IMG/VR virus record: IMGVR_UViG_3300028833_000061
Span: 128,001-192,000 of that record
Origin: a virus
Taxonomy: Duplodnaviria; Caudoviricetes
Strand: one strand, 5' to 3'
DNA: 64,000 bases
Shown here: in pieces, positions 1 through 64,000 of the stretch
How positions within the stretch are numbered: position 1 is the stretch's first letter
Layout of the letters: each line of letters opens with the position of its first letter
Notes under the pieces: model-generated
What the model was told of the DNA's origin: nothing
Seen by the model: the letters and a program-made list of their open reading frames with translations, nothing else
The model's database searches: none
Position numbers and translations under genes: made by a program

Positions 1-140
1 GCTGGATACAGAACAGCGTCTACTAGGAACGCCTGTGGCAAAGCCGCTCCGTCTGTATCAGCAAGGTTTGAGTCTGCAGAAAACGGATAGCTTCTGCTGA
101 TGTTCTCGCTCTCGTATTCCTGGTATATTGGTGTACTCAT
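1..140 (-). CDS. N-terminal part of a tail/baseplate-associated protein, paralogue of the three adjacent genes (runs off the window)
   Basis: Manual translation MSTPIYQEYESENISRSYPFSADSNLADTDGAALPQAFLVDAVLYP; ATG overlaps TGA of 137..796 (ATGA); shares the N-x4-YP...(L/V)P...VD motif with neighbours. Confidence 0.75.
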   Translation of the reverse strand, partial: MSTPIYQEYESENISRSYPFSADSNLADTDGAALPQAFLVDAVLYP

Positions 141-796
141 TCGAAGACCACGGCGAATTCGCCATCTGAGTTAACGTTCATTCCATTTATAGTCTGTATA
201 ACCGGAGATACGCACGAATCGTTCAATGAAGTAGGCATACATCTGTCTGCAATCGCATTTTTAGCAGACTGAGATAGCTCCATCGTGACTATATCTGTGC
301 CGTCGTCAGTAGATGAAACTGTGGTTGATACCTGCCCTCCAAAGTCGAACTCGACGGACCCTGTGGCCGTTTCTCCAGACGACGCATCTTCAAGCATGTA
401 TACACCTACACGAGGAAACGACAATACACAAAATTCGCTTATGCTGGACTGCTTGAAGCTTGAAAATCTAAATTTCATAGGCGAATCAAACGAAGCATGC
501 CCGAACTCCACTGTACCGAACACGCCATCTCGCATCGATTTTAGCGCAGCTACGCTGTCATACTCTCCTGACGCAGTAGCAACTACTCCTGAAGAATCGG
601 ATAAAACTACGGATATGATCCCAGGTCCGACATAGATACTTGAGATTCTAAACAGTGGCAATGCGACATACGTGGTGACAGACAAGCCGACAATTACGTC
701 ATACGGAATCTCAGAACCGGAATCGGACAATCCCGTGGCATCCTCGGACAGAGGATACTTTCTCAGGTAGTTTTCATTTTCTATCTGTATGCTCAT
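137..796 (-). CDS. Putative tail/baseplate-associated protein (NxxxxYP paralogue family)
   Basis: 219 aa, ENENYLRKYPL...IPYDVIV, C-terminal IQTINGM; translationally coupled to neighbours; downstream of baseplate genes. Confidence 0.55.
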   Translation of the reverse strand: MSIQIENENYLRKYPLSEDATGLSDSGSEIPYDVIVGLSVTTYVALPLFRISSIYVGPGIISVVLSDSSGVVATASGEYDSVAALKSMRDGVFGTVEFGHASFDSPMKFRFSSFKQSSISEFCVLSFPRVGVYMLEDASSGETATGSVEFDFGGQVSTTVSSTDDGTDIVTMELSQSAKNAIADRCMPTSLNDSCVSPVIQTINGMNVNSDGEFAVVFE

Positions 797-2481
797 ATGT
801 TGGACGCCGTAACTCTTGTTTCCTTGCCGTTAGTAAAGTCGAAGAACAGTATGTCTACTATGTTCCTGCTTACCTTCTTGGCCTCTTCTTCCGTGTACCC
901 GATGCCGTACTGCTTGTCCAGGGTGAACTCAGTCACTATGTCATACTTATCATCGTCGTTCAATGTGACGTTTGTGACAGGCCGTGCCCTGTTATACGCC
1001 GATGCGTACATCATCATAGGAGCATACGCCGCTGCTAGAAACCACACTTTTATTCCGCGCGACGATGCTACTGTGTCACCGGGGACGCTATACATTGCAG
1101 ATACGCAGAACGACTGCCCCGCTCCCAGCAAATACCCATAGTCGTCGTATAGTTTGCTTGTCTCTGAGAACATGTCCTTGCTAGACAACGGCTTCCCGCT
1201 TGTAAGATCGACCAAGGCCCGGTTCATCAGCTTTGCACTTACGGAAGCAAGATCCAGCCTATCGTAATAGCCAGGCTCCGATTGAAGTATGATTTCCGGC
1301 TTAACGTACTCGCCGGTCTTCTTATTGTATACGGCCTGTGTCTCTGTCCTCGATCTCACACAATACCTTGACGGGTTAAGCACGCTTGATTTACCAGGGC
1401 CTCCGCTATCTACCATCTCGATATATATTCCGTTTCGTGTCTGTCCGAAAGATATCTCCGAGTCTCCCTTTTGCCATCTGTCTGGCACCGTTATGTAGCA
1501 CGGGACTCCAGATACGTTGGTAACCTTGCATGTTATCTTGAAATATCCTGGATCGGCTGCGTAATTAACTATGCTGTCATTTGCCGCGAGGGCAGCCATA
1601 TCGGCGTCTGGAACTATCGAGAACTGCACGTCTATCTGCGGACTTGTCCCATGCTTGAGCTCGAATAGATCTATAAGTCCATAGTAGCTTCCCTCGTGGA
1701 CGTCCACGACCCTGTCTCTGAGGTCGTACACTCTTGTCGCTATGTCATACAGGTCGTTCACCTTGTCCATGTAATCCTGGCACTGACAGCAGGCAACGCA
1801 TTTTCCATGTATGGTAATGGTGTCATTCTTCTGTGTTATCTCATAACACCCGTCGCCGGTTATCAGCGAATGGCCGTCCTTCGAAGGAAGAGGGCTGCCT
1901 ATAGATGTGCGCTCCTGCTCGCAATCGTTATCGCACGGAACGCGCCCTAGGCCTTCCCCCGGCGAGAACTCAAGACGTACAGCGTCTAACTCTGAATCAG
2001 TCGTTGATTCTGCGGATATAACCGAATTGTATCCAGGTACGACAGAGAAATCTTCAGTTATTATCGCGTCTGGAACGCCAGTACCGTCTCCTCCGTTGAA
2101 AATTTCAATTGAAGTCACGCCTGTGTACTGGGGAAAGAAGCACGACGTCTCGAACCTTGCGTCTAAATCTGCGGAAAACGAGCCTAGACTTTTCAGTCTT
2201 GCAACGTCAAGAACGACCGACGACATTCCGTTATTTACAACAACAAATGCACGACCGTCTGCAAACTCGTCGTCATCTACTCCGAACACGGTGTCTCCTA
2301 TCTGGAATTCAGTATATTTGTCTGCGACGGATCTGCTGAATCTAGTCATGGACGCGTCAAAATCTTCCATGTCTAATGCCGCGTCGACAAATACAGAAAC
2401 AAGGCTTTCAGGGACAGATTCACTGTCCCTGAACGGATACGCGATAAGCGTGTTGGATGTCAGAAATTCGCCTTCAGGCAT
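793..2481 (-). CDS. Cys-rich putative tail/baseplate-associated protein (NxxxxYP family)
   Basis: 562 aa, TSNTLIAYPF...VFVDA; GDGCY..CVACCQCQDY followed by coiled-coil. Confidence 0.55.
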   Translation of the reverse strand: MPEGEFLTSNTLIAYPFRDSESVPESLVSVFVDAALDMEDFDASMTRFSRSVADKYTEFQIGDTVFGVDDDEFADGRAFVVVNNGMSSVVLDVARLKSLGSFSADLDARFETSCFFPQYTGVTSIEIFNGGDGTGVPDAIITEDFSVVPGYNSVISAESTTDSELDAVRLEFSPGEGLGRVPCDNDCEQERTSIGSPLPSKDGHSLITGDGCYEITQKNDTITIHGKCVACCQCQDYMDKVNDLYDIATRVYDLRDRVVDVHEGSYYGLIDLFELKHGTSPQIDVQFSIVPDADMAALAANDSIVNYAADPGYFKITCKVTNVSGVPCYITVPDRWQKGDSEISFGQTRNGIYIEMVDSGGPGKSSVLNPSRYCVRSRTETQAVYNKKTGEYVKPEIILQSEPGYYDRLDLASVSAKLMNRALVDLTSGKPLSSKDMFSETSKLYDDYGYLLGAGQSFCVSAMYSVPGDTVASSRGIKVWFLAAAYAPMMMYASAYNRARPVTNVTLNDDDKYDIVTEFTLDKQYGIGYTEEEAKKVSRNIVDILFFDFTNGKETRVTASNI

Positions 2482-2510
2482 GACAAAACTCCTGCCGGAA
2501 ACCGTGAAAA

Positions 2511-3488
2511 CTACTGGCCCTGCTCTTCTCCTGAGTCGTCCGACTCCGCAGACTTGTTTTCATCTTCTGTCTCATCGGGATCATCTTGTCCGAGCTCGGC
2601 CATGTCATAGTATGCACGAAGCTCGGTTATTCTCCTGTCAATTGTACCTGCGAATGAATTAAGCTGCATAACGGATGAGTTCAGAAGGGCTATCTTGTCG
2701 TTGATGAAATCAAGCTCTGCACATCCACAGCACGGCTTTGAACATTTGTCAGATATTTTTATTACACCGTCACTGGTTGTCACGTCTATGCACTCGTCGC
2801 CCTCGAGCACTATATTCTCGACAGACAGGCCGTTAAGCGTCTTAACGGTAGTATCCGTGCCGCAGTCGCACATGTCGTTGTAGCCTGCATTGCTGTCTGC
2901 GCTAATCCATAACGCATTCTTCTCTGCGTCATATTTCAAGGATACGTTTCTTCCAGCTATGAGCTTTATATCTCCTCTGAGCTTTTTCGATCTATACCCT
3001 GTCGTCGAATCGTATATGGACAGGCTAGCTATGTTTCTTATGGAAGGCCTTACGCATCTCTGCTCGAACAGCGTCTCGGCCTTCTCAAACGCATAAACAC
3101 CGTCCGGTACGTCGTCATCGATGCTCGAAAGGTCGCCAACGACGATACAGCCTTTCGAACCGGCGTACTCATTCACACCAACGAACTGATACGGAGTGTT
3201 TTGTCTGTGCGATCTAACATCGATGGTAACCGATGCCACGATTCCTAGCTCACCGCCGATTGTAAGTATAAGTTCGTTGTTGGCGTACGTCAGACCGGAT
3301 AGATATATCTCGTTTGACAGCTCGCTACTTATCGACATAACGAAGTCAACTATGATGTAGTTCGGCAAAACAAACGGATCGTTTCCGAGATCCACATCAT
3401 TCGTGGCTCTACGCGTAGCATTTTCGCGTATCGGGTAGCTCCGAAGCGAATTCTGGTTAAGCCACTCTATCTGTGTTGTATTAGGCAT
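2511..3488 (-). CDS. Cys-rich putative tail/baseplate-associated protein (NxxxxYP family)
   Basis: 325 aa, WLNQNSLRSYPI...LPNYIIVDF; GDECI..CSKPCCGCAEL followed by coiled-coil. Confidence 0.55.
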   Translation of the reverse strand: MPNTTQIEWLNQNSLRSYPIRENATRRATNDVDLGNDPFVLPNYIIVDFVMSISSELSNEIYLSGLTYANNELILTIGGELGIVASVTIDVRSHRQNTPYQFVGVNEYAGSKGCIVVGDLSSIDDDVPDGVYAFEKAETLFEQRCVRPSIRNIASLSIYDSTTGYRSKKLRGDIKLIAGRNVSLKYDAEKNALWISADSNAGYNDMCDCGTDTTVKTLNGLSVENIVLEGDECIDVTTSDGVIKISDKCSKPCCGCAELDFINDKIALLNSSVMQLNSFAGTIDRRITELRAYYDMAELGQDDPDETEDENKSAESDDSGEEQGQ

Positions 3489-6127
3489 CAGACCACCATG
3501 TCTAGCGACCAGCGCATGTTTATGAACCCAATCGGAGCCGTGTATGGACTTGCACCGGACGCGATTCCACTTCGTGAAATTCTAACGGCTACTGTGTATC
3601 CAGGTCTTATACCGAAAGAAGAAATTGAAACGTCCTCGTGCTTGCTCAGGTACTTGGAGCACTCGTTGAAATCCGGCAGCTGGCTGCCAATCGCGTCATA
3701 AAGTCTGCAAGGTATGTTGTCTGTGCCGTCTTCTGTGTGAATAAGCACAGGATCGAATGCACGATACGTTGTCGTGTCATCGGTAATAGCAGACACGATC
3801 GGGATCTCTACAATCCTAGCAGTATCAGGTTTGATGAGATCGTCCTGCACGTTAGCTGCCTCATACGTACCAGTACCGTCTGCGTCTACTGGATTGAGAT
3901 CGGGCAGTACGTTGTAGTCCATCAGAACACCAGCGTATCTTATAGAGCTGTCGGTGTACGACTGGGTACCAAAGACATTGGCATACAGATTTACCCTATA
4001 CAGTGCATTGGCTGTACTATATGGCACATGGAACTTTAGTACGAAAGCCGATGGGATGTTCTGGACGTCTGTTCCGTCGTTCCATCCAAGAAGTCTTACG
4101 TACGGGAACATACCAACCATGTCCTGCTTCGCGTTTTGCAACGCTACTTCCTCGAAGTCTCCCTGCACTCCTCCTTCGATTGTACTTATAATGACAGTAC
4201 CCTGACCTTTAGGCTGAGAACCCCACCGAGTTAGCTTTATTCCGGTGCCTGCAACTATCCTTTCGACTACAGGGCCTGTCTTCAGCTTTCCACCAGACCC
4301 GCTCTTGACTACCTTATATCCCTCTAATTCGTCTTCTACAACGTCTCCAATCGGATCAAAGTCTATCTCGAGGTCGCCGACATCGCTCTCGGAATCAGAG
4401 CCACAGCTGTAAATATGCAAACCAGACCCTTTCCTGGCCCTTATAGACGTGACAGGTCCTGTAGACGATGACGTAGCTTTTGTAAAATGAAGCACAAGTC
4501 TGTGCTCTTCCCATGCCTCTGTATCAGTATATCTGCTCGTATAGTTTACAGGCCACGGAGCATGCCCCCAGGTGTCATCGTACCAGTATATGGAGTCGCT
4601 TTCGATCGAGAACACGTACTTTCCACCAAGACTCTTCGATGAAAGTTCGACGCCATTCATAACAAGAGAAGCGGCACCTGCTGGAACAGGCGGATAATAT
4701 GTCTGCATAGCCCTGTCGAAACCTATGTTGTATACGAACTTAGGCTTGGTAGACTCTGGGCCAGAAAATCTAGACAGCTCCTCGTCGCTAAGATCTCTCC
4801 ATCCTTTCGCGATATCTGGAAATACCATGCCTGTAGACCAGGTACGCTTTTCGTCAGAGTCATCAGCCACTCTATACACCAAAGACTCGTCGTCCGAGTT
4901 TTCAGGCTTTCTGAGCTCGACAAACATGCCGTGCTCTACAGGATATCTTACCTTGAATCCTTCGACCTGTATGCTGCCAGACGTGCCCTCTGTCTTGTTG
5001 TACCAGTGCAGAAAAACGCCAGGGTTGTTTCCGAAAGCAAGCTGTTCTGCACGAGTCTCGTCATCCTCCGCTATCGGGCCTCCAAGCACGAATTCGTATT
5101 TGCAATCATCCGTGTTAAGCCACTCGCCGGAGAATACCAGTCGTGGAAAGATATCGGTATCAGGAAATGCTTCTGCGTCCCTTTCCGGGTTTACATACAC
5201 ATCAGGTGCAAATCCTACAAACACATGCTTGCCATCAGGAATCTCGCCTTCTACATACTGCCCGCCTGCGGGAAGTCCTCCTATAAGATACGCCCTGTGC
5301 ACGTGCGACTCAGCCATGTCCTTATGTTCAATGGACAAAAGCGCTTTGTCAGCAAACACAACGCCGTTCTTGCTTCTACCGACGAAGCTGCCTATGAATA
5401 CCTTTGGACCACTTGGATATGCGGTTATCTTTCCAGGCTCAGTGCTGGACAGATAGTACATGCCGTCTCTGAACGCCTCGCCATCCTCAAGCATCCCTGA
5501 AATGTCGAACGACTTGCTCGACATATCTACCAGTCCTGCAAGAGCTATCTTTCCGGTTGTTCCTCCGCGCGCGATAACCATACCTACAGCATATGCCGAA
5601 TTCGAGGCTGAAAACTGATCGAATAGACTAACAGACGCAACGGCTTTGGCATATGATCCCGTGTCTGCGTCAAAATACACTATATCACCGACGCCTGGAG
5701 TATCTGTGGAAGCAAGCTTAGCGTTCAAGATGACAAGAAGAGCCATAGGATTTTCTCTGTCGAACGCTCTCAGCTTGTCATATAGATAGCCTGTTCTTTC
5801 TGTAAGTTCCTGTAGAGGCTTATTCAGAGTCTCTGCATCAACAGGATCACCGTCAGACAACGCGTGCACAGCCGGCCAGCTTGATGATAGCTGCACCTCT
5901 ATTACGTCAGATCCATCTCCGTCTACTGACGTAAGAGTCAACTTGCCACCGGCGAGTCTGAATACGTAATCTATTCCGGTTATGTCGTCCTGTATTATCG
6001 CGCCGCTGGTCACAGGAGTATCGTCATCCTGAGACAGCTTTACGAGGCTAAGCTTTCCACCGGACAGCTGTACGCTGTACTTGGACGAATCAGTCGTGTC
6101 CTCAATGATTATCTGGCTAACTGCCAT
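3488..6127 (-). CDS. Putative tail fibre / baseplate attachment protein
   Basis: 879 aa beta-rich; DGDPVDAETLNKPLQELTERTGYL motif resembling phage tail-fibre N-termini; follows baseplate wedge genes. Confidence 0.55.
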   Translation of the reverse strand: MAVSQIIIEDTTDSSKYSVQLSGGKLSLVKLSQDDDTPVTSGAIIQDDITGIDYVFRLAGGKLTLTSVDGDGSDVIEVQLSSSWPAVHALSDGDPVDAETLNKPLQELTERTGYLYDKLRAFDRENPMALLVILNAKLASTDTPGVGDIVYFDADTGSYAKAVASVSLFDQFSASNSAYAVGMVIARGGTTGKIALAGLVDMSSKSFDISGMLEDGEAFRDGMYYLSSTEPGKITAYPSGPKVFIGSFVGRSKNGVVFADKALLSIEHKDMAESHVHRAYLIGGLPAGGQYVEGEIPDGKHVFVGFAPDVYVNPERDAEAFPDTDIFPRLVFSGEWLNTDDCKYEFVLGGPIAEDDETRAEQLAFGNNPGVFLHWYNKTEGTSGSIQVEGFKVRYPVEHGMFVELRKPENSDDESLVYRVADDSDEKRTWSTGMVFPDIAKGWRDLSDEELSRFSGPESTKPKFVYNIGFDRAMQTYYPPVPAGAASLVMNGVELSSKSLGGKYVFSIESDSIYWYDDTWGHAPWPVNYTSRYTDTEAWEEHRLVLHFTKATSSSTGPVTSIRARKGSGLHIYSCGSDSESDVGDLEIDFDPIGDVVEDELEGYKVVKSGSGGKLKTGPVVERIVAGTGIKLTRWGSQPKGQGTVIISTIEGGVQGDFEEVALQNAKQDMVGMFPYVRLLGWNDGTDVQNIPSAFVLKFHVPYSTANALYRVNLYANVFGTQSYTDSSIRYAGVLMDYNVLPDLNPVDADGTGTYEAANVQDDLIKPDTARIVEIPIVSAITDDTTTYRAFDPVLIHTEDGTDNIPCRLYDAIGSQLPDFNECSKYLSKHEDVSISSFGIRPGYTVAVRISRSGIASGASPYTAPIGFINMRWSLDMVV

Positions 6128-6139
6128 CTGACAACTCCG

Positions 6140-6667
6140 TTATCTGAACTTAACTGCCCAGTCGATCGACATCTCGAAGTCTCTAGGCTTCGGTTTGTAT
6201 GTTCCGTCGACACCAAGATCAACGACGGCGAGAAGCGAATAGTCTGCGCCATCTGTTCCTTTTCCAAGCAGACAAGCCTTATACACGTACTTGTTGTCTG
6301 GAATGTCCTCCGTACGGCCGTGGAACGTTATCTTGTTGAATTTGTAGACATCATCGTCCGAAGACAGCGTAGGGGCGTAGCTAAACCCGGTTATTACATA
6401 AGAATTGTTGTTCTTGACGTCACCCCAGGTTGTCTCCCTTGTATATCCTGAAGTAACGGAAGGAGAGTCTCCGAATATAAAAGCTATCTTCTTTGGAATA
6501 TACGTGGAGTCTCCGGCGTATGCAGCCGCTACCGCGTCTGCCGCGGCATACGTTGTCATGTTGTGCTTGCTGCAGAATTCAACAGATTCGCCGGTCTTTC
6601 CGACGAGTCTGCAATTGACGCTGCCTTCGGCGCACGGTGTGGTTGTTCTATTTTGCCTAGTATTCAT
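6140..6667 (-). CDS. Putative tail collar / baseplate-associated protein
   Basis: HNMTT...FEMSIDWAVKF pattern like tail-collar proteins; start set at ATG 6667 (MNTRQ). Confidence 0.45.
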   Translation of the reverse strand: MNTRQNRTTTPCAEGSVNCRLVGKTGESVEFCSKHNMTTYAAADAVAAAYAGDSTYIPKKIAFIFGDSPSVTSGYTRETTWGDVKNNNSYVITGFSYAPTLSSDDDVYKFNKITFHGRTEDIPDNKYVYKACLLGKGTDGADYSLLAVVDLGVDGTYKPKPRDFEMSIDWAVKFR

Positions 6668-8333
6668 CGTCGTCATCGTCATCATGCCTTCTTCTGCACC
6701 TCTTTGTCCACTTCGAACTTACAACGTAGTCGTCAATGTCGTCAAACTCATCGTCGCTCTCGTCATAGTTCGATCCTGCCGTCACGGAAACATCTGAATC
6801 ATCCTGCTCGTCTATCTCGTCGTCCTGTCCGTCTATGGCATTTCCATGCTCTATGAAATAGAGTCTTATATGAGCCGGGATAAGCTGCCTAAGCGTGTTG
6901 TAAAAGTTTGGATCAAAAAGTGGTGCCTCCGCTGCTAGTTTATCGGTATCGACAAAAACGAACAGTGTGTTCGCCCCTATCAAATTTTTAAGAAAAAACG
7001 CAATGGGCTGTACACTTCCGCACACAGAACCCTCTGAAATACTATCATTTTTGATGCCATCAAAGCAATCTTCTATCGACACCTTTGACTTTTCGGCCTC
7101 GGACCATACGAAATTCCAGTATTTGAGCTCTTTTTCTGCATTGCCGGTACCGAGATCGAACATAAGTTTCGGATTTCCGTTTGCATCGAAACCTCTGCAA
7201 ACAACATCCTTCTCGTCCCAACCGGCATAAAAACCCGTGTCTAGCGGGCCACGTATGATTGCCTTCGGAATAGAGACCGACGATATATCCTTTTTGAACG
7301 TGTATTCAGAAAATTCTGTCTTTCTTGTCACGTCAGCTACACTTGTTATAAACGGATACAGCCTGACGGCCGTGTCTAGAAAGTCACCGTGAAAGATAGT
7401 GTTTCCAGCCTTGACGCAGTCTCTTAGCACTGCATTCTCTCCGAACGTGTAGACATTCTTGTCTGTTATGACATGCCGCATCCCGTCGCATGTATAGATG
7501 GTCTGTATTGTCTCCGCATCCTCTATCACAGTCGGGACTCCGCACAATGCACCTATCACTATCCTAAGATGCGCCGGGCTCAACCCATCGCTCGTAGCAT
7601 CCCAGACAGCCCGTACCACGTTTCTATACAGCTCGCTCGACTTGCCTTTTAGATCTACAGCATAGCCAGAATGCTTGAATACGAAATCCTTGTCTATAAG
7701 AGTATCGCAGGCCCACAGAACGGTCTCTTGCGTGCTCTCTCCCGTAATCTCGTCAACGACGTCAAACTTAGGAAACAGCGAATCATCGTTAAACGGATCG
7801 TGCTCCTTAGATATGACGATAGACTTTCTATCTATCCTGAAATCAGATCCGTTGTTAAGTATCACAGAAGGTTTGGCTATGCTGTCCACGACGCACGACA
7901 CGACATCCACAACGTCGTCGTCAAGACTGTAGGCAACAACGTCAGAACGATCCACGTGTCTTCCGATGCGTATTTTGCTTTCAAATCCAGCCTGGGTTCC
8001 ATTTGTAAGAACCGCATCGTCGCCTATGCGCATTGTTGCGGCGTCGGCGTTGTTGCGCCTGTTCTTCCTGACAACGATAGGATACCAGCGTTCCCTGTGA
8101 AATACCGGTGTGTCGGTGTGATCGAGCAACTGTATGTTTTCAAGCAGATCCAAATACAGCTGAGCGTATCTTAGCGCCCTCGATCCTTGTAAGCTCTTCA
8201 GAAATTGCTTGTCCTTGTACAGATGTGTCCAGAAGGTTCTCATCCAGCTGAACAGCTGATCTGCCGTTGACGGAACAATGCATCCGTCGATTGCGGGAAG
8301 TCCTAGCTTTGTTGTGGCTGTGTCCTGATTCAT
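6657..8333 (-). CDS. Putative baseplate wedge protein
   Basis: Directly follows baseplate J-like gene; LRQLIPAHI motif near C-terminus typical of gpI/gp7-like wedge proteins; start at ATG 8333 after AAGGAA. Confidence 0.55.
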   Translation of the reverse strand: MNQDTATTKLGLPAIDGCIVPSTADQLFSWMRTFWTHLYKDKQFLKSLQGSRALRYAQLYLDLLENIQLLDHTDTPVFHRERWYPIVVRKNRRNNADAATMRIGDDAVLTNGTQAGFESKIRIGRHVDRSDVVAYSLDDDVVDVVSCVVDSIAKPSVILNNGSDFRIDRKSIVISKEHDPFNDDSLFPKFDVVDEITGESTQETVLWACDTLIDKDFVFKHSGYAVDLKGKSSELYRNVVRAVWDATSDGLSPAHLRIVIGALCGVPTVIEDAETIQTIYTCDGMRHVITDKNVYTFGENAVLRDCVKAGNTIFHGDFLDTAVRLYPFITSVADVTRKTEFSEYTFKKDISSVSIPKAIIRGPLDTGFYAGWDEKDVVCRGFDANGNPKLMFDLGTGNAEKELKYWNFVWSEAEKSKVSIEDCFDGIKNDSISEGSVCGSVQPIAFFLKNLIGANTLFVFVDTDKLAAEAPLFDPNFYNTLRQLIPAHIRLYFIEHGNAIDGQDDEIDEQDDSDVSVTAGSNYDESDDEFDDIDDYVVSSKWTKRCRRRHDDDDDDEY

Positions 8334-8343
8334 TTCCTTTTTA

Positions 8344-9963
8344 TTATTCAGGAATTGCAACTATGTTTACTTTATTTCTAGACGTAACAAACACCGCTGT
8401 CTTCCCAGACACGAGAATATCCTGTCCTAGCAGCGAGTCAAGATCGAGCGAATCTCCTACAAGACCGTGTGAAACGCCGTCGGCATCCCTTATTGAACCA
8501 ACGAGAGCGTGCTCGTCATCAAGAGCAACGCTTGTAGCTCCCTTCTCACGCAGTATGCAAGCGATCTCAGACCGTGTAAGCCTTCCTACGAAACCAGATC
8601 TATTAATATAATCGACTACGGCATCTGCGGCTCCGTCTACGTCGAATCCGGCTCCTGACTTGTACCTGCAGCTCATGTTTACAAACACGCGGCACAGCAT
8701 AGGACACCGTGCAACATAGTCTGCTGCTACGTTTCTTACCGTATCGTCATCCAGCACAGACTGTATTTCTGTAGCGTCTGGCAGAGCTATTACGTTTATG
8801 TTGAACGTCCTTGTCTCATCGGTATGGCCACTGTTGTGTATTCTCACAGAACACCCGCGCCACACTGTTCCTGCCAACTCTCTTCCATTCTTGTCGGACA
8901 CGTCAAAATCGTGCCACGTGTCTGGAGCCGAGTTCGTGCCGTACGATACTGAATAATCGTATGATGCCAGGGCTTCTGATCCAGCATCGGATACAGAATC
9001 GATACACAGCATGCCTGGTGCGTCGTCTGGACCGATGCTCGTGACATAATCTCCAGTGGCGCTGTCAAACGAGCATTCAAGTGTAAGAGCAGTTACCGGA
9101 GCCGCTGTAAAGTTTCTCACGTACACGTCCGCTCTGCCGCCTACTGAAATTCCAAACGGGTTGTGCCTGTCTCTCATCTGCACAGGGTCGCCGAATCCGG
9201 CTACAGACACGTCGACTATTGGATTCTGACCAGCGTCGAACCTGTCTCTAAGCACAGCCTCCACCGACGTTTTTGTAAGTAGACCGCGCAAGGATAGCGC
9301 CGACTTGATTCTATGTCCTATCGACTCTATTCCTTCAACGTCCGAACCACCGGAAAAATCAGCATACGCAGCCGCAGATATAAATCCAGTAAAAGCGTTC
9401 TTGAAGTACAATACCGTATTTTTCGCTATGTTTCCTACGCTACCGGCTGTCAGGCACGTAACTGGAACAATGAAACAGTAGTACCCATCAGCCTTGTATA
9501 CACCTTTAGGCACGCTGCTGCTGCTGCTTGTTACTGGAGAATATGTAGTCGTACTGTCTACCGAAAACTGCAAACCTGTTATAGTCTCGAATACAGAGCC
9601 AGCTGAAACTACATACGTTCTCGGATCTGTAACGCGTACTACGACAGATCCTTTTGCCGCAGTACCGAGCTTTCCTGCCATGTTGAAATTCGTAAGGATT
9701 CTGTTCAGGTCGTCGGTGTCGATGCCTTTTCCGTTGTTGAATCCTTCGATCAACGAAACAAGGGATGAGCGTTCTCGCTGTATTTCGGCTTCTTTCGAAA
9801 ACAAAGCAAAAATATGCGCGTCAGGACGTATTAGCAAGTCGCGAAGAGCGGTTCCTTCACGAAGATCGAGGTACGGATAGGCCGTTCTGATCTGATCGAG
9901 AAGCGTTTGCTCCGCCTTTGTCCTGTCAGAGTCTGTTATGTCGGCAAGACTTATGCTGTTCAT
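8344..9963 (-). CDS. Baseplate J-like (gp6-like) wedge protein
   Basis: 539 aa; LDLREGTALRDLLIRP, AKGSVVV, PVTCLTAGSVGNI, FSGGSDVE motifs of the Baseplate_J family. Confidence 0.85.
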   Translation of the reverse strand: MNSISLADITDSDRTKAEQTLLDQIRTAYPYLDLREGTALRDLLIRPDAHIFALFSKEAEIQRERSSLVSLIEGFNNGKGIDTDDLNRILTNFNMAGKLGTAAKGSVVVRVTDPRTYVVSAGSVFETITGLQFSVDSTTTYSPVTSSSSSVPKGVYKADGYYCFIVPVTCLTAGSVGNIAKNTVLYFKNAFTGFISAAAYADFSGGSDVEGIESIGHRIKSALSLRGLLTKTSVEAVLRDRFDAGQNPIVDVSVAGFGDPVQMRDRHNPFGISVGGRADVYVRNFTAAPVTALTLECSFDSATGDYVTSIGPDDAPGMLCIDSVSDAGSEALASYDYSVSYGTNSAPDTWHDFDVSDKNGRELAGTVWRGCSVRIHNSGHTDETRTFNINVIALPDATEIQSVLDDDTVRNVAADYVARCPMLCRVFVNMSCRYKSGAGFDVDGAADAVVDYINRSGFVGRLTRSEIACILREKGATSVALDDEHALVGSIRDADGVSHGLVGDSLDLDSLLGQDILVSGKTAVFVTSRNKVNIVAIPE

Positions 9964-10472
9964 TTAAAAACCCCGTATGTTGTAGGTACGACGAATGTCA
10001 CGCTGTCGCCTGCTACAGAACGAATTGACACATGTATGCGTATTGTTCTGGTTACAGTATCTAGAGTCACGTCTACTATCCTGCTTTCTTGCAGCTTTTC
10101 GTCGTCTGGCTGATCTCCATATCTGGCGGCATTGGATTCGTCGTCGTGCTTTATCTTGTCCTGTGTCTTGAAATTGGCCGTGTTGGCCATCAGATCTACA
10201 TAAGAAAGGCCTGGTACGTTTCCCCTAGAGCATACGTCCACAAGGTTTGTTCCTATATACTTGTTAAACACATCACTGCCTGTGAGTGTTGTAAACAGAA
10301 CGACATACCGCTGCACAAGCTTTTGAATGCCTGAAACAGCCTTTGTCTGGTTTTTCGATGCGGATGGTGTAAGTTCCTGGTACTCCGTACTTGGAGTAAC
10401 CATAGACTGGAGACATTCTATGTCTAGCTGTCTCTTGTAATAATTTGTCGTTGTTTTGACGCTCGTCTGCAT
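9960..10472 (-). CDS. Baseplate wedge / sheath initiator (gp25-like)
   Basis: 170 aa; SGIQKLVQRY..LTGSD.F..IGT.L, immediately upstream of baseplate J. Confidence 0.7.
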   Translation of the reverse strand: MQTSVKTTTNYYKRQLDIECLQSMVTPSTEYQELTPSASKNQTKAVSGIQKLVQRYVVLFTTLTGSDVFNKYIGTNLVDVCSRGNVPGLSYVDLMANTANFKTQDKIKHDDESNAARYGDQPDDEKLQESRIVDVTLDTVTRTIRIHVSIRSVAGDSVTFVVPTTYGVFK

Positions 10473-10484
10473 ATGACTTATGCA

Positions 10485-10883
10485 CTACTCGGTTGTATCC
10501 GGCTTGGCAACGTTAAGCTTTGTTACCTCGAGCGAATTCAATCCACTGTTTATGAAACCGACATCGTCGTTGAAAACAACGTCCACGTCAGTCTTCTTGG
10601 TACATGCTCGCAACAGCGCCTTTTTCCACATAGCCATGAATCCGACTATTATTCTAAGACGGACGCCCTCCTTCTCCTCGTCGTTCTCAGGATTTGAAAC
10701 AAGATTTACCCACTCGTTATTGTAACTATCTGTGTTGAACAAGTCGTCAAGCAGGTCTTTCAGCGAATCATAATCGCCTAGCGTGTCCATGAACGGGGTC
10801 TGCTCCTTGTTGCCTAGAAGCTGTTCTCCAAGCTCCTTGAAAGCATCCTTCAAGGTCGCTATTGTCTTGTCTATATCGCTCAT
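10485..10883 (-). CDS. Hypothetical protein
   Basis: 132 aa ORF coupled (ATGA) to the sigma factor gene. Confidence 0.6.
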   Translation of the reverse strand: MSDIDKTIATLKDAFKELGEQLLGNKEQTPFMDTLGDYDSLKDLLDDLFNTDSYNNEWVNLVSNPENDEEKEGVRLRIIVGFMAMWKKALLRACTKKTDVDVVFNDDVGFINSGLNSLEVTKLNVAKPDTTE

Positions 10884-11590
10884 GACAAAGCAATGTCCTG
10901 TATCATCCTGCCAATCGCATCGGCTCTTTGAGATACCCTCGGAGCACTTATTCCAAGCCTATTCGCTATTTGGGCCGTAGAGGCCGGTCTTTTTCCGTGC
11001 GACCCTGTTCTAAGATCGTACAAAAGTTGGTCGTCCGGGCCTAGCGACATATACACGGCATCTGCTGCAAACGGTACCGTGCTTGGCGTATATACGCCGG
11101 GCTGCTGTGCCTGCTCCTCGTTTGCTACGTCGTTCATTTCAAAACGGCCTGTGTTGATCGACGCCGCGACCTGATGACGTATGCGCTGTATTCTCTTTGG
11201 AGATATTCCAATCTCGTCTGCCAACTCGATGTCGGTAGGGGCTCTGCCGAGCTCGTCTTCTAGCTGCTTGGATACTCTGTCTATCTCCGCAGCGTGCCGT
11301 ATGGCAAGTTCTGGAGCCTTCACATCCCTTAGACCCTGGCCATACCTTGAAAGCTGCTTCAAGTTTGTCGTAACCCATGACTGCAGTTTTGCTCCGCTCA
11401 TAGGGTTGAACGTCTTTACCGCTTTTACGGCAATAGCCTTCGCCTTAGACCGAAGATGGGTCTTCGGACCCTCGTATCGCATTATTTCCGAATTTATAGT
11501 AGGCATCAACGCATCAAGAACCCCGGACATGTTTTCCGGGGTCTGGTCGACAACCCATTTATCGTATGCTTCCTGGTAGCTACTCTTCAT
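10880..11590 (-). CDS. RNA polymerase sigma-70 family factor (FliA/SigF-like, regions 2-4)
   Basis: Region 2 AVKAVKTFNPMSGAKLQSWV, region 3 LEDELGRAPTDIELADEIGIS, region 4 HTH STAQIANRLGISAPRVSQ; ATG 11590 preferred over TTG 11674. Confidence 0.88.
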   Translation of the reverse strand: MKSSYQEAYDKWVVDQTPENMSGVLDALMPTINSEIMRYEGPKTHLRSKAKAIAVKAVKTFNPMSGAKLQSWVTTNLKQLSRYGQGLRDVKAPELAIRHAAEIDRVSKQLEDELGRAPTDIELADEIGISPKRIQRIRHQVAASINTGRFEMNDVANEEQAQQPGVYTPSTVPFAADAVYMSLGPDDQLLYDLRTGSHGKRPASTAQIANRLGISAPRVSQRADAIGRMIQDIALS

Positions 11591-11648
11591 TTGCCTGGAT
11601 AATACTACTAAATCCGTGTTATTGCCACACTTTATTGACCGGCTTATC

Positions 11649-13226
11649 TCATTCAGCCGTAGCGCCGTCTCCAAACACTTTATTTTCTGGCATTTTTCCT
11701 CCTATGTCCGGAGGGTCTCCGCAGTATGCCATATTTACTGTAAACCTGCACGTTCCTCCAGAGCTGGACCCCTCGACTACAATACCCGTAACCATGCCGG
11801 TTATGTCCTTTCCTCCGGTACCGACAGATACCGATGCAAACGTACCTATGCCAGGGAAACTGTCTGCCACTAGCGCGCACGACGCAGACACAATCTGTCT
11901 TGCCTTATACTGCTGGCAGAAGAGCGCCTCGGCCGTAACATTATGAACATCGTCAAGAATGGTGATAGACGCTGACTTGCTGTTACCGACAACATTTATA
12001 GAATCTGCTGGATCCTCTACGTGATCTCTCGGTACGACGTTATCGTCTTCAGAATGTGTAGAAGTTTTTCCGCTGCTTGCAGGATTTGACACCAGCTTTG
12101 CAGCCAGTCCTAGCATCTTTCCAAGAAAGTCGGGAGTCGTCGTGTTTATTATCGCTCCCTTTGACGAATAATAAAACATGGTGTCGCTAGAGGCATTTGC
12201 CGACGCATCCAGTGGCCTGAAGCTGCCAAGGGTACTTACTATAGTAGTGTCGGCATTCGTCGAAGTCAGACGTATTCCACAGATAGGGGACGTGTCGGGA
12301 GATATTTTCACACTCTCTATTATTTCATCTGGTATTGCAGTTACACTTTCTCGACCAGCCCACGGGTTAAGCTTCTCCAGAGATGCCCGTTCGTCGTCAT
12401 AGTTTATACGAATATAGAATCCAAGCATTCTCGCAAGAACAAGCACGGCGTCAAGCGGAACAGAGTTTCTAAGATCAAAAAACTGGTAGGCAAGCATAAC
12501 CTTGCAGGCCTTTTCAAGCGCAGACATATCTGCGTTTCCCCAGTTTATGCCAGCAGAATCAACATAAGGAAGACCTAGAGAATCGTCTATATACTCTGAA
12601 AGCTTTACGTTATACACCTCTGCGGCAGACTCTATGTTCCACCTTACTCCGCCTTCCCTGGATCCTCGGTCATCTATCATCTCCTTCAGCTTTTCAGTTA
12701 CGCTATCGCCAATCTCTATAATTCCACCTCCGTCGATATCATTTGCGAATTTTTCAAAGTCAAGACCACTCACATAGAAAAATCCAGGTGTAGACCTAAG
12801 CCTGCACATGGGATGTTCTATCTGAAGAATAACACCACCAGGACTAGTCTTATTCTGTGGCTGCAGCGTGACGTTTGTTATTTTCCATCCGTCCAACGTC
12901 ATACTGGTTAAAGGAGCCGAAAATCCGCCAGAGATAACCTCTTCAACGGTTATAGTCACACTTACACTGTTGCTGCTGTCATCTCCCTCCTTGAGATCGT
13001 TAAGAATATCGAACGTCTTAGTTTCGGCGCTTCTGCTGGGGTCGTCGCTCTTGTACGCCTCGAACGTTTCCTCAGAAGAATAGTTAAGAGGAAGAACCAG
13101 GTTTGCATATGGAATTATGTTTATACCCCACGCAACACTGAAACTATTTGCGTGACAAATCCCTTCAAGACCCGGCACAGACACAGTGGCGTCTACGTTA
13201 AGTATTCTGTAAGAGTCAGCCGCCAT
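11649..13226 (-). CDS. Putative baseplate hub protein
   Basis: Beta-rich ~525 aa between tape measure and wedge genes; AGGAGG precedes ATG 13226. Confidence 0.45.
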   Translation of the reverse strand: MAADSYRILNVDATVSVPGLEGICHANSFSVAWGINIIPYANLVLPLNYSSEETFEAYKSDDPSRSAETKTFDILNDLKEGDDSSNSVSVTITVEEVISGGFSAPLTSMTLDGWKITNVTLQPQNKTSPGGVILQIEHPMCRLRSTPGFFYVSGLDFEKFANDIDGGGIIEIGDSVTEKLKEMIDDRGSREGGVRWNIESAAEVYNVKLSEYIDDSLGLPYVDSAGINWGNADMSALEKACKVMLAYQFFDLRNSVPLDAVLVLARMLGFYIRINYDDERASLEKLNPWAGRESVTAIPDEIIESVKISPDTSPICGIRLTSTNADTTIVSTLGSFRPLDASANASSDTMFYYSSKGAIINTTTPDFLGKMLGLAAKLVSNPASSGKTSTHSEDDNVVPRDHVEDPADSINVVGNSKSASITILDDVHNVTAEALFCQQYKARQIVSASCALVADSFPGIGTFASVSVGTGGKDITGMVTGIVVEGSSSGGTCRFTVNMAYCGDPPDIGGKMPENKVFGDGATAE

Positions 13227-13698
13227 CTCTCGACCTCCTGACAGCCTCAAGTTGCGCTACAAGCGCAAGCAAACACGAAACCTCGGTGCTGTTTCCGTCT
13301 AGCGAGACAACTCCAATTCGTTCAAGTACATCCAGCATAGAATCTATATCGTCAAATCCAGTCTTAGCAAACAGCACTCTGGATGCCACGGAAGGCTCTA
13401 TAGAATTTACAGACACCTGTACATACTTGTAGTCATCGGGCAGCGGCGTAACTCTTTTATCATAGAACGTGACGAACCTCGCAAAATCTACACGGTCAAG
13501 CATCCTACAAATAGAATTCACGATATCTAGCCTGCCTTTTATCCCTGCGCCTGCAAAAAGCCTGTTCTCGATTATATCTCCAAGTCTGGCAGGTATGCTA
13601 AGCGGAACGAACTTCTCATCGATATAGAACTCGCCATCCAGGCCTTCTATATCGGAGTACATTCTGTTTAAAAGAAGTGTCTTAATGTGATTTACCAT
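13216..13698 (-). CDS. Hypothetical baseplate-region protein
   Basis: ORF packed between neighbours in tail operon; start at ATG 13698. Confidence 0.55.
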   Translation of the reverse strand: MVNHIKTLLLNRMYSDIEGLDGEFYIDEKFVPLSIPARLGDIIENRLFAGAGIKGRLDIVNSICRMLDRVDFARFVTFYDKRVTPLPDDYKYVQVSVNSIEPSVASRVLFAKTGFDDIDSMLDVLERIGVVSLDGNSTEVSCLLALVAQLEAVRRSRDGG

Positions 13699-13699
13699 T

Positions 13700-14182
13700 T
13701 TAATCAAGTGAAGTCATGAACGTCAGTGTGACTGTAACCGCGTTCAATCCGGGGTCGTACCCCTTTATGTACATCGAAATAAGGAATCCTGTCGAATACT
13801 TACCGTCCTTGCCTATCGTAATGCCTACCTTTTCTCCCTTTGAAACTCTATTTTCATCGTACCAATCGGATATCGTGCCAATAACTGACACGTTGTCACC
13901 TGTCGAACAGCTCTGTGTGACGCCTAAGAATATCAAAACGGTTACAGAGCTTCTGCTCGTTCCAACATCGCTTCCGTATGCAAATACATAGTTTCTTTTT
14001 CCGAAGCACGGCATTACAGAATACCTTTCAGCACACGCAGCGCTAAAATCAAGCACAAACGCATTATTGTTACTCAAATCGTCAGTAAGTCCATCTATAT
14101 GGACTATTGACGACGCATCTAATCCGTCTGTCGGGTACCGTACTACGGTTCCCTTGTCTATCTCTCCAAAAATGTCTTCCAT
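13700..14182 (-). CDS. Putative tube-like baseplate/tube initiator protein
   Basis: 160 aa beta-rich, right after tape measure; CFGKRNYVFAYG resembles TFGKDVIMAKG of tube protein 21888..22358. Confidence 0.5.
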   Translation of the reverse strand: MEDIFGEIDKGTVVRYPTDGLDASSIVHIDGLTDDLSNNNAFVLDFSAACAERYSVMPCFGKRNYVFAYGSDVGTSRSSVTVLIFLGVTQSCSTGDNVSVIGTISDWYDENRVSKGEKVGITIGKDGKYSTGFLISMYIKGYDPGLNAVTVTLTFMTSLD

Positions 14183-14197
14183 GGCTACTGTTCTAGA

Positions 14198-17100
14198 TTA
14201 CAAGGATGGATTTACTGCCGGAGCTGACGATGAGTCTGATACCTCAACCGAGCATCCAGGAACGATTGATACGAATATAGGATTGTCCGACGAAGACCCG
14301 ATAGAAGCCTGTTCTGACTCGCCCTGTTTCACATTAACGTCGTCTAGCTTATAACTGCCGCCTGTGCCCCTTTGCTCTTCTGTTTTAGCTGCCTCCTCTG
14401 TGCTTCCTACGTGCTTTCCTGCAGTGGCTGTAGCTGACTCTTCACGTATGATTTCAGCGTTTTCACTCATACTTCCGCCTTCTACCGGAGCTTCTGCACC
14501 GCCAGCTACTGTAGGGGTAGACCCCTTGCCAGGTACATCTTTTCCGCCAGCAACAGCGTTAAGTTCGTTGGTAATGGCTTCTTCGTTGTCGACTATCTTG
14601 TCTTTCCAGTCTTCAGAGACATTGCCTTCTTCGTCTAGTATTCCAAACTTTGTAAGAATACCCTTTACCTTGGCTATGCCAGCAGCCTTCTCTTCGTCGG
14701 TAGTGCCAGGCTTGAACATCATATCAATTGCTTCATCGAGATTGCCGGTAGTAAGTCCGCTTATCACAGCCTGCGACATCGTCATATATGCAGCCGGTGC
14801 GTTTTCGTCGACCATAGCCTGTATATGCTTTCCAAGCATCTCAAGGTATTCGCCAGTAGACAACACCCTCTTATCGAGAGACTTGAGCGAACCAGACAAC
14901 TTGTTTGCGGCAACCATCGCACCACCAAAACCAGAATCTGCCGCATTTGCTGTAGCAACTGTCTCTACTACACCACCCATGTCTGCATCTGATGCAGCCA
15001 GTGCAGTTCCGCCAACCGTTTCAAGAGCAGAAAGAAACTTCTCCTTGTCCTCATCCCCTAGGGCGGCTACAGCCTTGTATAGATCTTCTCCACTAAGTCC
15101 GGAAAGAGCAGCGAGGGCTGAACCTTCTTCGGCGCCTTCTGCCGCTTTCTTGGCAGCCTCTGAGAACATTGTGTCCACGGTAGCTCTGTTGTAGCTCCTG
15201 TCTCCTATTGTAACTACGTCCTGAAACGCTGTTTCGGAACCCATGACCTTGATAAGAGTGCGGGCGTCTGTACCAGAAAAAACCTTTTTCTTCTCTCCGT
15301 TCTCGTCTTCAATTTCCAAAGCAGACAAGGCTGTGTCGAGCTTCTCGTTTACTTGATTATCAGCAAACACATCCGCATACTCCGAGTTAGGTCCAGTCAG
15401 CTCGCCAAGCTCTCTGTAGGCCTCTTGCATCTTCTCGTCCCTGTCCGGGCCTGTAGCGTTCTTGGCCTCCTCGAACTTCTTTCTTACGCCTTCAAGCTTT
15501 GCCTTGAATTCGGCAGCCTTCTCTTTTCTCTTGTTCGTCTGGTCGGCGTCATACTTCGCAGACCACTCCTCCTTTGTGTCTCCGAAGCCCAGCTCCTTTA
15601 TCTCTTCGTCTGTCTTGCCTTCTGCCTTGAGCTCGTCTCTTTTCGCTTTGTATTTCTCGTATTCGGCATCTTTTACGCTGTCATACTTCTTATCCTTGAA
15701 ATACTTGTCTCCAAACGCCTGCTCGTCTTCCGCGAGTCCGACAAGTGTGTCAATGATTGCCTCTCCGCCTTCGAATACAAGACCACGCTGATTCTCGTCC
15801 AAGTGCCCAGCTCCGGCATAGTATCTCCTGTCAACAGAAATACCGGTCTCACTCGCACGAATCTCGTCCGCTATCATTCTAGCCGTCTTCGTGCTAGATC
15901 TAGCCGTATGGATGTCTGGGCGTGTGAACGTACTATTGGTGTATACGAGCGCTACAGTGTCATCAGAGGTCAGAACGCCTCCATCGGCCGACAACTCGTT
16001 CAACGCATTGACAACCGCTTCGTCAGAGCCATCTCTAAGTGCATCCTGCACTATCTTCGCCGTCTTCGCATCTACCTTTGTAAGACCTGAATCCCTTAGC
16101 TGCGTCAGTACCTTTCTAGCGTCGGCAGCCCGTATTCCGTCAGACGCGTCTCCTCCGTGGGATTCTATTATCTCCTTTATGCGATCTTCATTGGTCAAAG
16201 CAGTTTTCGAGTCCAGCTTCCTGTTTGCAAACTCATTCGTTACAGCATCCGCAGCGGCTGCAGTGGCATTGGTTCTAAGCATAGTCACGAAATCTGAATC
16301 GCCTAGATTCCCGGACATCTCCTCGAACACTCGTAAAGCAGCACCTACGCCACCATCCTTGTCGTCTTTGTGCTCCTGCATAGCCTTAAGCATATATTCC
16401 TCTAGAGCGCCTGCGCCTGCGATCTGTCCTGCATGATCGTGTAATGCCTTTTGTATCTCGGCAAATTTGGCCTGGTTTGCTTTTTGTTTGATGTCTTCGC
16501 TCTTGTAGCCTGCATCCTTTGCCATGTTCGTGGCCATGTCGAGACCGGTATTTGCGATTGTCCTTTCCATGATGGACCGGTCTTCCCTTGCCGATGCCTG
16601 CAGTCCTCTATCCAGAAGATCATTCAACGCTTCAGGGTCGTTTCCTACGGCATCCGCAAACATTTTGTATGTCGTATCGTTGAATATATCCTCCCTCGTA
16701 AGCCCCATTGCGTCGGCTACCATCGAAACAGCCATAGACATGCTCCTCTGGTCGCCGCTGGAAAACAACTGTCCTATTCTATGTGCAGTGGTGCTGTCAC
16801 GGGCTATGACGCCCTTCATCATCGCATATTCGAAAGCTGTCATGGCCTTGTTGGCCGAAGACCCTGCGAACTCTATCGCGCGCCAGTTTGCCCTGGCCTT
16901 CAATCGCTGCACCTGCACCGGATTAAGGCCAGCTCCGCCATCCTGCATGTTCGCGAGCTCATTTGCGAGAAATCTTTGCGATATTCCTTGTACGGTAGGA
17001 GTATTTACATACCCGCCTGCGACATCTGCCGGAGAGTATCCCATAGCTTGTTGCACGCCTGCCATTCCTGTCGCAAGCATATTGCCTACAACCTGATGGT

Positions 17101-18094
17101 CGAGTCCGTTCATCTGGCCAAGCGCCTGCAGTCCTCGTGTCTGATTTACAACACGTTGCAGCGCGTCGGCAGACATATTGGACCAGCCGCCTCCTGTTAT
17201 CTGGTTAAGCATTCGCTTTGCTGCGTCTGCGCTTCCAAACAGATCTCTAAACGCCTCGAGCGTCTTTATCGCCTGCTTTCCTACGGTTTCGAATCTAGCA
17301 CCGAGATCCTCTCCTGCACCGGCCGACGCTGCTACTTGCTCAAGCACACTGGATACGTCAGATATTGAAAATCCGCGCATGAAGTCTTCGTTGCGTATAA
17401 ACGTATCGCCTTTGTACATGGAAGCACGTGCCGCACGAGTATAATCATTCACTACACCGCTAGCTCTGTCGCTCCAAGTGTTTGACAGAACATTCCTGTC
17501 CTGCATCATTATACTCCTCGACTCAGGACTTAACCGAGACATCGTCAGCGCTTCGCTTCGCTGCGCAGCACGGATTCCCTCTAGACCGTAATCCTCTACG
17601 CCGAATATCCCCTGGAATATGCTTATAGCTGTATCAGACAGCCCGGACTCGTCGTTCAGTACCGACTTTTCAAGCTCATCAAGTTCGGCCTGCCTTGCAG
17701 AATCGTTTCCGGCAGCTCGTCTTGCAAGTCCGGTGAGAACCTTTCCAAACGCCTTTCTTGACTGCAGCCTGCTGTTTCTTACGGCTCCTCCCATGCGCTT
17801 TGCGTTGTCAGAGAACCTACCATAGGCATATGCACCTAGTTCTCCGGCGTTAGGCTCGTTCCACGAAGGAATCCTGAACGGATTTCGCATCCCAAGCATG
17901 CTACGAGTAACATAATCCATGATGACAGAACCGAATTCGCCAAGCATGCCTGAACCGCCGCCGACGGTTGTATTATACGGATCTACAAACGGATCATCCT
18001 GGCCGGCAAAACCATACGTTCCAACGGCAATATCTCCATATATGTCGTTGGCCCTGGCCCTATTGGCTCCTCCGTAGTAGTATCCTTGGCTCAT
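14198..18094 (-). CDS. Tail tape measure protein
   Basis: 1298 aa Ala/Gly/Glu-rich helical protein directly downstream of the frameshifted chaperone pair. Confidence 0.8.
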   Translation of the reverse strand: MSQGYYYGGANRARANDIYGDIAVGTYGFAGQDDPFVDPYNTTVGGGSGMLGEFGSVIMDYVTRSMLGMRNPFRIPSWNEPNAGELGAYAYGRFSDNAKRMGGAVRNSRLQSRKAFGKVLTGLARRAAGNDSARQAELDELEKSVLNDESGLSDTAISIFQGIFGVEDYGLEGIRAAQRSEALTMSRLSPESRSIMMQDRNVLSNTWSDRASGVVNDYTRAARASMYKGDTFIRNEDFMRGFSISDVSSVLEQVAASAGAGEDLGARFETVGKQAIKTLEAFRDLFGSADAAKRMLNQITGGGWSNMSADALQRVVNQTRGLQALGQMNGLDHQVVGNMLATGMAGVQQAMGYSPADVAGGYVNTPTVQGISQRFLANELANMQDGGAGLNPVQVQRLKARANWRAIEFAGSSANKAMTAFEYAMMKGVIARDSTTAHRIGQLFSSGDQRSMSMAVSMVADAMGLTREDIFNDTTYKMFADAVGNDPEALNDLLDRGLQASAREDRSIMERTIANTGLDMATNMAKDAGYKSEDIKQKANQAKFAEIQKALHDHAGQIAGAGALEEYMLKAMQEHKDDKDGGVGAALRVFEEMSGNLGDSDFVTMLRTNATAAAADAVTNEFANRKLDSKTALTNEDRIKEIIESHGGDASDGIRAADARKVLTQLRDSGLTKVDAKTAKIVQDALRDGSDEAVVNALNELSADGGVLTSDDTVALVYTNSTFTRPDIHTARSSTKTARMIADEIRASETGISVDRRYYAGAGHLDENQRGLVFEGGEAIIDTLVGLAEDEQAFGDKYFKDKKYDSVKDAEYEKYKAKRDELKAEGKTDEEIKELGFGDTKEEWSAKYDADQTNKRKEKAAEFKAKLEGVRKKFEEAKNATGPDRDEKMQEAYRELGELTGPNSEYADVFADNQVNEKLDTALSALEIEDENGEKKKVFSGTDARTLIKVMGSETAFQDVVTIGDRSYNRATVDTMFSEAAKKAAEGAEEGSALAALSGLSGEDLYKAVAALGDEDKEKFLSALETVGGTALAASDADMGGVVETVATANAADSGFGGAMVAANKLSGSLKSLDKRVLSTGEYLEMLGKHIQAMVDENAPAAYMTMSQAVISGLTTGNLDEAIDMMFKPGTTDEEKAAGIAKVKGILTKFGILDEEGNVSEDWKDKIVDNEEAITNELNAVAGGKDVPGKGSTPTVAGGAEAPVEGGSMSENAEIIREESATATAGKHVGSTEEAAKTEEQRGTGGSYKLDDVNVKQGESEQASIGSSSDNPIFVSIVPGCSVEVSDSSSAPAVNPSL

Positions 18095-18106
18095 TCAGTG
18101 TCTCCG

Positions 18107-18553
18107 CTACTTATCTGCTTTTTCAGTTTCCTTGGCCTCCTGAGCTTTCTTTTTAGCTTGCTCAGCCAGCTCGCGCTGCCTTTTCTTGTATGCGTTATAG
18201 TATTCTGCCAATTCTCTTCCGTTTGTCGGTCTGCCCATAGCTCTGTTAGCTTCTACTTTAGACTTCTTAACAGCATCGCGATGCTGGTGCATTCCTATGT
18301 ATGGAAGTATGTCGAAAGCCTTTTTCGCTGCATCGTTGGCTCCAGAAAGAGCCTTCGAGTCCTTCGGGCCTGAAGCCCATGAAGCTTTGGCTACGTAATC
18401 TGAAAGCCGTATGTTAAGCAGATCCTTCGTTTCAAGTACGTCTCTCACAAACCCTTTCGTTATTTCTGAATGCGGAAGCCTTAAAGACGTATTCGCAGTG
18501 TGGTCTATGCAGTGCACGCGCTCTACTTCCCGGTAGACCCACCGGGATTCCAA
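18107..18553 (-). CDS. Tail assembly chaperone, -1 frameshift extension (GT-like)
   Basis: No ATG at the frame start; -1 frame relative to 18523..19221, entered at slippery heptamer A AAT TTT. Confidence 0.7.
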   Translation of the reverse strand: MESRWVYREVERVHCIDHTANTSLRLPHSEITKGFVRDVLETKDLLNIRLSDYVAKASWASGPKDSKALSGANDAAKKAFDILPYIGMHQHRDAVKKSKVEANRAMGRPTNGRELAEYYNAYKKRQRELAEQAKKKAQEAKETEKADK

Positions 18554-19221
18554 AAATTTTCATCTCTAGAAGCTCCAACCATCTTCCAGTATTTAGCCTC
18601 AAACTCTACAAGAGCTGCACCAAGTGCAGAGATTAGAGACTCTGGCTTGCTGCGCCATATATCCAAGTCAGCCTCCCAAGCCGGCGGATGTACACCATCG
18701 AGGTCCTCAGTAAATTTCAGAGGCTTCTTCATTTCGGCGTACTCTACGCCATTAATTTCTGCCACCTGTGCAACAAGAAGGGCGGCTAACGACGTATCTG
18801 ACACATCTGCCTTCGTTACGAACTTTCCGTCAATCCCGCTCTTATGCATATATGCCAATATAGCCTCGGTCTCGTCTACGCTTCTCGACCTAAACTTCAC
18901 CCTTAGATTTCCGCCGAAAAGATCAACGGTCTGCACAAACCTATTACCGGTTGTCACGGCCTTAAGAAACTCCAGCTTGTCGCTGTTTGTTATAGTGACG
19001 CGCTCCTGGGTCTTGTCGAGCACGGTCCTGTCATCATCTGCGTTGTCAGCAGATCGAACTAAAGTGTCGAACTTCTTGACCGTGGACGTATCTGTATCTG
19101 TCACGCCCTTCAATGGAACATATGTATCGTTCGACGGATTCTTTGCTGCAGTGTTTTCTTGCGGGCCTTGCGCCTGCGTGGGCTGGGCGCCTGCGTTTTC
19201 TTTTGTTTCGGTTATTTTCAT
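18523..19221 (-). CDS. Tail assembly chaperone (G-like)
   Basis: 232 aa, upstream of tape measure, ends ...DENFWNPGGSTGK with slippery site. Confidence 0.7.
   Translation of the reverse strand: MKITETKENAGAQPTQAQGPQENTAAKNPSNDTYVPLKGVTDTDTSTVKKFDTLVRSADNADDDRTVLDKTQERVTITNSDKLEFLKAVTTGNRFVQTVDLFGGNLRVKFRSRSVDETEAILAYMHKSGIDGKFVTKADVSDTSLAALLVAQVAEINGVEYAEMKKPLKFTEDLDGVHPPAWEADLDIWRSKPESLISALGAALVEFEAKYWKMVGASRDENFWNPGGSTGK
18553..18559 (-). promoter_or_regulatory. Programmed -1 ribosomal frameshift heptamer A AAT TTT
   Basis: GAA AAT TTT TGG in frame 0; canonical X XXY YYZ phasing; -1 frame open for 148 codons up to the tape measure gene. Confidence 0.75.
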
Positions 19222-19230
19222 TTTTGCTGG

Positions 19231-21798
19231 CTATTTTTTCTTGTTCTTGGATTTTGAATCATCTTCGTCGTCGTCAGGATGCAGTACTGGAACTACAAAA
19301 TCTGACAACGGATCTAGCTCTATCATGTATTCGTCTCGTTCTTCCTCAATGTCTATATTATCATATTCATTGTCGCAAAGCATTGAAACGGTTTTATCTT
19401 TAGTTCCTTCTTTTATCTTGCGCTCGATCTTTATCTGATTCAGCGTAGGATCCTTGAATTTTTTGAGGTGTGCATACTTGCCGTCTTTAACGGCTGAAGT
19501 ACCTGGCCACGGATATCGTCCGTCGACTGGATGATCCTCGCCCCACTCCGAAAGCGAAAGATTCTTATCTCCGCTCTTTCCTTTTAGATCCTCGACTAGC
19601 GGATATATCTCGTTCTCTACAAGCACAGACCAGTATGGCTGGTACAACATAAACTTGCCGAACCTGTCTGTTATGTCTGAACTCTTCGCAGTACCGCACT
19701 CCTTCGACGACCTGAATGAGAACAGCGATTTGGATATCGTGCTTGTAGGACTCAGAGGAGAACTCGTGAATATCTTGTTTGATGCCGTAGCAAATTTCTC
19801 GAGGTACGATGTAAACCTGCTGCTGTAGTCCTGGCCGAAGTCGAGCCATATAGGAACACCAACCTGCCCAGATGTCGTAAACACGACGCCTCCCGAACCG
19901 GAAACAATGGCGGTATCCCCTACAATAGCCGCAGTTCCTCCGTTAAACATCGCTCCGCACCCTGAACCAGACAGCATAATACCGTTGGCAGCTGACATTC
20001 CGGCTCTATCTCCGTCTATCATTACTAGGTTGTCGCTTACGATGCTCGTCGTAGTCTTGGAATACACGGAGGCATCGTCGGCTAATATTGCAACGCCGGA
20101 ATCCTTTGCCTTTATGACAATTCCTGTGCCATCATACTCTTCGCCTTTATTGGACGAGCCCTTGACTTTCTGCTTTGAGAAGCTTTCAAGAACAATGCTC
20201 CCTCTGTCTTCAGTATCATCAGAGCCTGCGGCTATCCTTACGTTGCAATCTGCATGTATTGTAACGTCATTGTCAGAAGCGAGTATGTCTACGCTCTTAA
20301 GCGCCTTGACGACAGCGTCATCACCAGCCATTGCCACGAAAGATCTTCCAGGCTGAATATTTATGTTTCCGCATGCGCTTATGGTTATACTACCGCCCTC
20401 CATAACTATCTCTGAACCCCAGGCATCCCTTATGATTATCGCACCGGACGGAAGACAATACACTCCTGCCTTCCTTCCGACGTTTTCCTCGAGGTTGTCT
20501 TCCTTGATTGACTTAGCAGACGTACCTGACTCATCCTGCAAAGGATCCAGGTCCTTTACTTCCTTAAGGTAAAATTCGTCATTGTCGCTAGATGAGCCGC
20601 TTTTCTCTACATACTCAAGAAATCTGGCATACGACTGCTTGTATTCGTGCACCATCCTGTCTGCAAGAGCAATCGCATCGTAATGCCCAGAACTTTTTTC
20701 GTCGCTGTCCTTTGGCTTTACAAACTTGACGACGTCCTTTCGTTCTATGTCTGCACTGTCTATTCCTTCTGGATCGTCAAATTCACGTATCCTTATAGGA
20801 ACTGGTATCATATCGCTTCTCTCTAAAGCGAATCCTCCCGCCGACCTGTACAGTAGTCTTCCATTGTCATTGATATGAAGCTGCATAAGGCCCAGATCAT
20901 CCGGCTCCTTGTCAGCCGTAGTACGCAGCGTCTTGCTGTCGTCCTTATCGCAGTCTGGAGACCTGGACAAGAAACTGCTTATTATTCCGCCCAGGTATCC
21001 CTTGTATGTTCTAAGCCTGTATTTTCCTACAGGACGATTCTCGTCCTCGTCGTCCGGTCGCTCTGCCTTTATGCCATAGCCGCCCTTACGTTCGCCAAGG
21101 TACGGGGCAAAGAAAGCCTCCTCTGTTATATAACCGCCGTCTAGAAATGCTTTTTTAAATCCAGATATATCATACTGTCTGAAATTCTTCGAAACTATCT
21201 CTACGCAGTTATCTACTATGGAAGCAGATACACGAGCCTGGCCGCCTCTTAGAGACATCGTGAGCGTATCTCCGTCCAAGCCTACGCCATACTCGTTCAA
21301 TCTTACAAAATCACCTGGGAATACATCGCCAGGCCTGTGGTTTCCGGCCCAGAAAGAAGTACCGTCGTTTTTCTCTATTGGGTCGGAATATATAAGCTCT
21401 GTATTTGTATTTGGTCCTTCAAACAGTGTCAAAAGCTGCTTGAGACGATCTTCTGGCTTTTTATCCTTCTCTAGGTTGAACGCACGTGTATCCAAAGTAC
21501 CTAAAATATAGCCTAGGCCACTTGAATCAGCATTCAACATAACAACAACGACAGATCCCTCTTTTGGCATATCGCAATCTGCATATCCAAAAGGAGATCC
21601 CTGTGCCGTTCTGGCCAACGTGCATGTTCGATTTCCTACGCCTGATATAGCGACAAGAAAATCGTATGAGCCAACTCCAGTTCTGATTATAGTACCGACA
21701 CGCAGCCTGCCGGCTTTAAGCTGGGCGACATCATCCATAACACGATGCAGCTCTTCTGTGATCTTAGAAACCTGTTCTCTTGAAAATGTGTCTTCCAT
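19231..21798 (-). CDS. Baseplate central spike-like protein (gp5/gpV-like)
   Basis: 855 aa; N-terminal OB-fold-like MPKEGSVVVV..GYILG and beta-helix-like GAIIIRDAWGSEIVMEGGSITISACGNINI. Confidence 0.65.
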   Translation of the reverse strand: MEDTFSREQVSKITEELHRVMDDVAQLKAGRLRVGTIIRTGVGSYDFLVAISGVGNRTCTLARTAQGSPFGYADCDMPKEGSVVVVMLNADSSGLGYILGTLDTRAFNLEKDKKPEDRLKQLLTLFEGPNTNTELIYSDPIEKNDGTSFWAGNHRPGDVFPGDFVRLNEYGVGLDGDTLTMSLRGGQARVSASIVDNCVEIVSKNFRQYDISGFKKAFLDGGYITEEAFFAPYLGERKGGYGIKAERPDDEDENRPVGKYRLRTYKGYLGGIISSFLSRSPDCDKDDSKTLRTTADKEPDDLGLMQLHINDNGRLLYRSAGGFALERSDMIPVPIRIREFDDPEGIDSADIERKDVVKFVKPKDSDEKSSGHYDAIALADRMVHEYKQSYARFLEYVEKSGSSSDNDEFYLKEVKDLDPLQDESGTSAKSIKEDNLEENVGRKAGVYCLPSGAIIIRDAWGSEIVMEGGSITISACGNINIQPGRSFVAMAGDDAVVKALKSVDILASDNDVTIHADCNVRIAAGSDDTEDRGSIVLESFSKQKVKGSSNKGEEYDGTGIVIKAKDSGVAILADDASVYSKTTTSIVSDNLVMIDGDRAGMSAANGIMLSGSGCGAMFNGGTAAIVGDTAIVSGSGGVVFTTSGQVGVPIWLDFGQDYSSRFTSYLEKFATASNKIFTSSPLSPTSTISKSLFSFRSSKECGTAKSSDITDRFGKFMLYQPYWSVLVENEIYPLVEDLKGKSGDKNLSLSEWGEDHPVDGRYPWPGTSAVKDGKYAHLKKFKDPTLNQIKIERKIKEGTKDKTVSMLCDNEYDNIDIEEERDEYMIELDPLSDFVVPVLHPDDDEDDSKSKNKKK

Positions 21799-21801
21799 TC
21801 C

Positions 21802-21817
21802 TTTTAGTATACTAAAA
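21802..21817 (-). promoter_or_regulatory. Perfect 16 bp palindrome containing a -10-like TATACT
   Basis: TTTTAGTATACTAAAA between terminator and ATG 21798. Confidence 0.4.
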
Positions 21818-21823
21818 ACATCT

Positions 21824-21853
21824 AAAAAAAAGAAGCGGGCAAAGGCCCGCTCC
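21824..21853 (-). terminator. Intrinsic terminator after tail tube gene
   Basis: Minus strand GGAGCGGGC-CTTT-GCCCGCTTC followed by T8. Confidence 0.85.
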
Positions 21854-21887
21854 TTTTTGAGTCATCTCCTTGCGGAGAAAACCTACG

Positions 21888-22358
21888 TTACTCATTTCCA
21901 AGATAGTGGAATACGCCTCCAGCGTTCTCCGTGAAGAACGTATCCTGTGCCTGGCCCTGTATAGAGAACTGGGTCCATATTGCATGCTGGCAGACCACCG
22001 TTGTTGCCTGGTTTGATCCTTGCAGAATTTTTATCTTCGTGCCTAGATCGCATGTCTGGTCAGGTGTGAACGTAATCGTAACAGCCGTAGGAATGCAGTC
22101 TTCGATGCTTGTCTTAACGCCCTTCGCAAGCTCGCCAGCTCCAGCTACATGGCTGAACGAGAATGTGCCCTGTGCAACGCCTTTGGCCATGATAACGTCC
22201 TTTCCAAACGTAAGCACTGGCTGTACCGGCATGTTATATGTGACGTTGGCACCTAGAACGAAAGCGTCTCCGCTCGTTCCTGACACCGTTATCGTTGCCA
22301 TGTTCTGATCTATAACCACGAAGTTTCCTACTTCATTTCCAAAAATGTCTGATGCCAT
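21888..22358 (-). CDS. Tail tube protein
   Basis: 156 aa beta-rich protein directly after sheath; AGGAG RBS; followed by terminator. Confidence 0.7.
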   Translation of the reverse strand: MASDIFGNEVGNFVVIDQNMATITVSGTSGDAFVLGANVTYNMPVQPVLTFGKDVIMAKGVAQGTFSFSHVAGAGELAKGVKTSIEDCIPTAVTITFTPDQTCDLGTKIKILQGSNQATTVVCQHAIWTQFSIQGQAQDTFFTENAGGVFHYLGNE

Positions 22359-22400
22359 GTTTAACTCCTTGTTTTAATCGTTCGATCGTTGTCAGACTTG

Positions 22401-24455
22401 CTAGACCAATCCAACGGTCGCCTCTGTGGTTTCAGTTACTTCAGTGCTGACGTCGACGGTCAGATACAGATCCATCTCGTTGAACGGAGCAGGCAGAACC
22501 ACGACAACGTGTGCGATAATTCTAGTTGCATTGGTAGGGTCGACATTGATGCTCTCGATACGGCCATCGAGGATCTGAGATCCAACAAGATCGTTTGACG
22601 CTGTGTTGTGTGCAAGATAGTACAGACGAGCCAGGATATCTGCCCTTATTCTCCTGATCAACGATGGCGTCACATTGTACGATCCCTTGTATCCTTCGAT
22701 CAGCGAATCGAACTGGTACGTGATGTTATCGAAGTTGACGACCATGGACAGCTCTGACTTCGCTAGCACGTTGGATGACACACCGGTCGTGATCTGCTTC
22801 CTGACATACACCGCGTCACCGGCCTGATCCTGCTTCATCACAAGGCAGCCTCCGGCCGCAGCAGTATCAAGGTCTGCGTCGGTAAACACAGCATAGGTAT
22901 CAGGAACATCGTCTACTCCAGGTATGACCGCGTTGGTGATCGGCGCTTGAGGAACAACGCTGGCCTTCATGCCCGCGATGATAGGAGCAGCGAACAGCGA
23001 GCTGTACGTCTCTCCACCGAATTTATATGTCTTCGGGAACACGTCGACGGCTCTGTGTGTGCCATAGCTCTTAGCAGCGCCTGCAGCAGCGGCGGCCGTC
23101 TCGTGGCTCGTAAGCGTATGAGTAATCGTAGCATCGACCGTCTCGCCATCTACGAAGGCATACTCGTCATCTACGCCAGACTCAGGATCGACATACTTCG
23201 TCTTGGTGAGTATAGACGTCCTGTTCATCTTTCTCGCAGCTACGAACTTGCGTCCATCAGCCAGCTCGATGACATCTCCCTCGACTGCGTCAGGCGCGCC
23301 GCCGTCAGCCTTGACCACAACATATTTCACTCCGTTCTGCGAATACACGCCGAGTCCGGTCACTTCGAAGTCGGTGGTTGTGCTGTCTTCAACCGCAGAG
23401 CACAAAAACGCTGTTCTCCAGTGTTTCACATTCTCGTTAGACATGTTTGTGACATGTGCGACAACGGCAGTGAGAACACCTGCGTCCTGAGACATTGGAA
23501 CCAGGTAGTACAGCGTCTTGTTGTGTCTTGACAGCTCAAGAGCCCGCGTGAATTCAGCGACTGATTCACCGCCTGTGACGTAGTAATACACAACGAACGC
23601 GCCGCCAACGAATGCGTTGAACACGCCCATTGCAATCGGGTTGGCAGGATCTGCCTTTCCTAGCACGTCCTCGACGTCAGCCATCGATGTAGCGACATGA
23701 ATTCCAACAGACGCAGACTTGTGCAGAGTTCTGTATCCGACGGCAACATCTGCCACGAGAACAAGCCTGTTGTTATCACCGATCTTTACAGTCGTATTGG
23801 TGCCAATCTCTACGACTTCAGATGTAACCTTGGACGGCTCGACCTTGACCGATGCAAACTTTCTGCAGATATAAACCTCTGCGTTTCCGTCGCTTACAAA
23901 ATCTGGAAGGCCGTCGACAAGCGTAACAACAGTGTCTGCGCCATCAATCTCGATCTTAAGGATGTTCACGAACTCCCAAGACCCGTCTCCTGTTGTAGGC
24001 CTGAAGGCAATGACATCAGTCAGAGCAACCGGAGATGCGAGATCTGGATCAACTGATTTTCCAATCAACTTCTTTCCGTTGAATCTCAGCACTCCATCGA
24101 GATAATCTCCGACGACTGTAACGTCAGCAAGCTCTCCGAGCTCGTAGAACGAAACACCAGGAAGAAGATTGATGTAGGCATTTTCCGCGTAAACCTCGAC
24201 ACTTGCCTCATCGAGCACGTTTACGGCTGAGACCTCGAACGGCTCTTTGATCACAAGATTAGTCCTGCTGTCGTCGGCTCCGGCCTTCTTCGCCTCGAAG
24301 TAGTGCCTTGTGAGCTGCTCCCTCTCGTCAACGTCGCTGTATCTGTGAAGGTCGTACTGTGGTCCAAACACAAACACATTCTGATCAAGCGGAGTACCAG
24401 CCGTAGGGGTTCCCCAATTCTGGAACACTCTGAATTTGCTGCTGTAATTTGCCAT
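22401..24455 (-). CDS. Tail sheath protein
   Basis: 684 aa; DPANPIAMGV, AAGGCLVM..YVRKQITT..ELSMVVNFDNI and C-terminal PAPFNEMDLYL sheath-like motifs. Confidence 0.85.
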   Translation of the reverse strand: MANYSSKFRVFQNWGTPTAGTPLDQNVFVFGPQYDLHRYSDVDEREQLTRHYFEAKKAGADDSRTNLVIKEPFEVSAVNVLDEASVEVYAENAYINLLPGVSFYELGELADVTVVGDYLDGVLRFNGKKLIGKSVDPDLASPVALTDVIAFRPTTGDGSWEFVNILKIEIDGADTVVTLVDGLPDFVSDGNAEVYICRKFASVKVEPSKVTSEVVEIGTNTTVKIGDNNRLVLVADVAVGYRTLHKSASVGIHVATSMADVEDVLGKADPANPIAMGVFNAFVGGAFVVYYYVTGGESVAEFTRALELSRHNKTLYYLVPMSQDAGVLTAVVAHVTNMSNENVKHWRTAFLCSAVEDSTTTDFEVTGLGVYSQNGVKYVVVKADGGAPDAVEGDVIELADGRKFVAARKMNRTSILTKTKYVDPESGVDDEYAFVDGETVDATITHTLTSHETAAAAAGAAKSYGTHRAVDVFPKTYKFGGETYSSLFAAPIIAGMKASVVPQAPITNAVIPGVDDVPDTYAVFTDADLDTAAAGGCLVMKQDQAGDAVYVRKQITTGVSSNVLAKSELSMVVNFDNITYQFDSLIEGYKGSYNVTPSLIRRIRADILARLYYLAHNTASNDLVGSQILDGRIESINVDPTNATRIIAHVVVVLPAPFNEMDLYLTVDVSTEVTETTEATVGLV

Positions 24456-24460
24456 GTGAA

Positions 24461-25183
24461 TTAAACTCCTTGTCCTTTTCCTTGTCTTGGTTTATCAAGG
24501 TCTGTTCTTAATATATCACGAGGTATTTTATCTTGTAAAGGTTTAAAAATAATATCCTGAAGAACGGGTGCCTCAGGCCGCGTTCCAGTCATGTCGATGA
24601 ATTCAAATTCAAAGCTGCATGTGCTTACCCACTGTTCTTTAGATGCACCCTGCATCTTTTCTATCGGAGTCTGCGCCACCGGTCTAAACTTAGACAGGCA
24701 GTAGTCCTTCTTGATAGGATATGAAAAATTCCATAAATAGTCTAGGGTGTTGTCGCACAGCACGTTGGCCTCTCCAGAGGTCTTTGCAATATGCGCAAAC
24801 GAAACAACTCCAGATACCTGCCGCATAAAGTACGTTGTTCCTGTTTTTCCTTCTATTCCGTACGGCAATCTACCTGTTGGATATTCGAACTTAAGAGGGC
24901 TTAACTTGACTATTATAGCCGGCCTGAACTCTGGATGTTCATCCTCCCATCGCATCTCCTTGTCTATCCATATGCCGGTTTTATTTTTATCGTAGTCGAA
25001 TCTGCGCTCAGGACACCCTTTTATGAACTCGGATCCCGTCTTGTAATATTGGCGTATGACATCTACGAACAAACCATACAAAACACTGCTGTGCTTTGTA
25101 AGCTCGCATATAAGCTTCTTATCCTCTATCGAGTGGTCGAAATATATCTCGAATGGCTCTACGTCAAGCGGCTTCTCGTTCAT
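24461..25183 (-). CDS. Putative tail completion / terminator protein
   Basis: 240 aa between neck genes and sheath; RPAIIVK motif. Confidence 0.55.
   Translation of the reverse strand: MNEKPLDVEPFEIYFDHSIEDKKLICELTKHSSVLYGLFVDVIRQYYKTGSEFIKGCPERRFDYDKNKTGIWIDKEMRWEDEHPEFRPAIIVKLSPLKFEYPTGRLPYGIEGKTGTTYFMRQVSGVVSFAHIAKTSGEANVLCDNTLDYLWNFSYPIKKDYCLSKFRPVAQTPIEKMQGASKEQWVSTCSFEFEFIDMTGTRPEAPVLQDIIFKPLQDKIPRDILRTDLDKPRQGKGQGV
24510..24539 (-). promoter_or_regulatory. Candidate sigma70-like promoter for sheath-tube
   Basis: TTTACA-18-TATATT with TGn extension, in AT-rich 3' end of upstream gene. Confidence 0.4.
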
Positions 25184-25962
25184 CTTGCAGTTTCGATCTT
25201 GTAGATTTTATCGGAGACAGGTGCCTCGCTGACAACAAGTGACTGTACCAGAGGTATTCTTCGCAGCTCCGCTATCACAGACGCCTTGTTTACATAGTAT
25301 CTCTTGTCAGAACCTATATCAACTATAACATCATTTTTCTTTGCGACTATACTGGAAGCCATTCTCACTTCAAATATCTTTCTCTCCAGAGTACCTGCAC
25401 CTTCATCGACGACGTCGTGGTTTGAGTCTGAAGAAAACGTCATCCACATATCATACGGTCCGTTGTACGGGTTAATCCTGCCAGTTCCAAAACACTGGTC
25501 ACAGTCAGCGAACCTAATCTCACCTGTTATAGGATCTCTGCACTTCAAGCAAGGTGGCCCAAACGTAGTGACTGTAAACAGCTGACCGGCTGTTCCTGCC
25601 ATTTTTTTCATATGCAAGACCTCTTTTCGCATTATGTCTCTTGCGATCAGAAAGTCCTTTCTATTCAAATCACCGTACGGATTAACAACACTAGAAAAAT
25701 ATTTCGTATTGTCTGCAACAAGTACAACTCTGAAATATAGCACAGAAGACTTGTTTATAAGGCGCCTTCTGTCTTCCTTGTAGAAATATCTATCTACAAT
25801 CGGACCGGAGATGTCTATCCACGGGCCTGTAATAGATGTGGCCTGCTCTACTCTGAACACCCACGGAGGAGCGACATTGAAATCGCCAGATACGCGCCAC
25901 GTAAACAGAAAGCCTGCCCCGTAGCTAGGAAAAATATCTACACTGGATATCACAGTGTCCAT
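25180..25962 (-). CDS. Putative neck / head-closure protein with Zn-ribbon
   Basis: 260 aa; CLKCRDPITG..DCDQCFGTG motif; position after adaptor. Confidence 0.6.
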   Translation of the reverse strand: MDTVISSVDIFPSYGAGFLFTWRVSGDFNVAPPWVFRVEQATSITGPWIDISGPIVDRYFYKEDRRRLINKSSVLYFRVVLVADNTKYFSSVVNPYGDLNRKDFLIARDIMRKEVLHMKKMAGTAGQLFTVTTFGPPCLKCRDPITGEIRFADCDQCFGTGRINPYNGPYDMWMTFSSDSNHDVVDEGAGTLERKIFEVRMASSIVAKKNDVIVDIGSDKRYYVNKASVIAELRRIPLVQSLVVSEAPVSDKIYKIETAR

Positions 25963-26393
25963 TAGAAAGTAGCAAACCCGTTAGACGCGTTTATACTTCT
26001 CTTGTTCTGCCTCACCCACAGCTTATACTCTTCCCAAAGCCTGGCTGACGCTGCATCGTACGCCTGCGCCTTATTATCGTCGTCGACAGTTAAGCCGCCT
26101 GCCTGATACTGCAAATGATTTCTGCGGTATCTGTTTGCAGCTATTGCCAAGAGATTTCCGACAGTACCCTTTAGAAGATTGAACCTGAACGGATTGCGAT
26201 CATAGTCTATGTTTCCTATGTATGGCGGCTGCTCGTTCCAATAATCCTGCGCATACGTCAACGCCTGTCGTATCTCCTCAGGTGTAAATTCATAATCGTC
26301 AAGAAGCGTGTTCAGCTCTGGCTCGTTGTCGCGAAGCCAGAATCTTATGTCGTTCTCGACTAAAAAAGTGTCACCGCCCTGCAACTTCGCCAT
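25962..26393 (-). CDS. Putative head-tail adaptor (neck) protein
   Basis: 143 aa helical; IRFWLRD...EFTPEEI...WNEQPP, GGLTV; downstream of capsid gene. Confidence 0.6.
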   Translation of the reverse strand: MAKLQGGDTFLVENDIRFWLRDNEPELNTLLDDYEFTPEEIRQALTYAQDYWNEQPPYIGNIDYDRNPFRFNLLKGTVGNLLAIAANRYRRNHLQYQAGGLTVDDDNKAQAYDAASARLWEEYKLWVRQNKRSINASNGFATF

Positions 26394-26395
26394 GA

Positions 26396-26929
26396 CTAGT
26401 TACCCGAATTACCAGACTGTTTGTCTGACGACGAAGACCTGCCACGTATGTCAGGAACCTTCATGGCATTTACTCTGTCTGCGGCAGCGTCATATTTGTC
26501 TTTCAAAGAAGTCAACGTATTATCAGTATACTGCTTTATATCAGGCCAGTAATTTCCAAGAGCGAATCCACCTGCGCCTATGCCTGCGTAAAGCGCCCAT
26601 CTCTTTATCTTGTCTACAAGAGATTCTTCCTCGTCGTCATCGTCTTCATCTTCGGGCTGCATCGCTGCAGGCATAGGTACTCCGTACATAGGATTCTGCC
26701 TGTAGAAATCTCTTGAGTCTCCTCCGTCGTCAAAAAACATAAGTTTACTGGCCTTCTTTTCAAGCGCCTCGGCAAACCCTTCGTAAAAGTCTTCTGGGCT
26801 CAAACTACCTAAGTTCTGGTATTCGGCCTGCTTGACACAGAATTCTGCTATATCTGGATCTACGCCTCTTTCAACAAGTGAACACGTAAATCCATGCTTC
26901 ATCAGCGCATTTTGCTCGTAGTTATTCAT
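26396..26929 (-). CDS. Putative internal head protein (GF...KxA leader, Gly-rich TM-like segment)
   Basis: HGFTCSLVERGVDP..VKQAE, EGFAEALEKKAS, ALYAGIGAGGFALG. Confidence 0.5.
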   Translation of the reverse strand: MNNYEQNALMKHGFTCSLVERGVDPDIAEFCVKQAEYQNLGSLSPEDFYEGFAEALEKKASKLMFFDDGGDSRDFYRQNPMYGVPMPAAMQPEDEDDDDEEESLVDKIKRWALYAGIGAGGFALGNYWPDIKQYTDNTLTSLKDKYDAAADRVNAMKVPDIRGRSSSSDKQSGNSGN

Positions 26930-26983
26930 TTTGTATGTGTAGATGTTTGTTAGCGTCGTATCAAATATTACACCCTTTCATAT

Positions 26984-27016
26984 AAAAAAGCCACCGGCTT
27001 TTTACACCGGTGGCTT
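26984..27016 (-). terminator. Intrinsic terminator after major capsid gene
   Basis: Minus strand AAGCCACCGG-TGTAAAAAG-CCGGTGGCTT-TTTT. Confidence 0.85.
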
Positions 27017-27049
27017 GAGGTACGAGAGCCTTGTGGACTCTTACGACTC

Positions 27050-28015
27050 TTACGACTCCTGCTTCTTGCTGTTGAAGATGGCGAGCGCAACGCCGGCAAC
27101 GTTTCCGATGCCGACACCGCCGAGCCAGTAGGAGAACATCTCGATGAAGTATGCCTCCTTCTTCATGTACATCGTCCAGTCCGTGAGATAGAACGCACGG
27201 CCGAGGAACTTAGGAGCAGCGAAGAAGAACACGTAGCCGTCTGGGATCAGGTCGTCCTTGATAGTGAAGAGGACCTTGACGCCCATGAACTTGTCGATCG
27301 TCAGACCGTCGGTGAAGAAGGTCTGGGAGAGATCGCCACCAACCTCGTCGCGGCCGAAGGTGAGCAGCTCGCCCGCGGTGATCTCGTTCATGAGGCAGAG
27401 ATCGTTGCGGAGGCGGTACTTGCCCTCCTTGTTGCCACGAGGAAGCATGTTGCGAGCTTCCGCGAACGTACGACGGTTGAGGCCGCCCTCGAACTCCATC
27501 TTCTGGATCTTGCCAGTCATATGGTTGCGGCCGTCCTCGTCGCAGTCGTTGACGATCGAGTAGCAGAGCTCGATGAACTTGCGGTCGTACTCCGTGTGGG
27601 CATCCTTGAGCGCATTGTCCGTGAGGATCTTGCGGATGTCCATGCGGGTCGTGCGGAGCTCGTCGATGTCCTTCTGGAACTTCGGCGTGAGCAGACGCGC
27701 GAACGGGATGCGGAAGTTCGTCGACTCGATGTACTCGGCATCGGGCACCGTCTGGAACGGAACGAACTTGGCTCCAGGGGAGTCAGGCTCGAGCTCGATG
27801 GTGATCGAGAGGCCCTCCTGCATGCCACGATCGAGCATGTCGTCGGTAGCCTGCTCCGGAGGAAGGATCTTCATTGCGAAGGAATCCTCGCGGAGGCCCG
27901 TGCGGATGTAGTCGGTCGAAGCCTGAGCGGTCTTCTCGATGTTGTTGGAATTCTCGCGAGTGAGCTCGCCGAGAATCGCGTTGTTCATGACGTCTGTAGG
28001 AACGTTCTGTGTCAT
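27050..28015 (-). CDS. Major capsid protein
   Basis: 321 aa; order protease-scaffold-decoration-MCP-terminator; strongest GC3 codon bias in window; EKTA near N-terminus then LREDSFAMKILPP. Confidence 0.8.
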   Translation of the reverse strand: MTQNVPTDVMNNAILGELTRENSNNIEKTAQASTDYIRTGLREDSFAMKILPPEQATDDMLDRGMQEGLSITIELEPDSPGAKFVPFQTVPDAEYIESTNFRIPFARLLTPKFQKDIDELRTTRMDIRKILTDNALKDAHTEYDRKFIELCYSIVNDCDEDGRNHMTGKIQKMEFEGGLNRRTFAEARNMLPRGNKEGKYRLRNDLCLMNEITAGELLTFGRDEVGGDLSQTFFTDGLTIDKFMGVKVLFTIKDDLIPDGYVFFFAAPKFLGRAFYLTDWTMYMKKEAYFIEMFSYWLGGVGIGNVAGVALAIFNSKKQES

Positions 28016-28035
28016 TGTATGTTTCCTTTCCTAGC

Positions 28036-28584
28036 TTAGATGCCCGTGAACTGGATCACAGTCCTGTTGGCACCGCGGCGCCAAGGCAGGCCATCCTTGC
28101 CATCCTTTGCAATGGCATTGTTGACCCAGCGAGTGAACGGAGGAACGGTAACAACCGCAACCGCGTTCTCCTCGGTGCCCTTGGAGAGCATGCCGTCCTT
28201 GACCGTGAGGAAGTCGCCGACCTTGAAGTCGTCGCCGTCGTAGACATCGGTCTGGTACTCTTCCTTGCGGAGGAGGAGGCCGGTGAGACGAGGCTGAGAC
28301 TGGATGACGTTGGAGCGCATGTCGGGCTTCTGTGTGATCGCAATGTCACCAGCCTCGTACACGACGCCACCAGCCATCGCGGCCTGCGTGTCAGCGTAGT
28401 CCTGAAGAGCAATGTAGACCAGCTTCTGAGAGCCGTCTGCAAGCTCGAATGCGCCCTTGTCGTTCGCCTGAATGATTGAACCGCGGACGATCTTCTCATT
28501 CGCTTCGGCGGGGTCTACAGGAAGGGTCTTGTCAACCTGTGCCATCGAATAGGTGGCGCCCTTAATAGGTGTGAACCATCCCAT
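28036..28584 (-). CDS. Putative capsid decoration/cement protein
   Basis: 182 aa beta-rich, directly upstream of MCP, same codon bias, AGGAG RBS; FKVGDFLTVKDGML. Confidence 0.65.
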   Translation of the reverse strand: MGWFTPIKGATYSMAQVDKTLPVDPAEANEKIVRGSIIQANDKGAFELADGSQKLVYIALQDYADTQAAMAGGVVYEAGDIAITQKPDMRSNVIQSQPRLTGLLLRKEEYQTDVYDGDDFKVGDFLTVKDGMLSKGTEENAVAVVTVPPFTRWVNNAIAKDGKDGLPWRRGANRTVIQFTGI

Positions 28585-28605
28585 GGTTGTACTCCTTTGT
28601 TTTGT

Positions 28606-28974
28606 TTAGTCAATCGTACCTGTATTTCCTCCACGAGGGAAGAAAATCCGTTCGAAAGGATCGTCGCCGGTACTCACGGCAATCTTTTCGTTTGAAGCGA
28701 CCCCGAGAGAATCAGGCCCGATTTCTCCGGCAAGCTTCTCAACGTAGTCGAAAATCAATTCAGGTGCCTCCGCAACCTTGTCGATGAAAGCACTCTCGTT
28801 TGTCTTTGAGAGAAGGCCTCTCTCGACAAGTACGGAGGCAGCCTTCGTTGCGCGCTCTACGAATGCAGACTTCTTGGCCTCGGCCTCCGCAAGCTTTTCG
28901 AGCTTGGGCTCCGTCTCCTCGATGTACTGCACGGCCTTCTGGGCCAGCGCGTTGTAAGACTGCTCCGTAATCAT
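28606..28974 (-). CDS. Small putative prohead core protein
   Basis: Helical, several EKLA/EKIA motifs; start ATG 28974 after AAGGTG. Confidence 0.55.
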   Translation of the reverse strand: MITEQSYNALAQKAVQYIEETEPKLEKLAEAEAKKSAFVERATKAASVLVERGLLSKTNESAFIDKVAEAPELIFDYVEKLAGEIGPDSLGVASNEKIAVSTGDDPFERIFFPRGGNTGTID

Positions 28975-28984
28975 CGATTGCACC

Positions 28985-30280
28985 TTACTTTCCGAGGTGA
29001 GCAACAAGCAGCTTGGAAGCGGCGGCGATCTTGCTCATCATAGAGGCTCTCTTGTATATGAGAGATGCCTGCTTGCTGACGGGCTTCTTGGAGATCTTCT
29101 TGGCCGCAACCTTCTTCGCGGAGGCCTTCTTGGCAGATGCCTTCTTTGCAGAAGCCTCCTTCTCACCGTCGTCAGCCTCGGGCTCCGCCTCTGGCTCCTC
29201 TCCGGATGGCTCAGCTGAAGTATCTACAGCGGCCTCGTCGCCGCCCTCGGCTGCCTCGTCTCCGACGCCGACATCCAGGCCTAGCTCCTCCGCCGCCTCG
29301 GGCTCCTCGGCCGCGAGCTCCTCGACGATTTCTGCGAGATCCTCCTCGGTGAGAGCTCCAGACTCAAGCTGTGACATCAGGACCTGTGCAACCGCATCCT
29401 CTGGAAGCATCTCGCCGTCATCGGCTACGTCAGCTTCCGCGGCAACGTCTGCTGGAACGTCCTCGGCCGCTGGCTCCTCTGGAACTGCCTCCGGCTCCTG
29501 GGCTGCCATTGCCGCAATGGCGGCATCTGCTTCGTTAGCGCCTAGATCCTGTGCCTGCTTGATGCGAACATACTGAGCGGCTGCGCGCTGTCCTGCTACA
29601 TATTCCTGAGCTGCACGCTGACCAGCTGCATATTCCTCTGCTGCCTTCTCCTGCCCTGAGATGAAGTTGAAGACATCCTCTGCCTGCTTGGCTCCGGCCT
29701 GCTTGGCCATAACCTTCTCCGCAAGATCTGCTCCCTCCTTTTCTGCGAGCATGGCGCACGCGAGTTTGGCGAGAATATCTGTTGTAAGCTCAAGATTCAG
29801 TTCGGGAGCGCCAGCAGACTTCGTATCCGGCTTGGACTCGACCTTCTTCTCCTTCTTCTGTTCTACCGCGGGAGCGGCGGCCTGCTTCGTCTGAGCGGCC
29901 TGCTTCGTCTGAGCAGTCTGCTGTCCGTGGATCAGAGAAAGGATGTCGTTGACAAGAGTCTTCTGCGCAGACGCCTCCTTGGCATTTGCATCGGCTGTCT
30001 CGAGCGGCTTCTCCTCTGGGTTGACGATTGACTCGTCGGACTCGAACAGGTCGCCGGCCGTGATAGGACGATCGTCGCCCTTGCCTTCTGTTGAACGAGT
30101 TGACTCTGGACCCATCGATCCGTCATTCACCTCGGGATCCTCCTTCGGCAGAGTAACGTCCTTGTCGTTCTCCGCACCGGGCATGTTGTCGGGATCCTCT
30201 CCCGAAATTTCAGCGAGCTTTGCCTGTGCACGCTTCGTCATAGCCTGCACTTCCTTGAGCATCTGAGAGTATGTTGCCAT
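28985..30280 (-). CDS. Prohead scaffold/core protein
   Basis: Low-complexity acidic Ala/Glu-rich, many K-x-A motifs, between protease and MCP; start ATG 30280. Confidence 0.7.
   Translation of the reverse strand: MATYSQMLKEVQAMTKRAQAKLAEISGEDPDNMPGAENDKDVTLPKEDPEVNDGSMGPESTRSTEGKGDDRPITAGDLFESDESIVNPEEKPLETADANAKEASAQKTLVNDILSLIHGQQTAQTKQAAQTKQAAAPAVEQKKEKKVESKPDTKSAGAPELNLELTTDILAKLACAMLAEKEGADLAEKVMAKQAGAKQAEDVFNFISGQEKAAEEYAAGQRAAQEYVAGQRAAAQYVRIKQAQDLGANEADAAIAAMAAQEPEAVPEEPAAEDVPADVAAEADVADDGEMLPEDAVAQVLMSQLESGALTEEDLAEIVEELAAEEPEAAEELGLDVGVGDEAAEGGDEAAVDTSAEPSGEEPEAEPEADDGEKEASAKKASAKKASAKKVAAKKISKKPVSKQASLIYKRASMMSKIAAASKLLVAHLGK
29876..29914. repeat. 18 bp tandem duplication encoding QTKQAA
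   Basis: gcggcctgcttcgtctga repeated twice. Confidence 0.7.
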
Positions 30281-30285
30281 GTTTT

Positions 30286-31836
30286 TTATTCCTTCTGCAT
30301 GTCTTGAAGCGCTCCTAGCGCCGTCATGCATTCTGCTATTTTAGATGTTTTTTGGTTCGAAGTTTCGCCACATCGGCTGGTTATGACTGCGTCTATAGCA
30401 GCTAGTTTGTAAGCAGCGTATTTCTCCGCTAATTTCTTAGTTACATAACCATTTAAAATCTTTAATGAAGAATTGTCAACAACAAAATTAGGTTTAGTTC
30501 CTTTTATTGTCGCGGACACTACAGAATCCTCTAGCGAGTCAATGCAAGACGCTTCCTTCAGCTCCTCTTTCAACTCAAAAAGATTCTGTCTCGAGATCGG
30601 AAAAGAGCATCCAAGTGGCCACGCGTCAAAATTTAGATCGTTGCACAGTTTCTGCAAACAGGACGTATCTTTAGCCTCTTTAAGTACTTCAGCAACTTTC
30701 TGCGAAACACCGTTTAAATAAGGCTTAACTGTGTTGAAGTCATCTCCCATCGCATACTTGAAGAAAGACGTCGAATCCATGACAACGCCAGCATCGCCTA
30801 GAACCCTGAAGGCTGCTCCAGGATCAAGTTCGCGAAGCTTGTCTATTGTTGAATCTTTCAAAGGATGTGATGCTATCTTGCACAGCTGTACAAGAAACTT
30901 GTCGCGCGCCGAATCTGCAGAGGCTGTCTTTGTTATAAATCCAACATACTTGTCGTGCATGTCTATAAGCTGATTGGCATACGCTAGTTTCCTGAGTCCA
31001 GAAGGAGACGTGATCGCCAGCCTGTCTGACGCCTCTACACCATAGTATTCAGCAAGCTTCACGGAATCGAACGGAAGCGTGTACGACGCCTCCTTCTCTT
31101 CTTTGTCGTCGTCTTTGTCCTTCTCTTTATTTTCCTCGTCCTTGTTGTCCTTGTCCTCGTCTTCCTCGTCTGGCATTACTTTCATAAGATCCCACGCGAT
31201 TCTATCTGCTGGCTTACCTACAAACGAGATATCGAAGAACTTAGGTTCGTCGTTGAACGTAAATATATGCCTTCCGTCCTCCATCATTTCTCCAAGATGG
31301 TCACGGACATGCTCGCACTCAAGCTCGTCTCCCGCGTGCTTTCTCTTCGCGCCGCAAATAGAGCAACGATCATGGTCTACCATGCAAGCCATCGAAAAGC
31401 AGATCTCGCCATCGCGCTCTAGACGCTCAAGCTCTGGAGCTGCCTTCTCTCTGTCAGCATGTATGAACAGCTCTACACGATCCATCATATCGTTAAAAGC
31501 AGAAGCAATTATATCGCCTATGGACTTCTTGGGGTCCTTATTCCTGTGATGCCTGAATACGTGTCCGAACTCTACAAAAGTCGGATGATACTTCTTGCAC
31601 GCCTCACGAGTAAAACCGTCACCGTTCCTGTTTGCTCTGTATGCCTCTGTGTCACCAAGTGCTACAACGTGAATACCTACATGATTCTTGTCTGGCTTCA
31701 GTTCATCGTAGCTCTTACCAAAAATAGTCTCTGTCTCTTTCTTTTCAGCTGTCTTTACAGAATTGCCGGAGTCGACAATCTCCATGCCGACTCCTATGTC
31801 AGGATCGAACTGCGATGACTGTATCAGCTTTATCAT
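30286..31836 (-). CDS. Prohead maturation protease
   Basis: 516 aa; NRNGDGF, HVFRHHRNKDP.KSIGDI, FSMAC..DRCSICG..CEH, FFDISFVGKPAD motifs of assemblin-fold phage serine proteases. Confidence 0.8.
   Translation of the reverse strand: MIKLIQSSQFDPDIGVGMEIVDSGNSVKTAEKKETETIFGKSYDELKPDKNHVGIHVVALGDTEAYRANRNGDGFTREACKKYHPTFVEFGHVFRHHRNKDPKKSIGDIIASAFNDMMDRVELFIHADREKAAPELERLERDGEICFSMACMVDHDRCSICGAKRKHAGDELECEHVRDHLGEMMEDGRHIFTFNDEPKFFDISFVGKPADRIAWDLMKVMPDEEDEDKDNKDEENKEKDKDDDKEEKEASYTLPFDSVKLAEYYGVEASDRLAITSPSGLRKLAYANQLIDMHDKYVGFITKTASADSARDKFLVQLCKIASHPLKDSTIDKLRELDPGAAFRVLGDAGVVMDSTSFFKYAMGDDFNTVKPYLNGVSQKVAEVLKEAKDTSCLQKLCNDLNFDAWPLGCSFPISRQNLFELKEELKEASCIDSLEDSVVSATIKGTKPNFVVDNSSLKILNGYVTKKLAEKYAAYKLAAIDAVITSRCGETSNQKTSKIAECMTALGALQDMQKE
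30451..30479 (-). promoter_or_regulatory. Candidate sigma70-like promoter for scaffold-capsid genes, inside protease gene
   Basis: TTGACA-17-TTAAAT in a locally AT-rich patch ~170 nt upstream of scaffold ATG. Confidence 0.45.
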
Positions 31837-31839
31837 CGT

Positions 31840-33522
31840 CTACTTTCCCTCGTTAAAATCAGTGTGTGCCTCGTCTGGATACAACGCATTTCCAAGTCTC
31901 TGCAAACCGTCAAGGACCAGACCGCCGCCAACCAATCCAGCAACGCCAGTGCCTACAGCTCCTGGTCTTGTATTTTTATCAGCAAGACTTCTAATCCACC
32001 GCGTGTACCACGGACGTGCACTTAGATCGGCAACCTCTGCATTAAGTTTCGGAATAGTACCAAGCGTCTCGGCATTTCCAGCCGTATCGGTAGCTACAGT
32101 TTTTCCGCTGGCGTCAGTTTTACCGGTAAGACCTTCCAATCTACCTCTAAGTCTATCAATCTCGCTATCTAGAGTCTTTAGGTTAGCATGCCCGATCCCG
32201 CCGTCTCCTTTGCCAGATTGGATATCACGCAATCTTGCCCTGTCTCTTTCAAGACCTATTGGCTCTGTAACAACACGCCTTCCATCACCATCTCGAAGCG
32301 GCTCATTATCAGTTGGTGGTGTTTTTGTGCCAGGATGTTTAGCCCTTTTTGCCTGTTCGCGCGCTATCGCGTCTGCTCTATCCTGTGTAACCACATTAAA
32401 ATCGCCTGCCTCAAGTCTCGGATCTAGACCCTGCCCCTCAACTACAGCATCAATATCGGCAGGGAATCTAAGCCAGGGGCTATACTTTCTAGCGGCTTCC
32501 TGTATATTTTCTCCAACAGCGCGATCAGCACGTCCGACACCGTATGGAGACTCGCGTATACTTTCATTAGGCACGAGTGGCTTAAGACTTAGATTTCCAT
32601 TCCTATCTATAGTTGCAACGTCACCGAATACTTTTGCAAGTCCTTCAGCTCGTGCGCGTGCCGCATCAGCAAACTCAAGACGCGGATCACGTACAGTAGC
32701 GTTTTGTCCGCCACCACCTTCTCCTGCTATTTCATCAAGAGCCTGAGCGCGCATTTCATCTGCGTATATTTTGTATATATCAGGCATATCTATAGCCATA
32801 GCCGCCTCGGTCGCAGCTCTTGCAGGCGTCATCATTTTAGTATTTTTTGTGGTATCGTCTATTACGCTGCGTGCAAGATCTCTATCGCTATTGCTAATAT
32901 CTCGGTTTAAAAGACGATCCTCTTCTGCGATCCGTGACCTAAGGTACCTCATGGTGTCGTCTAGCTCGGCGACCTGTCCAACAACAGAAATGTTGTCCTT
33001 CCATCCGGGTGTTTCAGTCAAGGCAGCTCTCTGAAGCTCTCTATCGTGCAAAACTTCGCGAAGCCTATCTAGGCGATCACTTCTACCTGGAAAATCTGCA
33101 GAAGCTGCAACATTATTGGCCCTAATCTGCCTAAGAGCCTTTAGGCGCTCACTTATTTGAGGCATGACATCCTGAAGAACTCGTGCGTCTGCTGTAGAGT
33201 TCTCGATGAACGCAAGCTCTTCTGGCGTTATTTCTCCACGAGCGATTCTATCTTGAAGCTCAGCTGCCTCGTTTGCTAGCGGCTGTCTTCTTTCCTCGAG
33301 TCTATCAATTTTATCACGCAGTCTCTTAGCACGGTTATTTGCTCTGCTCAACGCCATTCTTGGAGTGTTAAGAACGGCAGCAGCACCGGCGCCGGCTCCT
33401 GCGGCTAGCTCGCCAAGCGCAACTCCTGCGCTAGGGCCTTCCGACGGTGCTGGAGAAACGGCATCTACGCTGTCCTCGAATTTCTCGTCGCCATCTATAG
33501 GCACAAACATGTTATCAGCCAT
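31840..33522 (-). CDS. Hypothetical protein, putative internal virion protein
   Basis: 560 aa coiled-coil with N- and C-terminal Gly/Ala-rich hydrophobic segments. Confidence 0.55.
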   Translation of the reverse strand: MADNMFVPIDGDEKFEDSVDAVSPAPSEGPSAGVALGELAAGAGAGAAAVLNTPRMALSRANNRAKRLRDKIDRLEERRQPLANEAAELQDRIARGEITPEELAFIENSTADARVLQDVMPQISERLKALRQIRANNVAASADFPGRSDRLDRLREVLHDRELQRAALTETPGWKDNISVVGQVAELDDTMRYLRSRIAEEDRLLNRDISNSDRDLARSVIDDTTKNTKMMTPARAATEAAMAIDMPDIYKIYADEMRAQALDEIAGEGGGGQNATVRDPRLEFADAARARAEGLAKVFGDVATIDRNGNLSLKPLVPNESIRESPYGVGRADRAVGENIQEAARKYSPWLRFPADIDAVVEGQGLDPRLEAGDFNVVTQDRADAIAREQAKRAKHPGTKTPPTDNEPLRDGDGRRVVTEPIGLERDRARLRDIQSGKGDGGIGHANLKTLDSEIDRLRGRLEGLTGKTDASGKTVATDTAGNAETLGTIPKLNAEVADLSARPWYTRWIRSLADKNTRPGAVGTGVAGLVGGGLVLDGLQRLGNALYPDEAHTDFNEGK

Positions 33523-33544
33523 CTTTCACGCTCCAGTTAAATCG

Positions 33545-34402
33545 TTATCTAATCTTTCCAAATGTAAAAAGCCTGCGAAGACCTCGCAAGGCATCTCCTT
33601 TGTAATCTCTTGCTGCGTTTCCTACTTGGAATCCTAGAGTATTAAAAGTTCCCGTGTCTTCCTCTCTGAACAGAACTTTATCTGTGTCTGGCATCAATAC
33701 CGGATCGTCACTCCACGGAACAGGTACGCTTACCATCTGAAATATGGTACCGTTGTTGTTTCTATATCCGATTTCATTCCTGTCCGACGCATCATACAGT
33801 CTTCTTGCAACAGCTTCACGGCCTGCAATCTGCTGCGGTATGATTCCGTCTACGACCTCTCTGGTGATGTAGAACGGAACGCCTGCCACAGGCTTCCCGT
33901 CTGATCCACGAAGTGTCACGCCTCTGTCCTGGGCTATCATGGCGGCCTCTGTCCACGGAGTAGAATCAGGATGCTTCTCGTGAGATGCTGTAGCTACGGC
34001 AGCTAGATATTCAAGTCTCTCTGGAGATGGTATCTCGCGCTTTGAAGACACATCTGGTGTCTCTACCGTTGTACCATCCTCTGATACGACAGGCTTCACG
34101 GAATCAGGCACTGGAATGCGTATTGTGTCTTCCTCTGGCTGCTGTTTGCCTGCGCCTGGATCAAACGAGCTGGAATTCCAGTTATCATATGCAAAGCCTG
34201 CCGCTGTGCCTAGTCCTGCGCCTGTCAAAGCGGACAGCAGATACTCCTTAAGCTGATTCTGGTCCTTGTCTTTTGGCCTGAGCGCCTGTACGAGAAGACC
34301 GAGACCGGCCCCGCCAAGCGCTCCAGTCATAGCACCGCTAGCTGCCTTCTTCTCGGCACTGGAAAAACTACCTATTGCAGCAAGATCGTTCTTTGTAATC
34401 AT
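33545..34402 (-). CDS. Glycine-zipper putative internal virion protein
   Basis: EKKAAS then GALGGAGLGLLV..LTGAGLGTAAGF. Confidence 0.55.
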   Translation of the reverse strand: MITKNDLAAIGSFSSAEKKAASGAMTGALGGAGLGLLVQALRPKDKDQNQLKEYLLSALTGAGLGTAAGFAYDNWNSSSFDPGAGKQQPEEDTIRIPVPDSVKPVVSEDGTTVETPDVSSKREIPSPERLEYLAAVATASHEKHPDSTPWTEAAMIAQDRGVTLRGSDGKPVAGVPFYITREVVDGIIPQQIAGREAVARRLYDASDRNEIGYRNNNGTIFQMVSVPVPWSDDPVLMPDTDKVLFREEDTGTFNTLGFQVGNAARDYKGDALRGLRRLFTFGKIR

Positions 34403-34409
34403 CTCTCGC

Positions 34410-35660
34410 CTATGCCCGTCCTGTGAGTTTTATTGCTTCGCGCTGCTTCTTCTCTAGGTCTGTCCACGTATTTGCGTCGTACGGACTTATAGCTATGGAA
34501 TTCACAGCCTGTCTAAGTACTGACCTCGTAAGTTCCTTGTCGTTAGCGAGTTCAGGAGATATGTGCAGCAACGTCTGGTAGATCGACGCAACCGTGTCTG
34601 GATCGGCTTCCGCTATTATCTTGTCTCTTGCCATAAGATCCTGCAGCATCATAGCACGCACAACATTCTCTGTCGTTCGCTTTGTCTCGTCGTTCTCACT
34701 AGCCTGGTTGTCGAAAAGAGCAGAATCCAGATCGAAAGCGTCTGAATGTACTAATCCTTGCGTACCAGTCGTAAGACCCTTGCCAAACGCGAGGCGTCCG
34801 ACCATCGAGGCCTTCTTCTCGTTAAACAGTGATAAAAAAGTACTTGGGCCCTCCTCTTTCTCCCCTATAAACGCAGTCGTTATCTCTGAGTTCATTTTCT
34901 CGGCCTGCTTGTGCATGCTGTCTGCCTGGGCGCGCATGTCTTTCATCGAAGACAGAGTCTCGGCCATATCCTCTGCTGTCTTTATCTCGTCGGAAAGATC
35001 AGAATCGTCAACAAGAGATGCCTTGCACTTTGCTTCCTTGAACTGAGCGGGTAAAACCTTGTCAAGCTCCTTGACGATATCCTTGTTTGCAGACTCCTTG
35101 AAGCGGGCATACTTCTCTACGCCGCCTTTCTTAACAGTCTCAGCAAGCCCATAAAGCTGTGTAACAAGATCGCTCTTCATCATGCCTGCAATGTTAGCTG
35201 CAAAATCTGCGGCATTCTTTACAAGCTTCATCTGATTGACTAGGAGATAAGCCAGATTATCTCGTGACAACCCTGTGGTCTTCTCCTCGTTCTCTGCAGC
35301 CTTCTCGACTACATCATCCTCATGTGCAATGTAATCATAGGCGGGCTTACTGTAGTCGAAGTAAATGTGATTGACCTCTGCGGTCTTCTCCTCCTTGCCA
35401 AGAACCTTGTCTGCGTCTAGCATCATCGCTGCAACCTTGTCCTTGTGTGCAAGAGGAAAAGAAGCGGTTTTGTCGGCAGCTTGCTTGTACTGGTTAATTG
35501 TAATAGCAGTATTTAACGTCTCAACAAGACGATCTGTCTGATCGCTGTTGAACTCATGAGCTGCTGCAGACTTGCAAACAGCCTCGTCAGGCGTGCTTCC
35601 CTCGTTGCAGAACTTTACCGCGTCCTCTAGCGCTGATCTTAATTTGTCTTCAAATGCCAT
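34410..35660 (-). CDS. Putative head core protein
   Basis: 416 aa helical with ~10 K-x-A motifs (DKTAS, EKTAE, EKKAS...). Confidence 0.55.
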   Translation of the reverse strand: MAFEDKLRSALEDAVKFCNEGSTPDEAVCKSAAAHEFNSDQTDRLVETLNTAITINQYKQAADKTASFPLAHKDKVAAMMLDADKVLGKEEKTAEVNHIYFDYSKPAYDYIAHEDDVVEKAAENEEKTTGLSRDNLAYLLVNQMKLVKNAADFAANIAGMMKSDLVTQLYGLAETVKKGGVEKYARFKESANKDIVKELDKVLPAQFKEAKCKASLVDDSDLSDEIKTAEDMAETLSSMKDMRAQADSMHKQAEKMNSEITTAFIGEKEEGPSTFLSLFNEKKASMVGRLAFGKGLTTGTQGLVHSDAFDLDSALFDNQASENDETKRTTENVVRAMMLQDLMARDKIIAEADPDTVASIYQTLLHISPELANDKELTRSVLRQAVNSIAISPYDANTWTDLEKKQREAIKLTGRA

Positions 35661-35679
35661 CTTGGTCTCCTTAGAATCC

Positions 35680-36636
35680 TTAAAATTTACTTGCTATCAG
35701 CTTGTTCAATTCAGCGTTCGCCGCCTCAGTGTCCGCCGCCGGCAGAGCGGTCTTTTCTATGGCTGCCTCGGCCTCCAAAGTGTCCTTGATGGCCCTCATC
35801 ATAGCAGGCTGTGCATCCACCTCCTTTGCAGCTCCTATCACCTGTGGAGACGCCTTGTACAATATTGCCATTAACGTCCTGGTTGTGTCAAGGCCGGTTT
35901 CTCCAGATTCCTTTGATTCCTTCAGCATCTTGGTCTGGCTCGTCAGAGCAGATAGAAGCTTGGCCATCGACTCATGTCCTATACGTCCCTCGAACATCGA
36001 CATGAACACACGAGACTGCGCTACGCGCCACATCTCGTCCAGCATATATTCCTGACTGTCGTTGCGCTTTCCGTGCGCATCCTTCCACAGCCATATCGAC
36101 GTTAGAGTATCGTATCCCATCAAAGCGCCAATCATCTTCCACAGCTGCTCAGGCGGAGTCTCGTCGTCCATTTCTCCTGACGGAAGAGCAAAATACTGTC
36201 TAAGCTGGCACGATGGATGAAGCCTGCCGTTGTCAAGCCTCACGTTAAAATACATCTTCTCGTAGGCTACAAACGCATCCTCGTCTATAGTTCCGCCACC
36301 TATATCCAAAGAAATAACACTGTAGTTTACAGCAGTTAAAAGAAGAGGCTCCAGACGATATTTCACGTCTGAGGGCCTAGTTCCCTGATACCAGACAGAC
36401 GCCATACGCATATTCATCTGTGCCGGATTGAGGCGCCTTCCGTGCTTAAGCGCAGAGAGATAATCTACCTGCCTTTTTATCCACGGATCGTCGACGTACA
36501 TCGAATACTCGGGATCTGGTCTGTACCCCGGGTTGTCGAATAACGCCACAGCTACCGAATTTCGCCAGTCAGGCTCGAATTGGCAAGGATTGTCTATTGG
36601 CGTAACTATTGTCTGTTCGCCAATCTTCAAGATCAA
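35680..36636 (-). CDS. Hypothetical protein
   Basis: 318 aa ORF overlapping stop of 36633..37004. Confidence 0.6.
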   Translation of the reverse strand: MILKIGEQTIVTPIDNPCQFEPDWRNSVAVALFDNPGYRPDPEYSMYVDDPWIKRQVDYLSALKHGRRLNPAQMNMRMASVWYQGTRPSDVKYRLEPLLLTAVNYSVISLDIGGGTIDEDAFVAYEKMYFNVRLDNGRLHPSCQLRQYFALPSGEMDDETPPEQLWKMIGALMGYDTLTSIWLWKDAHGKRNDSQEYMLDEMWRVAQSRVFMSMFEGRIGHESMAKLLSALTSQTKMLKESKESGETGLDTTRTLMAILYKASPQVIGAAKEVDAQPAMMRAIKDTLEAEAAIEKTALPAADTEAANAELNKLIASKF

Positions 36637-37004
36637 CCGCCCTTCGTGAAGAACCTTACAAGCGTAAATATAAGCTCTATGAGAGCTCCAGTAGATGTAA
36701 CGGCAATAAAATACAGCAGCTTCTTCTGCGCGTCGAACTCGGTACGGATCTCCGTGACCTGCGTAGTAAGCGGCTTTGCCGTCTGCGTTCCCTTGTGGAC
36801 CATTCCGTCAAGGTCATCTACCTGGCGCTGCAGCTGATGATACTCAAGATCAAGCTCCGCGATCTTCTTCTCGAGCTCCTGAGCCTTTCTTGTGTTTTCG
36901 TCGATCTGCTTCTGGTTTCTGCGGATAGACTCCTCCAGAACCCCATTCTGCTTAGCCAATTCCAGAAGCCTGGCTCCTGGAAGCTCGATAACCTCTTCTG
37001 CCAT
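36633..37004 (-). CDS. Coiled-coil protein with C-terminal transmembrane helix (holin/XhlA-like topology)
   Basis: Heptad region then LLYFIAVTSTGALIELIFTLV; GGAGG RBS. Confidence 0.5.
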   Translation of the reverse strand: MAEEVIELPGARLLELAKQNGVLEESIRRNQKQIDENTRKAQELEKKIAELDLEYHQLQRQVDDLDGMVHKGTQTAKPLTTQVTEIRTEFDAQKKLLYFIAVTSTGALIELIFTLVRFFTKGG

Positions 37005-37015
37005 CTTACAACCTC

Positions 37016-39340
37016 CTACACCGACACGGTGTCTGCATCGTCCCCGCCAACCGACTTCTTCTTGAGATCGAGAGTCAGCTTGCCGAGCGTCTTGAACGTG
37101 CTTCTAAGCACATCTTCCATCTCGACTACGTCGTCAGTGCCGTAGCGAGAAATGAAATCGTCGTGCTTCCAGTAGTACAGGAACAGCACACGGCCAAGAC
37201 GGTCGAGAGTCTCCATGAACTGCGGAATGTATGAATCGATCACGTTGCCAGTGTCGTAGACACGGCTGAGACCACCGATTGTAGCCTGGTCGAATACGTT
37301 CTTCTGACCAAGCTCGGCCGCCTGCTGTGCAAGCTGCTGTGCCTCCTGGTCGATCGGCAGCTCCTGGTTCTGCTCCATCTCGCCGCCGACGTTTTCGCCC
37401 TGCACGTTCTCGTATGGATCGCCACCAGGAACTCCTGAGAGCTGCCCCTGCGTCTCGTCGACATAAGGCATCTGGTATACAGGCATTCCGGTGTATGGAT
37501 CTGTCGTGGCTCCAGGCATCTGAGGCTGAGGCATGTCAACTCCTACAAACGGAGACATCTGCGCAAACTTGATGACATATTCCTCGCTGCCTGCGTTCTC
37601 TGCCTTCTTGAGCATCTTCTTTGCTTGATCATATCCAAGTCCGAGGCGTGTAACCAGAGTAACGCATGCCTGCTTGTAATTGTCGAATTCTACAGCGGAA
37701 TGTCTGTCGAAATTAAGACGGAAGCCGTGGCTGTTGTGTGCAAGACGCAGCGTATGATGTGCATTCTTGAGCATGTAGTCGAACATGGTCGACTCGCTTC
37801 CGAGCGAAACATCCTCCGGCTTCGCGTCGCGATCGTAGTGCTCCCACGTCTCGTCGTCCCTCTTCGCGCGCTTCTTGTAAAGTTTCAGGCACTTCCAGTC
37901 GGAAGGAATAACTAGATATTCGTCGTTGCGCTTCGGGCGTCCGCTAAATTCTGCAAGCTCGATGTTGTCTACAGTCCAAAGATCCCCGCTCGTAATGCTA
38001 CAACGGAAAGAAGGACGGCCATCCGAGTTTCCAAAGAACTCCTTCACGTCGACAGGTCCGATAAACGTATCCTCCGGGCTGACAAGCAATATCCTATCCC
38101 CGTTCTCTATATCGCCGATACTCTTTGCACTGTCATAGGCCTTGCCTTCCGGGCCAGGATCACCGGCATCGCCGTCGGTCTTTACATACACCTTCTCGTT
38201 CGACCACACCCTTCCAGTGCGTCCATCGTCAGGAAAATACACTAGAGTACGATTAGCCTTGTACTCCTTATCGCCCTGTGCAGCTCCATCCTCATAAAGA
38301 ACATAGCCTTTCTTGAATTCGCCACCTGGCATCAGCACTTCGTACACGCCAGGCTTGTCCGGCGAAGCCATGTACTTAGTATACTCCGTCGTGTATGCGA
38401 TAGACTTCTCGTCGTCCTTGCGCTTGTCTGTGATCGTAAAGCCGTTCTCTACGATATCCTTGGCATCCTCCGTGCCGCGAGGAGTATCTGTAACCTTGAC
38501 ATCGAAATCAGGCTTCTCCTCTGCCTGCTTCTTGATAAGGTAGCAGTCCTTTGCGAACTTGTCGGTATAGAATGCTGACGGTCCTTCGTAGAACTTCATG
38601 GCAGCCTCGGCCATCTTGAAGTTCTCGAACGATTTCATCATTGAAATAACGGACTTAGGTCCGCCAATCTTCTCTGCATAATCCTTGAAGAGATCTGCCG
38701 AAGCTGACTTCTCCACGGCCTGCTTGTGAGTAACGGCACCGACGAAACCAGCCCACGCCTTGTTGAACTCTGGATCTTTCTTGGCTGCTTCCTTCGTAGC
38801 AAGCTGCATGTTTGCCCATGCGTCCTGGAAAGACCACGGCTCGTTTGCCTCAGAAACCTTCTCGTTATGATATCCAAGCGGGCCACTCGATGGATGCTGG
38901 AGAAAATCGAAATCAGGATCCTCGAAATCCTGCTGTACATCCTCAGGAGCGCCTGTTCCTAATTCTACGGCCTGACGATTCGTGATGTTGTCGATCCATT
39001 CCTCGGTCAACGGTACGAATGAGTTCGTGCGCTTGTTGAGGATCATGTCGACTCCCTTCACCTGGCTGTTAAGGAAGAACGCAGGAACATAATAATAGTC
39101 CTTGCCAACCTTAAAACCGAAAATGCCAACCGCACGAGAACCGTCGTCTTCTCTCTCTACAGTCTCGAAACCAAGCATGTACTTCATCAGGCCAGGAGCC
39201 CTGTCCTGAATGAATGCATACGCGATCTTATTAAAATCCTGCTCGAACTGTGTATCGTCTGGATTTAGCTGACCCTCTTTGTAAAAGGCCGTGTTACCTA
39301 CACGTTTCAGCAAAGAATTAAAGCTTGGCTTATTTGTCAT
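37016..39340 (-). CDS. Large putative head structural protein
   Basis: 774 aa, biased codon use, several K-x-A motifs, candidate promoter upstream; family not recognised. Confidence 0.55.
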   Translation of the reverse strand: MTNKPSFNSLLKRVGNTAFYKEGQLNPDDTQFEQDFNKIAYAFIQDRAPGLMKYMLGFETVEREDDGSRAVGIFGFKVGKDYYYVPAFFLNSQVKGVDMILNKRTNSFVPLTEEWIDNITNRQAVELGTGAPEDVQQDFEDPDFDFLQHPSSGPLGYHNEKVSEANEPWSFQDAWANMQLATKEAAKKDPEFNKAWAGFVGAVTHKQAVEKSASADLFKDYAEKIGGPKSVISMMKSFENFKMAEAAMKFYEGPSAFYTDKFAKDCYLIKKQAEEKPDFDVKVTDTPRGTEDAKDIVENGFTITDKRKDDEKSIAYTTEYTKYMASPDKPGVYEVLMPGGEFKKGYVLYEDGAAQGDKEYKANRTLVYFPDDGRTGRVWSNEKVYVKTDGDAGDPGPEGKAYDSAKSIGDIENGDRILLVSPEDTFIGPVDVKEFFGNSDGRPSFRCSITSGDLWTVDNIELAEFSGRPKRNDEYLVIPSDWKCLKLYKKRAKRDDETWEHYDRDAKPEDVSLGSESTMFDYMLKNAHHTLRLAHNSHGFRLNFDRHSAVEFDNYKQACVTLVTRLGLGYDQAKKMLKKAENAGSEEYVIKFAQMSPFVGVDMPQPQMPGATTDPYTGMPVYQMPYVDETQGQLSGVPGGDPYENVQGENVGGEMEQNQELPIDQEAQQLAQQAAELGQKNVFDQATIGGLSRVYDTGNVIDSYIPQFMETLDRLGRVLFLYYWKHDDFISRYGTDDVVEMEDVLRSTFKTLGKLTLDLKKKSVGGDDADTVSV

Positions 39341-39370
39341 TTAACAACCCCTTGTTGCTTGCTCCACTTA

Positions 39371-39399
39371 AAAATAACAGATATGGAAATTATTTTCAA
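39371..39399 (-). promoter_or_regulatory. Candidate sigma70-like promoter
   Basis: TTGAAA-17-TATTTT with TGn extension in AT-rich intergenic gap. Confidence 0.5.
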
Positions 39400-39405
39400 T
39401 TTATA

Positions 39406-41277
39406 CTAATACGTGTAACCACCTTTTCTTCTTACCCCAGGGTCAAAATAATTTCCAAATTCAACACCCTTGGCCAATCCAGGTATAGGATTGGTACTAT
39501 GTATGTCTGACGTAGATCCATGCTGTGCGTCGTCTATCAGTCTCTGTTTCAAATACGTAGTTCCAAGCCTGGACACCCAATCTCTATCGGTACCGGTTGA
39601 TTTTACTATCGACTGCATGATTGGCATAACATCTATAGGACGATCGTTGGCCACGATGTCGTCTCCTACTCCAAACTTATCCAGGTCTTTAGCGACCCGA
39701 CGCGTTATCTTTGTGCCTATAGTGTAATGCAGCGCAGGCTGCTCAAGATACTTGCCTACAAGAGACGATGCCTTGCCACGCACAGAATCAGGTCTCGGCG
39801 AATATCCACGAGACCATGTAGTATACGTAGTGACATCTCCTGGCAGAAGCTTCCCCTCAGAATCCTCGTTCTCTATCTCGACGTGATTTACAAGTGCTCT
39901 TGCGATAGATTCAACGTTACGCCTATGCGCCGAATATCCAGAGTCGCGAATGGCCTGTGTGAATCTTTCTGCGAAATACCTGCGTCCTTCGCCTATACCC
40001 TTGTACTTCACGACGTCCTTAGGATCTAGCACTCCATCGGAAATCTGATCTCCTGCCTCAAGCTCATCTCCATTCTTAACAAGAAGAGAATATCCAGGCG
40101 CAACATAATGCTGTTCGCCGCCTATTACAACGTACTCTCCGCCCTGCGGTGCCTTCTCTATGGAATCTACAGTTCCATCCTTTTTCGCAACTACAGCTCT
40201 ATCAGGATAATTTTCAGGCACTGTTGTGAGTGCCTTTATCATATTAAAGCCCTGGTATTTGCCGGCGCCGCTAGTAAGGCGACCTGAATGCTTTGTTGAC
40301 AGACCAGCCTGTGCAATTCTCTCACTTATGGCGGAAGCCGCAGTAACACCGAGATTATAGCCAATCTCAGGAAACTTTCCGTTCTCTCGTATTCCTGCAC
40401 AGTGTGCGCAAATTCCGCTGCTTGCCTGACACGTGACAGGTGACCTCACGGCTATGTCTTTTACACCGTCCTTTACAAAATCCTGTATGGTTGCCTTCGT
40501 GATAACTTCGCCTGCCTTATGGCCACCGGCATCATATGCAAGTACCGATCCTATGTTGTCTTTGTCGGTAGCAGACACCGGCATGCCATACTTTGATCCG
40601 CAATCATCCTCTGTCACAACCTGATCTATGGCAAGAGAAGCCAACAGCTTTCCAAGTTCTCCTCCCTTTCGTGTCGCCTGTTTACCTGCGACAACACCGT
40701 TTCTGGCACCGTAAGAGCCAGCCCATAACTCAGCAGGAGAAAGCCCGTCAGCGTATGAATGCCTAATAAACATAGGTATCGGCTTGCCCTTGGTGTCGGT
40801 ATACACACCAGGAGAAGCAAGTAACGCTCCTAACTGAGCCTTGTTTCCTCTCGCCTTGGATTTTACCTGCATCGCGAAAGGGTTGTCATTCTTCAGTGCA
40901 GAATCATATGCACTGTCAAACATAAGACCAGTCATATCTGTATATAACTTGTCCAGAAGAGACCTCTTCTCGTCTTTTGATAACGACTTATCAGCAAGAA
41001 TCCTATTCTCCTGCTCGTCCATCATCTTGTAGACGGCAGACCTGTCAAACGGCGGAAGAGTATCTGACAGCCTAAGCGTTACTCCGCTTTCTACGGCTCC
41101 TCTGTTTCCAAGCTTAAGAAGCTTGTACGATATATCTTTGTATTTGTCCGGTTGCTCGTTTGCTATTTTCGACAGCAACTCGCTGATCCCGTCGGCACCC
41201 ATGACCCTTGTATAGTCACGGTACTCCGGCGGGATCGCATCATTTACGAATATCTGACCTACTGTCGTGCTTAGCAT
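39406..41277 (-). CDS. rpoC: DNA-directed RNA polymerase beta-prime, C-terminal half
   Basis: TTVGQ, SKARGNKAQL, bridge helix GARNGVVAGKQATRKGGELGKLL, EDDCG/RSPVTC/ICAHC Zn site, trigger loop SERIAQAGLSTKHSG. Confidence 0.93.
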   Translation of the reverse strand: MLSTTVGQIFVNDAIPPEYRDYTRVMGADGISELLSKIANEQPDKYKDISYKLLKLGNRGAVESGVTLRLSDTLPPFDRSAVYKMMDEQENRILADKSLSKDEKRSLLDKLYTDMTGLMFDSAYDSALKNDNPFAMQVKSKARGNKAQLGALLASPGVYTDTKGKPIPMFIRHSYADGLSPAELWAGSYGARNGVVAGKQATRKGGELGKLLASLAIDQVVTEDDCGSKYGMPVSATDKDNIGSVLAYDAGGHKAGEVITKATIQDFVKDGVKDIAVRSPVTCQASSGICAHCAGIRENGKFPEIGYNLGVTAASAISERIAQAGLSTKHSGRLTSGAGKYQGFNMIKALTTVPENYPDRAVVAKKDGTVDSIEKAPQGGEYVVIGGEQHYVAPGYSLLVKNGDELEAGDQISDGVLDPKDVVKYKGIGEGRRYFAERFTQAIRDSGYSAHRRNVESIARALVNHVEIENEDSEGKLLPGDVTTYTTWSRGYSPRPDSVRGKASSLVGKYLEQPALHYTIGTKITRRVAKDLDKFGVGDDIVANDRPIDVMPIMQSIVKSTGTDRDWVSRLGTTYLKQRLIDDAQHGSTSDIHSTNPIPGLAKGVEFGNYFDPGVRRKGGYTY

Positions 41278-41954
41278 TACCTAGCCGACCTGGCAACCGC
41301 TTTGTTGTAGAACGCGGCAACCTTGGCGGTAGGAACACCGCGCTGTACGCATCTGACGACGAATCCCTGTGTAAACGGATCCAGTCTTGCAAACATATCT
41401 TCAGCGCGTTTCTGTCTCTCTGCGGCGGATGCCTGCTTTTGCAGATTGCTTGCTGCAACGGCTGCTACGTACCTAGGATCGACGCCTCGTTCCTCGCAAC
41501 GCTTCACAAAACCAGCCTGGTATGCCCTTGTCTCTGTGCTGTTCATTTCTGATGTCTTCTCCTGCTCGTCATTCGAAGAGTCTTCGTTTTTCTTCTTTTT
41601 CTTGTTCTCCTCGTCTGCCACATGCTTATCATAGTCCTTGGCGTACCCTCTAAGGCGCTTATCCTCGAGATAGTTGACAAGCTTCGCCCATCCGGCACCA
41701 TTTAGCATTCCAGCTCCACCGCCAGCAAGGCCACCAACAACAGTTCCAGCAGGACCACCAGCCGACCCAATCATCGCCCCAAGAACACCGCCAAGCGCGC
41801 CATCCACTCCCATATTCCACTTATAGTTACTTGCACGACCGTTAAGATATCTCTCATAATCTGATGCGTCGTCGAACTCGGGCAAATTCAAGAGTCTTCT
41901 GGCGGCTGCATACTCCTCTGGTGTCAGTCTCTTAGCTTTCTTCTGCATGTGCAT
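41277..41954 (-). CDS. Glycine-zipper putative internal virion protein
   Basis: GALGGVLGAMIG..GGLAGGGAG; two GF(V)xRCxxRGV motifs; LQKQAS. Confidence 0.55.
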   Translation of the reverse strand: MHMQKKAKRLTPEEYAAARRLLNLPEFDDASDYERYLNGRASNYKWNMGVDGALGGVLGAMIGSAGGPAGTVVGGLAGGGAGMLNGAGWAKLVNYLEDKRLRGYAKDYDKHVADEENKKKKKNEDSSNDEQEKTSEMNSTETRAYQAGFVKRCEERGVDPRYVAAVAASNLQKQASAAERQKRAEDMFARLDPFTQGFVVRCVQRGVPTAKVAAFYNKAVARSAR

Positions 41955-41958
41955 TCTC

Positions 41959-42504
41959 CTAGCTTAAAGCGGACATGAGCATGTTCTTCAGATCCTTGAC
42001 CTCATCAGCCAAAGCCTGATTTCCGTTGTCAGGAGCAGGCTGTGCCTGAGGCTGTGCGGGTGCTCCGCCGTTTATCTTCTGAGCAAGCTTAGATATCTTG
42101 TCAAACGCAGCAAGAAGCTGTGAGAATGTCAGCTTGATGTATGGCTCACCTTCTGGAGACATCTCCTCTCCGCCAGCAGGCGGAGGTTGCATGCCTGCTG
42201 CAGCTGGGTCTCCTGCCGGAGGTGCAGGAGGCATACCTCCCTGAGGAGGCATTCCGCCACCCATCATTGACGGATCTATTGGCATTCCAGTGCTTGGATC
42301 AATCGGCATGCCCGTGCTTGGATCGACTGGCATACCCGTGGCCGGGTCAATCGGCATACCTGTGGCCGGGTCAATCGGCATTCCAGTTGCAGGATCTACC
42401 TGTTGTCCGCCACCCTGTGCGGCTGGATCTCCTCCTGCCGGAACAAAAGCCTGCTTCTTGAAGCCGGCTTTAACCTTAGCCAGCAAATCTTTGTCTAGAG
42501 CCAT
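41959..42504 (-). CDS. Pro/Gly-rich protein with DPxTGMP repeats and GFKKQA leader
   Basis: 181 aa; five DP(A/S)TGMP(I/V) units. Confidence 0.65.
   Translation of the reverse strand: MALDKDLLAKVKAGFKKQAFVPAGGDPAAQGGGQQVDPATGMPIDPATGMPIDPATGMPVDPSTGMPIDPSTGMPIDPSMMGGGMPPQGGMPPAPPAGDPAAAGMQPPPAGGEEMSPEGEPYIKLTFSQLLAAFDKISKLAQKINGGAPAQPQAQPAPDNGNQALADEVKDLKNMLMSALS
42272..42399. repeat. Degenerate 24 bp coding tandem repeat (DPATGMPI x5)
   Basis: Repeat units differ mainly at synonymous positions. Confidence 0.8.
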
Positions 42505-42513
42505 TTGTTGTCC

Positions 42514-43086
42514 TTACTTTTTGTATCTTATCACGTTAGACCGCTTCCTGCCGTCCTTGCTTAGTATCAGAAAAATAAATTCAGACGCAGCTGAACACTC
42601 GTTATTGTTCCAACCGCCGTATCCGTCCTTTATATTCTTCCAGCTCCTGGACGTCCTTGACGTTGAAATCCAATCCATCTTACCACATTTATAGATATTA
42701 TCAAACCTGTATCCGAAAACTGCCAAGGCTGACGCGTCGTTATCCGCAAGGCCCCATTCCTTAAGTGTTCTGCGAAATCTCGCTCTGGCCCACGCGTAAG
42801 AGAACTTACTGCCTACTGTGACTCTAAGATTTCGTATCTGCACTCCGGCGTGTTCTACCGCCTTCGAGCCGTCTACTCCGCCATACACCCATTTAAGCTT
42901 AGAAAAATCAACCTCGTCGCCCGACTTTTTGTTGTCATTTGCCGTGTCCGGGACAACAAACAGGTCCGCGTCTGGCTGCGTGGCATTTGACGTTTCTGGA
43001 TCAACGCCAAGCTTCTTCAGGATCCTGTTTATGAATCTCTGAAGTTCTTTCTTGATTTTATCTTTTAACTTGCTCATGGTGCTCAT
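42514..43086 (-). CDS. Hypothetical protein
   Basis: 190 aa, amphipathic basic N-terminus; real start may be ATG 43077. Confidence 0.6.
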   Translation of the reverse strand: MSTMSKLKDKIKKELQRFINRILKKLGVDPETSNATQPDADLFVVPDTANDNKKSGDEVDFSKLKWVYGGVDGSKAVEHAGVQIRNLRVTVGSKFSYAWARARFRRTLKEWGLADNDASALAVFGYRFDNIYKCGKMDWISTSRTSRSWKNIKDGYGGWNNNECSAASEFIFLILSKDGRKRSNVIRYKK

Positions 43087-43115
43087 ATAGTAACAGTTAA
43101 AAAAAGATTTAACAA
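43087..43115 (-). promoter_or_regulatory. Candidate sigma70-like promoter
   Basis: TTGTTA-17-TACTAT with TGn extension. Confidence 0.45.
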
Positions 43116-43122
43116 TATAAAC

Positions 43123-43560
43123 CTAAGCGACCATACGCCATCCAGGAAGACCATACTTGTCCGTCGCATCCTTTAGCACGTTCGCAACGAGATACAACTT
43201 CCACCTCTTCCACTGCCACCATCTGAATTTCTTTCTTGCTATAAGCCTTGTATTGTCCTTGAGCTGTTTATTCACAAGATGAAACTCATCCAACGTGCCA
43301 CCCTTGTAATACTTCAAATCGTGTATTGCAACAGCCTCCAGATCGTCTCGCAACAGACTAGACAATATATACCTTATATACGCAGGAAACCTGTCCGGTC
43401 CGACGCCGTTATACTGCTCTCTAAGAACTTCCTCAGGATAAGAATCAAAGATGTCCGCCCCACTCAGTCCGAGTGCTTTTGCAGATTTCACAAGATCCAT
43501 TATGTCTGGAAGCGGGCGGAGAGACTCCGCCTCTACGGTCGTTAGCTCAGAATTACTCAT
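43123..43560 (-). CDS. DUF1353-like protein
   Basis: NGVGP...AVAIHDLKY motif, basic Trp-rich C-terminus. Confidence 0.55.
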   Translation of the reverse strand: MSNSELTTVEAESLRPLPDIMDLVKSAKALGLSGADIFDSYPEEVLREQYNGVGPDRFPAYIRYILSSLLRDDLEAVAIHDLKYYKGGTLDEFHLVNKQLKDNTRLIARKKFRWWQWKRWKLYLVANVLKDATDKYGLPGWRMVA

Positions 43561-43612
43561 GCTGAAAAAGTATCACAGTAGCCAAAAAGAAGCAACAGCT
43601 TGCATTATAATT

Positions 43613-43647
43613 GAAACAGAACCTGGGCCGTAAAAGCCCAGGTTCTG
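43613..43647 (-). terminator. Hairpin / probable terminator after 43666..44856
   Basis: 12 bp perfect stem CAGAACCTGGGC/GCCCAGGTTCTG, short T tract. Confidence 0.65.
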
Positions 43648-43665
43648 CATCCGTACACCTACATA

Positions 43666-44856
43666 CTACGGTCTAGTCGATTCCTCGCCAAGCCCTATAA
43701 GAAGGCGAAGCTCCTCAGGTGTTAGCTTTCTTTTCTTGTTGCGAGAGCCTGTATCAACACCGTCTATCCCGCGAAGGAGCAAATAACCCTGTGGAGATAT
43801 CGAGCCCAGTGGAGCTGCGTTACCAGACGCAGACGTCTGCGGCTTACCCGCTGTCTCCTGAAGCTTCTTATACTGCTCGATTACCTGTCTTGCTTTCTCT
43901 TCTTCACGCAGTCTCTGAAGATCCGCCTCATCCTGTTCCTTAGCAAGCTGCTCCGCCTTTGCTTTCGATGCGAACGACTTGTCTGCCTCAGAGCCGGCCC
44001 TGAGCTTCTGAGACTGCTCCTGTGCGGCAAGTATTTGTCTGAGCAGCGGCGACATTGTTATGCCTGCTATTTCATCAGATCCGTTACCTGCCGTAGAGCC
44101 CCACAAAGGAACGTCAACTGTCTCTTTTACAATGCGACTTGGTTTAAAACCATCAGGAAATAGCTCACGCTGCTTAGCATTGGCTGCCTCTATAAGCTCG
44201 TTGTCATGCTTTATTTTGTTCGCCTTTTGAAGCCACTCCGCATACAGTTTCTTGTTCATCGCCGCTTCTCGTTTGGCGAGATTCCGATTCAGCTCAATTG
44301 CTCGATTATTAGCTTCTCTTACATCTTGGCCCATCAAATATCTCGTTGGATGAAGCAATCCACCATATGTATTTTGTCTTACCTCTTCCTCCGACATCAC
44401 AGGTGCTCTCTTAAGCTTTATAGGCTTAAAAGGCGGTGGATAGCTAATCAGTTCCTGATCTTTGACTTTTTCGCCTCTGACAGGATATGAAATGTTTACA
44501 GAAGCATTATTAAAACCGTTAGTTATGGAGGCTAAACCACCTGGAAGTGTAACAAATCTATCTGTAGCAAGCGGACCGGCAGCATCTGGAGGAAGTATGT
44601 GGTTGATCATTGCTGGATCAGACAGTCTGAATGTCACTGGCTCGGTAGACGACAGATCGTAAAAGCCGCTCTTAAGCTTGTCCTCCTCTTCGCCAGGAGC
44701 GAGACGTACTCCTCCTCCAAGAGGACCTGTTGGCCTGTCAAGACTGCTAGGAGATGTGTCCTCAGGTTTAAGCGGAAGGCCACCGGGCAGTACAACCATG
44801 TCGGCTGCCAACTTCCTCATCGCAGACACGAAGCCATTCTTGAAATTATTCGTCAT
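43666..44856 (-). CDS. Putative internal virion protein with MTNNFKxGF leader
   Basis: Begins MTNNFKNGFVSAMRKLAA; AGGAG RBS. Confidence 0.6.
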   Translation of the reverse strand: MTNNFKNGFVSAMRKLAADMVVLPGGLPLKPEDTSPSSLDRPTGPLGGGVRLAPGEEEDKLKSGFYDLSSTEPVTFRLSDPAMINHILPPDAAGPLATDRFVTLPGGLASITNGFNNASVNISYPVRGEKVKDQELISYPPPFKPIKLKRAPVMSEEEVRQNTYGGLLHPTRYLMGQDVREANNRAIELNRNLAKREAAMNKKLYAEWLQKANKIKHDNELIEAANAKQRELFPDGFKPSRIVKETVDVPLWGSTAGNGSDEIAGITMSPLLRQILAAQEQSQKLRAGSEADKSFASKAKAEQLAKEQDEADLQRLREEEKARQVIEQYKKLQETAGKPQTSASGNAAPLGSISPQGYLLLRGIDGVDTGSRNKKRKLTPEELRLLIGLGEESTRP

Positions 44857-44889
44857 GTTTACTCCTGTAGATGGATTAAATCTGTTTAA

Positions 44890-44916
44890 AGAATACCATA
44901 GCTAAAAAAAAAGCAA
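44890..44916 (-). promoter_or_regulatory. Candidate extended -10 promoter
   Basis: TTGCTT-15-TATTCT with TGG extension; similar element at 43569-43595. Confidence 0.35.
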
Positions 44917-44954
44917 AAGACTATTTATTATAGATGAGGAATTATGGAGGTGTT

Positions 44955-46193
44955 CTACCATTCTTTGTCTATATTCTTCTCGAGCCACCCGCCACGCTGA
45001 TGCCTGTTACCGTGCACCTTGTGCACTATATTCGTTCCGTTTATGTGATAGCCATTATAACCGAGATGGTCTCCCTCTGCAGGAATTACTCGAATACCAA
45101 TCCTCGTGTTGTTCGATATCACGATCTTCTTGCCGTTCTTAAGCCTAAGTACGATCTCGTCGTGGCCATCTGTCTTATCTGGAGTAAACGACTCGACCTC
45201 TCCTTCGCCAGACTCGTAGGTCTCACTCTTAGAGGATGCCTTCTTCTCAACGACCTTGTCGATGTTTCCTGAGCTGAAGCCCATGGACCCATACTTCTTG
45301 TTATCGAATTCAACGACGAACGACTTCCAGCCGTGCTTGTTTTCAGGGTCTATGCGCACGATCGTGCCTATATGGCCCTTCTGTTGGCATCTGATGTTGT
45401 CTGAAACCTTTACACGATCCCCGACTGAGAACGACTTCTCCTTTTCCTTCAGCTCATCCTCGGTAGGAAACTTTGAGTTCGGAAACAGCTTCTTTAGGTC
45501 GAGCGAAGAGGCCTTCTTCTCTGCCACGTTGTATACGAGCTTCCTGTAGCCTTTCGCGTTCTTCGGAGTGGCGTCCTCGAACCCTGCTGACAGGGCGGCC
45601 CGTATCGACGGTTCGTTGTCTGCGAACGCCTCCCACAATAGCCTTTTGACATTCTCCTTCCTGGCTTTCCTGACGGCCGCCTCCACCATGATCTTGGCTA
45701 GACCGTTTCCACGGGCCTCCGAAGAAACGGCAATTATATTGTGAGGAGGAAGTTTCCTGCCTCTCTTGTCCTTGCGCGAGTAAAACTCCTGGAACCCTAC
45801 GGGATCGCCTTTTCCGTCAACTACGACCTGCCTGTCGAACAGTATGTCGTCTGGTACCTTGCGAAGGAAGTCAGGATGTCTTGGAACAAGGTTTGCCCTG
45901 TCGTCGAAGTCAAGCTTGTCGAACACCTTGAGTGTGTCCTCGTACGTTGGATCCTTCTTGAGGCTATACGATTCGGCCTTCTTGCTCCAATCCTCGTACG
46001 GATCAGCTCCGTGTTCCAGCTCCCATTTTATCTGAGCTTCCCTAGCATTCCTTACTGCAGGATTGCCGTTGTTGCTTATGCCAGACGCACCGTCCGTTAC
46101 GATGAAGAAGTTCAGGCCTTGCTTCTTTGCAAGCCTGTTCACGGCGTCAACCAGCTTACGTGCCTTAATCAGCTTTTTCTCTTCCGGTGTCAT
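44955..46193 (-). CDS. Multidomain protein containing GNAT acetyltransferase and KOW/SH3-like domain
   Basis: GNAT motif A IAVSSEARGNGLAKIM and NEPSIRAALSAGF; FSVGDRVKV..GTIVRID..VVEFD; domains bounded by KKA motifs. Confidence 0.75.
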   Translation of the reverse strand: MTPEEKKLIKARKLVDAVNRLAKKQGLNFFIVTDGASGISNNGNPAVRNAREAQIKWELEHGADPYEDWSKKAESYSLKKDPTYEDTLKVFDKLDFDDRANLVPRHPDFLRKVPDDILFDRQVVVDGKGDPVGFQEFYSRKDKRGRKLPPHNIIAVSSEARGNGLAKIMVEAAVRKARKENVKRLLWEAFADNEPSIRAALSAGFEDATPKNAKGYRKLVYNVAEKKASSLDLKKLFPNSKFPTEDELKEKEKSFSVGDRVKVSDNIRCQQKGHIGTIVRIDPENKHGWKSFVVEFDNKKYGSMGFSSGNIDKVVEKKASSKSETYESGEGEVESFTPDKTDGHDEIVLRLKNGKKIVISNNTRIGIRVIPAEGDHLGYNGYHINGTNIVHKVHGNRHQRGGWLEKNIDKEW

Positions 46194-46498
46194 TAAAATC
46201 TAAACTGAAAGCCGGTAACAGGTGCTCCGCTTCCATGTCTTATGTTAAGCGCGTTCACCAAAGGTTTGAAAACCCACTGATTCCTCTGCAGCCAGTTAGG
46301 CTTTTTATAGTGCTCAAGTCCGGGAAGATCTGTTTCTTTCGGCGAATCAGACAAAGAAGCAGCAGAAGACACTGCCTGTAGTCCAGCTGTAGCTGGTGCG
46401 TGTCCTCCCATCCATACAGACGCGAAAGGCAGTGACAAATCTGGCTTCTGCTCTTCTGCCAGCTTGTCCATGAATCCGCGTTTAAAATTTTCCGTCAT
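46193..46498 (-). CDS. Small protein with MTENFKRGF leader
   Basis: Begins MTENFKRGFMDKLAEE; TAATG-coupled to the GNAT gene. Confidence 0.6.
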   Translation of the reverse strand: MTENFKRGFMDKLAEEQKPDLSLPFASVWMGGHAPATAGLQAVSSAASLSDSPKETDLPGLEHYKKPNWLQRNQWVFKPLVNALNIRHGSGAPVTGFQFRF

Positions 46499-46561
46499 TT
46501 TTAAAACCTTTATGCTACTATATCACATAAAGAGCAATTTTAACACACAAAGGGCCTGCAG

Positions 46562-47449
46562 ATGACAAACAACTTCAAACGCGGTTTTACAGACGCTATC
46601 AGCACAATGCAGAAACAGGCCGCACTATCGTGGCGCCCATGGAGGTGGGGCAAAAACAACGCAGAAACGGGAAACAAGTACAACTGGGGAGATTTATGGA
46701 CTGGGCTTGGGGCCGCCGGTGCCCAGACGATGAAAGCAATGTCTCGTGCCGGACACGATCTTGCTAGAGGCGCAAGTTCTCTTCTAGGGCAAAGTGACTG
46801 GGTTGATAAAATAAACAAATCCGAAAAATATACAGATAATTTCTGGAACGAACATACTCCTGGCGGACAGGACTCTGTAAACACATTTGAATACGACCCG
46901 GGTGCGAGACAGGCACTAAGAGCAACTGAATTGATAGGTGCTACTCTTCCTGGTGCGGTCGCAGGGCCATATGGTTTGCTTGCCACGACTGCTGCAACAA
47001 AGGCGGGAACAAGACCGGACACTGGAGTGAAGAGCATTTCTTGGGATGAAAACGGAAGACCTGTTCCTGAGCTAGTTAATGCGGATCCGGCGTACAAGGC
47101 CTGGGATAATGCAACCGGCTTCATGCCATATACGTGGGTTGGAAACCTCACAGGGGAGGTTAACAACGAGATGGCAGACTCAAACTCAGACAAATACTCG
47201 GCTGGCAATGTCGTTGGAGCCGGAGCAACCGGGCTTACCATGGGTGCCATCGATAGAGCGCTTCGATACGCTGGAAGAAAATGGCCAGCCTTAACCGCTG
47301 CCGGAGCAACTCTTGCAGGAGCAGGTACTGGAGCCTGGAGAGCAAAGCCATTCTTGCGCGAATGGAATGAAAATCTAGACACCCTACGTGGAGACGCAGA
47401 AACAGCGCGCCCCGACGTACTTCTGCACAGAACAAACCCTCAAAGGTAA
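46562..47449 (+). CDS. Putative internal virion protein with MTNNFKRGF leader and Gly/Ala-rich segments (only plus-strand gene)
   Basis: Begins MTNNFKRGFTDAISTMQKQAA, homologous to leaders of minus-strand neighbours; fills a gap lacking a plausible minus-strand gene. Confidence 0.7.
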   Translation: MTNNFKRGFTDAISTMQKQAALSWRPWRWGKNNAETGNKYNWGDLWTGLGAAGAQTMKAMSRAGHDLARGASSLLGQSDWVDKINKSEKYTDNFWNEHTPGGQDSVNTFEYDPGARQALRATELIGATLPGAVAGPYGLLATTAATKAGTRPDTGVKSISWDENGRPVPELVNADPAYKAWDNATGFMPYTWVGNLTGEVNNEMADSNSDKYSAGNVVGAGATGLTMGAIDRALRYAGRKWPALTAAGATLAGAGTGAWRAKPFLREWNENLDTLRGDAETARPDVLLHRTNPQR

Positions 47450-47480
47450 AAAAAGCCGACGATTTTTACGTCGCCGGCTC
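47448..47480 (-). terminator. Intrinsic terminator after lysozyme (between convergent genes)
   Basis: Minus strand GAGCCGGCGA-CGTAAAAA-TCGTCGGCTT-TTTTT. Confidence 0.8.
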
Positions 47481-47497
47481 TGTAGTTGTGTAGGCCG

Positions 47498-47947
47498 CTA
47501 AGTTTGCGTGGTTGTTTGAACCTTTTTTATCTTTTCAACGTATGGATCCGTAGATTTCTTTAGCCAGCCCTGAGGACCACCGTTGTGTATTCGAATAAGC
47601 ACTTCGATGGTTGCGGGTTTTCCTGTGCGACGAGTATATGCCGAACCGTACCGAGTAAGATACGCTCTTGCAACCTCATAGGACTTAGCCCTGTCCTTCA
47701 TGTCGTTCAGGGTATATGAAAGGCGGGAGTCGGTCAAGTAGGGCTGCTGGATCTGAAGGCAACCGACAGATAGCTTTCCGTTGGTGTCGGTGACGACCAC
47801 GTCGGTCCTGCCGTTGCTTTCAACAATAGCAACTGCATCGAGAAACGACGTCCAGTCGGCGTCGGTAGTCGGAATAGTCGAAAGGTCGATTCCGAAGGAG
47901 TTGATGACCATGCAGAACGCCACGACCATGGCTGCGAGTTTTTTCAT
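47498..47947 (-). CDS. Lysozyme, invertebrate-type/destabilase-like, with signal peptide
   Basis: AIVESNG (catalytic Glu), GCLQI..Y..D, YLTRY, RIHNGGP signature; MKKLAAMVVAFCMVINSFG signal peptide. Confidence 0.8.
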   Translation of the reverse strand: MKKLAAMVVAFCMVINSFGIDLSTIPTTDADWTSFLDAVAIVESNGRTDVVVTDTNGKLSVGCLQIQQPYLTDSRLSYTLNDMKDRAKSYEVARAYLTRYGSAYTRRTGKPATIEVLIRIHNGGPQGWLKKSTDPYVEKIKKVQTTTQT

Positions 47948-48070
47948 TTGTTTTTTTTTTGTTAAAAAGAATCACGGGCATCAGGAATTGATGTCCGCTT
48001 CTTTTTACCAGGTATCCAACCCGGCATTATATTATAACGCTCAAAAGTCTATTTTTATTCTTACGCAGCA

Positions 48071-49702
48071 CTACAGACCAAACTTCTTCAAGGCCAACGA
48101 TACAGAATCTCTAGTGTCTCTTCCTGGCCATCCCTGTGCCTTGTCTATGTCCTTAAGCCAGTTGGGATTGGCCCTGTAATAAGGTTCAAAATAGTCTGAA
48201 TTCAATCTACTTAGATTATCTATCCATCCATACGTAGGATTGTACACCATCTCATGTCCCAAGACCGTGGTTGGCGTAAAGACAGAAGGACCGACCTCGT
48301 CGAAGAATCTAAGCATCTCGCTACGAAGCTTCTGAGCTTTCGCGTCATCGACAGCAGTCGTACTACCGGCATCGGTTGGTCTAAGTCCACCAGTCTTTCC
48401 TATGTCAGAAACCGCTGTATCTACGTAATTTGTCCCTAGTGGCGTCAACGCATTTGCGTCAAAATCCCACAGGCCTCCGGACATACCAAAGTCAGCTGGC
48501 CTTGAAGAGTCTCCAAACCCGCCATTTACATAAGCGGATATGGAATTCCTGAACATAGGATATTTTCCTGTCTGCTGTACTACTGCTCTTAAAACAGCCT
48601 CATCCAGAGCATTATCAGCGGCCCACTGCCTGTCCTCGTCTGACATTCCGCTGTCACCAGCCCACGCCCCCATCATAGGAGCCCAGCTGTAAGCCATGTT
48701 TCCTATAGACGGATCCATGCTAAAACTGGTGTTCTCGTCTGTAGGAAGCATGGATGCGGCCAACGACGTGAACCTACTCTGACGTGGTGCATATCCTACG
48801 CCGTCTCTGGCATACGTCTCTCTGCCGACAGGCGTCTTCTCTAGCGCAGATGCTTTAGATGCATTGAAAAACGGCGTTCCGGCGTAATCAGCCTCTTGCA
48901 TAGGAGCGCCTTCGCCTCCTGGAGACATGAACGGAACATTGAACCTTAGAGGACGATAAGCCGTTGCCGGCTTGCCTTTGGTGCTATGATTGTTCTTCTC
49001 TGCAGCGGCCGCCGCGTCTCTGTTAACCTTTGCGTAGTCCTTCGGTGTCTGTGCACCCATCATCTCATCAAGGACCGCGATGTTGTCGTCATTTCTCTTT
49101 GCCATAGAATACGCGGCACCACCGTATTTCTGCATTCTACGGCGTTTCTTGTTCCTGCTTCTCCTATCTAGAAACAGATACGTGAGAAGAGCTGTTGTGG
49201 CAAGACCTCCCCAAGTCCACGGACTCTTCCAGTCGACAGACCAGCCACCGTTCGTCTGCTGAGGCGTTGTCGTATTTACAGGATTAGTATTAGGAACATC
49301 TGGAACACCTGCATCAGTACCAGCAGAATCAGCAAGAAGGCTCTCGTCCACTGTAGACTGAGATGGCTGCGGAGGTGCATCGACCTGTGGAGCGGGCGCT
49401 GGCGCTGTTTCTGGTGGATTTACGCTTGCTGTTGGAGCCGCTCCAGGTCTGAACAGTCCTCCGGTCTCTCTCTTTGCCGTGGTTCCAACGGCAGAAGCGG
49501 CCTGCTGTGGCGTGTAGGCCTGACCTTTTGCTCCAGTTGCCTTCCATGCCCTCTGGGCAGCGTCCTGAACAATGTCCTTTCCTACAAGATTGAACATCCT
49601 CTTCTCCCCGTCATTATAGAACAACCACGGCGGAACTGAGTCAGTAGCATAGTCCTTCGTTAGAATGCGTTCGGCTGTCGTCTTCGGTCTTTGAATGGCC
49701 AT
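48071..49702 (-). CDS. Hypothetical protein with one TM segment, putative internal virion protein
   Basis: 543 aa; WTWGGLATTALLTYLFL followed by RRSRNKKRRR. Confidence 0.6.
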   Translation of the reverse strand: MAIQRPKTTAERILTKDYATDSVPPWLFYNDGEKRMFNLVGKDIVQDAAQRAWKATGAKGQAYTPQQAASAVGTTAKRETGGLFRPGAAPTASVNPPETAPAPAPQVDAPPQPSQSTVDESLLADSAGTDAGVPDVPNTNPVNTTTPQQTNGGWSVDWKSPWTWGGLATTALLTYLFLDRRSRNKKRRRMQKYGGAAYSMAKRNDDNIAVLDEMMGAQTPKDYAKVNRDAAAAAEKNNHSTKGKPATAYRPLRFNVPFMSPGGEGAPMQEADYAGTPFFNASKASALEKTPVGRETYARDGVGYAPRQSRFTSLAASMLPTDENTSFSMDPSIGNMAYSWAPMMGAWAGDSGMSDEDRQWAADNALDEAVLRAVVQQTGKYPMFRNSISAYVNGGFGDSSRPADFGMSGGLWDFDANALTPLGTNYVDTAVSDIGKTGGLRPTDAGSTTAVDDAKAQKLRSEMLRFFDEVGPSVFTPTTVLGHEMVYNPTYGWIDNLSRLNSDYFEPYYRANPNWLKDIDKAQGWPGRDTRDSVSLALKKFGL

Positions 49703-49711
49703 AGTAGGCTC

Positions 49712-52700
49712 CTACATGTCTAAAATTTGAACTGGATCGTTCATTCCTATGAGACCTTGTCTGTAGGCCTCCTTGGCATCTTTCGCTGTTCTGAATACCT
49801 TGGGCCTCTTCCTCGTCGCAGGCCTTGTAAGATTGTACAGTCCCATCACCTGCTCGTTCTCAGGCTTGTATCTTGGAGACGACAAATCTGTAAGCGAAAT
49901 TAGATTCTTGGATGGAAGCATCTTCTCGTATGCTTCCCTGACAGCCTTGTCAGACGACGGCACGTGAATGTTAACCTGGTCTCCGTCGAAATCTCCAGCC
50001 ATTGGCGATGCGCTGAACGGGCTTATTCGTATCGACTTTCCGTCAACAAGCGACGGTTTGTATGCCATGATGTTGAACTTGTGCCATGTCGGAGCCCTGT
50101 CCATCAAAACAGGCCTGTTTGCCATCTCCTCCTGAAGCGCATTAAGCGCTGTGTCGTCCCTGCCTCTTATCATATTTACAGCCTGAACGGGACTGTACCC
50201 GCGTCTAACCAACCGACGCTGTACATATGGCTTATACATCTCCCACGCAATATCCTTCGGTATGCCGATCTGGTCCATATCCAGGTTTTCATCTGGAGTT
50301 ATGACCGCTCGTCCTACATTGTCGAGGTTCTTGGCTATGATCTTGGCCTGGAACATAGAAAATTTCGGAGAACCTGTTCCTATAACCTGCCTTATGGCTC
50401 CTTTGATGTTCTTGGACTGTCCCTCTGGCGTTATTGGGTCTCCAAGTCCAAACACAGCGGCTACAGACTTGTACAGGTTCAGCCTCTCGTCCGCTAGAGA
50501 TTCGTCTGCAACAGATCCCTTCAGCGCAGAATAATTCTCGGCGTTCTCTATGACGTCCTTGTATAGATCGTTAAGATCCGATACTAGTTGCGTATCGCCA
50601 AGTTTAGACACGGGCCTGAACTTCGGAGGTATGACAGGAACCTTTGTTATCATCCAATCCTTGGGCTCAAGGCCCTGCTCCTGCATCGATTTAAGATATC
50701 CAAGTACCTTTACCGCGTTGTCTCTTCCGGCGCCTCTCTTGTTCTGGATGTCATTTCTGGCTGCCGATATTGCCTTGTCGACGTCAATGGCCTCAAGCGC
50801 TGACTTTATCGCCTCTCCGCCAGTCTTTCCATTCAACTTCTCTGTGCCTGACAAAATCTTCTCAAGCTGATCTACTGTAAGACCAAGTACACGCCTTACA
50901 GGCTCCTCCATTATAGGATTCGGTATAGGCTCTGGAAGCTTTATAGCTGACCACCTGAGACCGTCTGGACCGCCTGTCTTCCCGAGGTCAAACAAACCGC
51001 CGTCTACAGGCTTCAGATCTGAATTCATCATCTTGGAATTCTTTATAATTCTATTGCCTGCCATCTCGTCGATATCTTTGTCCGTAAGAGGAAGTATAGA
51101 CGTCTTGCTTCCCTTCTCTACGACATTTATTCCTCCGGCCTTCAGCGTCTCCAGGAATTTGTTGTATATGAAAGGAACACCAGGTTCAGGTACTGGAAGC
51201 CCTAATCTAAGTTTGTTCCAGTACTCCTCGTTCTTCGTGCCGCGGATCGTCATCATATCCTTTAGATTCTCTGTCGCGCCGTGTGACAAAAGAGCCGTCC
51301 TGTCGAGACCCGAGACCCTTTTGGCTCCTGAAAATCCGCCTCTTGCCGGTGCTTCGTCCTGAGTATATGCAGCATCGTTTCCTCTGGCAGACAGCTTTTT
51401 CTCTGCGAGATGGTGGAACGCCTGAATGTATACGTAGCCATCACCGATGTTGTGCAGCGTCTTTCCGGTACTTGGGTCAAATATGTCCGAAGAATCCTTG
51501 ACTCCGGCAGCATCAAGCTGTGCCTTCGCCCAAGTCGCCCATCCCTCCTCAGGAGGAAGCTGTGGGATGCGTACCTGCTTTCCGGTCTTCTTGGCAACCT
51601 TGCCAAGAGCTATCTCGATAAGCTGATTCGGGGCAACTCGTGACAGGAATCCCATAGGATTCATTAGAATCTCGTAAGGCTCGTTCGTAACCGCGTCACG
51701 AGGCATCTCGTCGTCTGGACGGACTTCTCCTATTGTACCCTTGAGAGCGTCATGAGGAGACAGCTTGTCTGCTACCTGCTTTGGCGGCGTAGTCACGACA
51801 TTTACCTTGGCGCCGCTTGGCGTCATTACAGCATCGACAACAGTGCCAGGCCAGTCGTGCTCCCACACCTCTGATCTATCTGTAAACGAATTACGCAGCG
51901 TCTTTGACAGCTTGCCGAGCATTGCATCTTTCGCAGACAGAAGCTTCGGCCCGATAGATACGATTATAGGATCGCCTTTGTGAAGTACGGTTCCAGGCTT
52001 GGCTATTCCATTGTCGTCTATGTTTTCAAGCTGCTGCTTCGTAAAAGCCTGCGGGAATGCCGCCATGTACTTCTTCTTGTCTATAAGCACGCCGTTCTTC
52101 TTGTCCGTGTCAAATCCGAACAGCTGTTCGGTAGCCAGCTTCTTGGCCGCAGTCTCGGATATGACTATCGCGTCCTCGAAGTTGCCTGACTTGCCTGACG
52201 GCATAATTGCTACCTTCAGGTTGACGCCCGTATTGAACGATCCTGTTTTCTTGTCCGTGAAGTTGGAGTGGGCTATCAAATCGCCCTTTCTAACGCTCTG
52301 CCCGACCTCAACGGCAGGAAACGTCGAGAACGACGACATTCTATTATGTGGATAGTACTTTACAAGATCGTACGTCCTCTTCTTGCCATCTGCACCCTTT
52401 ACGACGACACTGTCGTCGTTCACAGCAGTCACGACTCCGTCTTCATTGGCTGTGACGGAGCCTATTCTCTTTCCATAATGCTCAAGAAAAGTCTCTTTTC
52501 CATCAGGCATCAAAGACGCGACTAGAGGAACCTCTCCCTTTGCCATCGGAAGATACTGCTCCCAGAACTTTGTAGCATAGAACTGTCTTGCGCCCTGGAC
52601 GCCTGTCGGCATTGGATTGAAGTTGGTTGTCGTAGTAGACATGGACGAGAAATCGGGCACCATGTACGAAACCTCGTTCCTTGCCACCTTGGTAGGAACG

Positions 52701-54142
52701 TTATCCTTCATTGCATACAGGAATTTCGAATTGGGATCCTGTCCAGGAAATGCAACACCACCATCGACAGCCTTTGCCAGGCTTACAAACTCCTTCTTGC
52801 CCGTCTTCAGATTTATAAACTTCGAGTACAGCTGGCCGTCTTTTCCTTTATATGTATTGGAGGCGGCTCTGACATCCACACCCGCATTCATCGACTCAGG
52901 GCCAGCAACAGGATCAACAAATCCAAGATAATCTCCCTGCACATCCCTTGCTTCTGCAGTAACGGCATCTGGAGATCCGATTCCGCCTTGGCCCATCTTG
53001 GTTATGCGGTTCATCTGAACATAGTTCGATATCGGATTTGCCTCTTCGCCAGGAAGCGCAAGACCCGTTCCGCTCAAGAAATGCTCGATGTACGGATTCA
53101 GCGCGCCTCTCGGAATCCTTCCAAGATTACGATCGCGCTTAGCCTTCCACAACAGCTGCTGCGTAAGCTTTCCAGAGTCCTTGTCGACACGTTCCTTAAG
53201 AAAGTCCTCTATCGAATAGACGCTAGAATACCTAGGAGAGTCTCTTCTGTCAGGCTGTTCGTCGCCCCTGGATATGTTTATTACCTTCTGCGAGGCGCGT
53301 AGGAGAAGCTCTGGCGTGATTCCCTTGGTATCTACAAGACCCATAGTGCGCTGGACGACATCCTCGTCCATTCCACACTGTGCAAGGGAATCCTTAACGT
53401 ATCTCGCCATCTCAAACTCATTGGCAAGAGCATCCGCCTTCTTGCCTGCAAGTCTGCGATATAGCCTCTTCATAGCCTGAGAGTCGTGCTTCTTTGCGTT
53501 CTCAAGCGTTACGTCGTTGCCCCAGTACTTTGCGATTGTCTTGTCGTCTACGCCTATGCCCTTAAGCACTGGATACAACGGTATGTGACCCTGGCCAACC
53601 TGCATGCTGAACACGCCTGTCTCTGGATTCATCTCTATTCTGAATCCAGGGCCTGTTCCAGGTTTTACATTGAATTGGGCCTCGTACTCTCCAGACGTCT
53701 TTCGTCTTGCGTACACGCCAGGACGAAGTCTCGACTGATTGACTACAGTGTACTCATTTCCATTAGAAATTATCGTACCTCTGTCCGTGTAATACGGCAC
53801 GTTCATTATAACGTCATCACGCTCGTCTATGACCTTGTTGCTCTTCTTGTCGATAAGTTTCCACGTTCCAGACATCCTCGTCTGGAGCTTACGGTTCTTC
53901 AGAAGAGCGTCCTTCTGCTGTGCTATGGTGAAGCTCTGAGGACTGGTATACCTTACGTTGTCCAGCTCGATCCTGTAGTCGTCGTTCTCAACAGGAAACC
54001 GTTTCTTTACAGAATCCAGAAGTCCATCATATATGAACTGACGTGTCTTTTTTGTGTCATCGAACTGGCGCAGGTCGTCAGGAACGTCGGACACCGTGCC
54101 CGCCGCCTGCTTTTGTGCCAGTGGTATGCTGTCGAGAAGCAT
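49712..54142 (-). CDS. rpoB: DNA-directed RNA polymerase beta subunit fused to N-terminal half of beta-prime
   Basis: beta motifs PYYTDRGTIISNG, NFEDAIVISE, DKLS..KG, MNPMGFLSR, HLAEKKLSAR; then beta-prime GGLFD, PVIPPKFRP, SDLNDLY, DRAPTWH and catalytic AGDFDGDQ (49979-49993). Confidence 0.95.
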   Translation of the reverse strand: MLLDSIPLAQKQAAGTVSDVPDDLRQFDDTKKTRQFIYDGLLDSVKKRFPVENDDYRIELDNVRYTSPQSFTIAQQKDALLKNRKLQTRMSGTWKLIDKKSNKVIDERDDVIMNVPYYTDRGTIISNGNEYTVVNQSRLRPGVYARRKTSGEYEAQFNVKPGTGPGFRIEMNPETGVFSMQVGQGHIPLYPVLKGIGVDDKTIAKYWGNDVTLENAKKHDSQAMKRLYRRLAGKKADALANEFEMARYVKDSLAQCGMDEDVVQRTMGLVDTKGITPELLLRASQKVINISRGDEQPDRRDSPRYSSVYSIEDFLKERVDKDSGKLTQQLLWKAKRDRNLGRIPRGALNPYIEHFLSGTGLALPGEEANPISNYVQMNRITKMGQGGIGSPDAVTAEARDVQGDYLGFVDPVAGPESMNAGVDVRAASNTYKGKDGQLYSKFINLKTGKKEFVSLAKAVDGGVAFPGQDPNSKFLYAMKDNVPTKVARNEVSYMVPDFSSMSTTTTNFNPMPTGVQGARQFYATKFWEQYLPMAKGEVPLVASLMPDGKETFLEHYGKRIGSVTANEDGVVTAVNDDSVVVKGADGKKRTYDLVKYYPHNRMSSFSTFPAVEVGQSVRKGDLIAHSNFTDKKTGSFNTGVNLKVAIMPSGKSGNFEDAIVISETAAKKLATEQLFGFDTDKKNGVLIDKKKYMAAFPQAFTKQQLENIDDNGIAKPGTVLHKGDPIIVSIGPKLLSAKDAMLGKLSKTLRNSFTDRSEVWEHDWPGTVVDAVMTPSGAKVNVVTTPPKQVADKLSPHDALKGTIGEVRPDDEMPRDAVTNEPYEILMNPMGFLSRVAPNQLIEIALGKVAKKTGKQVRIPQLPPEEGWATWAKAQLDAAGVKDSSDIFDPSTGKTLHNIGDGYVYIQAFHHLAEKKLSARGNDAAYTQDEAPARGGFSGAKRVSGLDRTALLSHGATENLKDMMTIRGTKNEEYWNKLRLGLPVPEPGVPFIYNKFLETLKAGGINVVEKGSKTSILPLTDKDIDEMAGNRIIKNSKMMNSDLKPVDGGLFDLGKTGGPDGLRWSAIKLPEPIPNPIMEEPVRRVLGLTVDQLEKILSGTEKLNGKTGGEAIKSALEAIDVDKAISAARNDIQNKRGAGRDNAVKVLGYLKSMQEQGLEPKDWMITKVPVIPPKFRPVSKLGDTQLVSDLNDLYKDVIENAENYSALKGSVADESLADERLNLYKSVAAVFGLGDPITPEGQSKNIKGAIRQVIGTGSPKFSMFQAKIIAKNLDNVGRAVITPDENLDMDQIGIPKDIAWEMYKPYVQRRLVRRGYSPVQAVNMIRGRDDTALNALQEEMANRPVLMDRAPTWHKFNIMAYKPSLVDGKSIRISPFSASPMAGDFDGDQVNIHVPSSDKAVREAYEKMLPSKNLISLTDLSSPRYKPENEQVMGLYNLTRPATRKRPKVFRTAKDAKEAYRQGLIGMNDPVQILDM

Positions 54143-54148
54143 CGTAGT

Positions 54149-54472
54149 CTAGATCTCTCCGTCTTCGTGCAACTTGGCTATTGCGTCGGCAATAAGTCTC
54201 TTCTTTTCGTTAATAACGTCCTTAGCACCGCTATCTGATCCTACAAGCCTTACACGCCCGCCTATTAAGTTATCGCCGCTCTTCTTCTTTTTCTTGGATG
54301 AACCTTTCTCGTCCTGCATGGCGATTATTGTATCGATCTTCTGCTCCAGGTCTCTGTTTGTCTTGTCTGTGTTGATAGACAGGTTTGCGAGCGTCTCGCC
54401 GGCAGAGCGCATCATGTCCAAAATTCCCGCTTTCTTGCAGAAAAACGAGTATCCTAGTTCTTTTGCTGTCAT
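54149..54472 (-). CDS. Small protein with GY...KKA leader
   Basis: MTAKELGYSFFCKKAG; directly upstream of RNAP. Confidence 0.55.
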   Translation of the reverse strand: MTAKELGYSFFCKKAGILDMMRSAGETLANLSINTDKTNRDLEQKIDTIIAMQDEKGSSKKKKKSGDNLIGGRVRLVGSDSGAKDVINEKKRLIADAIAKLHEDGEI

Positions 54473-56454
54473 TTTTGTCCACCCTTATTTGGCCGCAAAA
54501 TCTGGGTAGGAACATCGATATAGCGTTCTGGAAACTCAGGATCTTTTCCTGAATACCAACCGCTGTCACGATCCATCTGCGGTTTACCAGTGCCTGGAAC
54601 AAGTATACGGGTCATTCCTTTAGGAACTGGAACTACATCGACATCATCACCAGCTGTCAACGCTCTTGGTTTCGCATCGGGACGTGAATTTCCATTAGGA
54701 AACTCAAGGTCTTCTACATTCCACAGATTAGGATTCCTGCGTTTAACGGCTGCTTGCGTTGGAGCAGGCGCTGGTGCGGCCGGAGCAGGCACTGGAGCGG
54801 CCGGAGCAGGCGCTGGTGCAGCAGAAGCAGTCGATGGAGCCTCATTCTGTGCAGGAGCGGGTGCTGCAGGAGCTGGTGGCTCGACAGGCTCTATTCCGGC
54901 TTCTCCACCAACGCGATACTCCTTACCAGTAGTCGGATCTACAAATGTGCCGTCTTGTCCAGGAGTCACGCCAGGCGTGGCATATCCCTCGCCTTGATTT
55001 TCATTGACAGCATCGGCAGGATTTTGCTGACCGACGATCTTACCGATACGTTTCTTCAATCTATCTGCAAAGATCCTCTTGCCCCATGCTGTGTCAGCGA
55101 TAAGACTGCCGAGTCCACCGAAGAACCAATCTGCCGCGGGCTGTATCAGCTTGCCAAGCCATGTGTCTCCAAAGCCAGTACCGTTATACCAGTCACGGGC
55201 CTGCACCCTCGTAATATTCTTACGCTGTTCTCTGTAACGATCGTCCATGACGGCGTTCATAAGCTTATCTGATGTTTCAGGGGCATTGAACTGGCCGAGA
55301 ACCGCTCGCTGTACGGAATCTAGCTTAGTAGGATCGAGCGACGGCGCGCCAGGAGTGCCATACGTCCACTGTGTCGGATCTGTACCTGGCATGCCCATTC
55401 CGGAAAACAGCGCATCCACGACTTCGTACGGGTCATAATTTTCCGGTACTTCAGCAATCTTCTCGTTAGGCCACTTAGTAGACATAAGCGTAGCCATTAT
55501 CGTCATACCGGCCACTGCATCTACAACATCTATGCGTCTTTCGGCGCTTGCTGTCTTGAACACTATGTTCTTTACTCTGGTGCGGTCGACTATATTCGAG
55601 TCCGAGTCCTCCTCGTCGAACTTCTTGTCGAGGAACTTCTTCGTAAGATACGACGATGCAGCTGCAAGCAAGATAGCGGTCGCTCCAGCAACTCCTAGTG
55701 CGTCAGATGCGAAGCCGCCGTTATTGTTCTCCGGCTCTTCGGACGGGGTAGTCATCGAATGCCATGCACGTTCTCCGAGCGACGGAGTCACGACAGGCTT
55801 TATGTCCGAATAAGTTCCGACATATTCTTTTGCCTCCTTGACCTCGGATGTCTTCGTAAGAAAATCGATATACTCCTTCTGTGCTGCCGCAATCTCTCGT
55901 TCTAGTCTCTTTCTCTTGAGATAATCATATGTCTGCTGCGTCAGATACCATCCGAGGCCAGCACCTGCTACTCCAAGCGCGCCACCCACAGATATATCAC
56001 CAACACGCTCAAGAAACTCTGGAGAATACGACTCTCTGTATGGCTTCTCCTCCTGTGCGCATTTGCTTAGACTGTGATCGTCATCCTCGCACACGACGTC
56101 AAATCCGCTAGCAAAAGTGCCATCGCTGTTTCTAGCCTGACGAAGCGTCGCCTTCCCGCAGTTTGAATTCTCTATGTCAGAAAAGCTGTCCCTCGCAGAC
56201 GCCATCTTTGGAGTTGTAATAACGAGAGTGTCGCTTGAAATTCTAGGCTTCTTACGCCTTTTCTCCTTCTTCTTGTCCTCTATCGCATCCAAGACGTCCT
56301 TGACCATGGCAAGTGTCGCATACGCGCCTGCTCCCATGGCCATGCCCCTAAGGCCGGTCTGTATCGCAGGATTGCGCTCCATGAACTCAGCCGTATCATC
56401 CTTCTTGTCGTTATAGAAGTTTACAAGATTCTGTTTTATCTCAGATGCTGTCAT
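54469..56454 (-). CDS. Putative internal virion protein with repeated Gly-rich TM-like segments and Pro/Ala linker
   Basis: 661 aa; three GxxxG hydrophobic helices each followed by basic patch and K-x-A/S; PA-rich repeats 54760-54870. Confidence 0.6.
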   Translation of the reverse strand: MTASEIKQNLVNFYNDKKDDTAEFMERNPAIQTGLRGMAMGAGAYATLAMVKDVLDAIEDKKKEKRRKKPRISSDTLVITTPKMASARDSFSDIENSNCGKATLRQARNSDGTFASGFDVVCEDDDHSLSKCAQEEKPYRESYSPEFLERVGDISVGGALGVAGAGLGWYLTQQTYDYLKRKRLEREIAAAQKEYIDFLTKTSEVKEAKEYVGTYSDIKPVVTPSLGERAWHSMTTPSEEPENNNGGFASDALGVAGATAILLAAASSYLTKKFLDKKFDEEDSDSNIVDRTRVKNIVFKTASAERRIDVVDAVAGMTIMATLMSTKWPNEKIAEVPENYDPYEVVDALFSGMGMPGTDPTQWTYGTPGAPSLDPTKLDSVQRAVLGQFNAPETSDKLMNAVMDDRYREQRKNITRVQARDWYNGTGFGDTWLGKLIQPAADWFFGGLGSLIADTAWGKRIFADRLKKRIGKIVGQQNPADAVNENQGEGYATPGVTPGQDGTFVDPTTGKEYRVGGEAGIEPVEPPAPAAPAPAQNEAPSTASAAPAPAPAAPVPAPAAPAPAPTQAAVKRRNPNLWNVEDLEFPNGNSRPDAKPRALTAGDDVDVVPVPKGMTRILVPGTGKPQMDRDSGWYSGKDPEFPERYIDVPTQILRPNKGGQK

Positions 56455-56455
56455 T

Positions 56456-56764
56456 CTAATCCTCCAACGTGTACTCGACCCACTTCAAAAGACGCATCCA
56501 GGTCGTAGACCCGTCGCTACGCTGCATCTTATCGGTCTTGTCGCTAGATACTGTAACTATGCCCGCGTATACCTTATTAAGCAGATCCTTCTCAACTTCG
56601 GTGCACTTAGCTCTTTGTTCAGGGTCAAGAAGATCGAATACCTCTATTCTAACACGGGATATTACTACGTCCTTGTGTCCCTCAAGCTTAGATACAGCAT
56701 AAGCCAGGTCGGCCTCGCCGATCGGCATCGCTATTGGCATTCTAGTAGGTGGCTTAAGCGGCAT
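56456..56764 (-). CDS. Hypothetical protein
   Basis: 102 aa, tightly packed in operon. Confidence 0.6.
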   Translation of the reverse strand: MPLKPPTRMPIAMPIGEADLAYAVSKLEGHKDVVISRVRIEVFDLLDPEQRAKCTEVEKDLLNKVYAGIVTVSSDKTDKMQRSDGSTTWMRLLKWVEYTLED

Positions 56765-56775
56765 TTCTACAAAAA

Positions 56776-57150
56776 CTATGCAAATTCCTCAGGATTCATA
56801 AGACGACTTTTCATAGCGTTCATAACATTGTTGTATGTGTCCCTTGTTGCTATCAGACGTTCTGTCTTCTTGCTGTCCTTCTTCATGGATCTGTCCAAGT
56901 AGTGCAACATCGCGCCTACAGGAACGCCGGCAAGCACCGACAAGGCTATCGCATTCGTCAGAGTACCGCTTACAGCACCTGATGTAACTCCATAAGCCTT
57001 GCCAAGCACGTCAAGCACACCCGAGGACTTGATCATGCCATCAAGGCCGATGTCCTTCGGTGTCTTTCCACAGGACGCAGTCTTGCGCATTATTCCAAAC
57101 TTAATGCACTGCAGTCTCTCTTCGTCTGTCAAGTAATCCTTAAAGTTCAT
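56776..57150 (-). CDS. Putative internal virion membrane-like protein
   Basis: FGIMRKTAS, hydrophobic AIALSVLAGVPVGAMLHYL. Confidence 0.55.
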   Translation of the reverse strand: MNFKDYLTDEERLQCIKFGIMRKTASCGKTPKDIGLDGMIKSSGVLDVLGKAYGVTSGAVSGTLTNAIALSVLAGVPVGAMLHYLDRSMKKDSKKTERLIATRDTYNNVMNAMKSRLMNPEEFA

Positions 57151-57183
57151 TTTTCGCCTTCCTGCTATTAAAGCACAAAAACA

Positions 57184-57537
57184 CTAGTATGTATACAAGT
57201 CGCTGCCGTAGCGCCTATGTGGATCTGGATTCGCCTTGTTGTACTTCATGTTGCCATACAATCCTCCGGCTACGGTCGCCATCCCCTTCCAGAAGGAATT
57301 ACTGCCCAGATAGTTCGCAAGCATGTTTCCTCCAAGAGCCCCCACAGCGACATTGGCAAGTCTCCCATAAGGTTGCGTAACTGGCAAGCCCGTATTGACT
57401 ATCTCCTGTTTAAGGGTGTGCTGCTGCATAGGCGTAAGCCAATCATTCGCAGAAATATGGCGCATCACGTCACCTACAGTAGGCTGAAGTTCTATAAGCT
57501 GCGCAAGCTTCAAAAGTCCTGGCATCGCTCTAGCCAT
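57184..57537 (-). CDS. Glycine-zipper protein
   Basis: LKLAQ; GALGGNMLANYLG..GMATVAGGLYG. Confidence 0.55.
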   Translation of the reverse strand: MARAMPGLLKLAQLIELQPTVGDVMRHISANDWLTPMQQHTLKQEIVNTGLPVTQPYGRLANVAVGALGGNMLANYLGSNSFWKGMATVAGGLYGNMKYNKANPDPHRRYGSDLYTY

Positions 57538-57843
57538 TTACTCAGCTCCTTCCGTCTGTTCCTCGATCTCTTCCAGCTCTGCCATCGCCTGATCATACGC
57601 AGAGTTGCTCTTTAGAATAGTGTCATACGGTATTCCTAGCCACATAGACAGGCCTACGTCGTCAACAAGATACCACTTTCCAGCCGGGTGCTTAAGCGGA
57701 GGAACAACAACAGTAGATCCTGGAGATACGACAAGGATACGCTCACCGTACACTACAGGATTGGCGTATTCAGGCTGTCCCTTTCCTCTGAAAATGCAGC
57801 AGCCTGAACACAGAACGGCCAAAGCTGTGAGCAAGACTCTCAT
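57538..57843 (-). CDS. Lipoprotein (possible o-spanin)
   Basis: MRVLLTALAVLCSGC lipobox. Confidence 0.55.
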   Translation of the reverse strand: MRVLLTALAVLCSGCCIFRGKGQPEYANPVVYGERILVVSPGSTVVVPPLKHPAGKWYLVDDVGLSMWLGIPYDTILKSNSAYDQAMAELEEIEEQTEGAE

Positions 57844-58577
57844 TTGAAAAGCTCCGTATCCTCGTCAAACCAGATGGAGACCTTGGTAGGCACCTCTAGC
57901 TCCTTCACGGATTTCTTAACCTTATTGAACGAGTCCTTGTACGATATACCCTTACCTATCAGACGGATAATGGCGTTGGTTAGCTCGCCTCCTGCAGCGT
58001 CTCCGTACGAATACTGTCCGTCTGAGCATCCTCCCCAGTGGAGCAGCCTTACGCCTGACTTCCTCGCGGTCCTGGCCATAAACACGTGTGGATTGCCGAC
58101 CTGCTGGTAGTTTGTTCCTGAATTACAGCAATCTGTAACCATGAATACTCTGCATTTTGCATTCGACAGTATATTCCAGATCTCGTTGTCAACGATCTCT
58201 CCGTCATCTACGCACAGCGTCTCGTCAAGACCATCGACCTCTCCGGGATCCTTTGACCTAATCTGGCCTCCATGGCCAGAGAAAAAGAATATAAACAATC
58301 CTGAGTCGTCTGTACCGTTAACGGCGTTCACGAGCTCGGCCAGCACTGCTCCTTTTGTAGCCTGCCGATCCACTAGAAGAGTCTTCTTCTTGGCAGGCAC
58401 CTTCTTATATATGTTGGTTGCATCCAGGCTTGCGCCTGGACAGGCACCGAACTTACGGCTGATGCCGACTCCTACCGACAGAAGGCGAATCTTGTCCTTG
58501 GGGGACCCAAGACTGCCTGTCAGCAGTCTTATCACCCAGTTTATCGATTTTCCAAACCAACTGTCGTTATTGACCAT
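57840..58577 (-). CDS. Caspase-family (C14) peptidase, metacaspase-like
   Basis: FFFSGHGGQ (His), DGLDETLC..IVDNEI, TDCCNSGT (Cys), GGELTNAI; start ATG 58577. Confidence 0.88.
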   Translation of the reverse strand: MVNNDSWFGKSINWVIRLLTGSLGSPKDKIRLLSVGVGISRKFGACPGASLDATNIYKKVPAKKKTLLVDRQATKGAVLAELVNAVNGTDDSGLFIFFFSGHGGQIRSKDPGEVDGLDETLCVDDGEIVDNEIWNILSNAKCRVFMVTDCCNSGTNYQQVGNPHVFMARTARKSGVRLLHWGGCSDGQYSYGDAAGGELTNAIIRLIGKGISYKDSFNKVKKSVKELEVPTKVSIWFDEDTELFK

Positions 58578-58806
58578 CTGTACACCCGTTGTACTTCTCG
58601 TACAGCTCGCGTCTTTCCGCAGCAAGATAGTTTGCATCTGTAACGCGACCTTCCCGTAACGCCTGTGCAAGCTGCTTTTCCTTTCTGTCTATCGCTGCCT
58701 TCAGCTTTCTACACTTGCTAGTACGATAACGGAAGAAACTGTAGACCATGTCTACAATCTTCGTAAAAGCGCCTGCGATTGAAAAGACGGAAAAAGAAAA
58801 AGCCAT
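58567..58806 (-). CDS. Small protein, hydrophobic N-terminus plus coiled-coil (possible i-spanin/holin)
   Basis: 79 aa; overlaps metacaspase start. Confidence 0.45.
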   Translation of the reverse strand: MAFSFSVFSIAGAFTKIVDMVYSFFRYRTSKCRKLKAAIDRKEKQLAQALREGRVTDANYLAAERRELYEKYNGCTDGQ

Positions 58807-58846
58807 CCAAAAAAGCCCTCGTGCAGCATATTAGCCTATAATCGGC

Positions 58847-59269
58847 CTAACTGCAACTGGCTTTTGTGAATTTCTCGCACACCTCGTCGTCAAGCCACCT
58901 GGACCGCTCAAGATCGGAGCACCATCCGACGCTCTTGCCTGATCCTTCCTTGAAGCATGCACAGTCCCCGCAGTGGTGATGCGGAGACTCGGCATGCTTC
59001 ACACGATCATGCTCCTCAGCCTTCTTGGCGTCGTTAAACCTGTCCAGAGTGCCTACCAGATATCCTGTTATACGCCTGATGCGGTCAAACGGACGATTCA
59101 AGAAAGTATACTTTATGTCTATGTACTCTGGATCTTTCTCGTCTATGGTTATATCGATCCTCTTTAGTGCATGGCTGCTGCCATACTGCTCTATAGCCCT
59201 ATCCAAATAAGCCTGCTTTTCGTCGTCAGACATCTCTCCTCCGACGACATTTATCTCAATGTTATTCAT
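58847..59269 (-). CDS. Stand-alone NrdD-type glycyl-radical domain protein with C-terminal Cys motif
   Basis: RIRRITGYLVGTLDRFNDAKKAEEHDRVKH matches class III RNR C-terminus; AGGAGG before ATG 59269; HCGDC..WC..VC tail. Confidence 0.8.
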   Translation of the reverse strand: MNNIEINVVGGEMSDDEKQAYLDRAIEQYGSSHALKRIDITIDEKDPEYIDIKYTFLNRPFDRIRRITGYLVGTLDRFNDAKKAEEHDRVKHAESPHHHCGDCACFKEGSGKSVGWCSDLERSRWLDDEVCEKFTKASCS

Positions 59270-59297
59270 GGATGCCTCCTGGTTGATCACGAGAGAG

Positions 59298-59306
59298 TAG
59301 TATACC
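59298..59306 (-). promoter_or_regulatory. Candidate extended -10 (TGGTATACT)
   Basis: Intergenic, ~30 nt upstream of ATG 59269. Confidence 0.45.
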
Positions 59307-59338
59307 ACCAGGAAACACTAGAACGAAGACAAAGTTAT

Positions 59339-60187
59339 CTACAAGAAATTAACAGCCACCAAATGTACTTCTACGGATGCTTTTTGTCTGAAAAAAGCAT
59401 CCCCAGCAACATGAAATGACCCATGCAGAAGCAAATTATCGGTAGCGGGCTTATACACTACAGGAAAGTCCTCATACAATGGATACTCAACATTGTTTGT
59501 ATCATAACCTCCCTTTCGCTCCATTGTTATCTTGGCAGCCCTACTAAAAATCTCTGACCTGGAACCGTCTACGTCGATCTCCAACCTTGCGTCCCAGTCA
59601 TAGCTTATTCTCGTTGCAGTATATGTTTTTCCTGTTGCAAGAAGTTTGAATACAAGCTCAATCTCTACAAGATCCAAAGACGTCGCAGAATACAGCATGT
59701 TCACGTTGCACAAACTGCCTACAGCCTCCGTCAGGTCTATATCGAAGTTAACAGTCTGATTCGGTGTCTGCAGCGCACTGGCTGGACGATACAACAAAGA
59801 ACTGCCCGACGGTACGACAAAAGTAGCGTGTTTAACTGCTGGTGTTAGCTCTGAATACCGTAGAATTGGCGTAACGTCTACGCCATTTGGAATGACGGAA
59901 TTATCAGGAAACTGATAGTTTTCGTTTTTAAAATCTACCGGCGCCCACCCTATATGTCTGTCCCATGCATATAACGGCTCCACGCTTGGAAGTACAACAG
60001 GAGTATCTGTGTATGTGGTTGTAAGACCTGCGAACGATTCCGGGCGTATCCTCTGGTTTGAAACAAGAACCAGCGTGCTGGACGTGTCTAATACAGGCAC
60101 ATCCGATCCCTGTACCAGATCTCCGCCAAGACTGGGCAGAACTACCGGCGTTCTTCTTATTTCTTCTTTCAGGTCTAGTGCATTCAT
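59339..60187 (-). CDS. Hypothetical beta-rich protein
   Basis: ATGA-coupled to upstream large gene at 60184-60187. Confidence 0.6.
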   Translation of the reverse strand: MNALDLKEEIRRTPVVLPSLGGDLVQGSDVPVLDTSSTLVLVSNQRIRPESFAGLTTTYTDTPVVLPSVEPLYAWDRHIGWAPVDFKNENYQFPDNSVIPNGVDVTPILRYSELTPAVKHATFVVPSGSSLLYRPASALQTPNQTVNFDIDLTEAVGSLCNVNMLYSATSLDLVEIELVFKLLATGKTYTATRISYDWDARLEIDVDGSRSEIFSRAAKITMERKGGYDTNNVEYPLYEDFPVVYKPATDNLLLHGSFHVAGDAFFRQKASVEVHLVAVNFL

Positions 60188-63100
60188 TCCACGGTCCAAA
60201 CGGGCATTCCTCTGTCAACATATCCAGCAGGCATTTCTATGCCTGAGCATGTATTTCCTTCGACGTCAATCCTATCTACTGAAACTCCGAGATCAGACAA
60301 GCACTCAGAGACTATATGGGTGGCTGTGAGCAGTTTCGTAACGGCAGGATCCGCGTCTACGAAATAAACCTTGCCGTTATACTTAACAAGATCATTCTCG
60401 AAACGCTTAGATACGACATATTCCTCCGCTGCATCTACCGTTTTATGCGTATAGTTAAACGGTACGGCGATATTAGATCTCGCTTGCTGCACATCATAAT
60501 TTCTCACAAAATCCGATACGACTGCATTCTTGTATTCCGCTGTCTTGTCTGATACCACATAGAGCTTTGCAAAATCACGCAGCCCATCGGAAAGACCATA
60601 TACCGTTCTGAGCGCTACGAACAGCAGTAGATTGATGTAATCAAACATGTGCGACTTATCTGAAAATCCACGAGTAGATGCAAGATAGTACATGACCGCA
60701 GCAACGGCCCGCTTGAAATTAGCGTCAGACTCCTGCACGAACATAAATCCAGATTCTGTCGCATATGCCTGCTGTGCCGCCATCATCTCGGCCTCGGAGG
60801 TATCTTTTGGAAATCCTATGGATGAAAAATCCGTAAGCCTGAATGTGTCGCACCACTCTGGCCTGGCCAGAGGAGGGCGATCGAACTCGCTCGTATCGGA
60901 CGCCGTCGTGTGCAACCTGACAAACGAAGCACGGTCGCCTATGTCCGGCATGTTCTCTACCGCTACGACATATTCGAACTTGCCTCCGCCTACAGTGGTC
61001 GACTCCGATACTCTGACACGCTTGTTTCTTGTAAGCACCTTCTCCTTGTCGCCGTTAACAGACGACATGTAGGATCCCGGGTAGACAACGCGGTAATGCG
61101 GATCAAACTCATTATTACCGTTACCATACACCTTTCCGTCGCTACTGCCAGTGACGGTGTAGTTATAGCTGTTCGTGAAATAGCATACGTCGAACACAGG
61201 ATCCAGTCCAAGCCTCCTGCACCTGTCGATACGGCAGGCGTGGAAGTTGCCTCTTCCTACGAGCACACCGTCTGCCCACTCAGGAACCGGCTGGTCATGC
61301 ACCCTGCACGAAACGAATGTTCCGTCTATGCTTCCCTTCCAGTAGGGCACTATGTCGCACATATAAAAAGAGCCGTCAAGACGCAGCTCGTCTATCTTCG
61401 AGAAATCGGCCATGCAGTTTACAAACTTTGCAGGACCTACCGACACGAACTTATTCATAAGTCTGAAATACTTTACGACATGCGCGGTATCGTCGCGAAG
61501 TATCGGAGCGTAGTTCGTTCCAACCTTCGCCGGATCATACGTTACACTTCTTCCACCGATGTATGACTTAACAACGCCATTTACACGTGCAACATTGTTT
61601 CCGCTTACATAGAAACTGGTGTCGGCCGGCATCGATATCGAAGAAACAGTGGCCGCTCCTATGAAATTTATATTTATGCGCTCTGAAATCGGATATACGT
61701 TGCCACAGCCTACGGAGTATGTCTTCGTGCCGATCACGTCTATGTCGAACGGCAGGGTTCTATCGTTCCTTGACGCCTGTGCAGTATGGAATCCAGGCAT
61801 TGGATTGTAATATAGCTCTCCGGTAATCTCTCCGAAACTTCCTTTCGTAATAACCTTGTACTCTATGTTAGCAAGATACATCTCCGTTGCACGCTCTATC
61901 GCCTTTGAGACAGTGGCAAGAGGATATCTGCTAGACCCGTAGGTGTGTCCGCCATCAGAACCCTTGTCTGTGACGTAAAACTTCCTCTTGGTGGCTATTT
62001 CAACATGATGTATGCCCGGAGTGGCAGTGAAGCGTAGATAGTTTGAAGGTGGCACAGATTCGCCATCTATTGTCACAGAATCCACGTCACCATATATAGT
62101 AAGCTCGGCGTCAGATCCTGCGGCATATACTCTTGCCCTCGGATTCACTGACCCGAAACCACTCGTTATGGATGCAAGTACGACAGACGTCGTGCTTTCG
62201 TTAACACGAACCTCGTTAGGCCCTATGCTAATAAGCCCCTGGTTGCGATCAACTCCGTTGTACGACCTTGCAGTAGATCCCAGTATGTCGTACTTCTCGT
62301 CGATTTCGAGTAATTCTGGAAAATCAACGGCTACAGACTCGATGGATTCTCCTGTGCAATACAATCTGTCAGACGCCTTTGTAGGCATCAGCGTAGCTGG
62401 ATCAACTCCTGGCCTGTGCAACCCAGGCAGATCATATACATTGTCTATGTACTCCAATCTTCCAGTCGCTGAATATCTTGACGCAACCTTGCCAGTCCTT
62501 ATGAACGACAAATCGTCTCCGACATCAAAACAGTAGTCTGGTCCAGTTCCTACCATCCTCGGGTCATCGCCAAGCGAACGCACCTGATAATCATAATCAT
62601 AACCCGTCCTGTGGCTACCTACACAGCGTCTGTACGTTATATTGCGTAGTTGTTTTCGTATGGATACCCACGCATCCTGATAGGCCTCAACCATATCATC
62701 GCCGTATCTCTCTCTATTTCCTGGGTTGTATGGGTCCTCGAAAATAGTTTTAGGAAAAGCCGCGGCCCAGCCTATGTACGACAACCAGCTGTTGTACATG
62801 TAAGAATTTATAACCAGTGTTTTCGACTTAACATCCCTGTCCTGGTATTTTTCGCTTGTAGTACTCACGTTTCCTACAAACGCGCAGTTGATAATGACGC
62901 CTCTTGCAGGAAACCCGCAGGCTGTGTTGTAAAAAATGCAGTTCGAGATTCTTGCGGCGTATACTATAGGACCAGCACCGTATATGTGATACGATGAATT
63001 GTTGTATCCTGCAAAGTAGCACCGATCGAAGCATCCTTTAAGATCGCTGAATCTCGTGCCCTTCTGCGGATCGTTGTCGTCATACGGTACGCCGTCTCTG

Positions 63101-64000
63101 AATCTGTAGCTCTTGAACACAGTGCTTGTGCCCATGAACGTGCAGCCTGTGACGAATTCTGAATTTCTTAGCTCCGGCGCGTTTACAAAATAGCAATTTT
63201 CAACTCGCTCTGGAGTCTCGAGCGATCCCTCAGAGATCGGAAGACTTGTTGGATTGTATCGAGCGTTCCAATTCAGCCTGGCAGCTACGGTCGTACCCAC
63301 AAACTTGCTGAACGTGGATCCTCTCGGTGCACCCCAGCACACGCCGGACATAAGCTTGTACGGCATATACAGACCGCAGTATACCTGAATATATCCAAAT
63401 TCCTTCGTTTCATACGCAGCACCCCAGCCTGGTACGCACCACGAGGCCCTGTCCCTTTCTCCATCCTTAAGACCGGCATACGGGTCTATATCGGGTATCC
63501 TAATGCCTATAACGGTGTCACCGCCAGACGTGTTCACAAGCGTTATATTCCTCGTGCCGCTGTTCCAATACTTAGAATGCTTGCTTGTCCTTATCGCCCT
63601 CCACCTTGTAGTGCCGTCCGGCATGTACACGAAGTCGTGTGGTGCATCGAATACAATCGGTGCATAATAATCACCTGGATCCTGCAGCTCGATTCTTACT
63701 TCGTCGTCAAGGCCCTTGTCCAGTATTTCGACCGCAAGAAGGGTGACATATGTAAGATCAGACGGAAACACAGTAGAATAATAAGCGCTGGTGGCCGACC
63801 CGTCTATTATCCATTCTCCGCTGGTATCGTTCTCATTCACTATAAGGTTGCCGCTCGAATCGACATACTTACACTTTACGGCCCAATCATATGACGTCAT
63901 GTACAGCTCCAGGGACTGCCCAGGAGTTACTTCGATCTCGGAGCGCCCTTCTATTCTCTCGAACAGCGCTCTTCTTCCGGCTGGATCTACGGTATCGTAT
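60184..64000 (-). CDS. Large parallel beta-helix (pectin-lyase-like) protein, 5'-truncated; possible receptor-binding/depolymerase
   Basis: Frame stays open from 63900 to window end; NCIF/NCAF/GCTF coil repeats, SIGPNE, YVTDKGSD..GS..PLATVSKAI motif. Confidence 0.6.
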   Translation of the reverse strand, partial: YDTVDPAGRRALFERIEGRSEIEVTPGQSLELYMTSYDWAVKCKYVDSSGNLIVNENDTSGEWIIDGSATSAYYSTVFPSDLTYVTLLAVEILDKGLDDEVRIELQDPGDYYAPIVFDAPHDFVYMPDGTTRWRAIRTSKHSKYWNSGTRNITLVNTSGGDTVIGIRIPDIDPYAGLKDGERDRASWCVPGWGAAYETKEFGYIQVYCGLYMPYKLMSGVCWGAPRGSTFSKFVGTTVAARLNWNARYNPTSLPISEGSLETPERVENCYFVNAPELRNSEFVTGCTFMGTSTVFKSYRFRDGVPYDDNDPQKGTRFSDLKGCFDRCYFAGYNNSSYHIYGAGPIVYAARISNCIFYNTACGFPARGVIINCAFVGNVSTTSEKYQDRDVKSKTLVINSYMYNSWLSYIGWAAAFPKTIFEDPYNPGNRERYGDDMVEAYQDAWVSIRKQLRNITYRRCVGSHRTGYDYDYQVRSLGDDPRMVGTGPDYCFDVGDDLSFIRTGKVASRYSATGRLEYIDNVYDLPGLHRPGVDPATLMPTKASDRLYCTGESIESVAVDFPELLEIDEKYDILGSTARSYNGVDRNQGLISIGPNEVRVNESTTSVVLASITSGFGSVNPRARVYAAGSDAELTIYGDVDSVTIDGESVPPSNYLRFTATPGIHHVEIATKRKFYVTDKGSDGGHTYGSSRYPLATVSKAIERATEMYLANIEYKVITKGSFGEITGELYYNPMPGFHTAQASRNDRTLPFDIDVIGTKTYSVGCGNVYPISERININFIGAATVSSISMPADTSFYVSGNNVARVNGVVKSYIGGRSVTYDPAKVGTNYAPILRDDTAHVVKYFRLMNKFVSVGPAKFVNCMADFSKIDELRLDGSFYMCDIVPYWKGSIDGTFVSCRVHDQPVPEWADGVLVGRGNFHACRIDRCRRLGLDPVFDVCYFTNSYNYTVTGSSDGKVYGNGNNEFDPHYRVVYPGSYMSSVNGDKEKVLTRNKRVRVSESTTVGGGKFEYVVAVENMPDIGDRASFVRLHTTASDTSEFDRPPLARPEWCDTFRLTDFSSIGFPKDTSEAEMMAAQQAYATESGFMFVQESDANFKRAVAAVMYYLASTRGFSDKSHMFDYINLLLFVALRTVYGLSDGLRDFAKLYVVSDKTAEYKNAVVSDFVRNYDVQQARSNIAVPFNYTHKTVDAAEEYVVSKRFENDLVKYNGKVYFVDADPAVTKLLTATHIVSECLSDLGVSVDRIDVEGNTCSGIEMPAGYVDRGMPVWTVE

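Follow-up and report, generated by a model that had tools for sequence, protein, structure and literature searches.

The head region of this rumen phage, whose genome comprises 201 kb, raises the question why many of its proteins carry the short pattern K-x-A and why some of them also share an N-terminal leader. A preliminary description of the window, i.e., the whole stretch of 64,000 nucleotides that was analysed and to which all positions refer, had proposed that about 20 head-region proteins bear near-identical leaders ending in K-x-A, that a protease encoded at 30286..31836 cuts after this motif and that the leader is a portable tag recruiting new cargo into the head. The peptides it quoted are all present at the genes to which they were assigned; the features discussed below are collected in Table 1.

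Table 1. Features of the head region and its surroundings (positions in the window; K-x-A counts given as observed versus expected).
Feature	Position	Strand	Remarks
Predicted gp21-fold prohead protease	30286..31836	-	516 aa; K-x-A 17 vs 4.2
K-E-A-S, residues 248-251, in the disordered linker of the protease	31075..31107	-	candidate self-release site between protease domain and helical domain
Scaffold-like protein, Ala/Lys/Glu-rich	28985..30331	-	probable start Met18; K-x-A 18 vs 8.2
133-aa protein between scaffold-like and MCP genes	28606..29007	-	K-x-A 6 vs 1.3
Major capsid protein (MCP), 321 aa	27050..28015	-	25% identity over 92% of length to annotated Arash MCP
Predicted 30-residue MCP propeptide	27926..28015	-	ends K-T-A, then QAST; three-MCP alignment
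416-aa head protein	34410..35660	-	K-x-A 13 vs 5.2
774-aa head protein	37016..39340	-	K-x-A 12 vs 4.5
Full module of 26396 protein, HGFTCSLVERGVDP...VKQA, residues 10-35	26825..26902	-	same module in P0154, P0159-P0170
Two module copies at C-terminal end of 41277 glycine-zipper protein	41316..41522	-	residues 145-175 and 194-213
N-terminus of 41959 protein	42448..42504	-	ends GFKKQA, then FVP; G001 orthologue
Variable cargo island, RNA polymerase beta gene to 41959 gene	42514..49702	-	
Strict leader MTNNFKNGFVSAMRKLA of 396-aa protein 43666-44856	44806..44856	-	
412-aa multidomain protein	44955..46193	-	K-K-A at 71-73, 226-228, 317-319
Strict leader MTENFKRGFMDKLA of 101-aa protein 46193-46498	46457..46498	-	
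Strict leader MTNNFKRGFTDAISTMQKQA of 295-aa protein 46562-47449	46562..46621	+	
N-terminal 13 residues of virion RNA polymerase beta/beta'-N fusion	54104..54142	-	ends QKQA
N-terminus MTAKELGYSFFCKKA of 107-aa protein just upstream of RNA polymerase beta gene	54428..54472	-	loose match only
N-terminal 25 residues of 56776 protein	57076..57150	-	ends FGIMRKTA; orthologues
N-terminus MARAMPGLLKLA of 57184 protein	57502..57537	-	L010 orthologue
Caspase-domain (Peptidase_C14) protein	57840..58670	-	PF00656, E 2e-12; head-block edge

Far beyond chance, K-x-A is a mark of proteins that form the head or are packed into it. A composition-corrected comparison of head and tail, which the preliminary description had put forward as a check, was performed with expectations computed protein by protein from Lys and Ala content. 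The head block (26396-57537) contains 121 K-x-A against 75.4 expected (z 5.3), placing the pattern first among 1,600 gapped residue pairs, whereas the tail block, in whose proteins the motif had been called inconspicuous, lies at its expectation (39 versus 38.9). Top rank is reached in the head block only, without any tail excess. The extended pattern K-x-A-S has 22 occurrences against 4.5 expected in the head block and 4 against 3.0 in the tail block; Ser (3.1-fold) and Glu (3.0-fold) are enriched directly after K-x-A, and Met, Val and Leu two places before the motif Lys. A K-x-A within the first 40 residues is found in 21 of 29 head-block proteins (7.2 expected; reached in none of 5,000 shuffles), compared with one of 22 tail-block proteins, and the earlier figure of about 20 proteins stands for the N-terminal K-x-A but not for the GF leader, of which the window holds three strict copies. 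When 254 ORFs are ranked, five of the six most K-x-A-enriched proteins fall in one 11-kb morphogenesis block. The identical scan applied as a positive control to T4 gp67, gp68, gp21 and gp22 returns I-x-E and L-x-E, which is the known gp21 motif.

The enriched proteins are themselves rich in Lys and Ala, and an excess of K-x-A could be a by-product of such helical composition or mere chance. This explanation was tested and rejected, and we regard it as hardly credible: expectations were set for each protein separately, the control patterns K-A, K-xx-A and A-x-K show no excess in the head block, the count of 121 was reached in 0 of 1,000 local block shuffles (z 5.0-5.6 at block sizes of 8-40 residues), a Lys/Ala-rich tail protein of 1,298 aa has 12 K-x-A against 10.3 expected, and three further phages show the signature as well.

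Among the proteins named earlier as dense in K-x-A, the excess is borne out for the protease, the scaffold-like protein and the 28606, 34410 and 37016 proteins (Table 1), but not for the 54469 protein, which has 5 against 5.1 expected. The assignment of gene 30286-31836 as a prohead protease is likewise upheld, and by its model it is a gp21-fold enzyme. Pfam gave no family match and PDB no sequence match, while a profile match to phrog_18299, 'head maturation protease', was obtained (E 7.6e-6). In the AF2 model (mean pLDDT 81.8) a gp21-fold domain (residues 1-208) is followed by a disordered acidic linker (209-254, pLDDT <50) and a helical C-terminal domain (255-516). Residues 1-208 match 5JBL_A, the T4 gp21 fold, with Z 11.3 and rmsd 4.2 over 148 of 165 residues, the second-best fold match reaching Z 5.0; Foldseek alone gave a weak hit (E 0.035). 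Candidate catalytic residues are H56, H96, H97 and S148, which do not vary among 52 homologues. The gene order protease, scaffold-like, 28606, 28036 and MCP is identical in the 43%-identical relative G001 and in phage Arash.

Where the motif lies within the protease bears on its function. A linker K-x-A occupies the same alignment column in 81% and an adjacent column in 15%, together 96%, of 103 aligned sequences. In residues 209-516 conservation is 0.59 for the Lys of K-x-A and 0.12 for other Lys, and in the AF2 model the K-x-A-S sites at 248, 303, 320 and 427 lie in coil or at helix ends. Conservation is also seen for the sites near residue 283 and at the N-terminus of the protease, and for that at the MCP N-terminus. 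K-x-A might instead be an uncut binding or structural motif of head-core proteins, contacting scaffold, MCP or DNA while the proteins stay whole. The sites at 260, 283, 380 and 468-477 in the protease tail, which are predicted to lie inside helices, and two sites that are near-invariant in position (0.99 of aligned sequences) would also fit such a role. We nevertheless consider it improbable: it leaves unexplained why the scaffold and the protease itself have the highest density, why the motif is biased towards N-termini (21/29) and why Ser is preferred as the next residue; moreover, many other protease sites shift position across homologues while total density is retained, and the same statistic finds the true cleavage motif of T4. 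Most likely, to judge from these sequence patterns, K-x-A is the recognition motif of the gp21-fold prohead serine protease, a reading that is well supported, if indirectly.

Candidate sites are present in other head proteins as well. The motif near the MCP N-terminus, to which the preliminary description had drawn attention, lies at the equivalent place of three aligned MCPs as KTA, KMA and KEA. The scaffold-like protein, if cut at all its K-x-A sites, would yield pieces of mostly 5-35 residues. Enrichment is repeated in the G001 orthologues, with 5 against 0.8 expected in that of the 28606 protein and 11 against 3.7 in that of the 34410 protein, whose Arash counterpart gp220 has 10 against 3.0. 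At N-termini, the G001 orthologue of the 41959 protein retains K-R-A, then FVP; orthologues of the 56776 protein have GFMRKLA (L010) and LKFA (G001), that of the 57184 protein has IEKLA (L010), and Arash gp206, the counterpart at the RNA polymerase beta N-terminus, starts with MPKSA-S.

The signature extends to more distant phages, the nearest cultured relatives by MCP and protease being Arash, the Vibrio phages D69/D148/D181 and phage G. It is found in 101 of 102 protease homologues, which are not 101 independent events because the homologues share ancestry. K-x-A is the top pattern both in the Arash head module (48 versus 24.1 expected) and in phage G gp19-21 (16 versus 6.1), and it is absent from the phage G MCP. 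Arash gp223, the positional analogue of the scaffold-like protein, cannot be aligned with it, yet both are enriched (8 versus 3.0 in gp223). Phage G gp19, which is 36% identical to the protease of the window, has been termed a head maturation protease (PMC12484599); the Arash paper mentions no protease, and its table gives no peptide-level positions.

These relatives also bear on whether another protease could make the cuts, either a host enzyme or the Peptidase_C14 protein acting after Lys. The C14 gene lies at the edge of the head block and is present in G000 and G001, and bacterial caspase relatives prefer basic P1 residues. Arash and phage G, however, lack the gene, and yet the K-x-A signature is there in the scaffold and gp21-like protease genes of both, which makes this alternative very unlikely. 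Signal peptidase I, which would act on Sec-type signal peptides at A-x-A, was also considered; it is unlikely because the leaders, which are polar or mixed (e.g., MTNNFKNGFVSAMRKLA), have no hydrophobic core of >=10 residues, and a signal-peptide-like start is seen only in the SLT-like protein 47498-47947.

The leader itself is the second component of the locus. Its strict form, MTxxFKxGF...K-x-A, heads eight proteins of the genome, three in the window (43666, 46193 and 46562, the latter on the plus strand) and five elsewhere. These match one another over residues 1-20 only, and BLAST among their bodies detected no mutual similarity, so that the earlier statement that leader-bearing proteins are otherwise unrelated holds. 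In relatives the leader is joined to at least 12 further unrelated bodies; it is portable. It is conserved at the protein level with synonymous codon differences, the exact FKxGF motif was not found in G001, and helical amphipathicity is significant in only two of five cases. Seven of the eight strict leaders have their terminal K-x-A within 20 residues and the remaining one has K-Y-G. Near identity, as described earlier, applies to the three strict leaders of the window, while the 41959, 54149, 56776, 26396 and 41277 peptides are looser and share only G-F/Y and K-x-A or a related helix-turn-helix-like module, which in the 41277 protein lies at the C-terminus and is no leader there. At least two leader classes exist, the GF leader being one.

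By its sequence the strict leader corresponds to a shortened version of a larger module. This module, GFxxKCAExGVDP...K-x-A, has about 25-30 residues and resembles a pair of helices with G-V-D-P as the turn between them. It also occurs in internal and C-terminal copies, up to three per protein, and is therefore not simply an N-terminal tag; the portability proposed earlier stands with this qualification. Besides the three strict-leader genes, the variable cargo island encodes an SLT-like lysozyme and a multidomain protein with a GNAT domain; at the same position in G001 the island is missing. The island gene 46562-47449, the sole plus-strand gene of the block, has a reading frame supported by an 83%-identical orthologue (P0133). 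The 412-aa protein combines a GNAT domain (123-205) with a DUF3465 match from residue 319 that, at 24.9 bits, is slightly below the Pfam cut-off of 25 bits, and it is a candidate polyprotein because K-K-A 226-228 and 317-319 lie in identical EKKASS linkers.

Instead of addressing cargo to the capsid, the leader or module might have a function of its own in proteins that are ejected or act on membranes, for instance as a membrane, cell-wall or partner-binding helix, or might be an assembly-chaperone handle, with K-x-A incidental or serving trimming only. The internal and C-terminal copies, the frequent joining to glycine-zipper bodies and the core GF(I/M)DKCAELGVDP of the longer form, whose strong conservation points to a specific partner, all speak for it. 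Against it, the leader heads bodies of widely differing kinds, K-x-A and, after it, a linker rich in Pro, Gly and Asp come next in nearly every case, and leader genes cluster with those for portal, protease and packaged RNA polymerase, which is the pattern of the T4 capsid targeting sequence. We judge such a role unlikely, though less so than the other alternatives, and the FKxGF leader ending in K-x-A resembles an address that packaged cargo would carry and then lose.

Taken together, a scheme in which a gp21-fold protease cuts at K-x-A and a portable, removable leader docks cargo in the prohead core is, on balance, probable. Once the prohead is assembled, the protease would cut after Ala (P3 Lys, P1 Ala, P1' mostly Ser, Glu, Ala or Gly) and would release itself at K-E-A-S of its disordered linker. 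The scaffold-like protein, several core proteins and the helical tail of the protease itself would be broken down to small peptides, whereas the MCP, the beta subunit of the virion RNA polymerase and about 20 head-block proteins would each lose a short N-terminal propeptide. MTxxFKxGF, or the longer GFxxKCAExGVDP...K-x-A, would act as a docking peptide that keeps unrelated cargo in the core of the assembling prohead, predicted to include glycine-zipper proteins, cell-wall-binding or lytic domains and an acetyltransferase, until it is severed from the cargo at the terminal K-x-A. More tentatively, the protease of a large-phage clade may have switched from the Glu cut of T4/phiKZ to a herpesvirus-like K-x-A/S cut, with the docking module (FKxGF, or in full GFxDKCAELGVDP...K-x-A) spreading in one lineage as a general 'dock, then cut loose' handle for head loading. 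The clade in question is wide and mostly uncultured; the cultured phages Arash and G belong to it, and many of its phages carry a self-encoded RNA polymerase in the virion. If true, this would provide a readable code by which to predict the proteins that uncultured phages package and eject, together with a tag to load chosen proteins into capsids.

Among known systems, T4 gp21 has the protease fold seen here (Z 11.3 to 5JBL). In both systems the motif spans three residues of which the middle one is free, and it is concentrated in protease and scaffold and found near the start of head proteins. In T4, propeptides direct proteins into the core of the prohead (PMC10052503, citing Mullaney and Black 1996), and as in the T4 internal proteins IPI-III a short N-terminal peptide ending at the protease motif is carried by unrelated proteins, whose packaging is predicted here. 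In contrast to T4, the predicted motif is K-x-A instead of L/I-x-E, so that P1 would be Ala and not Glu, the protease has a 260-residue helical tail, and the leader, without sequence similarity to the T4 targeting sequence, is longer and part of the helix-turn-helix-like module found also internally and C-terminally. With the phiKZ-like phages (phiKZ gp175, SPN3US gp245) the phage shares large size, a split virion-type beta/beta' RNA polymerase among the head genes and numerous, here predicted, N-terminal propeptides, and Ser is preferred at P1' in those phages (PMC10052503) as in the sites predicted here. Their motif is A/S/G-x-E as opposed to the predicted K-x-A, neither the MCP nor the protease of the phage is close to theirs in sequence, and SPN3US propeptides mostly have 111-254 residues with approximately 80% of head proteins uncut (PMC10052503), whereas those predicted here are short (10-40 residues) and occur on about 70% of head-block proteins.

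To judge by its sequence, the module could also be a small docking element for the shell. This would resemble the scaffolding protein of P22, which bears a C-terminal helix-turn-helix coat-binding domain without sequence relation to the module; P22 is not known to have a maturation protease. On grounds of fold, herpesvirus assemblins (the UL26 family) have for many years been placed in one group with the prohead proteases of phages; sequence similarity was not detected, and the comparison draws on the literature and not on a fold match. Assemblins cut x-Q-A before S or T, as in the pseudorabies sites YLQA-T and VQA-S (PMC4498786), and the cut predicted here is likewise Ala/Ser with Gln often as the middle residue (K-Q-A-S). 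Both systems combine a protease domain, a linker with a site and a scaffold-like helical part, and in assemblins as in the proposed scheme a short capsid-binding peptide is severed by the protease. P3 is Lys here by definition of the motif and hydrophobic (Val, Leu or Ile) in assemblins, and dozens of sites per protein are predicted here compared with two or three. We read the leader and protease as a likely variant of the protease-plus-targeting-peptide plan of T4, phiKZ and herpesviruses, with a herpes-like Ala-Ser cut.

The whole genome of the uncultured phage comprises 201,401 bp, of which the window represents bases 128001-192000, and nearly all genes of the window are carried by the minus strand. 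Baseplate and tail genes are found at its low-coordinate end, the genes for the major capsid protein (MCP), a scaffold-like protein and the prohead protease belong to the head block, and following the protease toward high coordinates a series of head proteins without annotation is encoded. The portal is encoded outside the window and shares 27% identity with that of the cultured Salmonella phage Arash (E 6e-79). Subunits of a split phiKZ-style RNA polymerase are encoded in the window as well, and the homologous subunits ranked highest in abundance among the proteins of Arash virion preparations (PMC10585845). Several head-block proteins, and one encoded elsewhere in the genome, contain glycine-zipper segments recognized as weak Pfam Gly-zipper matches; such segments are typical of membrane-inserting proteins and would be compatible with ejected cargo. 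A further 153-aa protein of the window matches only the final 30 positions of PF13597 (anaerobic ribonucleotide reductase; E 5e-7), and as these constitute the glycyl-radical end, it resembles a stand-alone spare part.

Features of the window and of the remaining genome (marked "genome"), with observed versus expected numbers of the K-x-A motif; proteins without a range are named by their start coordinate
Feature	Position	Strand	K-x-A	Remark
Sheath	22401-24455			phrog_279
MCP	27050-28015	-		25% identity to annotated MCP of Arash
Protein 28606			6 vs 1.3	
Scaffold-like protein	28985-30331	-	18 vs 8.2	head-morphogenesis block
Protease	30286-31836	-	17 vs 4.2	head-morphogenesis block
Glycine-zipper protein	33545-34402			
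Protein 34410			13 vs 5.2	
Protein 37016			12 vs 4.5	
RNA polymerase beta'-C	39406-41277			split phiKZ-style polymerase
Glycine-zipper protein	41277-41954			
Cargo island	42514-49702			7 kb
Multidomain protein	44955-46193			
Open frame	46540-47382	-		280 codons
Strict-leader gene	46562-47449	+		
RNA polymerase beta + beta'-N fusion	49712-54142	-		split phiKZ-style polymerase
Caspase-domain protein	57840-58670	-		Peptidase_C14, E 2e-12
PF13597-like protein	58847-59308	-		
Second-class leader	genome 1294-1698			
Portal	genome 1695-3461			
Second-class leader	genome 7010-8179			glycine-zipper segment
Second-class leader	genome 102333-103724			
348-aa protein	genome 107906-108952 (L011:6906-7952)	-	13 vs 3.1	

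The preliminary description had reported that Lys-any-Ala (K-x-A) is dense in head but not in tail proteins, and this holds after correction for composition, for which expected counts were derived per protein from its own Lys and Ala content. The head block contains 121 K-x-A motifs versus 75.4 expected, and the corresponding z of 5.3 is the maximum of 1,600 residue pairs scanned with gaps of 0-3, while the tail block is flat (39 versus 38.9). The excess is limited to one spacing and one order, as K-A (57), K-xx-A (80) and A-x-K (85) were counted in the head block against about 75 expected for each. Local Lys/Ala-rich composition is not its cause because the excess outlasts shuffling within blocks of 8-40 residues (z 5.0-5.6), in which the number of 121 was reached in 0/1,000 shuffles; a Lys/Ala-rich tail protein of 1,298 residues has 12 K-x-A motifs versus 10.3. 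Five of the six most enriched of all 254 ORFs in the genome (protease, scaffold-like protein and the 28606, 34410 and 37016 proteins) are located within a single 11-kb stretch. The density also claimed for the protein starting at 54469 disappeared upon correction (5 versus 5.1).

The motif has a preferred sequence context and a preferred location. Gln is found at its middle position at four times background, Ser or Glu follow it at three times background, and Met is favoured two positions ahead of the Lys. The extended form K-x-A-S occurs 22 times versus 4.5 expected in the head block and 4 times versus 3.0 in the tail block. Within residues 1-40, K-x-A is present in 21 of 29 head-block proteins versus 7.2 expected (0/5,000 shuffles) and in 1 of 22 proteins of the tail block, and the remaining genome conforms to expectation. 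The second strongest excess of the genome belongs to a 348-aa protein encoded 20 kb ahead of the window and distant from the head block; it carries an N-terminal EKTA-S, gave no PHROG family and may be an additional protease substrate encoded outside the block.

The enrichment recurs in relatives. In G001, a complete 209-kb relative whose protease is 43% identical, K-x-A counts are 13 versus 3.4 in the protease and 11 versus 3.7, 10 versus 5.5 and 5 versus 0.8 in the orthologues of the 34410, scaffold and 28606 proteins, respectively. Of 102 intein-free protease homologues with at least 41% identity, 101 have K-x-A as their top pattern, with a four-fold median excess; owing to shared ancestry these are not independent trials. 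Some of these sites hold a constant position, whereas others show turnover; across linker and helical tail, Lys conservation amounts to 0.59 within K-x-A versus 0.12 for the remaining Lys. Conserved motifs are also found at the protease N-terminus, near protease residue 283 and at an equivalent N-terminal position in three MCPs. In the head module of Arash, K-x-A ranks first among the patterns (48 versus 24.1), and the window's scaffold-like protein and its positional analogue in Arash are not alignable and are both enriched. It is likewise the top pattern in gp19-21 of the cultured phage G (16 versus 6.1), of which gp19, named head maturation protease (PMC12484599), shares 36% identity with the window protease across the catalytic domain. 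In the distant protease homologue gp93 of Mycobacterium phage Cali, K-x-A occurs 14 times versus 7.0 expected and is not the top pattern. This 1,286-aa protein (NC_011271, 45351-49211) is annotated as 'tape measure', a label that is probably wrong because its N-terminal domain is protease-like (33% identity over residues 67-214) and its gene immediately precedes that for the major head protein. As a positive control, the same scan on T4 gp67, gp68, gp21 and gp22 returned as its top two patterns I-x-E (15 versus 5.8) and L-x-E (16 versus 6.9), which correspond to the known cleavage sites of gp21, and nothing comparable in T4 tail proteins.

The protease itself has a weak PHROG match to head maturation proteases, no family match in Pfam and 0 matches in a PDB sequence profile search with its alignment. 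An AF2 model based on 52 homologues (mean pLDDT 81.8) comprises a compact domain (residues 1-208) and a helical one (255-516), connected by an acidic linker that is disordered (209-254). Foldseek on its own gave a weak result (E 0.035); a second-look structural alignment matched the N-terminal domain to T4 gp21 (5JBL_A; Z 11.3, rmsd 4.2, 148 residues; runner-up Z 5.0). The four K-x-A-S sites of the protease (248, 303, 320, 427) are located in coil or disordered segments or at helix ends of the model. Inteins (Hint, LAGLIDADG; PF13403, PF14528) interrupt the prohead protease gene in related phages (proteins P0015, P0034, P0037, P0041, P0044 and others), resulting in homologues of 830-900 residues, about one in six of those listed. 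A caspase-domain protein that is kept in G001 is encoded at the border of the head block. As the protease behind K-x-A it was rejected as a common factor, since Arash and phage G lack the Peptidase_C14 gene.

The preliminary description had further proposed that a GF leader on unrelated proteins is a portable tag. A strict leader, MTxxFKxGF followed 3-9 residues on by K-x-A, starts three window proteins (43666, 46193 and 46562) and five more around the portal gene, and these proteins show no mutual similarity beyond residues 1-20. The leader is selected as protein because its conserved residues are encoded by different synonymous codons, which together with differing upstream DNA led us to reject a DNA or RNA element. 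It is confined to a narrow lineage, as 5.8 billion proteins searched by word index yielded 31 matches and 1.84 billion representatives searched exhaustively with a profile yielded 18, and it heads at least 12 further bodies that resemble no protein of this genome outside the leader. In an intermediate relative, the portal gene is flanked by four such leader genes. G001 yielded 0 matches to the exact F-K-x-G-F DNA pattern and has looser variants, e.g., AYIRGVLTKYAEQKQAA. The N-terminal peptide of Arash gp221 is LLKGLREGLVDGLLKAA. Helical amphipathicity was significant in only 2/5 leaders, and hence no claim is made on it. Within the block, a single gene, which carries a strict leader, lies on the plus strand; a minus-strand open frame overlaps it, and the orthologue P0133 favours the plus-strand gene.

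The short leader appears to represent the initial helix of a larger and strongly conserved module, (Y/F)xxGF(I/M)DKCAELGVDPxxLxKxA, present in one to three copies per protein at N-terminal, internal or C-terminal positions. It is found close to the N-terminus of the 26396 protein and in two copies at the C-terminal end of the 41277 glycine-zipper protein, and on a 144-kb contig one module bearer adjoins an RNA polymerase beta gene. A second leader class, MKT(R/D)A(I/L)xxL(I/L)K(T/Q)A (e.g., MKTRA(I/L)HxLIKTA), is carried by three other proteins with different bodies. The leader is thus shared by otherwise dissimilar proteins as proposed, but given the module placement and the second class, the common denominator is a short, putative docking element delimited by K-x-A rather than a single N-terminal tag. 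G001 lacks the entire 7-kb island encoding three leader genes, a GNAT multidomain protein and an SLT-like lysozyme, and this island thus shows the behaviour of variable cargo.

The multidomain protein contains K-K-A at residues 71-73, 226-228 and 317-319, the latter two within identical EKKASS peptides, and Pfam assigns GNAT to 123-205 and DUF3465 from 319 (24.9 bits, slightly below the 25-bit cut-off). It could tentatively be regarded as a candidate polyprotein with predicted cuts at domain borders, an argument based on Pfam ranges only, as its single-sequence AF2 model was unusable (pLDDT 36) and a viral-contig scan found no relatives for an alignment.

Virion LC-MS/MS runs are published for Arash (PMC10585845) and phage G (PMC12484599), both of which are in culture, so that a K-x-A code is cheaply testable. 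The Arash paper and supplement (PMC10585845) contain gene tables only, with neither peptide positions nor any mention of a protease. The 'coverage' in its Table 2 cannot be literal sequence coverage, as 100% is given for a 129-aa protein from 2 unique peptides, and the preparation probably contained non-structural proteins, since ribonucleotide reductases are listed among the 116 'virion' proteins.

Taken together, the observation is confirmed with corrections. On balance, and with moderate confidence, we favour the reading in which a gp21-fold prohead protease uses K-x-A as its cleavage code and the GF element serves head cargo as a docking peptide that can be removed. This kind of system is already known from T4, phiKZ-like phages and herpesviruses. 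To our knowledge, prohead protease codes are known experimentally in few groups, i.e., T4 (L/I-x-E), phiKZ-like phages (A/S/G-x-E), some HK97-type phages and herpesviruses. A K-x-A prohead motif was not found in the literature searched; within this incomplete coverage the predicted specificity and the module appear new. If the reading is true, sequence alone would predict mature ends, scaffolds and packaged cargo in large phages of gut and rumen, hundreds of them uncultured and at present almost without annotated head genes, and the leader would provide, besides T4, a second case of a portable peptide for capsid addressing, here located on a variable cargo island. Phage and herpesvirus proteases would in that case be connected by substrate specificity in addition to fold. 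In its arrangement, with a scaffold-like helical part joined to the protease domain through a linker that contains a K-x-A site, the protease resembles herpesvirus UL26, in which the sites are YLQA-T and VQA-S (PMC4498786); both this parallel and the cut after Ala are inferred. The herpesvirus maturation site removes the capsid-binding tail of the scaffold, which a C-terminal module copy, if cut at K-Q-A-S, would mirror.

Follow-up and report, generated by a model that had tools for sequence, protein, structure and literature searches.

The 201-kb genome of an uncultured phage, rated complete by CheckV, was found to possess two genes which, on balance, appear to code for the catalytic core of the single RNA polymerase of this phage, an enzyme that would be sigma-dependent, alpha-free and packaged in the virion. 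In the first gene beta is fused to the N-terminal part of beta-prime, and the second supplies a detached C-terminal part of beta-prime (beta-prime-C). Both genes are located in the window, the stretch of 64,000 bp analyzed here (positions 128,001 to 192,000 of IMG/VR record IMGVR_UViG_3300028833_000061), and the whole genome contains one polymerase set. The features identified are listed in Table 1.

Table 1. Polymerase, sigma and neighboring features in the window (nucleotide positions are those of the window; residues are those of the fused chain).
Feature	Nucleotides	Strand	Residues	Basis or remark
Fused-chain gene, 1476 aa	49712-54142	(-)		ORF and translation, Pfam, E. coli RpoB+RpoC alignment, PDB sequence matches
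Beta part of fused chain	51119-54142	(-)	1-~1008	
Beta-prime N-terminal part of fused chain	49715-51118	(-)	~1009-1476	
Beta flap-tip helix	51908-51943	(-)	734-745	Alignment to E. coli ~895-907
Beta barrel motif ADKLSPHDALKG	51737-51772	(-)	791-802	E. coli counterpart GDKMAGRHGNKG
Beta to beta-prime junction GGINVVEKGSKTSILPL	51086-51136	(-)	1003-1019	Alignment; conserved across family
Deleted beta-prime N-terminal zinc ribbon, site GGLFDLGKTGGPDG then LRWSAI	50942-51001	(-)		Alignment gap
Beta-prime clamp helices	50441-50581	(-)	~1188-1234	Alignment to E. coli 262-309
Catalytic loop AGDFDGD	49979-49999	(-)	1382-1388	Asp triad intact (DxDGD, Mg-binding)
Spacer	41278-49711			Ten ORFs, nine on minus strand
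Beta-prime-C gene, 623 aa	39406-41277	(-)		ORF, Pfam Rpb1_5 E 7e-9, E. coli alignment
Gene for 774-aa protein	37016-39340	(-)		Immediately after beta-prime-C; conserved neighbor of polymerase module
Sigma-70-family gene	10880-11590	(-)		236 aa from M29 of 264-aa ORF; Pfam Sigma70_r3 E 6e-12

Anatomy of the Two Chains

The two open reading frames given in the preliminary description are indeed open over their full length, and mapping of Rpb1 and Rpb2 domain profiles agreed with the division of the enzyme described there. The 1476-aa chain matched Rpb2_3 (residues 366-422), Rpb2_6 (565-921, E 1e-33), Rpb1_1 (1151-1231) and Rpb1_2 (1271-1407, E 4e-23), with Rpb1_5 falling on the short chain. The Rpb2_6 and Rpb1_2 matches place both double-psi barrels on one chain, as had been proposed, and sequence matches of this chain in the PDB covered beta-prime (170-549) and Thermus beta (378-898). 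Alignment with E. coli RpoB+RpoC also bore out the proposed colinearity with the bacterial enzyme, to which the phage enzyme is close. At the junction the end of E. coli beta (...GINIELEDE) joins beta-prime from approximately residue 15 with no linker (MAFFT alignment against E. coli RpoB+RpoC), and the earlier placement of this junction at 51095-51125 falls inside the interval mapped here.

The N-terminal zinc ribbon of beta-prime has been lost, leaving a 32-column gap relative to E. coli (C70/C72/C85/C88). This deletion is common to Salmonella phage Arash and Vibrio phage D69 and is kept throughout the two-chain phage family; the entire fused chain has a single cysteine, C256. Both active-site lysines of the beta barrel motif are kept (ADK...LKG vs. 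GDK...NKG in E. coli) around a family-specific middle, and DxDGD is present in all of the catalytic-loop variants of the family (NMDHDGD, NADFDGD, and AGDFDGD). The clamp helices of beta-prime, which we take to be the main docking site of sigma region 2, contain the invariant family columns D1189, N1191, L1193, Y1194, K1195, and G1232-G1234, while the flap-tip helix of beta is presumably the docking site of sigma region 4. The chain terminates 88 aa past AGDFDGD.

The 623-aa chain opens with MLSTTVGQ, which aligns with TTVGR at residue 572 of E. coli beta-prime. In keeping with the preliminary description, which had assigned the bridge helix, trigger loop and second zinc site to a separate gene starting at TTVGQ, alignment to E. 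coli located the bridge helix at residues 191-216, the trigger-loop base at 313-332 and an intact zinc site at C226, C283, C290, and C293 (E. coli C814/C888/C895/C898). SI3 is missing, and the tail of the chain (residues ~490-623) is phage-specific, being found in single-chain phage forms and not in bacterial beta-prime.

Alpha and Omega Subunits

No match to alpha (PF01000 or PF01193, at E<=1 and at E<=10) or to omega (PF01192, Rpb6/omega, at E<=10) was obtained in the whole genome, with 14/14 positive controls recovered for each. The absence of both subunits, first noted for the window, therefore holds across the complete 201-kb genome (RNA_pol_A_bac, RNA_pol_L, and Rpb6/omega searches). Judged from its gene content, the polymerase probably assembles independently of alpha; a very divergent phage alpha, or use of the host alpha, may otherwise be involved. 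It had been suggested that the fusion reduces the need for alpha, which is plausible. The fusion is unnecessary for alpha-free assembly as such, since the polymerases of phiKZ and AR9 assemble without alpha and are unfused (PMC7598289).

Family Distribution and Closest Relatives

The preliminary description regarded this layout as unusual. Its rarity was not borne out: it is the defining layout of an extensive phage lineage, shared by hundreds of phages, some of them cultured and deposited in GenBank. The same break residue was found in Salmonella phage Arash, in Vibrio phages D69, D148, and D181, and in well over 100 metagenomic protein clusters, and the same junction together with the same chain end, with catalytic motifs kept, in more than 120 protein clusters. 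The break follows the pattern ...NDP(I/V)xI(xx) stop, then M..T(V/L)GQ. Every listed family protein has its fused chain ending at this position, and among the best 150 beta-prime-C representatives almost all begin at query residues 1-5, a few being N-terminally extended or truncated.

Among the closest known systems are those of Arash (Gp206 and Gp216 with sigma Gp10; OQ632216; PMC10585845) and of D69/D148/D181 (OZ195729 and others). Their fused beta/beta-prime-N chain is of the same kind (31% identity over 97%), and in Arash and D69 the break lies at the same residue as here. Arash also has a sigma homolog within a structural module with homologs of structural proteins downstream. However, identity to these phages is only about 30%, the polymerase genes are 4.8 kb apart in Arash and 0.6 kb in D69 compared with 8.4 kb in the 201-kb phage, and Arash has a helicase gene directly after beta-prime-C which the 201-kb phage does not. 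Homologs with the same layout exist, but their fusion is undescribed in their records: the Arash paper and the GenBank entries label the genes plainly "beta" and "beta-prime" with no mention of a fusion. No published description of the fused-plus-split architecture was found in the searchable literature.

Genomic Context of the Polymerase Genes

The polymerase genes sit on the same strand among genes for baseplate, sheath and head-protease proteins, separated by 8434 bp. The separation reported previously is therefore real, and it consists of unusually large, non-conserved fill: it is the largest gap seen, with relatives ranging from 6 bp to about 6 kb and, at one locus (L017), the two genes overlapping as TAATG. 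None of the ten spacer genes is conserved at the same position in 79 related loci (tblastn). Their products include a lysin-like protein (225 aa), a Pro-rich protein (181 aa) and a GNAT/DUF3465 protein (412 aa), and several carry an MTxxFKxGF N-terminal leader. Beta-prime-C lies downstream on the same strand in 71 of the 79 loci, and in 61 of these 71 a protein of the 774-aa type (about 750-860 aa) is encoded directly 3' of it. The 774-aa protein is weakly similar to the Arash "structural protein" gp218; it had no Pfam or PHROG match, and its AF2 model (pLDDT 65) had no match in the PDB.

Probable Packaging in the Virion

In mass spectrometry of Arash virions the fused chain Gp206 was the most detected protein, with 3516 spectra (exceeding the major capsid protein) and 100% coverage, alongside 1210 spectra for Gp216 and 467 for sigma Gp10; 116 of the 272 Arash proteins were called structural (PMC10585845). 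In relatives the fused chain bears N-terminal InPase, LysM and tail-lysozyme domains, and the InPase domain has earlier been tied to packaged or injected phage proteins (PMC5512222). By analogy with Arash, a relative with only 31% identity, the polymerase of the 201-kb phage is probably packaged in its virion as well.

It is also conceivable, though unlikely, that this is a real two-chain polymerase which is not packaged. It would then be made after infection by the host enzyme, possibly under the direction of a phage sigma, and would serve middle and late genes like the non-virion enzymes of phiKZ-type phages. The single set found here would fit such a role, as phiKZ-type phages which package a polymerase also encode a non-virion one (PMC7598289). 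A conserved N-terminal leader that would mark the protein for the capsid is lacking in the fused chain, and the Arash authors caution that enzymes present in abundance may be carried over into virion preparations (PMC10585845). Against an unpackaged enzyme stand the Arash fused chain, which tops the spectra above the major capsid protein, and the sigma homolog, encoded beside baseplate genes and detected in the same virions. The position of the polymerase genes in the virion block and the InPase, LysM and lysozyme fusions of relatives, which are typical of ejected proteins, likewise argue for a packaged enzyme.

Sigma Factors

Two sigma-family genes were found in the whole genome, one of them inside the baseplate module, where it adjoins a baseplate-wedge gene (8344-9963). 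The product of this gene is related to Arash gp10 (BLASTP E 8e-15), and the profile of its family aligns to regions 2-4 of SigA (E 2e-11). Its homologs (234-236 aa) were found on contigs of the same sizes as those bearing the polymerase, which is consistent with co-occurrence of the two. Neither the sigma genes nor the likely packaging in the virion had featured in the preliminary description. From these sequence relationships it is likely that the phage sigma-70-family factor pairs with the phage core.

Alternatively, the phage sigmas could serve the host core only, with the phage core using some other, unrecognized initiation factor comparable to phiKZ gp68 or AR9 gp226. Many large phages that have no polymerase of their own encode sigmas for the host enzyme (PMC7824862), and the conserved 774-aa neighbor, having no known fold, could be such a factor. 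This is considered quite improbable, as few parts of the phage enzyme are as well conserved as its clamp helices and flap-tip helix, sigma and polymerase homologs lie on same-size contigs, and both were detected together in Arash virions (PMC10585845).

Origin of the Split

In the phylogenetic tree, which came from a quick search, samples bacteria thinly, has long branches and is rooted at the midpoint, the two-chain forms make up one group (SH-aLRT 90) within single-chain beta/beta-prime fusions, and the phage lineage is set apart from bacterial-type beta-prime with a support of 100. As the two-chain group nests inside the single-chain lineage, the split looks secondary, derived from an ancestrally single-chain beta/beta-prime fusion. 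The "fusion plus split" of the preliminary description is correct in that both are present, but on the basis of this tree it is better read as the later splitting of a single-chain fusion. Such single-chain fusions occur unsplit in related uncultured phages (P0389-P0403, P0408; about 2064-2155 aa); they share the junction type and the phage-specific C-terminal tail, group in the same clade as opposed to bacteria, and are 25-30% identical to the beta-prime-C of the 201-kb phage.

That the phage recently acquired rpoBC from a bacterium in which the genes are naturally fused, as in Helicobacter or Wolbachia, and that the fusion was later cut, has the existence of such fusions in its favor (textbook knowledge) but is very improbable: the phage chains are about 25-30% identical to any bacterial subunit, and the phage forms, unlike bacteria, have in common a C-terminal tail and the loss of the zinc ribbon and form the separate clade with a support of 100. 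Least credible of all is an artefact or decay (a misassembled or frameshifted junction, or a non-functional beta-prime gene broken by insertion), for which the unusually long 8.4-kb insertion might speak, as the identical 1476-aa sequence is present on 5 contigs from independent assemblies, the junction and break recur in hundreds of clusters, some as little as 30% identical, in which every catalytic motif is preserved, Arash Gp206 has 100% peptide coverage (PMC10585845), and no intein remnants were seen beside the break in the E. coli RpoB+RpoC alignment. Shared sequence and junction in these 5 contigs and in the more than 120 clusters exclude an assembly error or junction frameshift in practice.

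Comparison with Other Polymerases

In cyanobacteria and plastids (rpoC1 (gamma)/rpoC2) beta-prime is likewise cut in the linker past the Mg-binding barrel, the cyanobacterial chain beginning about 10-17 aligned residues beyond the start of the phage one (from PDB match coordinates). In cyanobacteria, however, beta is separate, and the enzyme has alpha, omega and the zinc ribbon. From these coordinates the phage and cyanobacterial cuts appear to be at different residues; they are of independent origin.

The polymerases of phiKZ and AR9 resemble the present one in being phage-encoded, in having no alpha or omega, in the splitting of beta-prime past the barrel and in the existence of a virion-packaged form; they differ in that beta is in 2-3 chains, nothing is fused and there is no sigma-family factor (PMC7598289). 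They are also far more divergent, with two paralogous enzymes per genome compared with one set here, and PHROG matches to phiKZ/AR9 families (1e-9 to 1e-18) were weaker than those to full-length beta/beta-prime families (1e-45 to 1e-58). The mReC lineage (PMC7481178) and Kleczkowskaviridae (Rhizobium phage RHph_TM30) are also bacterial-like and align readily to RpoB/RpoC, but have separate full-length beta and beta-prime (1127 aa for RHph_TM30 beta-prime) and a T4 Gp23-type capsid protein. The latter was not found in the 201-kb genome.

Natural rpoBC fusions occur in Helicobacter and Wolbachia, and an engineered E. coli tether joining the C-terminus of beta to the N-terminus of beta-prime is functional. 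Unlike the phage chain, these are full-length fusions with alpha and omega present, no second break and the zinc ribbon kept. In crAss-like phages the virion polymerase, mentioned in PMC7481178, is a packaged enzyme whose two barrels are on one large chain. It has no detectable similarity to RpoB/RpoC, whereas the fused chain described here matches Pfam at 1e-23 to 1e-33.

Proposed Mechanism and Significance

The core would be a trimmed bacterial-type enzyme, in which the first chain provides beta, the beta-prime clamp and the Mg-binding barrel, and the second provides the bridge helix, trigger loop and jaw/cleft modules. In part, the covalent link between beta and beta-prime may stand in for the alpha dimer by keeping the barrels together. 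Because the surface linker past the barrel is also where the cyanobacterial break lies, the second chain is expected to dock as cyanobacterial beta-prime does on gamma. Although derived, the break would have become fixed in a subclade of an originally single-chain fused lineage, and variable genes would later have filled the space between the polymerase genes.

Initiation would most likely depend on the sigma encoded at 10880-11590, and possibly on the second sigma just outside the window, docking on the retained clamp helices and flap tip. Both polymerase genes and this sigma gene lie on one strand within the block of virion genes. The holoenzyme is probably synthesized late, taken up into the capsid and ejected alongside the DNA, whereupon it would transcribe early genes without the host polymerase. 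The most complete version of this scheme, in which the full holoenzyme (fused core, beta-prime-C, and sigma) is packaged and ejected, the fusion replaces the alpha dimer and the 774-aa neighbor is an accessory or packaging subunit, is offered tentatively. If true, the enzyme would be the first virion polymerase to depend on sigma, and also a minimal bacterial-type core, found in nature, that lacks alpha and omega.

Anatomy of the two polymerase chains

Both polymerase ORFs lie exactly where the preliminary description had placed them. In the longer, Pfam recognised Rpb2 domains 3 and 6 and, after them, Rpb1 domains 1 and 2; in the shorter (beta-prime-C), it recognised Rpb1 domain 5. Sequence searches of the PDB related residues 348-854 of the long chain to Thermus beta 378-898, its residues 1097-1472 to E. 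coli beta-prime 170-549, and the short chain to mycobacterial beta-prime from ~660 to 1180. Both chains were also aligned with E. coli RpoB and RpoC and the homologues of two cultured phages. In this alignment, the last conserved beta block (E. coli ...GINIELEDE) corresponds to ...GGINV at residues ~1003-1008 of the fused chain, which then passes without a linker into beta-prime from approximately E. coli residue 15. The fused chain terminates in ...DPVQILDM, equivalent to E. coli beta-prime ~552, and the short chain begins with MLSTTVGQ, equivalent to E. coli TTVGR at 572, the sole piece missing between the two ends being a lineage-specific E. coli hairpin. The Pfam map and the alignment together bear out the earlier claim that beta and the front of beta-prime share one chain from which the rest of beta-prime is detached. 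Each end of the break aligns with E. coli without surplus residues, and a split intein there was accordingly ruled out.

The two chains carry a complete, conserved catalytic core with the sigma docking surfaces retained. The long chain retains both beta-barrel lysines, the DxDGD triad (AGDFDGD), the flap-tip helix of beta and the clamp helices of beta-prime; the short one retains the bridge helix, the base of the trigger loop and a second zinc site with its four cysteines intact. The N-terminal zinc ribbon of beta-prime has been lost (a 32-column gap, with one cysteine in the whole fused chain), the E. coli lineage-specific insertions are absent from both subunits, including SI3 of beta-prime, and a tail of ~130 aa on the short chain, absent from bacterial beta-prime, is a gain. 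With regard to family-specific variants of the active site, the beta motif takes the form GDKLxPxxxLKG as against GDKxxGRHGNKG, and the catalytic loop reads NMDHDGD in most relatives as against NADFDGD.

Features of the studied genome (positions in the window, or in the whole record where marked G000)
Feature	Position	Strand	Detail
In-window sigma-family gene	10880-11590	-	Sigma70_r3, E 6e-12
Tail sheath	22401-24455	-	between in-window sigma and polymerase genes
Head-protease-like gene	30286-31836	-	between in-window sigma and polymerase genes
774-aa protein	37016-39340	-	directly after beta-prime-C
Beta-prime-C ORF	39406-41277	-	623 aa
Beta-prime-C segment matching Arash gp7	40240-40617		aa 221-346
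225-aa protein	41277-41954	-	immediately upstream of beta-prime-C
Pro/Gly/Met-rich protein	41959-42504	-	between polymerase genes
Leader-bearing protein	43666-44856	-	between polymerase genes
412-aa GNAT protein	44955-46193	-	between polymerase genes
Leader-bearing protein	46193-46498	-	between polymerase genes
Leader-bearing protein	46562-47449	+	between polymerase genes
Fused-chain ORF	49712-54142	-	1476 aa
Catalytic loop	49979-49999
Beta motif	51737-51772
Sigma-family gene	G000 117596-118186		just outside window; Sigma70_r4, E 1e-19
Leader-bearing protein	G000 743-1285
Leader-bearing protein	G000 3463-3981
Leader-bearing protein	G000 4389-4802
Leader-bearing protein	G000 5034-6047
Leader-bearing protein	G000 200760-201086

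Relatives and gene order

An artefact of assembly or a frameshift is in practice excluded as the source of this layout. The 1476-aa sequence is identical on five contigs from independent assemblies, and the same junction is present in more than 120 protein clusters (60-99% identity), with ends within a few residues of ...NDP(I/V)xI. The short chain matched 1188 representative clusters at E<=1e-30; among the best 150 of these, the match starts within ~30 residues of the representative's own first residue, bar a few N-terminally extended forms, and most align to query residues 1-5. For the homologous fused chain of Salmonella phage Arash, a peptide coverage of 100% has been reported (PMC10585845).

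The architecture had been regarded as unusual, a view that did not survive searches of GenBank phages (by tblastn) and of IMG/VR, since it is shared with Arash, the cultured Vibrio phages D69, D148 and D181 and a large uncultured lineage. Arash gp206 is the same fused chain (31% identity over 97%), the three Vibrio phages also encode it, and each of the four has a separate beta-prime-C gene downstream with sigma genes nearby. Searching IMG/VR with just two short peptide patterns yielded 128 relatives; megablast of the 14.7-kb polymerase region against 50,697 phage records gave no match. Of 79 loci, 71 have beta-prime-C downstream of the fused gene and on its strand, at a distance in relatives of 6 bp to 5.9 kb (mode ~975 bp), and at one related locus (L017) the stop of the fused gene overlaps the start of beta-prime-C as TAATG. 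The 8.4-kb gap of the studied phage is the largest among the loci seen. Ten genes occupy it, none conserved at that position in relatives with the possible exception of a Pro-rich protein.

Several of the intervening genes have features of their own. The Pro/Gly/Met-rich protein has an N-terminus (..F.K.A.VP.GGDPA..GGG) similar to that of a protein at related locus L022 (14347-15078), and a similar protein occupies the modal ~975-bp gap in distant relatives, as judged from unfiltered BLAST of composition-biased sequence. The 225-aa protein, whose stop/start junction abuts the beta-prime-C gene, was weakly matched by PHROGs of endolysins and tail-associated lysins and by YidB-like. The 412-aa protein combines a GNAT acetyltransferase domain with a DUF3465 at its C-terminus. 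In other phages, GNATs modify the alpha subunit of the host polymerase, and by analogy the 412-aa protein could conceivably be a packaged host-takeover effector. A leader, MTxxFKxGF(x)D/A..M..K(x)A, begins at least eight otherwise unrelated proteins, three of them between the polymerase genes; it was found on neither polymerase chain.

The gene that directly follows beta-prime-C is conserved in 61 of the 71 related loci. An AF2 model of its 774-aa product (pLDDT 65, pTM 0.34) had no Foldseek match in the PDB at E<=0.001, one uncharacterised phage homologue in BFVD and no usable match in the ESM Atlas; faint chymotrypsin-like protease rows over its beta-rich middle were not trusted. The protein is a candidate polymerase accessory or packaging partner.

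Origin of the split and chain variants

Distant relatives (25-30% identity) were found to have single chains of ~2064-2155 aa with Rpb2_6, Rpb1_2 and Rpb1_5 together, and to share with the two-chain forms the phage-specific C-terminal tail. In a maximum-likelihood tree built by a quick search from 47 rows of the beta-prime-C region (midpoint root, thin bacterial sampling and long branches), all phage fused forms stood apart from the bacterial rows, the separate full-length beta-prime of Rhizobium phage RHph_TM30 and unnamed beta-prime rows (SH-aLRT 100). Arash, D69 and the studied phage fell, with the other two-chain forms (22 in all), into one group (support 90) nested among single-chain forms, and for this reason the split may be read as one secondary cut in an ancestrally complete fusion. 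The cut site is the linker after the beta-prime barrel. The cyanobacterial beta-prime starts ~10-17 aligned residues after the start of the phage chain, as judged from PDB match coordinates, and a review places the cut of the phiKZ and AR9 enzymes at the cyanobacterial position as well (PMC7598289).

The chains vary further across the family. Inteins or LAGLIDADG endonucleases are frequent in either chain among relatives, and in D181/D148 (OZ196140, OZ196545) a homing endonuclease gene interrupts the fused gene, the annotation giving five hypothetical proteins in its place. The polymerase genes form a hot spot for such selfish elements. In many relatives the fused chain bears an N-terminal InPase domain, sometimes with LysM and tail-lysozyme domains; InPase has been described from phage 'polyvalent' proteins that are packaged or injected (PMC5512222). 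Beta-prime-C of many relatives (cluster representatives P0229, P0235, P0247, P0310 and ~40 others) has C-terminal extensions of 300-780 aa, which are highly variable, fall into more than 20 unrelated groups and have no Pfam match. BLASTP and phmmer gave no sign that they derive from fusion with the 774-aa neighbour of the studied phage. Arash gp7, a 'structural protein' of 226 aa (L013:7425-8105), matches part of beta-prime-C (30% identity, E 2e-7) and, from this similarity, looks like a free-standing paralogue of the segment around the second zinc site; no counterpart was found in the studied genome.

Sigma genes, alpha, omega and possible packaging

The IMG/VR record, of which the window covers bases 128001-192000, is 201,401 bp in length, is rated 100% complete by CheckV and contains a single polymerase set. 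Profile searches for the alpha N-terminal domain (PF01000, PF01193) and omega (PF01192) found neither in the whole genome and were positive in 14 of 14 control genomes, so that the absence originally claimed for the window extends to the full genome. Two sigma-family genes are present. The in-window one aligns by family profile to SigA from region 2 through region 4 (E 2e-11) and adjoins a baseplate-wedge gene; its homologue in Arash, gp10, lies in the structural module. The polymerase genes are placed among virion genes.

It is plausible that the covalent link between beta and beta-prime stands in for part of the alpha platform; phiKZ-type enzymes do without alpha and without fusion (PMC7598289). 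The phage sigma would pair with the phage core, and the holoenzyme would be packaged and then ejected to begin infection. In mass spectrometry of Arash virions, Gp206 ranked first among the detected proteins (3516 spectra), with 1210 spectra for beta-prime-C (Gp216) and 467 for sigma Gp10; its authors proposed early transcription and also warned of carry-over of abundant enzymes (PMC10585845). The main rival is that the polymerase is a non-packaged, middle or late enzyme. A conserved capsid-targeting leader was looked for on the fused chain and was not seen.

Comparison with known phage polymerases and significance

Reviews up to 2026 describe phage multisubunit polymerases as highly split and without homologues of alpha, sigma or omega (PMC7598289, PMC13282480). 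The studied lineage is likewise without alpha and omega; unlike those enzymes, it has sigma-family factors (with predicted pairing), aligns throughout with the bacterial enzyme and has its catalytic subunits covalently joined. It belongs to the phage multisubunit RNA polymerases, differing in layout. In the mReC lineage the subunits are full-length and separate and the capsid is a Gp23 one, whereas the studied genome has fused and split chains and no Gp23-type capsid; membership of mReC was rejected on both counts. Full-text literature searches found the Arash isolation paper and no description of the fusion or split: that paper mentions neither (PMC10585845), and the architecture is not covered in a jumbo-phage polymerase review, a 2021 comparative study or a 2026 review. 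The studied phage thus adds a member to a large lineage without a name in print.

The post-barrel linker has been used as a cut site in cyanobacteria, phiKZ-type phages and the fused lineage, and the nested single-, two- and multi-chain variants are a record of the sites at which large polymerase subunits can be divided, and of how many times. Because the enzyme is bacterial-like, sigma-paired by prediction and covalently joined, yet without alpha and omega, the lineage provides a compact, naturally occurring system in which the need for the alpha platform, omega and the beta-prime zinc ribbon can be studied. Whether a phage tail can deliver a sigma-dependent enzyme can be tested as well, and since one member, Arash, is cultured on a laboratory strain of Salmonella, the biochemistry is feasible.

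What the first reader, a model, noticed from the sequence alone, without database searches (positions are those of the whole stretch)
44955..46193. Putative cleavable polyprotein: four modules separated by KKA(S) sites, including a GNAT acetyltransferase
Seen: module 1 (about 70 aa, ends EDWS-KKAES near 45975), module 2 GNAT (ends NVA-EKKASS near 45510), module 3 KOW/SH3-like (ends KVV-EKKASS near 45240), module 4 unknown. The motif falls at the apparent domain boundaries. The gene is TAATG-coupled to a small leader-bearing gene (46193..46498). Inference: a string of effectors packaged as one chain, cut apart by the head protease and injected, e.g. to acetylate host targets early in infection.
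Basis: partly seen in the sequence, partly recalled or inferred. Interest (0 to 1): 0.78.

Follow-up and report, generated by a model that had tools for sequence, protein, structure and literature searches.

The report
Shuffled phage cargo polyprotein, K-x-A joints
A 201-kb uncultured phage encodes a chain of four small protein modules (one an acetyltransferase) joined by Lys-Lys-Ala. Relatives swap whole modules exactly at that joint, and the same Lys-x-Ala mark sits where the phage's capsid, scaffold and head protease should be cut, so the chain is probably a cut-apart cargo precursor, though no cutting has been measured.

Summary
ORF 44955-46193 (-) encodes 412 aa in four modules:
- M1 (1-70), an orphan alpha-beta-beta-alpha domain
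- M2 (74-225), GNAT
- M3 (229-316), a small beta domain
- M4 (320-412), DUF3465-like

The modules are joined by KKA at residues 71, 226 and 317 (0.39 expected, P=0.006).

In 122 homologues the same modules recur in 83 different architectures. Homology breakpoints fall on K-[KNEQR]-A seven times more often than chance. Near-identical relatives are this protein minus exactly one module.

Three further results link the motif to the head protease:
- A distant clade shares M1 but uses [ITV]-[NK]-E joints instead.
- K-x-A ends short N-terminal leaders on neighbouring head-region proteins.
- K-x-A is 3.3-fold enriched across 150 diverged members of this phage's head-protease family, where it flanks the catalytic domain. 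It also sits at residue ~28 of the major capsid protein here and in cultured Salmonella phage Arash.

Best reading (about 0.6): a precursor of capsid cargo cut by the head protease at K-x-A. Cleavage, packaging, injection and the acetylation target are untested. The polyprotein itself has no leader.

The scan noted similar polyproteins before on other DNA, one with K-x-[AS] joints and several with [LIV]-x-E joints. I found no published description.

The parts
44955..46193 (-). Whole 412-aa modular ORF (stop codon 44955-44957)
45984..46193 (-). Module 1 (res 1-70): orphan alpha-beta-beta-alpha domain. It also occurs as a free-standing 64-92 aa protein in many phages.
   Evidence: pLDDT 93.6; no fold match
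45975..45983 (-). Joint 1, KKA (res 71-73), DNA AAGAAGGCC
45519..45974 (-). Module 2 (res 74-225): GNAT acetyltransferase; acetyl-CoA motif RGNGLA at res 161-166
45510..45518 (-). Joint 2, KKA (res 226-228), DNA AAGAAGGCC
45246..45509 (-). Module 3 (res 229-316): short helical lead-in followed by a 4-strand beta unit, possibly SH3-like
   Evidence: SH3_13, E 0.047; free-standing copies P0099, P0103, P0107
45237..45245 (-). Joint 3, KKA (res 317-319), DNA AAGAAGGCA
44958..45236 (-). Module 4 (res 320-412): DUF3465-like beta domain
46193..46498 (-). Upstream 101-aa gene joined by a TAATG overlap. It starts with the leader MTENFKRGFMDKLA. The same leader type is fused directly to modules in homologues P0008, P0067 and P0096.
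43666..44856 (-). 396-aa neighbour with leader MTNNFKNGFVSAMRKLA
46562..47449 (+). 295-aa gene on the opposite strand with a leader ending MQKQA
30286..31836 (-). Head-maturation protease candidate. His97 and Ser148 are invariant. K-x-A at residues 28-30 and 248-250 flanks the catalytic domain.
28985..30331 (-). Acidic scaffold-like protein of 448 aa with 14 K-[KQLTNER]-A sites (3.5 expected), including KKASAKKASAKK
27050..28015 (-). Major capsid protein (321 aa) with K-T-A at residues 28-30
49712..54142 (-). RNA polymerase beta/beta-prime fusion starting MLLDSIPLAQKQA

Best explanation
The ORF is a bead-on-string precursor. Four independently folding modules (M1, a GNAT acetyltransferase, a small beta domain and a DUF3465-like domain) are joined by K-K-A, which is this phage lineage's head-maturation-protease recognition motif (general form K-x-A, often [LFM]-x-K-x-A-[SAE]). 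The proposed sequence of events is as follows. The chain is made late, translationally coupled to a small leader-bearing protein. It is taken into the prohead. The protease that trims the capsid protein, degrades the scaffold and processes itself then cuts the chain at the three joints. The released modules stay in the head and enter the host with the DNA, where the GNAT acetylates a host or defence target. Because every module ends in the same short motif, any in-frame recombination at a joint yields a working precursor. The lineage therefore swaps modules freely. Shown here: the module anatomy, the motif at the boundaries, shuffling at the motif, lineage-specific joints, and the same motif on the capsid, scaffold, protease and N-terminal leaders. 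Inferred: cleavage itself, the scissile bond, packaging, injection and the acetylation target.
For: 1. Boundaries. KKA lies between the Pfam domains and in low-confidence linkers.
2. Shuffling. The modules recur in different orders, for example M1-M2-M4 (P0002), M1-M3-M4 (P0003), M4-x-M2 (P0007) and M2-M3 (P0006), and BLAST blocks end exactly at the query's module ends. Cutting 123 proteins blindly at K-[KNEQRLT]-A recovers M1, M4, GNAT and M3 as clean clusters. It gives 83 distinct architectures, and M1 has 13 different downstream partners. Of 99 homology breakpoints, 37 lie at K-[KNEQR]-A, against 5% expected.
3. Lineage-specific joints. A distant clade that shares M1 has 23 of 68 breakpoints at [ITVLY]-[NK]-E and none at K-x-A; the KKA clade shows the reverse.
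4. Same motif on head proteins. Leaders ending in K-x-A occur on 43666, 46193, 46562, 41959, 33545, the RNA polymerase and 56776. Counts against expectation are 14/3.5 for the scaffold-like protein, 9/1.7 for the protease and 69/30.5 for the head region.
5. Protease family. In 150 representatives that are under 50% identical to each other, K-x-A occurs 1958 times against 590 expected. Two sites flanking the catalytic domain are kept in 48 and 49 of 50 sequences.
6. Cultured phage Arash. The protease's TKQA aligns with our VKTA. The capsid protein has K-E-A at residues 27-29, against our K-T-A at 28-30, at only 26% identity.
7. Leaders fused to modules. Leaders ending in K-x-A are fused directly to free-standing modules: P0093 is MEQSLRKKA plus GNAT, P0123 is the same leader plus M4, and P0105 is a leader plus M3.
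8. Precedent. T4 gp21 (L/I-x-E, capsid-targeting sequences, scaffold cut into pieces; PMC9026906) and SPN3US gp245 (A-x-E, 20- and 24-residue propeptides, Ser preferred at P1'; PMC10052503).
Against: There is no proteomic or biochemical evidence of cleavage or of virion location. The polyprotein and its closest relatives start with M1 and carry no leader, so how it would reach the prohead is unexplained. The protease assignment is only moderately secure. It rests on a PHROG hit (E 7.6e-6), one 'capsid maturation protease' annotation in a distant Gordonia phage, invariant His and Ser, and gene position; Pfam and PDB sequence searches found nothing. K-x-A also occurs inside the catalytic domain, so not every occurrence can be a cut site. 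The breakpoint and enrichment counts come from related sequences, so the p-values overstate independence. The [ITVLY]-[NK]-E pattern was chosen after looking at the data.
Confidence: 0.6

Rival explanations
1. An ordinary uncleaved multidomain ('polyvalent') protein. K-K-A is only a favoured linker or helix-cap sequence, and the four domains act together on one chain.
For: No cleavage has been shown. Polyvalent proteins that are delivered intact are documented (N4 virion RNA polymerase, ArdC; PMC5512222). The protein has no leader. The AlphaFold model is too weak to exclude domain-domain contacts.
Against: A passive linker would not switch from K-x-A to [ITV]-[NK]-E between lineages while the flanking module stays the same. 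Nor would it be the motif that ends N-terminal leaders, flanks the protease catalytic domain in 48-49 of 50 family members, and marks the capsid protein's N-terminus. Each module also exists as a free-standing gene.
Confidence: 0.2
2. The joints are cut, but by a zinc metallopeptidase (HExxH) module of the polyvalent proteins themselves, in cis or in trans, and not by the head protease.
For: Many homologues (P0004, P0005, P0009, P0013, P0021, P0030, P0032, P0061, P0070) begin with a module that carries HELAHEVW and ends ...SDQLN-KKA. The window's own genome has a leader-bearing 389-aa protein with AHEYSH (genome 7010-8179). Iyer et al. proposed such peptidases as the autoprocessing agents of polyvalent proteins (PMC5512222).
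Against: The target protein has no such module, and the HELAHEVW module has no homologue in this genome. This idea does not explain the conserved K-x-A flanking the serine-protease catalytic domain and on the capsid protein, including in Arash.
Confidence: 0.1
3. The joint is mainly a DNA-level crossover site: a conserved AAGAAGGCC microhomology that lets cassettes recombine in frame. It has no role in the protein.
For: The two longest direct repeats in the gene are the joints. P0002 and P0003 equal the query minus M3 or minus M2, deleted exactly between joints. The Ala codon is GCC in 5 of 7 joints read at DNA level, although GCC makes up only 26% of Ala codons.
Against: The joint tolerates KNA, KEA, KQA and KRA but keeps K and A. 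The motif is conserved at positions where no shuffling occurs, namely the capsid N-terminus and the protease flanks. The two ideas are compatible: a protease site can also serve as the crossover point.
Confidence: 0.1

Closest known systems
T4 internal proteins IPI-III and Alt, with the capsid-targeting sequence and gp21 processing (PMC9026906)
   Same: In both, short N-terminal leaders end in the head protease's motif. Enzymes are packed in the head and ejected. The scaffold is cut into pieces and the protease processes itself.
   Different: T4 cargo proteins are single proteins that lose a leader; here up to several modules are strung on one chain with a site at every joint. The motif is K-x-A, not L/I-x-E. 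The protease shows no detectable sequence match to gp21. The polyprotein studied has no leader.
Polyvalent proteins of phages and conjugative elements (Iyer, Burroughs, Anand, de Souza, Aravind 2017; PMC5512222)
   Same: Many unrelated effector-type domains (GNAT, HD, NUDIX, helicase, peptidases) are combined on one polypeptide in highly variable architectures, and are predicted to be delivered with the DNA.
   Different: That work describes no conserved short junction motif (no occurrence of 'linker') and proposes metallopeptidase autoprocessing. Here each boundary carries a lineage-specific tripeptide that the capsid, scaffold and head protease also carry.
Giant-phage head maturation: phiKZ gp175 and SPN3US gp245 with their ejection proteins (PMC10052503, PMC5694885)
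   Same: A large phage with a packaged multisubunit RNA polymerase, many head proteins with propeptides, and a three-residue protease motif with Ser favoured just after it.
   Different: The motif there is (S/A/G)-x-E or A-x-E, with cleavage after Glu, and no multi-module cargo chains are described.
Cassette junction motifs of polymorphic toxins (from my own knowledge: VENN in CdiA, PxxxxDPxGL in Rhs)
   Same: A short conserved motif marks the point at which variable modules are exchanged.
   Different: Those mark a single C-terminal toxin tip on secreted bacterial proteins. Here every module boundary is marked, inside a phage head-gene region.

Membership tests
GNAT acetyltransferase superfamily (Pfam PF00583) | Profile match above the curated threshold | tested here: met
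   41.6 bits against a cut-off of 20.7, residues 123-205. PHROG acetyltransferase families also match.
GNAT acetyltransferase superfamily (Pfam PF00583) | Acetyl-CoA binding motif A (R/Q-x-x-G-x-G/A) | tested here: met
   RGNGLA at residues 161-166, conserved in the homologues.
GNAT acetyltransferase superfamily (Pfam PF00583) | Assignable substrate class (a named NCBIfam equivalog) | tested here: not met
   The best NCBIfam hits score 15-26 bits against cut-offs of 86-180. The acceptor substrate is unknown.
Polyvalent proteins (Iyer et al. 2017) | Two or more unrelated domains on one chain, with highly variable architectures among relatives | tested here: met
   Four modules; 83 architectures in 123 proteins; partner modules include HD, NUDIX, Ham1, helicase, AAA, APS kinase, transglutaminase-like and Peptidase_M91.
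Polyvalent proteins (Iyer et al. 2017) | Packaged and delivered into the recipient cell with the DNA | not testable with these tools
   Context only: the gene lies among leader-bearing genes between the two RNA polymerase genes, 13 kb from the protease, scaffold and capsid genes.
T4-type capsid-targeted cargo (CTS plus gp21 site) | N-terminal targeting leader of about 10-30 residues ending in the protease motif | tested here: not met
   The protein starts MTPEEKKLIKARK, which is the start of M1 itself; no K-x-A lies in the first 70 residues. Neighbours and several homologues do carry such leaders.
T4-type capsid-targeted cargo (CTS plus gp21 site) | Cleavage motif L/I-x-E after Glu | tested here: not met
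   The joints are K-[KNEQR]-A. [ITVLY]-[NK]-E is at chance level in this clade: 2 of 99 breakpoints.
Substrate of this phage's head-maturation protease | Carries the motif shared by the capsid protein's N-terminus, the scaffold and the protease's own flanks | tested here: met
Substrate of this phage's head-maturation protease | Cleavage observed at the motif | not testable with these tools
   The supplement file opened from the Arash virion paper is a gene table without peptides.
DUF3465 (PF11948) | Profile match above the curated threshold | tested here: inconclusive
   24.9 bits against a cut-off of 25 for residues 319-407. Homologues P0003, P0011, P0092 and P0096 carry precomputed PF11948 hits.
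SH3/KOW-like fold (module 3) | Profile or fold match | tested here: inconclusive
   SH3_13 has E 0.047 and 13.9 bits against a cut-off of 41. The model shows four strands at 268-307, but pLDDT is 40-60.

The most novel reading that the evidence does not exclude
K-x-A is the cleavage code of a large, so far uncharacterised family of phage head proteases (2,735 representative clusters), distinct from the Glu-specific T4/phiKZ code. Phages with this protease use the code as a plug-in system: any module flanked by K-x-A, with or without a leader, becomes capsid cargo. The packaged and injected proteome of thousands of uncultured phages could then be read from sequence alone, and M1 would be a new, widespread cargo domain.
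Probability: 0.45. Interest if true: 0.78.

Novelty: new variant of a known kind. Interest (0 to 1): 0.66.

Why it matters
If the joints are cut, this phage lineage delivers a changeable set of small enzymes and binders from one gene. The set can be predicted from a three-residue code. That would give a sequence-only way to list candidate ejected (early-acting, anti-defence or host-takeover) proteins in uncultured jumbo phages. It would define a second head-protease specificity beside the Glu-type one. It would also explain how new cargo is acquired, namely by in-frame recombination at the protease site. The idea can be tested now, because cultured Salmonella phage Arash carries the same protease family and the same K-x-A marks.

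Tried and rejected
- **Related loci in IMG/VR:** none found. The JGI metagenome scan gave only three short loci.
- **The look-up of encoding contigs:** it closed after one look-up, so only one relative's neighbourhood (L003) could be read. Its record is not held for whole-genome search. The head genes of the [ITV]-[NK]-E clade could therefore not be examined.
- **Whole-protein AlphaFold model:** weak (mean pLDDT 55), so it was not used for fold search.
- **M1 fold:** the model is confident, but Foldseek against PDB, VIA-align wide (best Z 4.8) and BFVD found no credible match. The protein atlas gave nothing usable.
- **Protease:** no Pfam, NCBIfam or PDB match by sequence or by profile.
- **Frameshift fusion with the upstream leader gene:** considered and rejected. 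The overlap is ...TTT TAA TG with only four T, and the polyprotein's frame is not reached by a favourable slip.
- **Type IV prepilin-like reading of the K-R-G-F leaders:** rejected, because no hydrophobic stretch and no Glu at +5 follow.
- **Arash supplement:** the file opened holds gene tables, not peptides.
- **Literature:** searches for a published K-x-A code or for head-protease-cut polyproteins found none.

Full report
**Where the finding lies**

The window is bases 128001-192000 of a 201,401-bp virus record. Almost all genes are on the minus strand. The surrounding genes are those of a large phage with its own multisubunit RNA polymerase:
- 49712-54142 and 39406-41277: RNA polymerase (PHROG RNA polymerase beta families)
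- 30286-31836: head-maturation-protease candidate
- 28985-30331: acidic scaffold-like protein
- 27050-28015: HK97-fold major capsid protein

Earlier notes of this scan call the lineage rumen or sheep/goat-gut phages. I did not check that.

ORF 44955-46193 (-) encodes 412 aa. Pfam finds GNAT at 123-207 (41.6 bits, cut-off 20.7) and DUF3465 at 319-407 (24.9, cut-off 25), with a weak SH3_13 signal at 239-296. The GNAT module has the acetyl-CoA motif RGNGLA at residues 161-166. It fits no named substrate class.

KKA lies at residues 71, 226 and 317. Shuffles of the protein expect 0.39 copies, P(>=3)=0.006, and EKKAS twice never occurred in 20,000 shuffles. The three sites lie between the domains and within the coil or low-confidence stretches of a weak whole-chain AlphaFold model. 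The TAATG overlap with the upstream leader-bearing gene is real.

**Homologues shuffle modules exactly at the motif**

Three searches of the large protein collection (near, longer and shorter lengths) gave 122 relatives.
- BLAST of the four modules against the relatives shows the modules in different orders and combinations, and the blocks end at the query's module ends. Examples: M1-M2-M4 (P0002), M1-M3-M4 (P0003), M4-x-M2 (P0007), M2-M3 (P0006).
- The same upstream module is joined through KKA to different downstream modules: YEDWS-KKA-ESYSL / -SSLDL / -QAITP / -SCKKK / -GYNPR, and SDQLN-KKA-ESYSL / -QAYDS / -EKAMP / -SSKRE.
- Variants KNA, KEA, KQA and KRA occur at the same place.
- Cutting all proteins blindly at K-[KNEQRLT]-A and clustering the pieces recovers M1 (31 members), M4 (26), GNAT (22) and M3 (13). 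It gives 83 architectures in 123 proteins.
- Homology breakpoints fall at K-[KNEQR]-A in 37 of 99 cases, against 5% expected (a stricter cut gave 35 of 79).
- P0002 and P0003, which are 90-98% identical per module, equal the query with M3 or M2 removed between joints.
- The joints are the longest direct DNA repeats in the gene.
- Partner modules include HD, NUDIX, Ham1, helicase, AAA/kinase, transglutaminase-like, Peptidase_M91 and an HExxH module.
- Each of the four modules also exists as a free-standing gene. M1 is a 64-92 aa protein in many phages, including Fusobacterium phage JD-Fnp1 gp25, which ends just where M1 ends.

**Why the joint is probably a protease site**

1. *The joint motif is lineage-specific.* A distant, low-GC clade shares M1 but has joints such as PTNES, SINES, LAINES and PIKES. 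In that clade 23 of 68 breakpoints lie at [ITVLY]-[NK]-E and none at K-x-A; the KKA clade shows the reverse. I chose that pattern after seeing the data, so its p-value is inflated. Hydrophobic-x-Glu is the known T4-type site (PMC9026906).
2. *In this genome K-x-A ends short N-terminal leaders.* Examples are MTNNFKNGFVSAMRKLA (43666), MTENFKRGFMDKLA (46193)...MQKQA (46562, + strand)...GFKKQA (41959)...SSAEKKA (33545), MLLDSIPLAQKQA (RNA polymerase) and ...IMRKTA (56776). In homologues, leaders of this kind are fused directly to the shuffled modules.
3. *K-[KQLTNER]-A is enriched where protease sites are expected* (counts against within-protein shuffles):

| Protein or region | Observed | Expected |
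|---|---|---|
| Scaffold-like protein 28985-30331 | 14 | 3.5 |
| Protease 30286-31836 | 9 | 1.7 |
| ORF 34410-35660 | 8 | 2.3 |
| Head region 26396-57150 | 69 | 30.5 |
| Rest of the genome | 144 | 97.8 |

4. *The signal holds across the protease family.* The family has 2,735 representative clusters. In the best 150 representatives, which are under 50% identical to one another, K-x-A occurs 1958 times against 590 expected, with the logo [LFM]-x-K-x-A-[SAE]. In a 50-sequence alignment, His97 and Ser148 are invariant. Two K-x-A sites, at about residue 30 and at 248, bracket the catalytic domain in 48 and 49 sequences. That is where self-processing sites lie in T4 gp21 and SPN3US gp245 (PMC9026906, PMC10052503).
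5. *The marks recur in a cultured phage.* In Salmonella phage Arash the protease homologue gp222 has TKQA aligned with our VKTA. Capsid protein gp226 is 26% identical to ours (E 4e-33) and has K-E-A at residues 27-29, against our K-T-A at 28-30, in an otherwise unconserved N-terminus. Neighbouring Arash virion proteins gp220, gp223 and gp225 are also K-x-A-rich.

**What remains uncertain**

- Nothing here measures cleavage, packaging or injection.
- The scissile bond is unknown. From my own memory, herpesvirus assemblins, which share the fold of phage head proteases, cut x-x-Ala|Ser. That would fit K-K-A|S-S, but it is an analogy only.
- The polyprotein has no leader. Either M1 or the coupled upstream leader protein brings it to the prohead, or it is not packaged.
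- The protease identification is moderate, with no Pfam or PDB match.
- HExxH modules in homologues, and one leader-bearing HExxH protein elsewhere in this genome, are an alternative protease.
- The DNA word AAGAAGGCC is kept at most of the joints read, so the joint is also a crossover site. This is compatible with the protease model.

**Comparison with what is known**

The system works like T4's capsid-targeted internal proteins and Alt, and like giant-phage ejection proteins. It differs in three ways: several modules sit on one chain with a site at each joint, the motif is K-x-A, and the protease is unrelated by sequence. It is a member of the broad class of polyvalent proteins (PMC5512222), but that work describes no junction code. 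I found no paper describing such a code.

Within this scan, similar polyproteins were noted on other DNA: one with K-x-[AS] joints (e1-5632077), one K-x-A leader system (e1-5753298) and several with [LIV]-x-E joints. These are unpublished AI notes and are not independent evidence.

**Verdict**

The feature is a new variant of a known kind, with interest 0.66.

Noticed in passing
outside the window: genome 107906-108952 (-), about 19 kb before the window start: A 348-aa protein with 12 K-x-A sites spaced 20-40 residues apart. The K-[KQLTNER]-A count is 10 against 1.2 expected, the strongest excess in the genome. It may be a second scaffold-like protein or a peptide-precursor protein.
   Followed up: partly
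outside the window: genome 1294-1698, 7010-8179, 102333-103724 (all -): A second leader family, MKT(D/R)A..(L/I)IKTA or ..MQKQA. The 389-aa member carries an HExxH motif (AHEYSH) and shares a module with polyvalent homologues P0025, P0064, P0065 and P0068.
   Followed up: partly
window 46562-47449 (+): The only clear plus-strand gene in this stretch; GC skew flips locally. It carries the same MTNNFKRGF leader. The overlapping 280-aa minus-strand ORF 46540-47382 is probably spurious.
   Followed up: no
window 45984-46193 (-) and L001:3950-4210: M1 is a widespread orphan domain. It has invariant A22, F30, G35-A36-S37, N41, A46, A50-R51, W57-E58 and D64-P65, a confident alpha-beta-beta-alpha model, and no PDB or BFVD fold match. 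It is free-standing in many phages, including Fusobacterium phage JD-Fnp1 gp25.
   Followed up: yes
window 30286-31836 (-): The protease family has invariant Cys158, Cys161 and Cys174 and near-invariant His176 inside the catalytic domain. This looks like a zinc-binding insert, which is unusual for a head protease.
   Followed up: no
window 27050-28015 (-) and genome 1695-3461 (-): The capsid protein and a 588-aa protein near the genome start both begin MTQNVP and have K-T-A at about residues 21-30.
   Followed up: no
homologues P0034, P0102, P0104: The first ~28 residues of the HExxH module (..DFDxIVQAYRDRYGVDLSHM) are reused as an N-terminal piece joined through (R/C)EKKA to other modules. 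These look like deletion products made at a joint.
   Followed up: partly
window 47498-47947 (-): A 149-aa lysozyme/SLT-like protein (weak Pfam hits) with a signal-peptide-like N-terminus, lying among the leader-bearing genes.
   Followed up: no
L003:8612-11200: In a 196-kb NCBI metagenome contig, the homologue P0009 (HExxH module, GNAT, M4) follows a leader-bearing 319-aa gene (MTPYEQGFLSKCAEHG...) and a homologue of window 43123-43560. The local gene set is therefore conserved but rearranged.
   Followed up: partly
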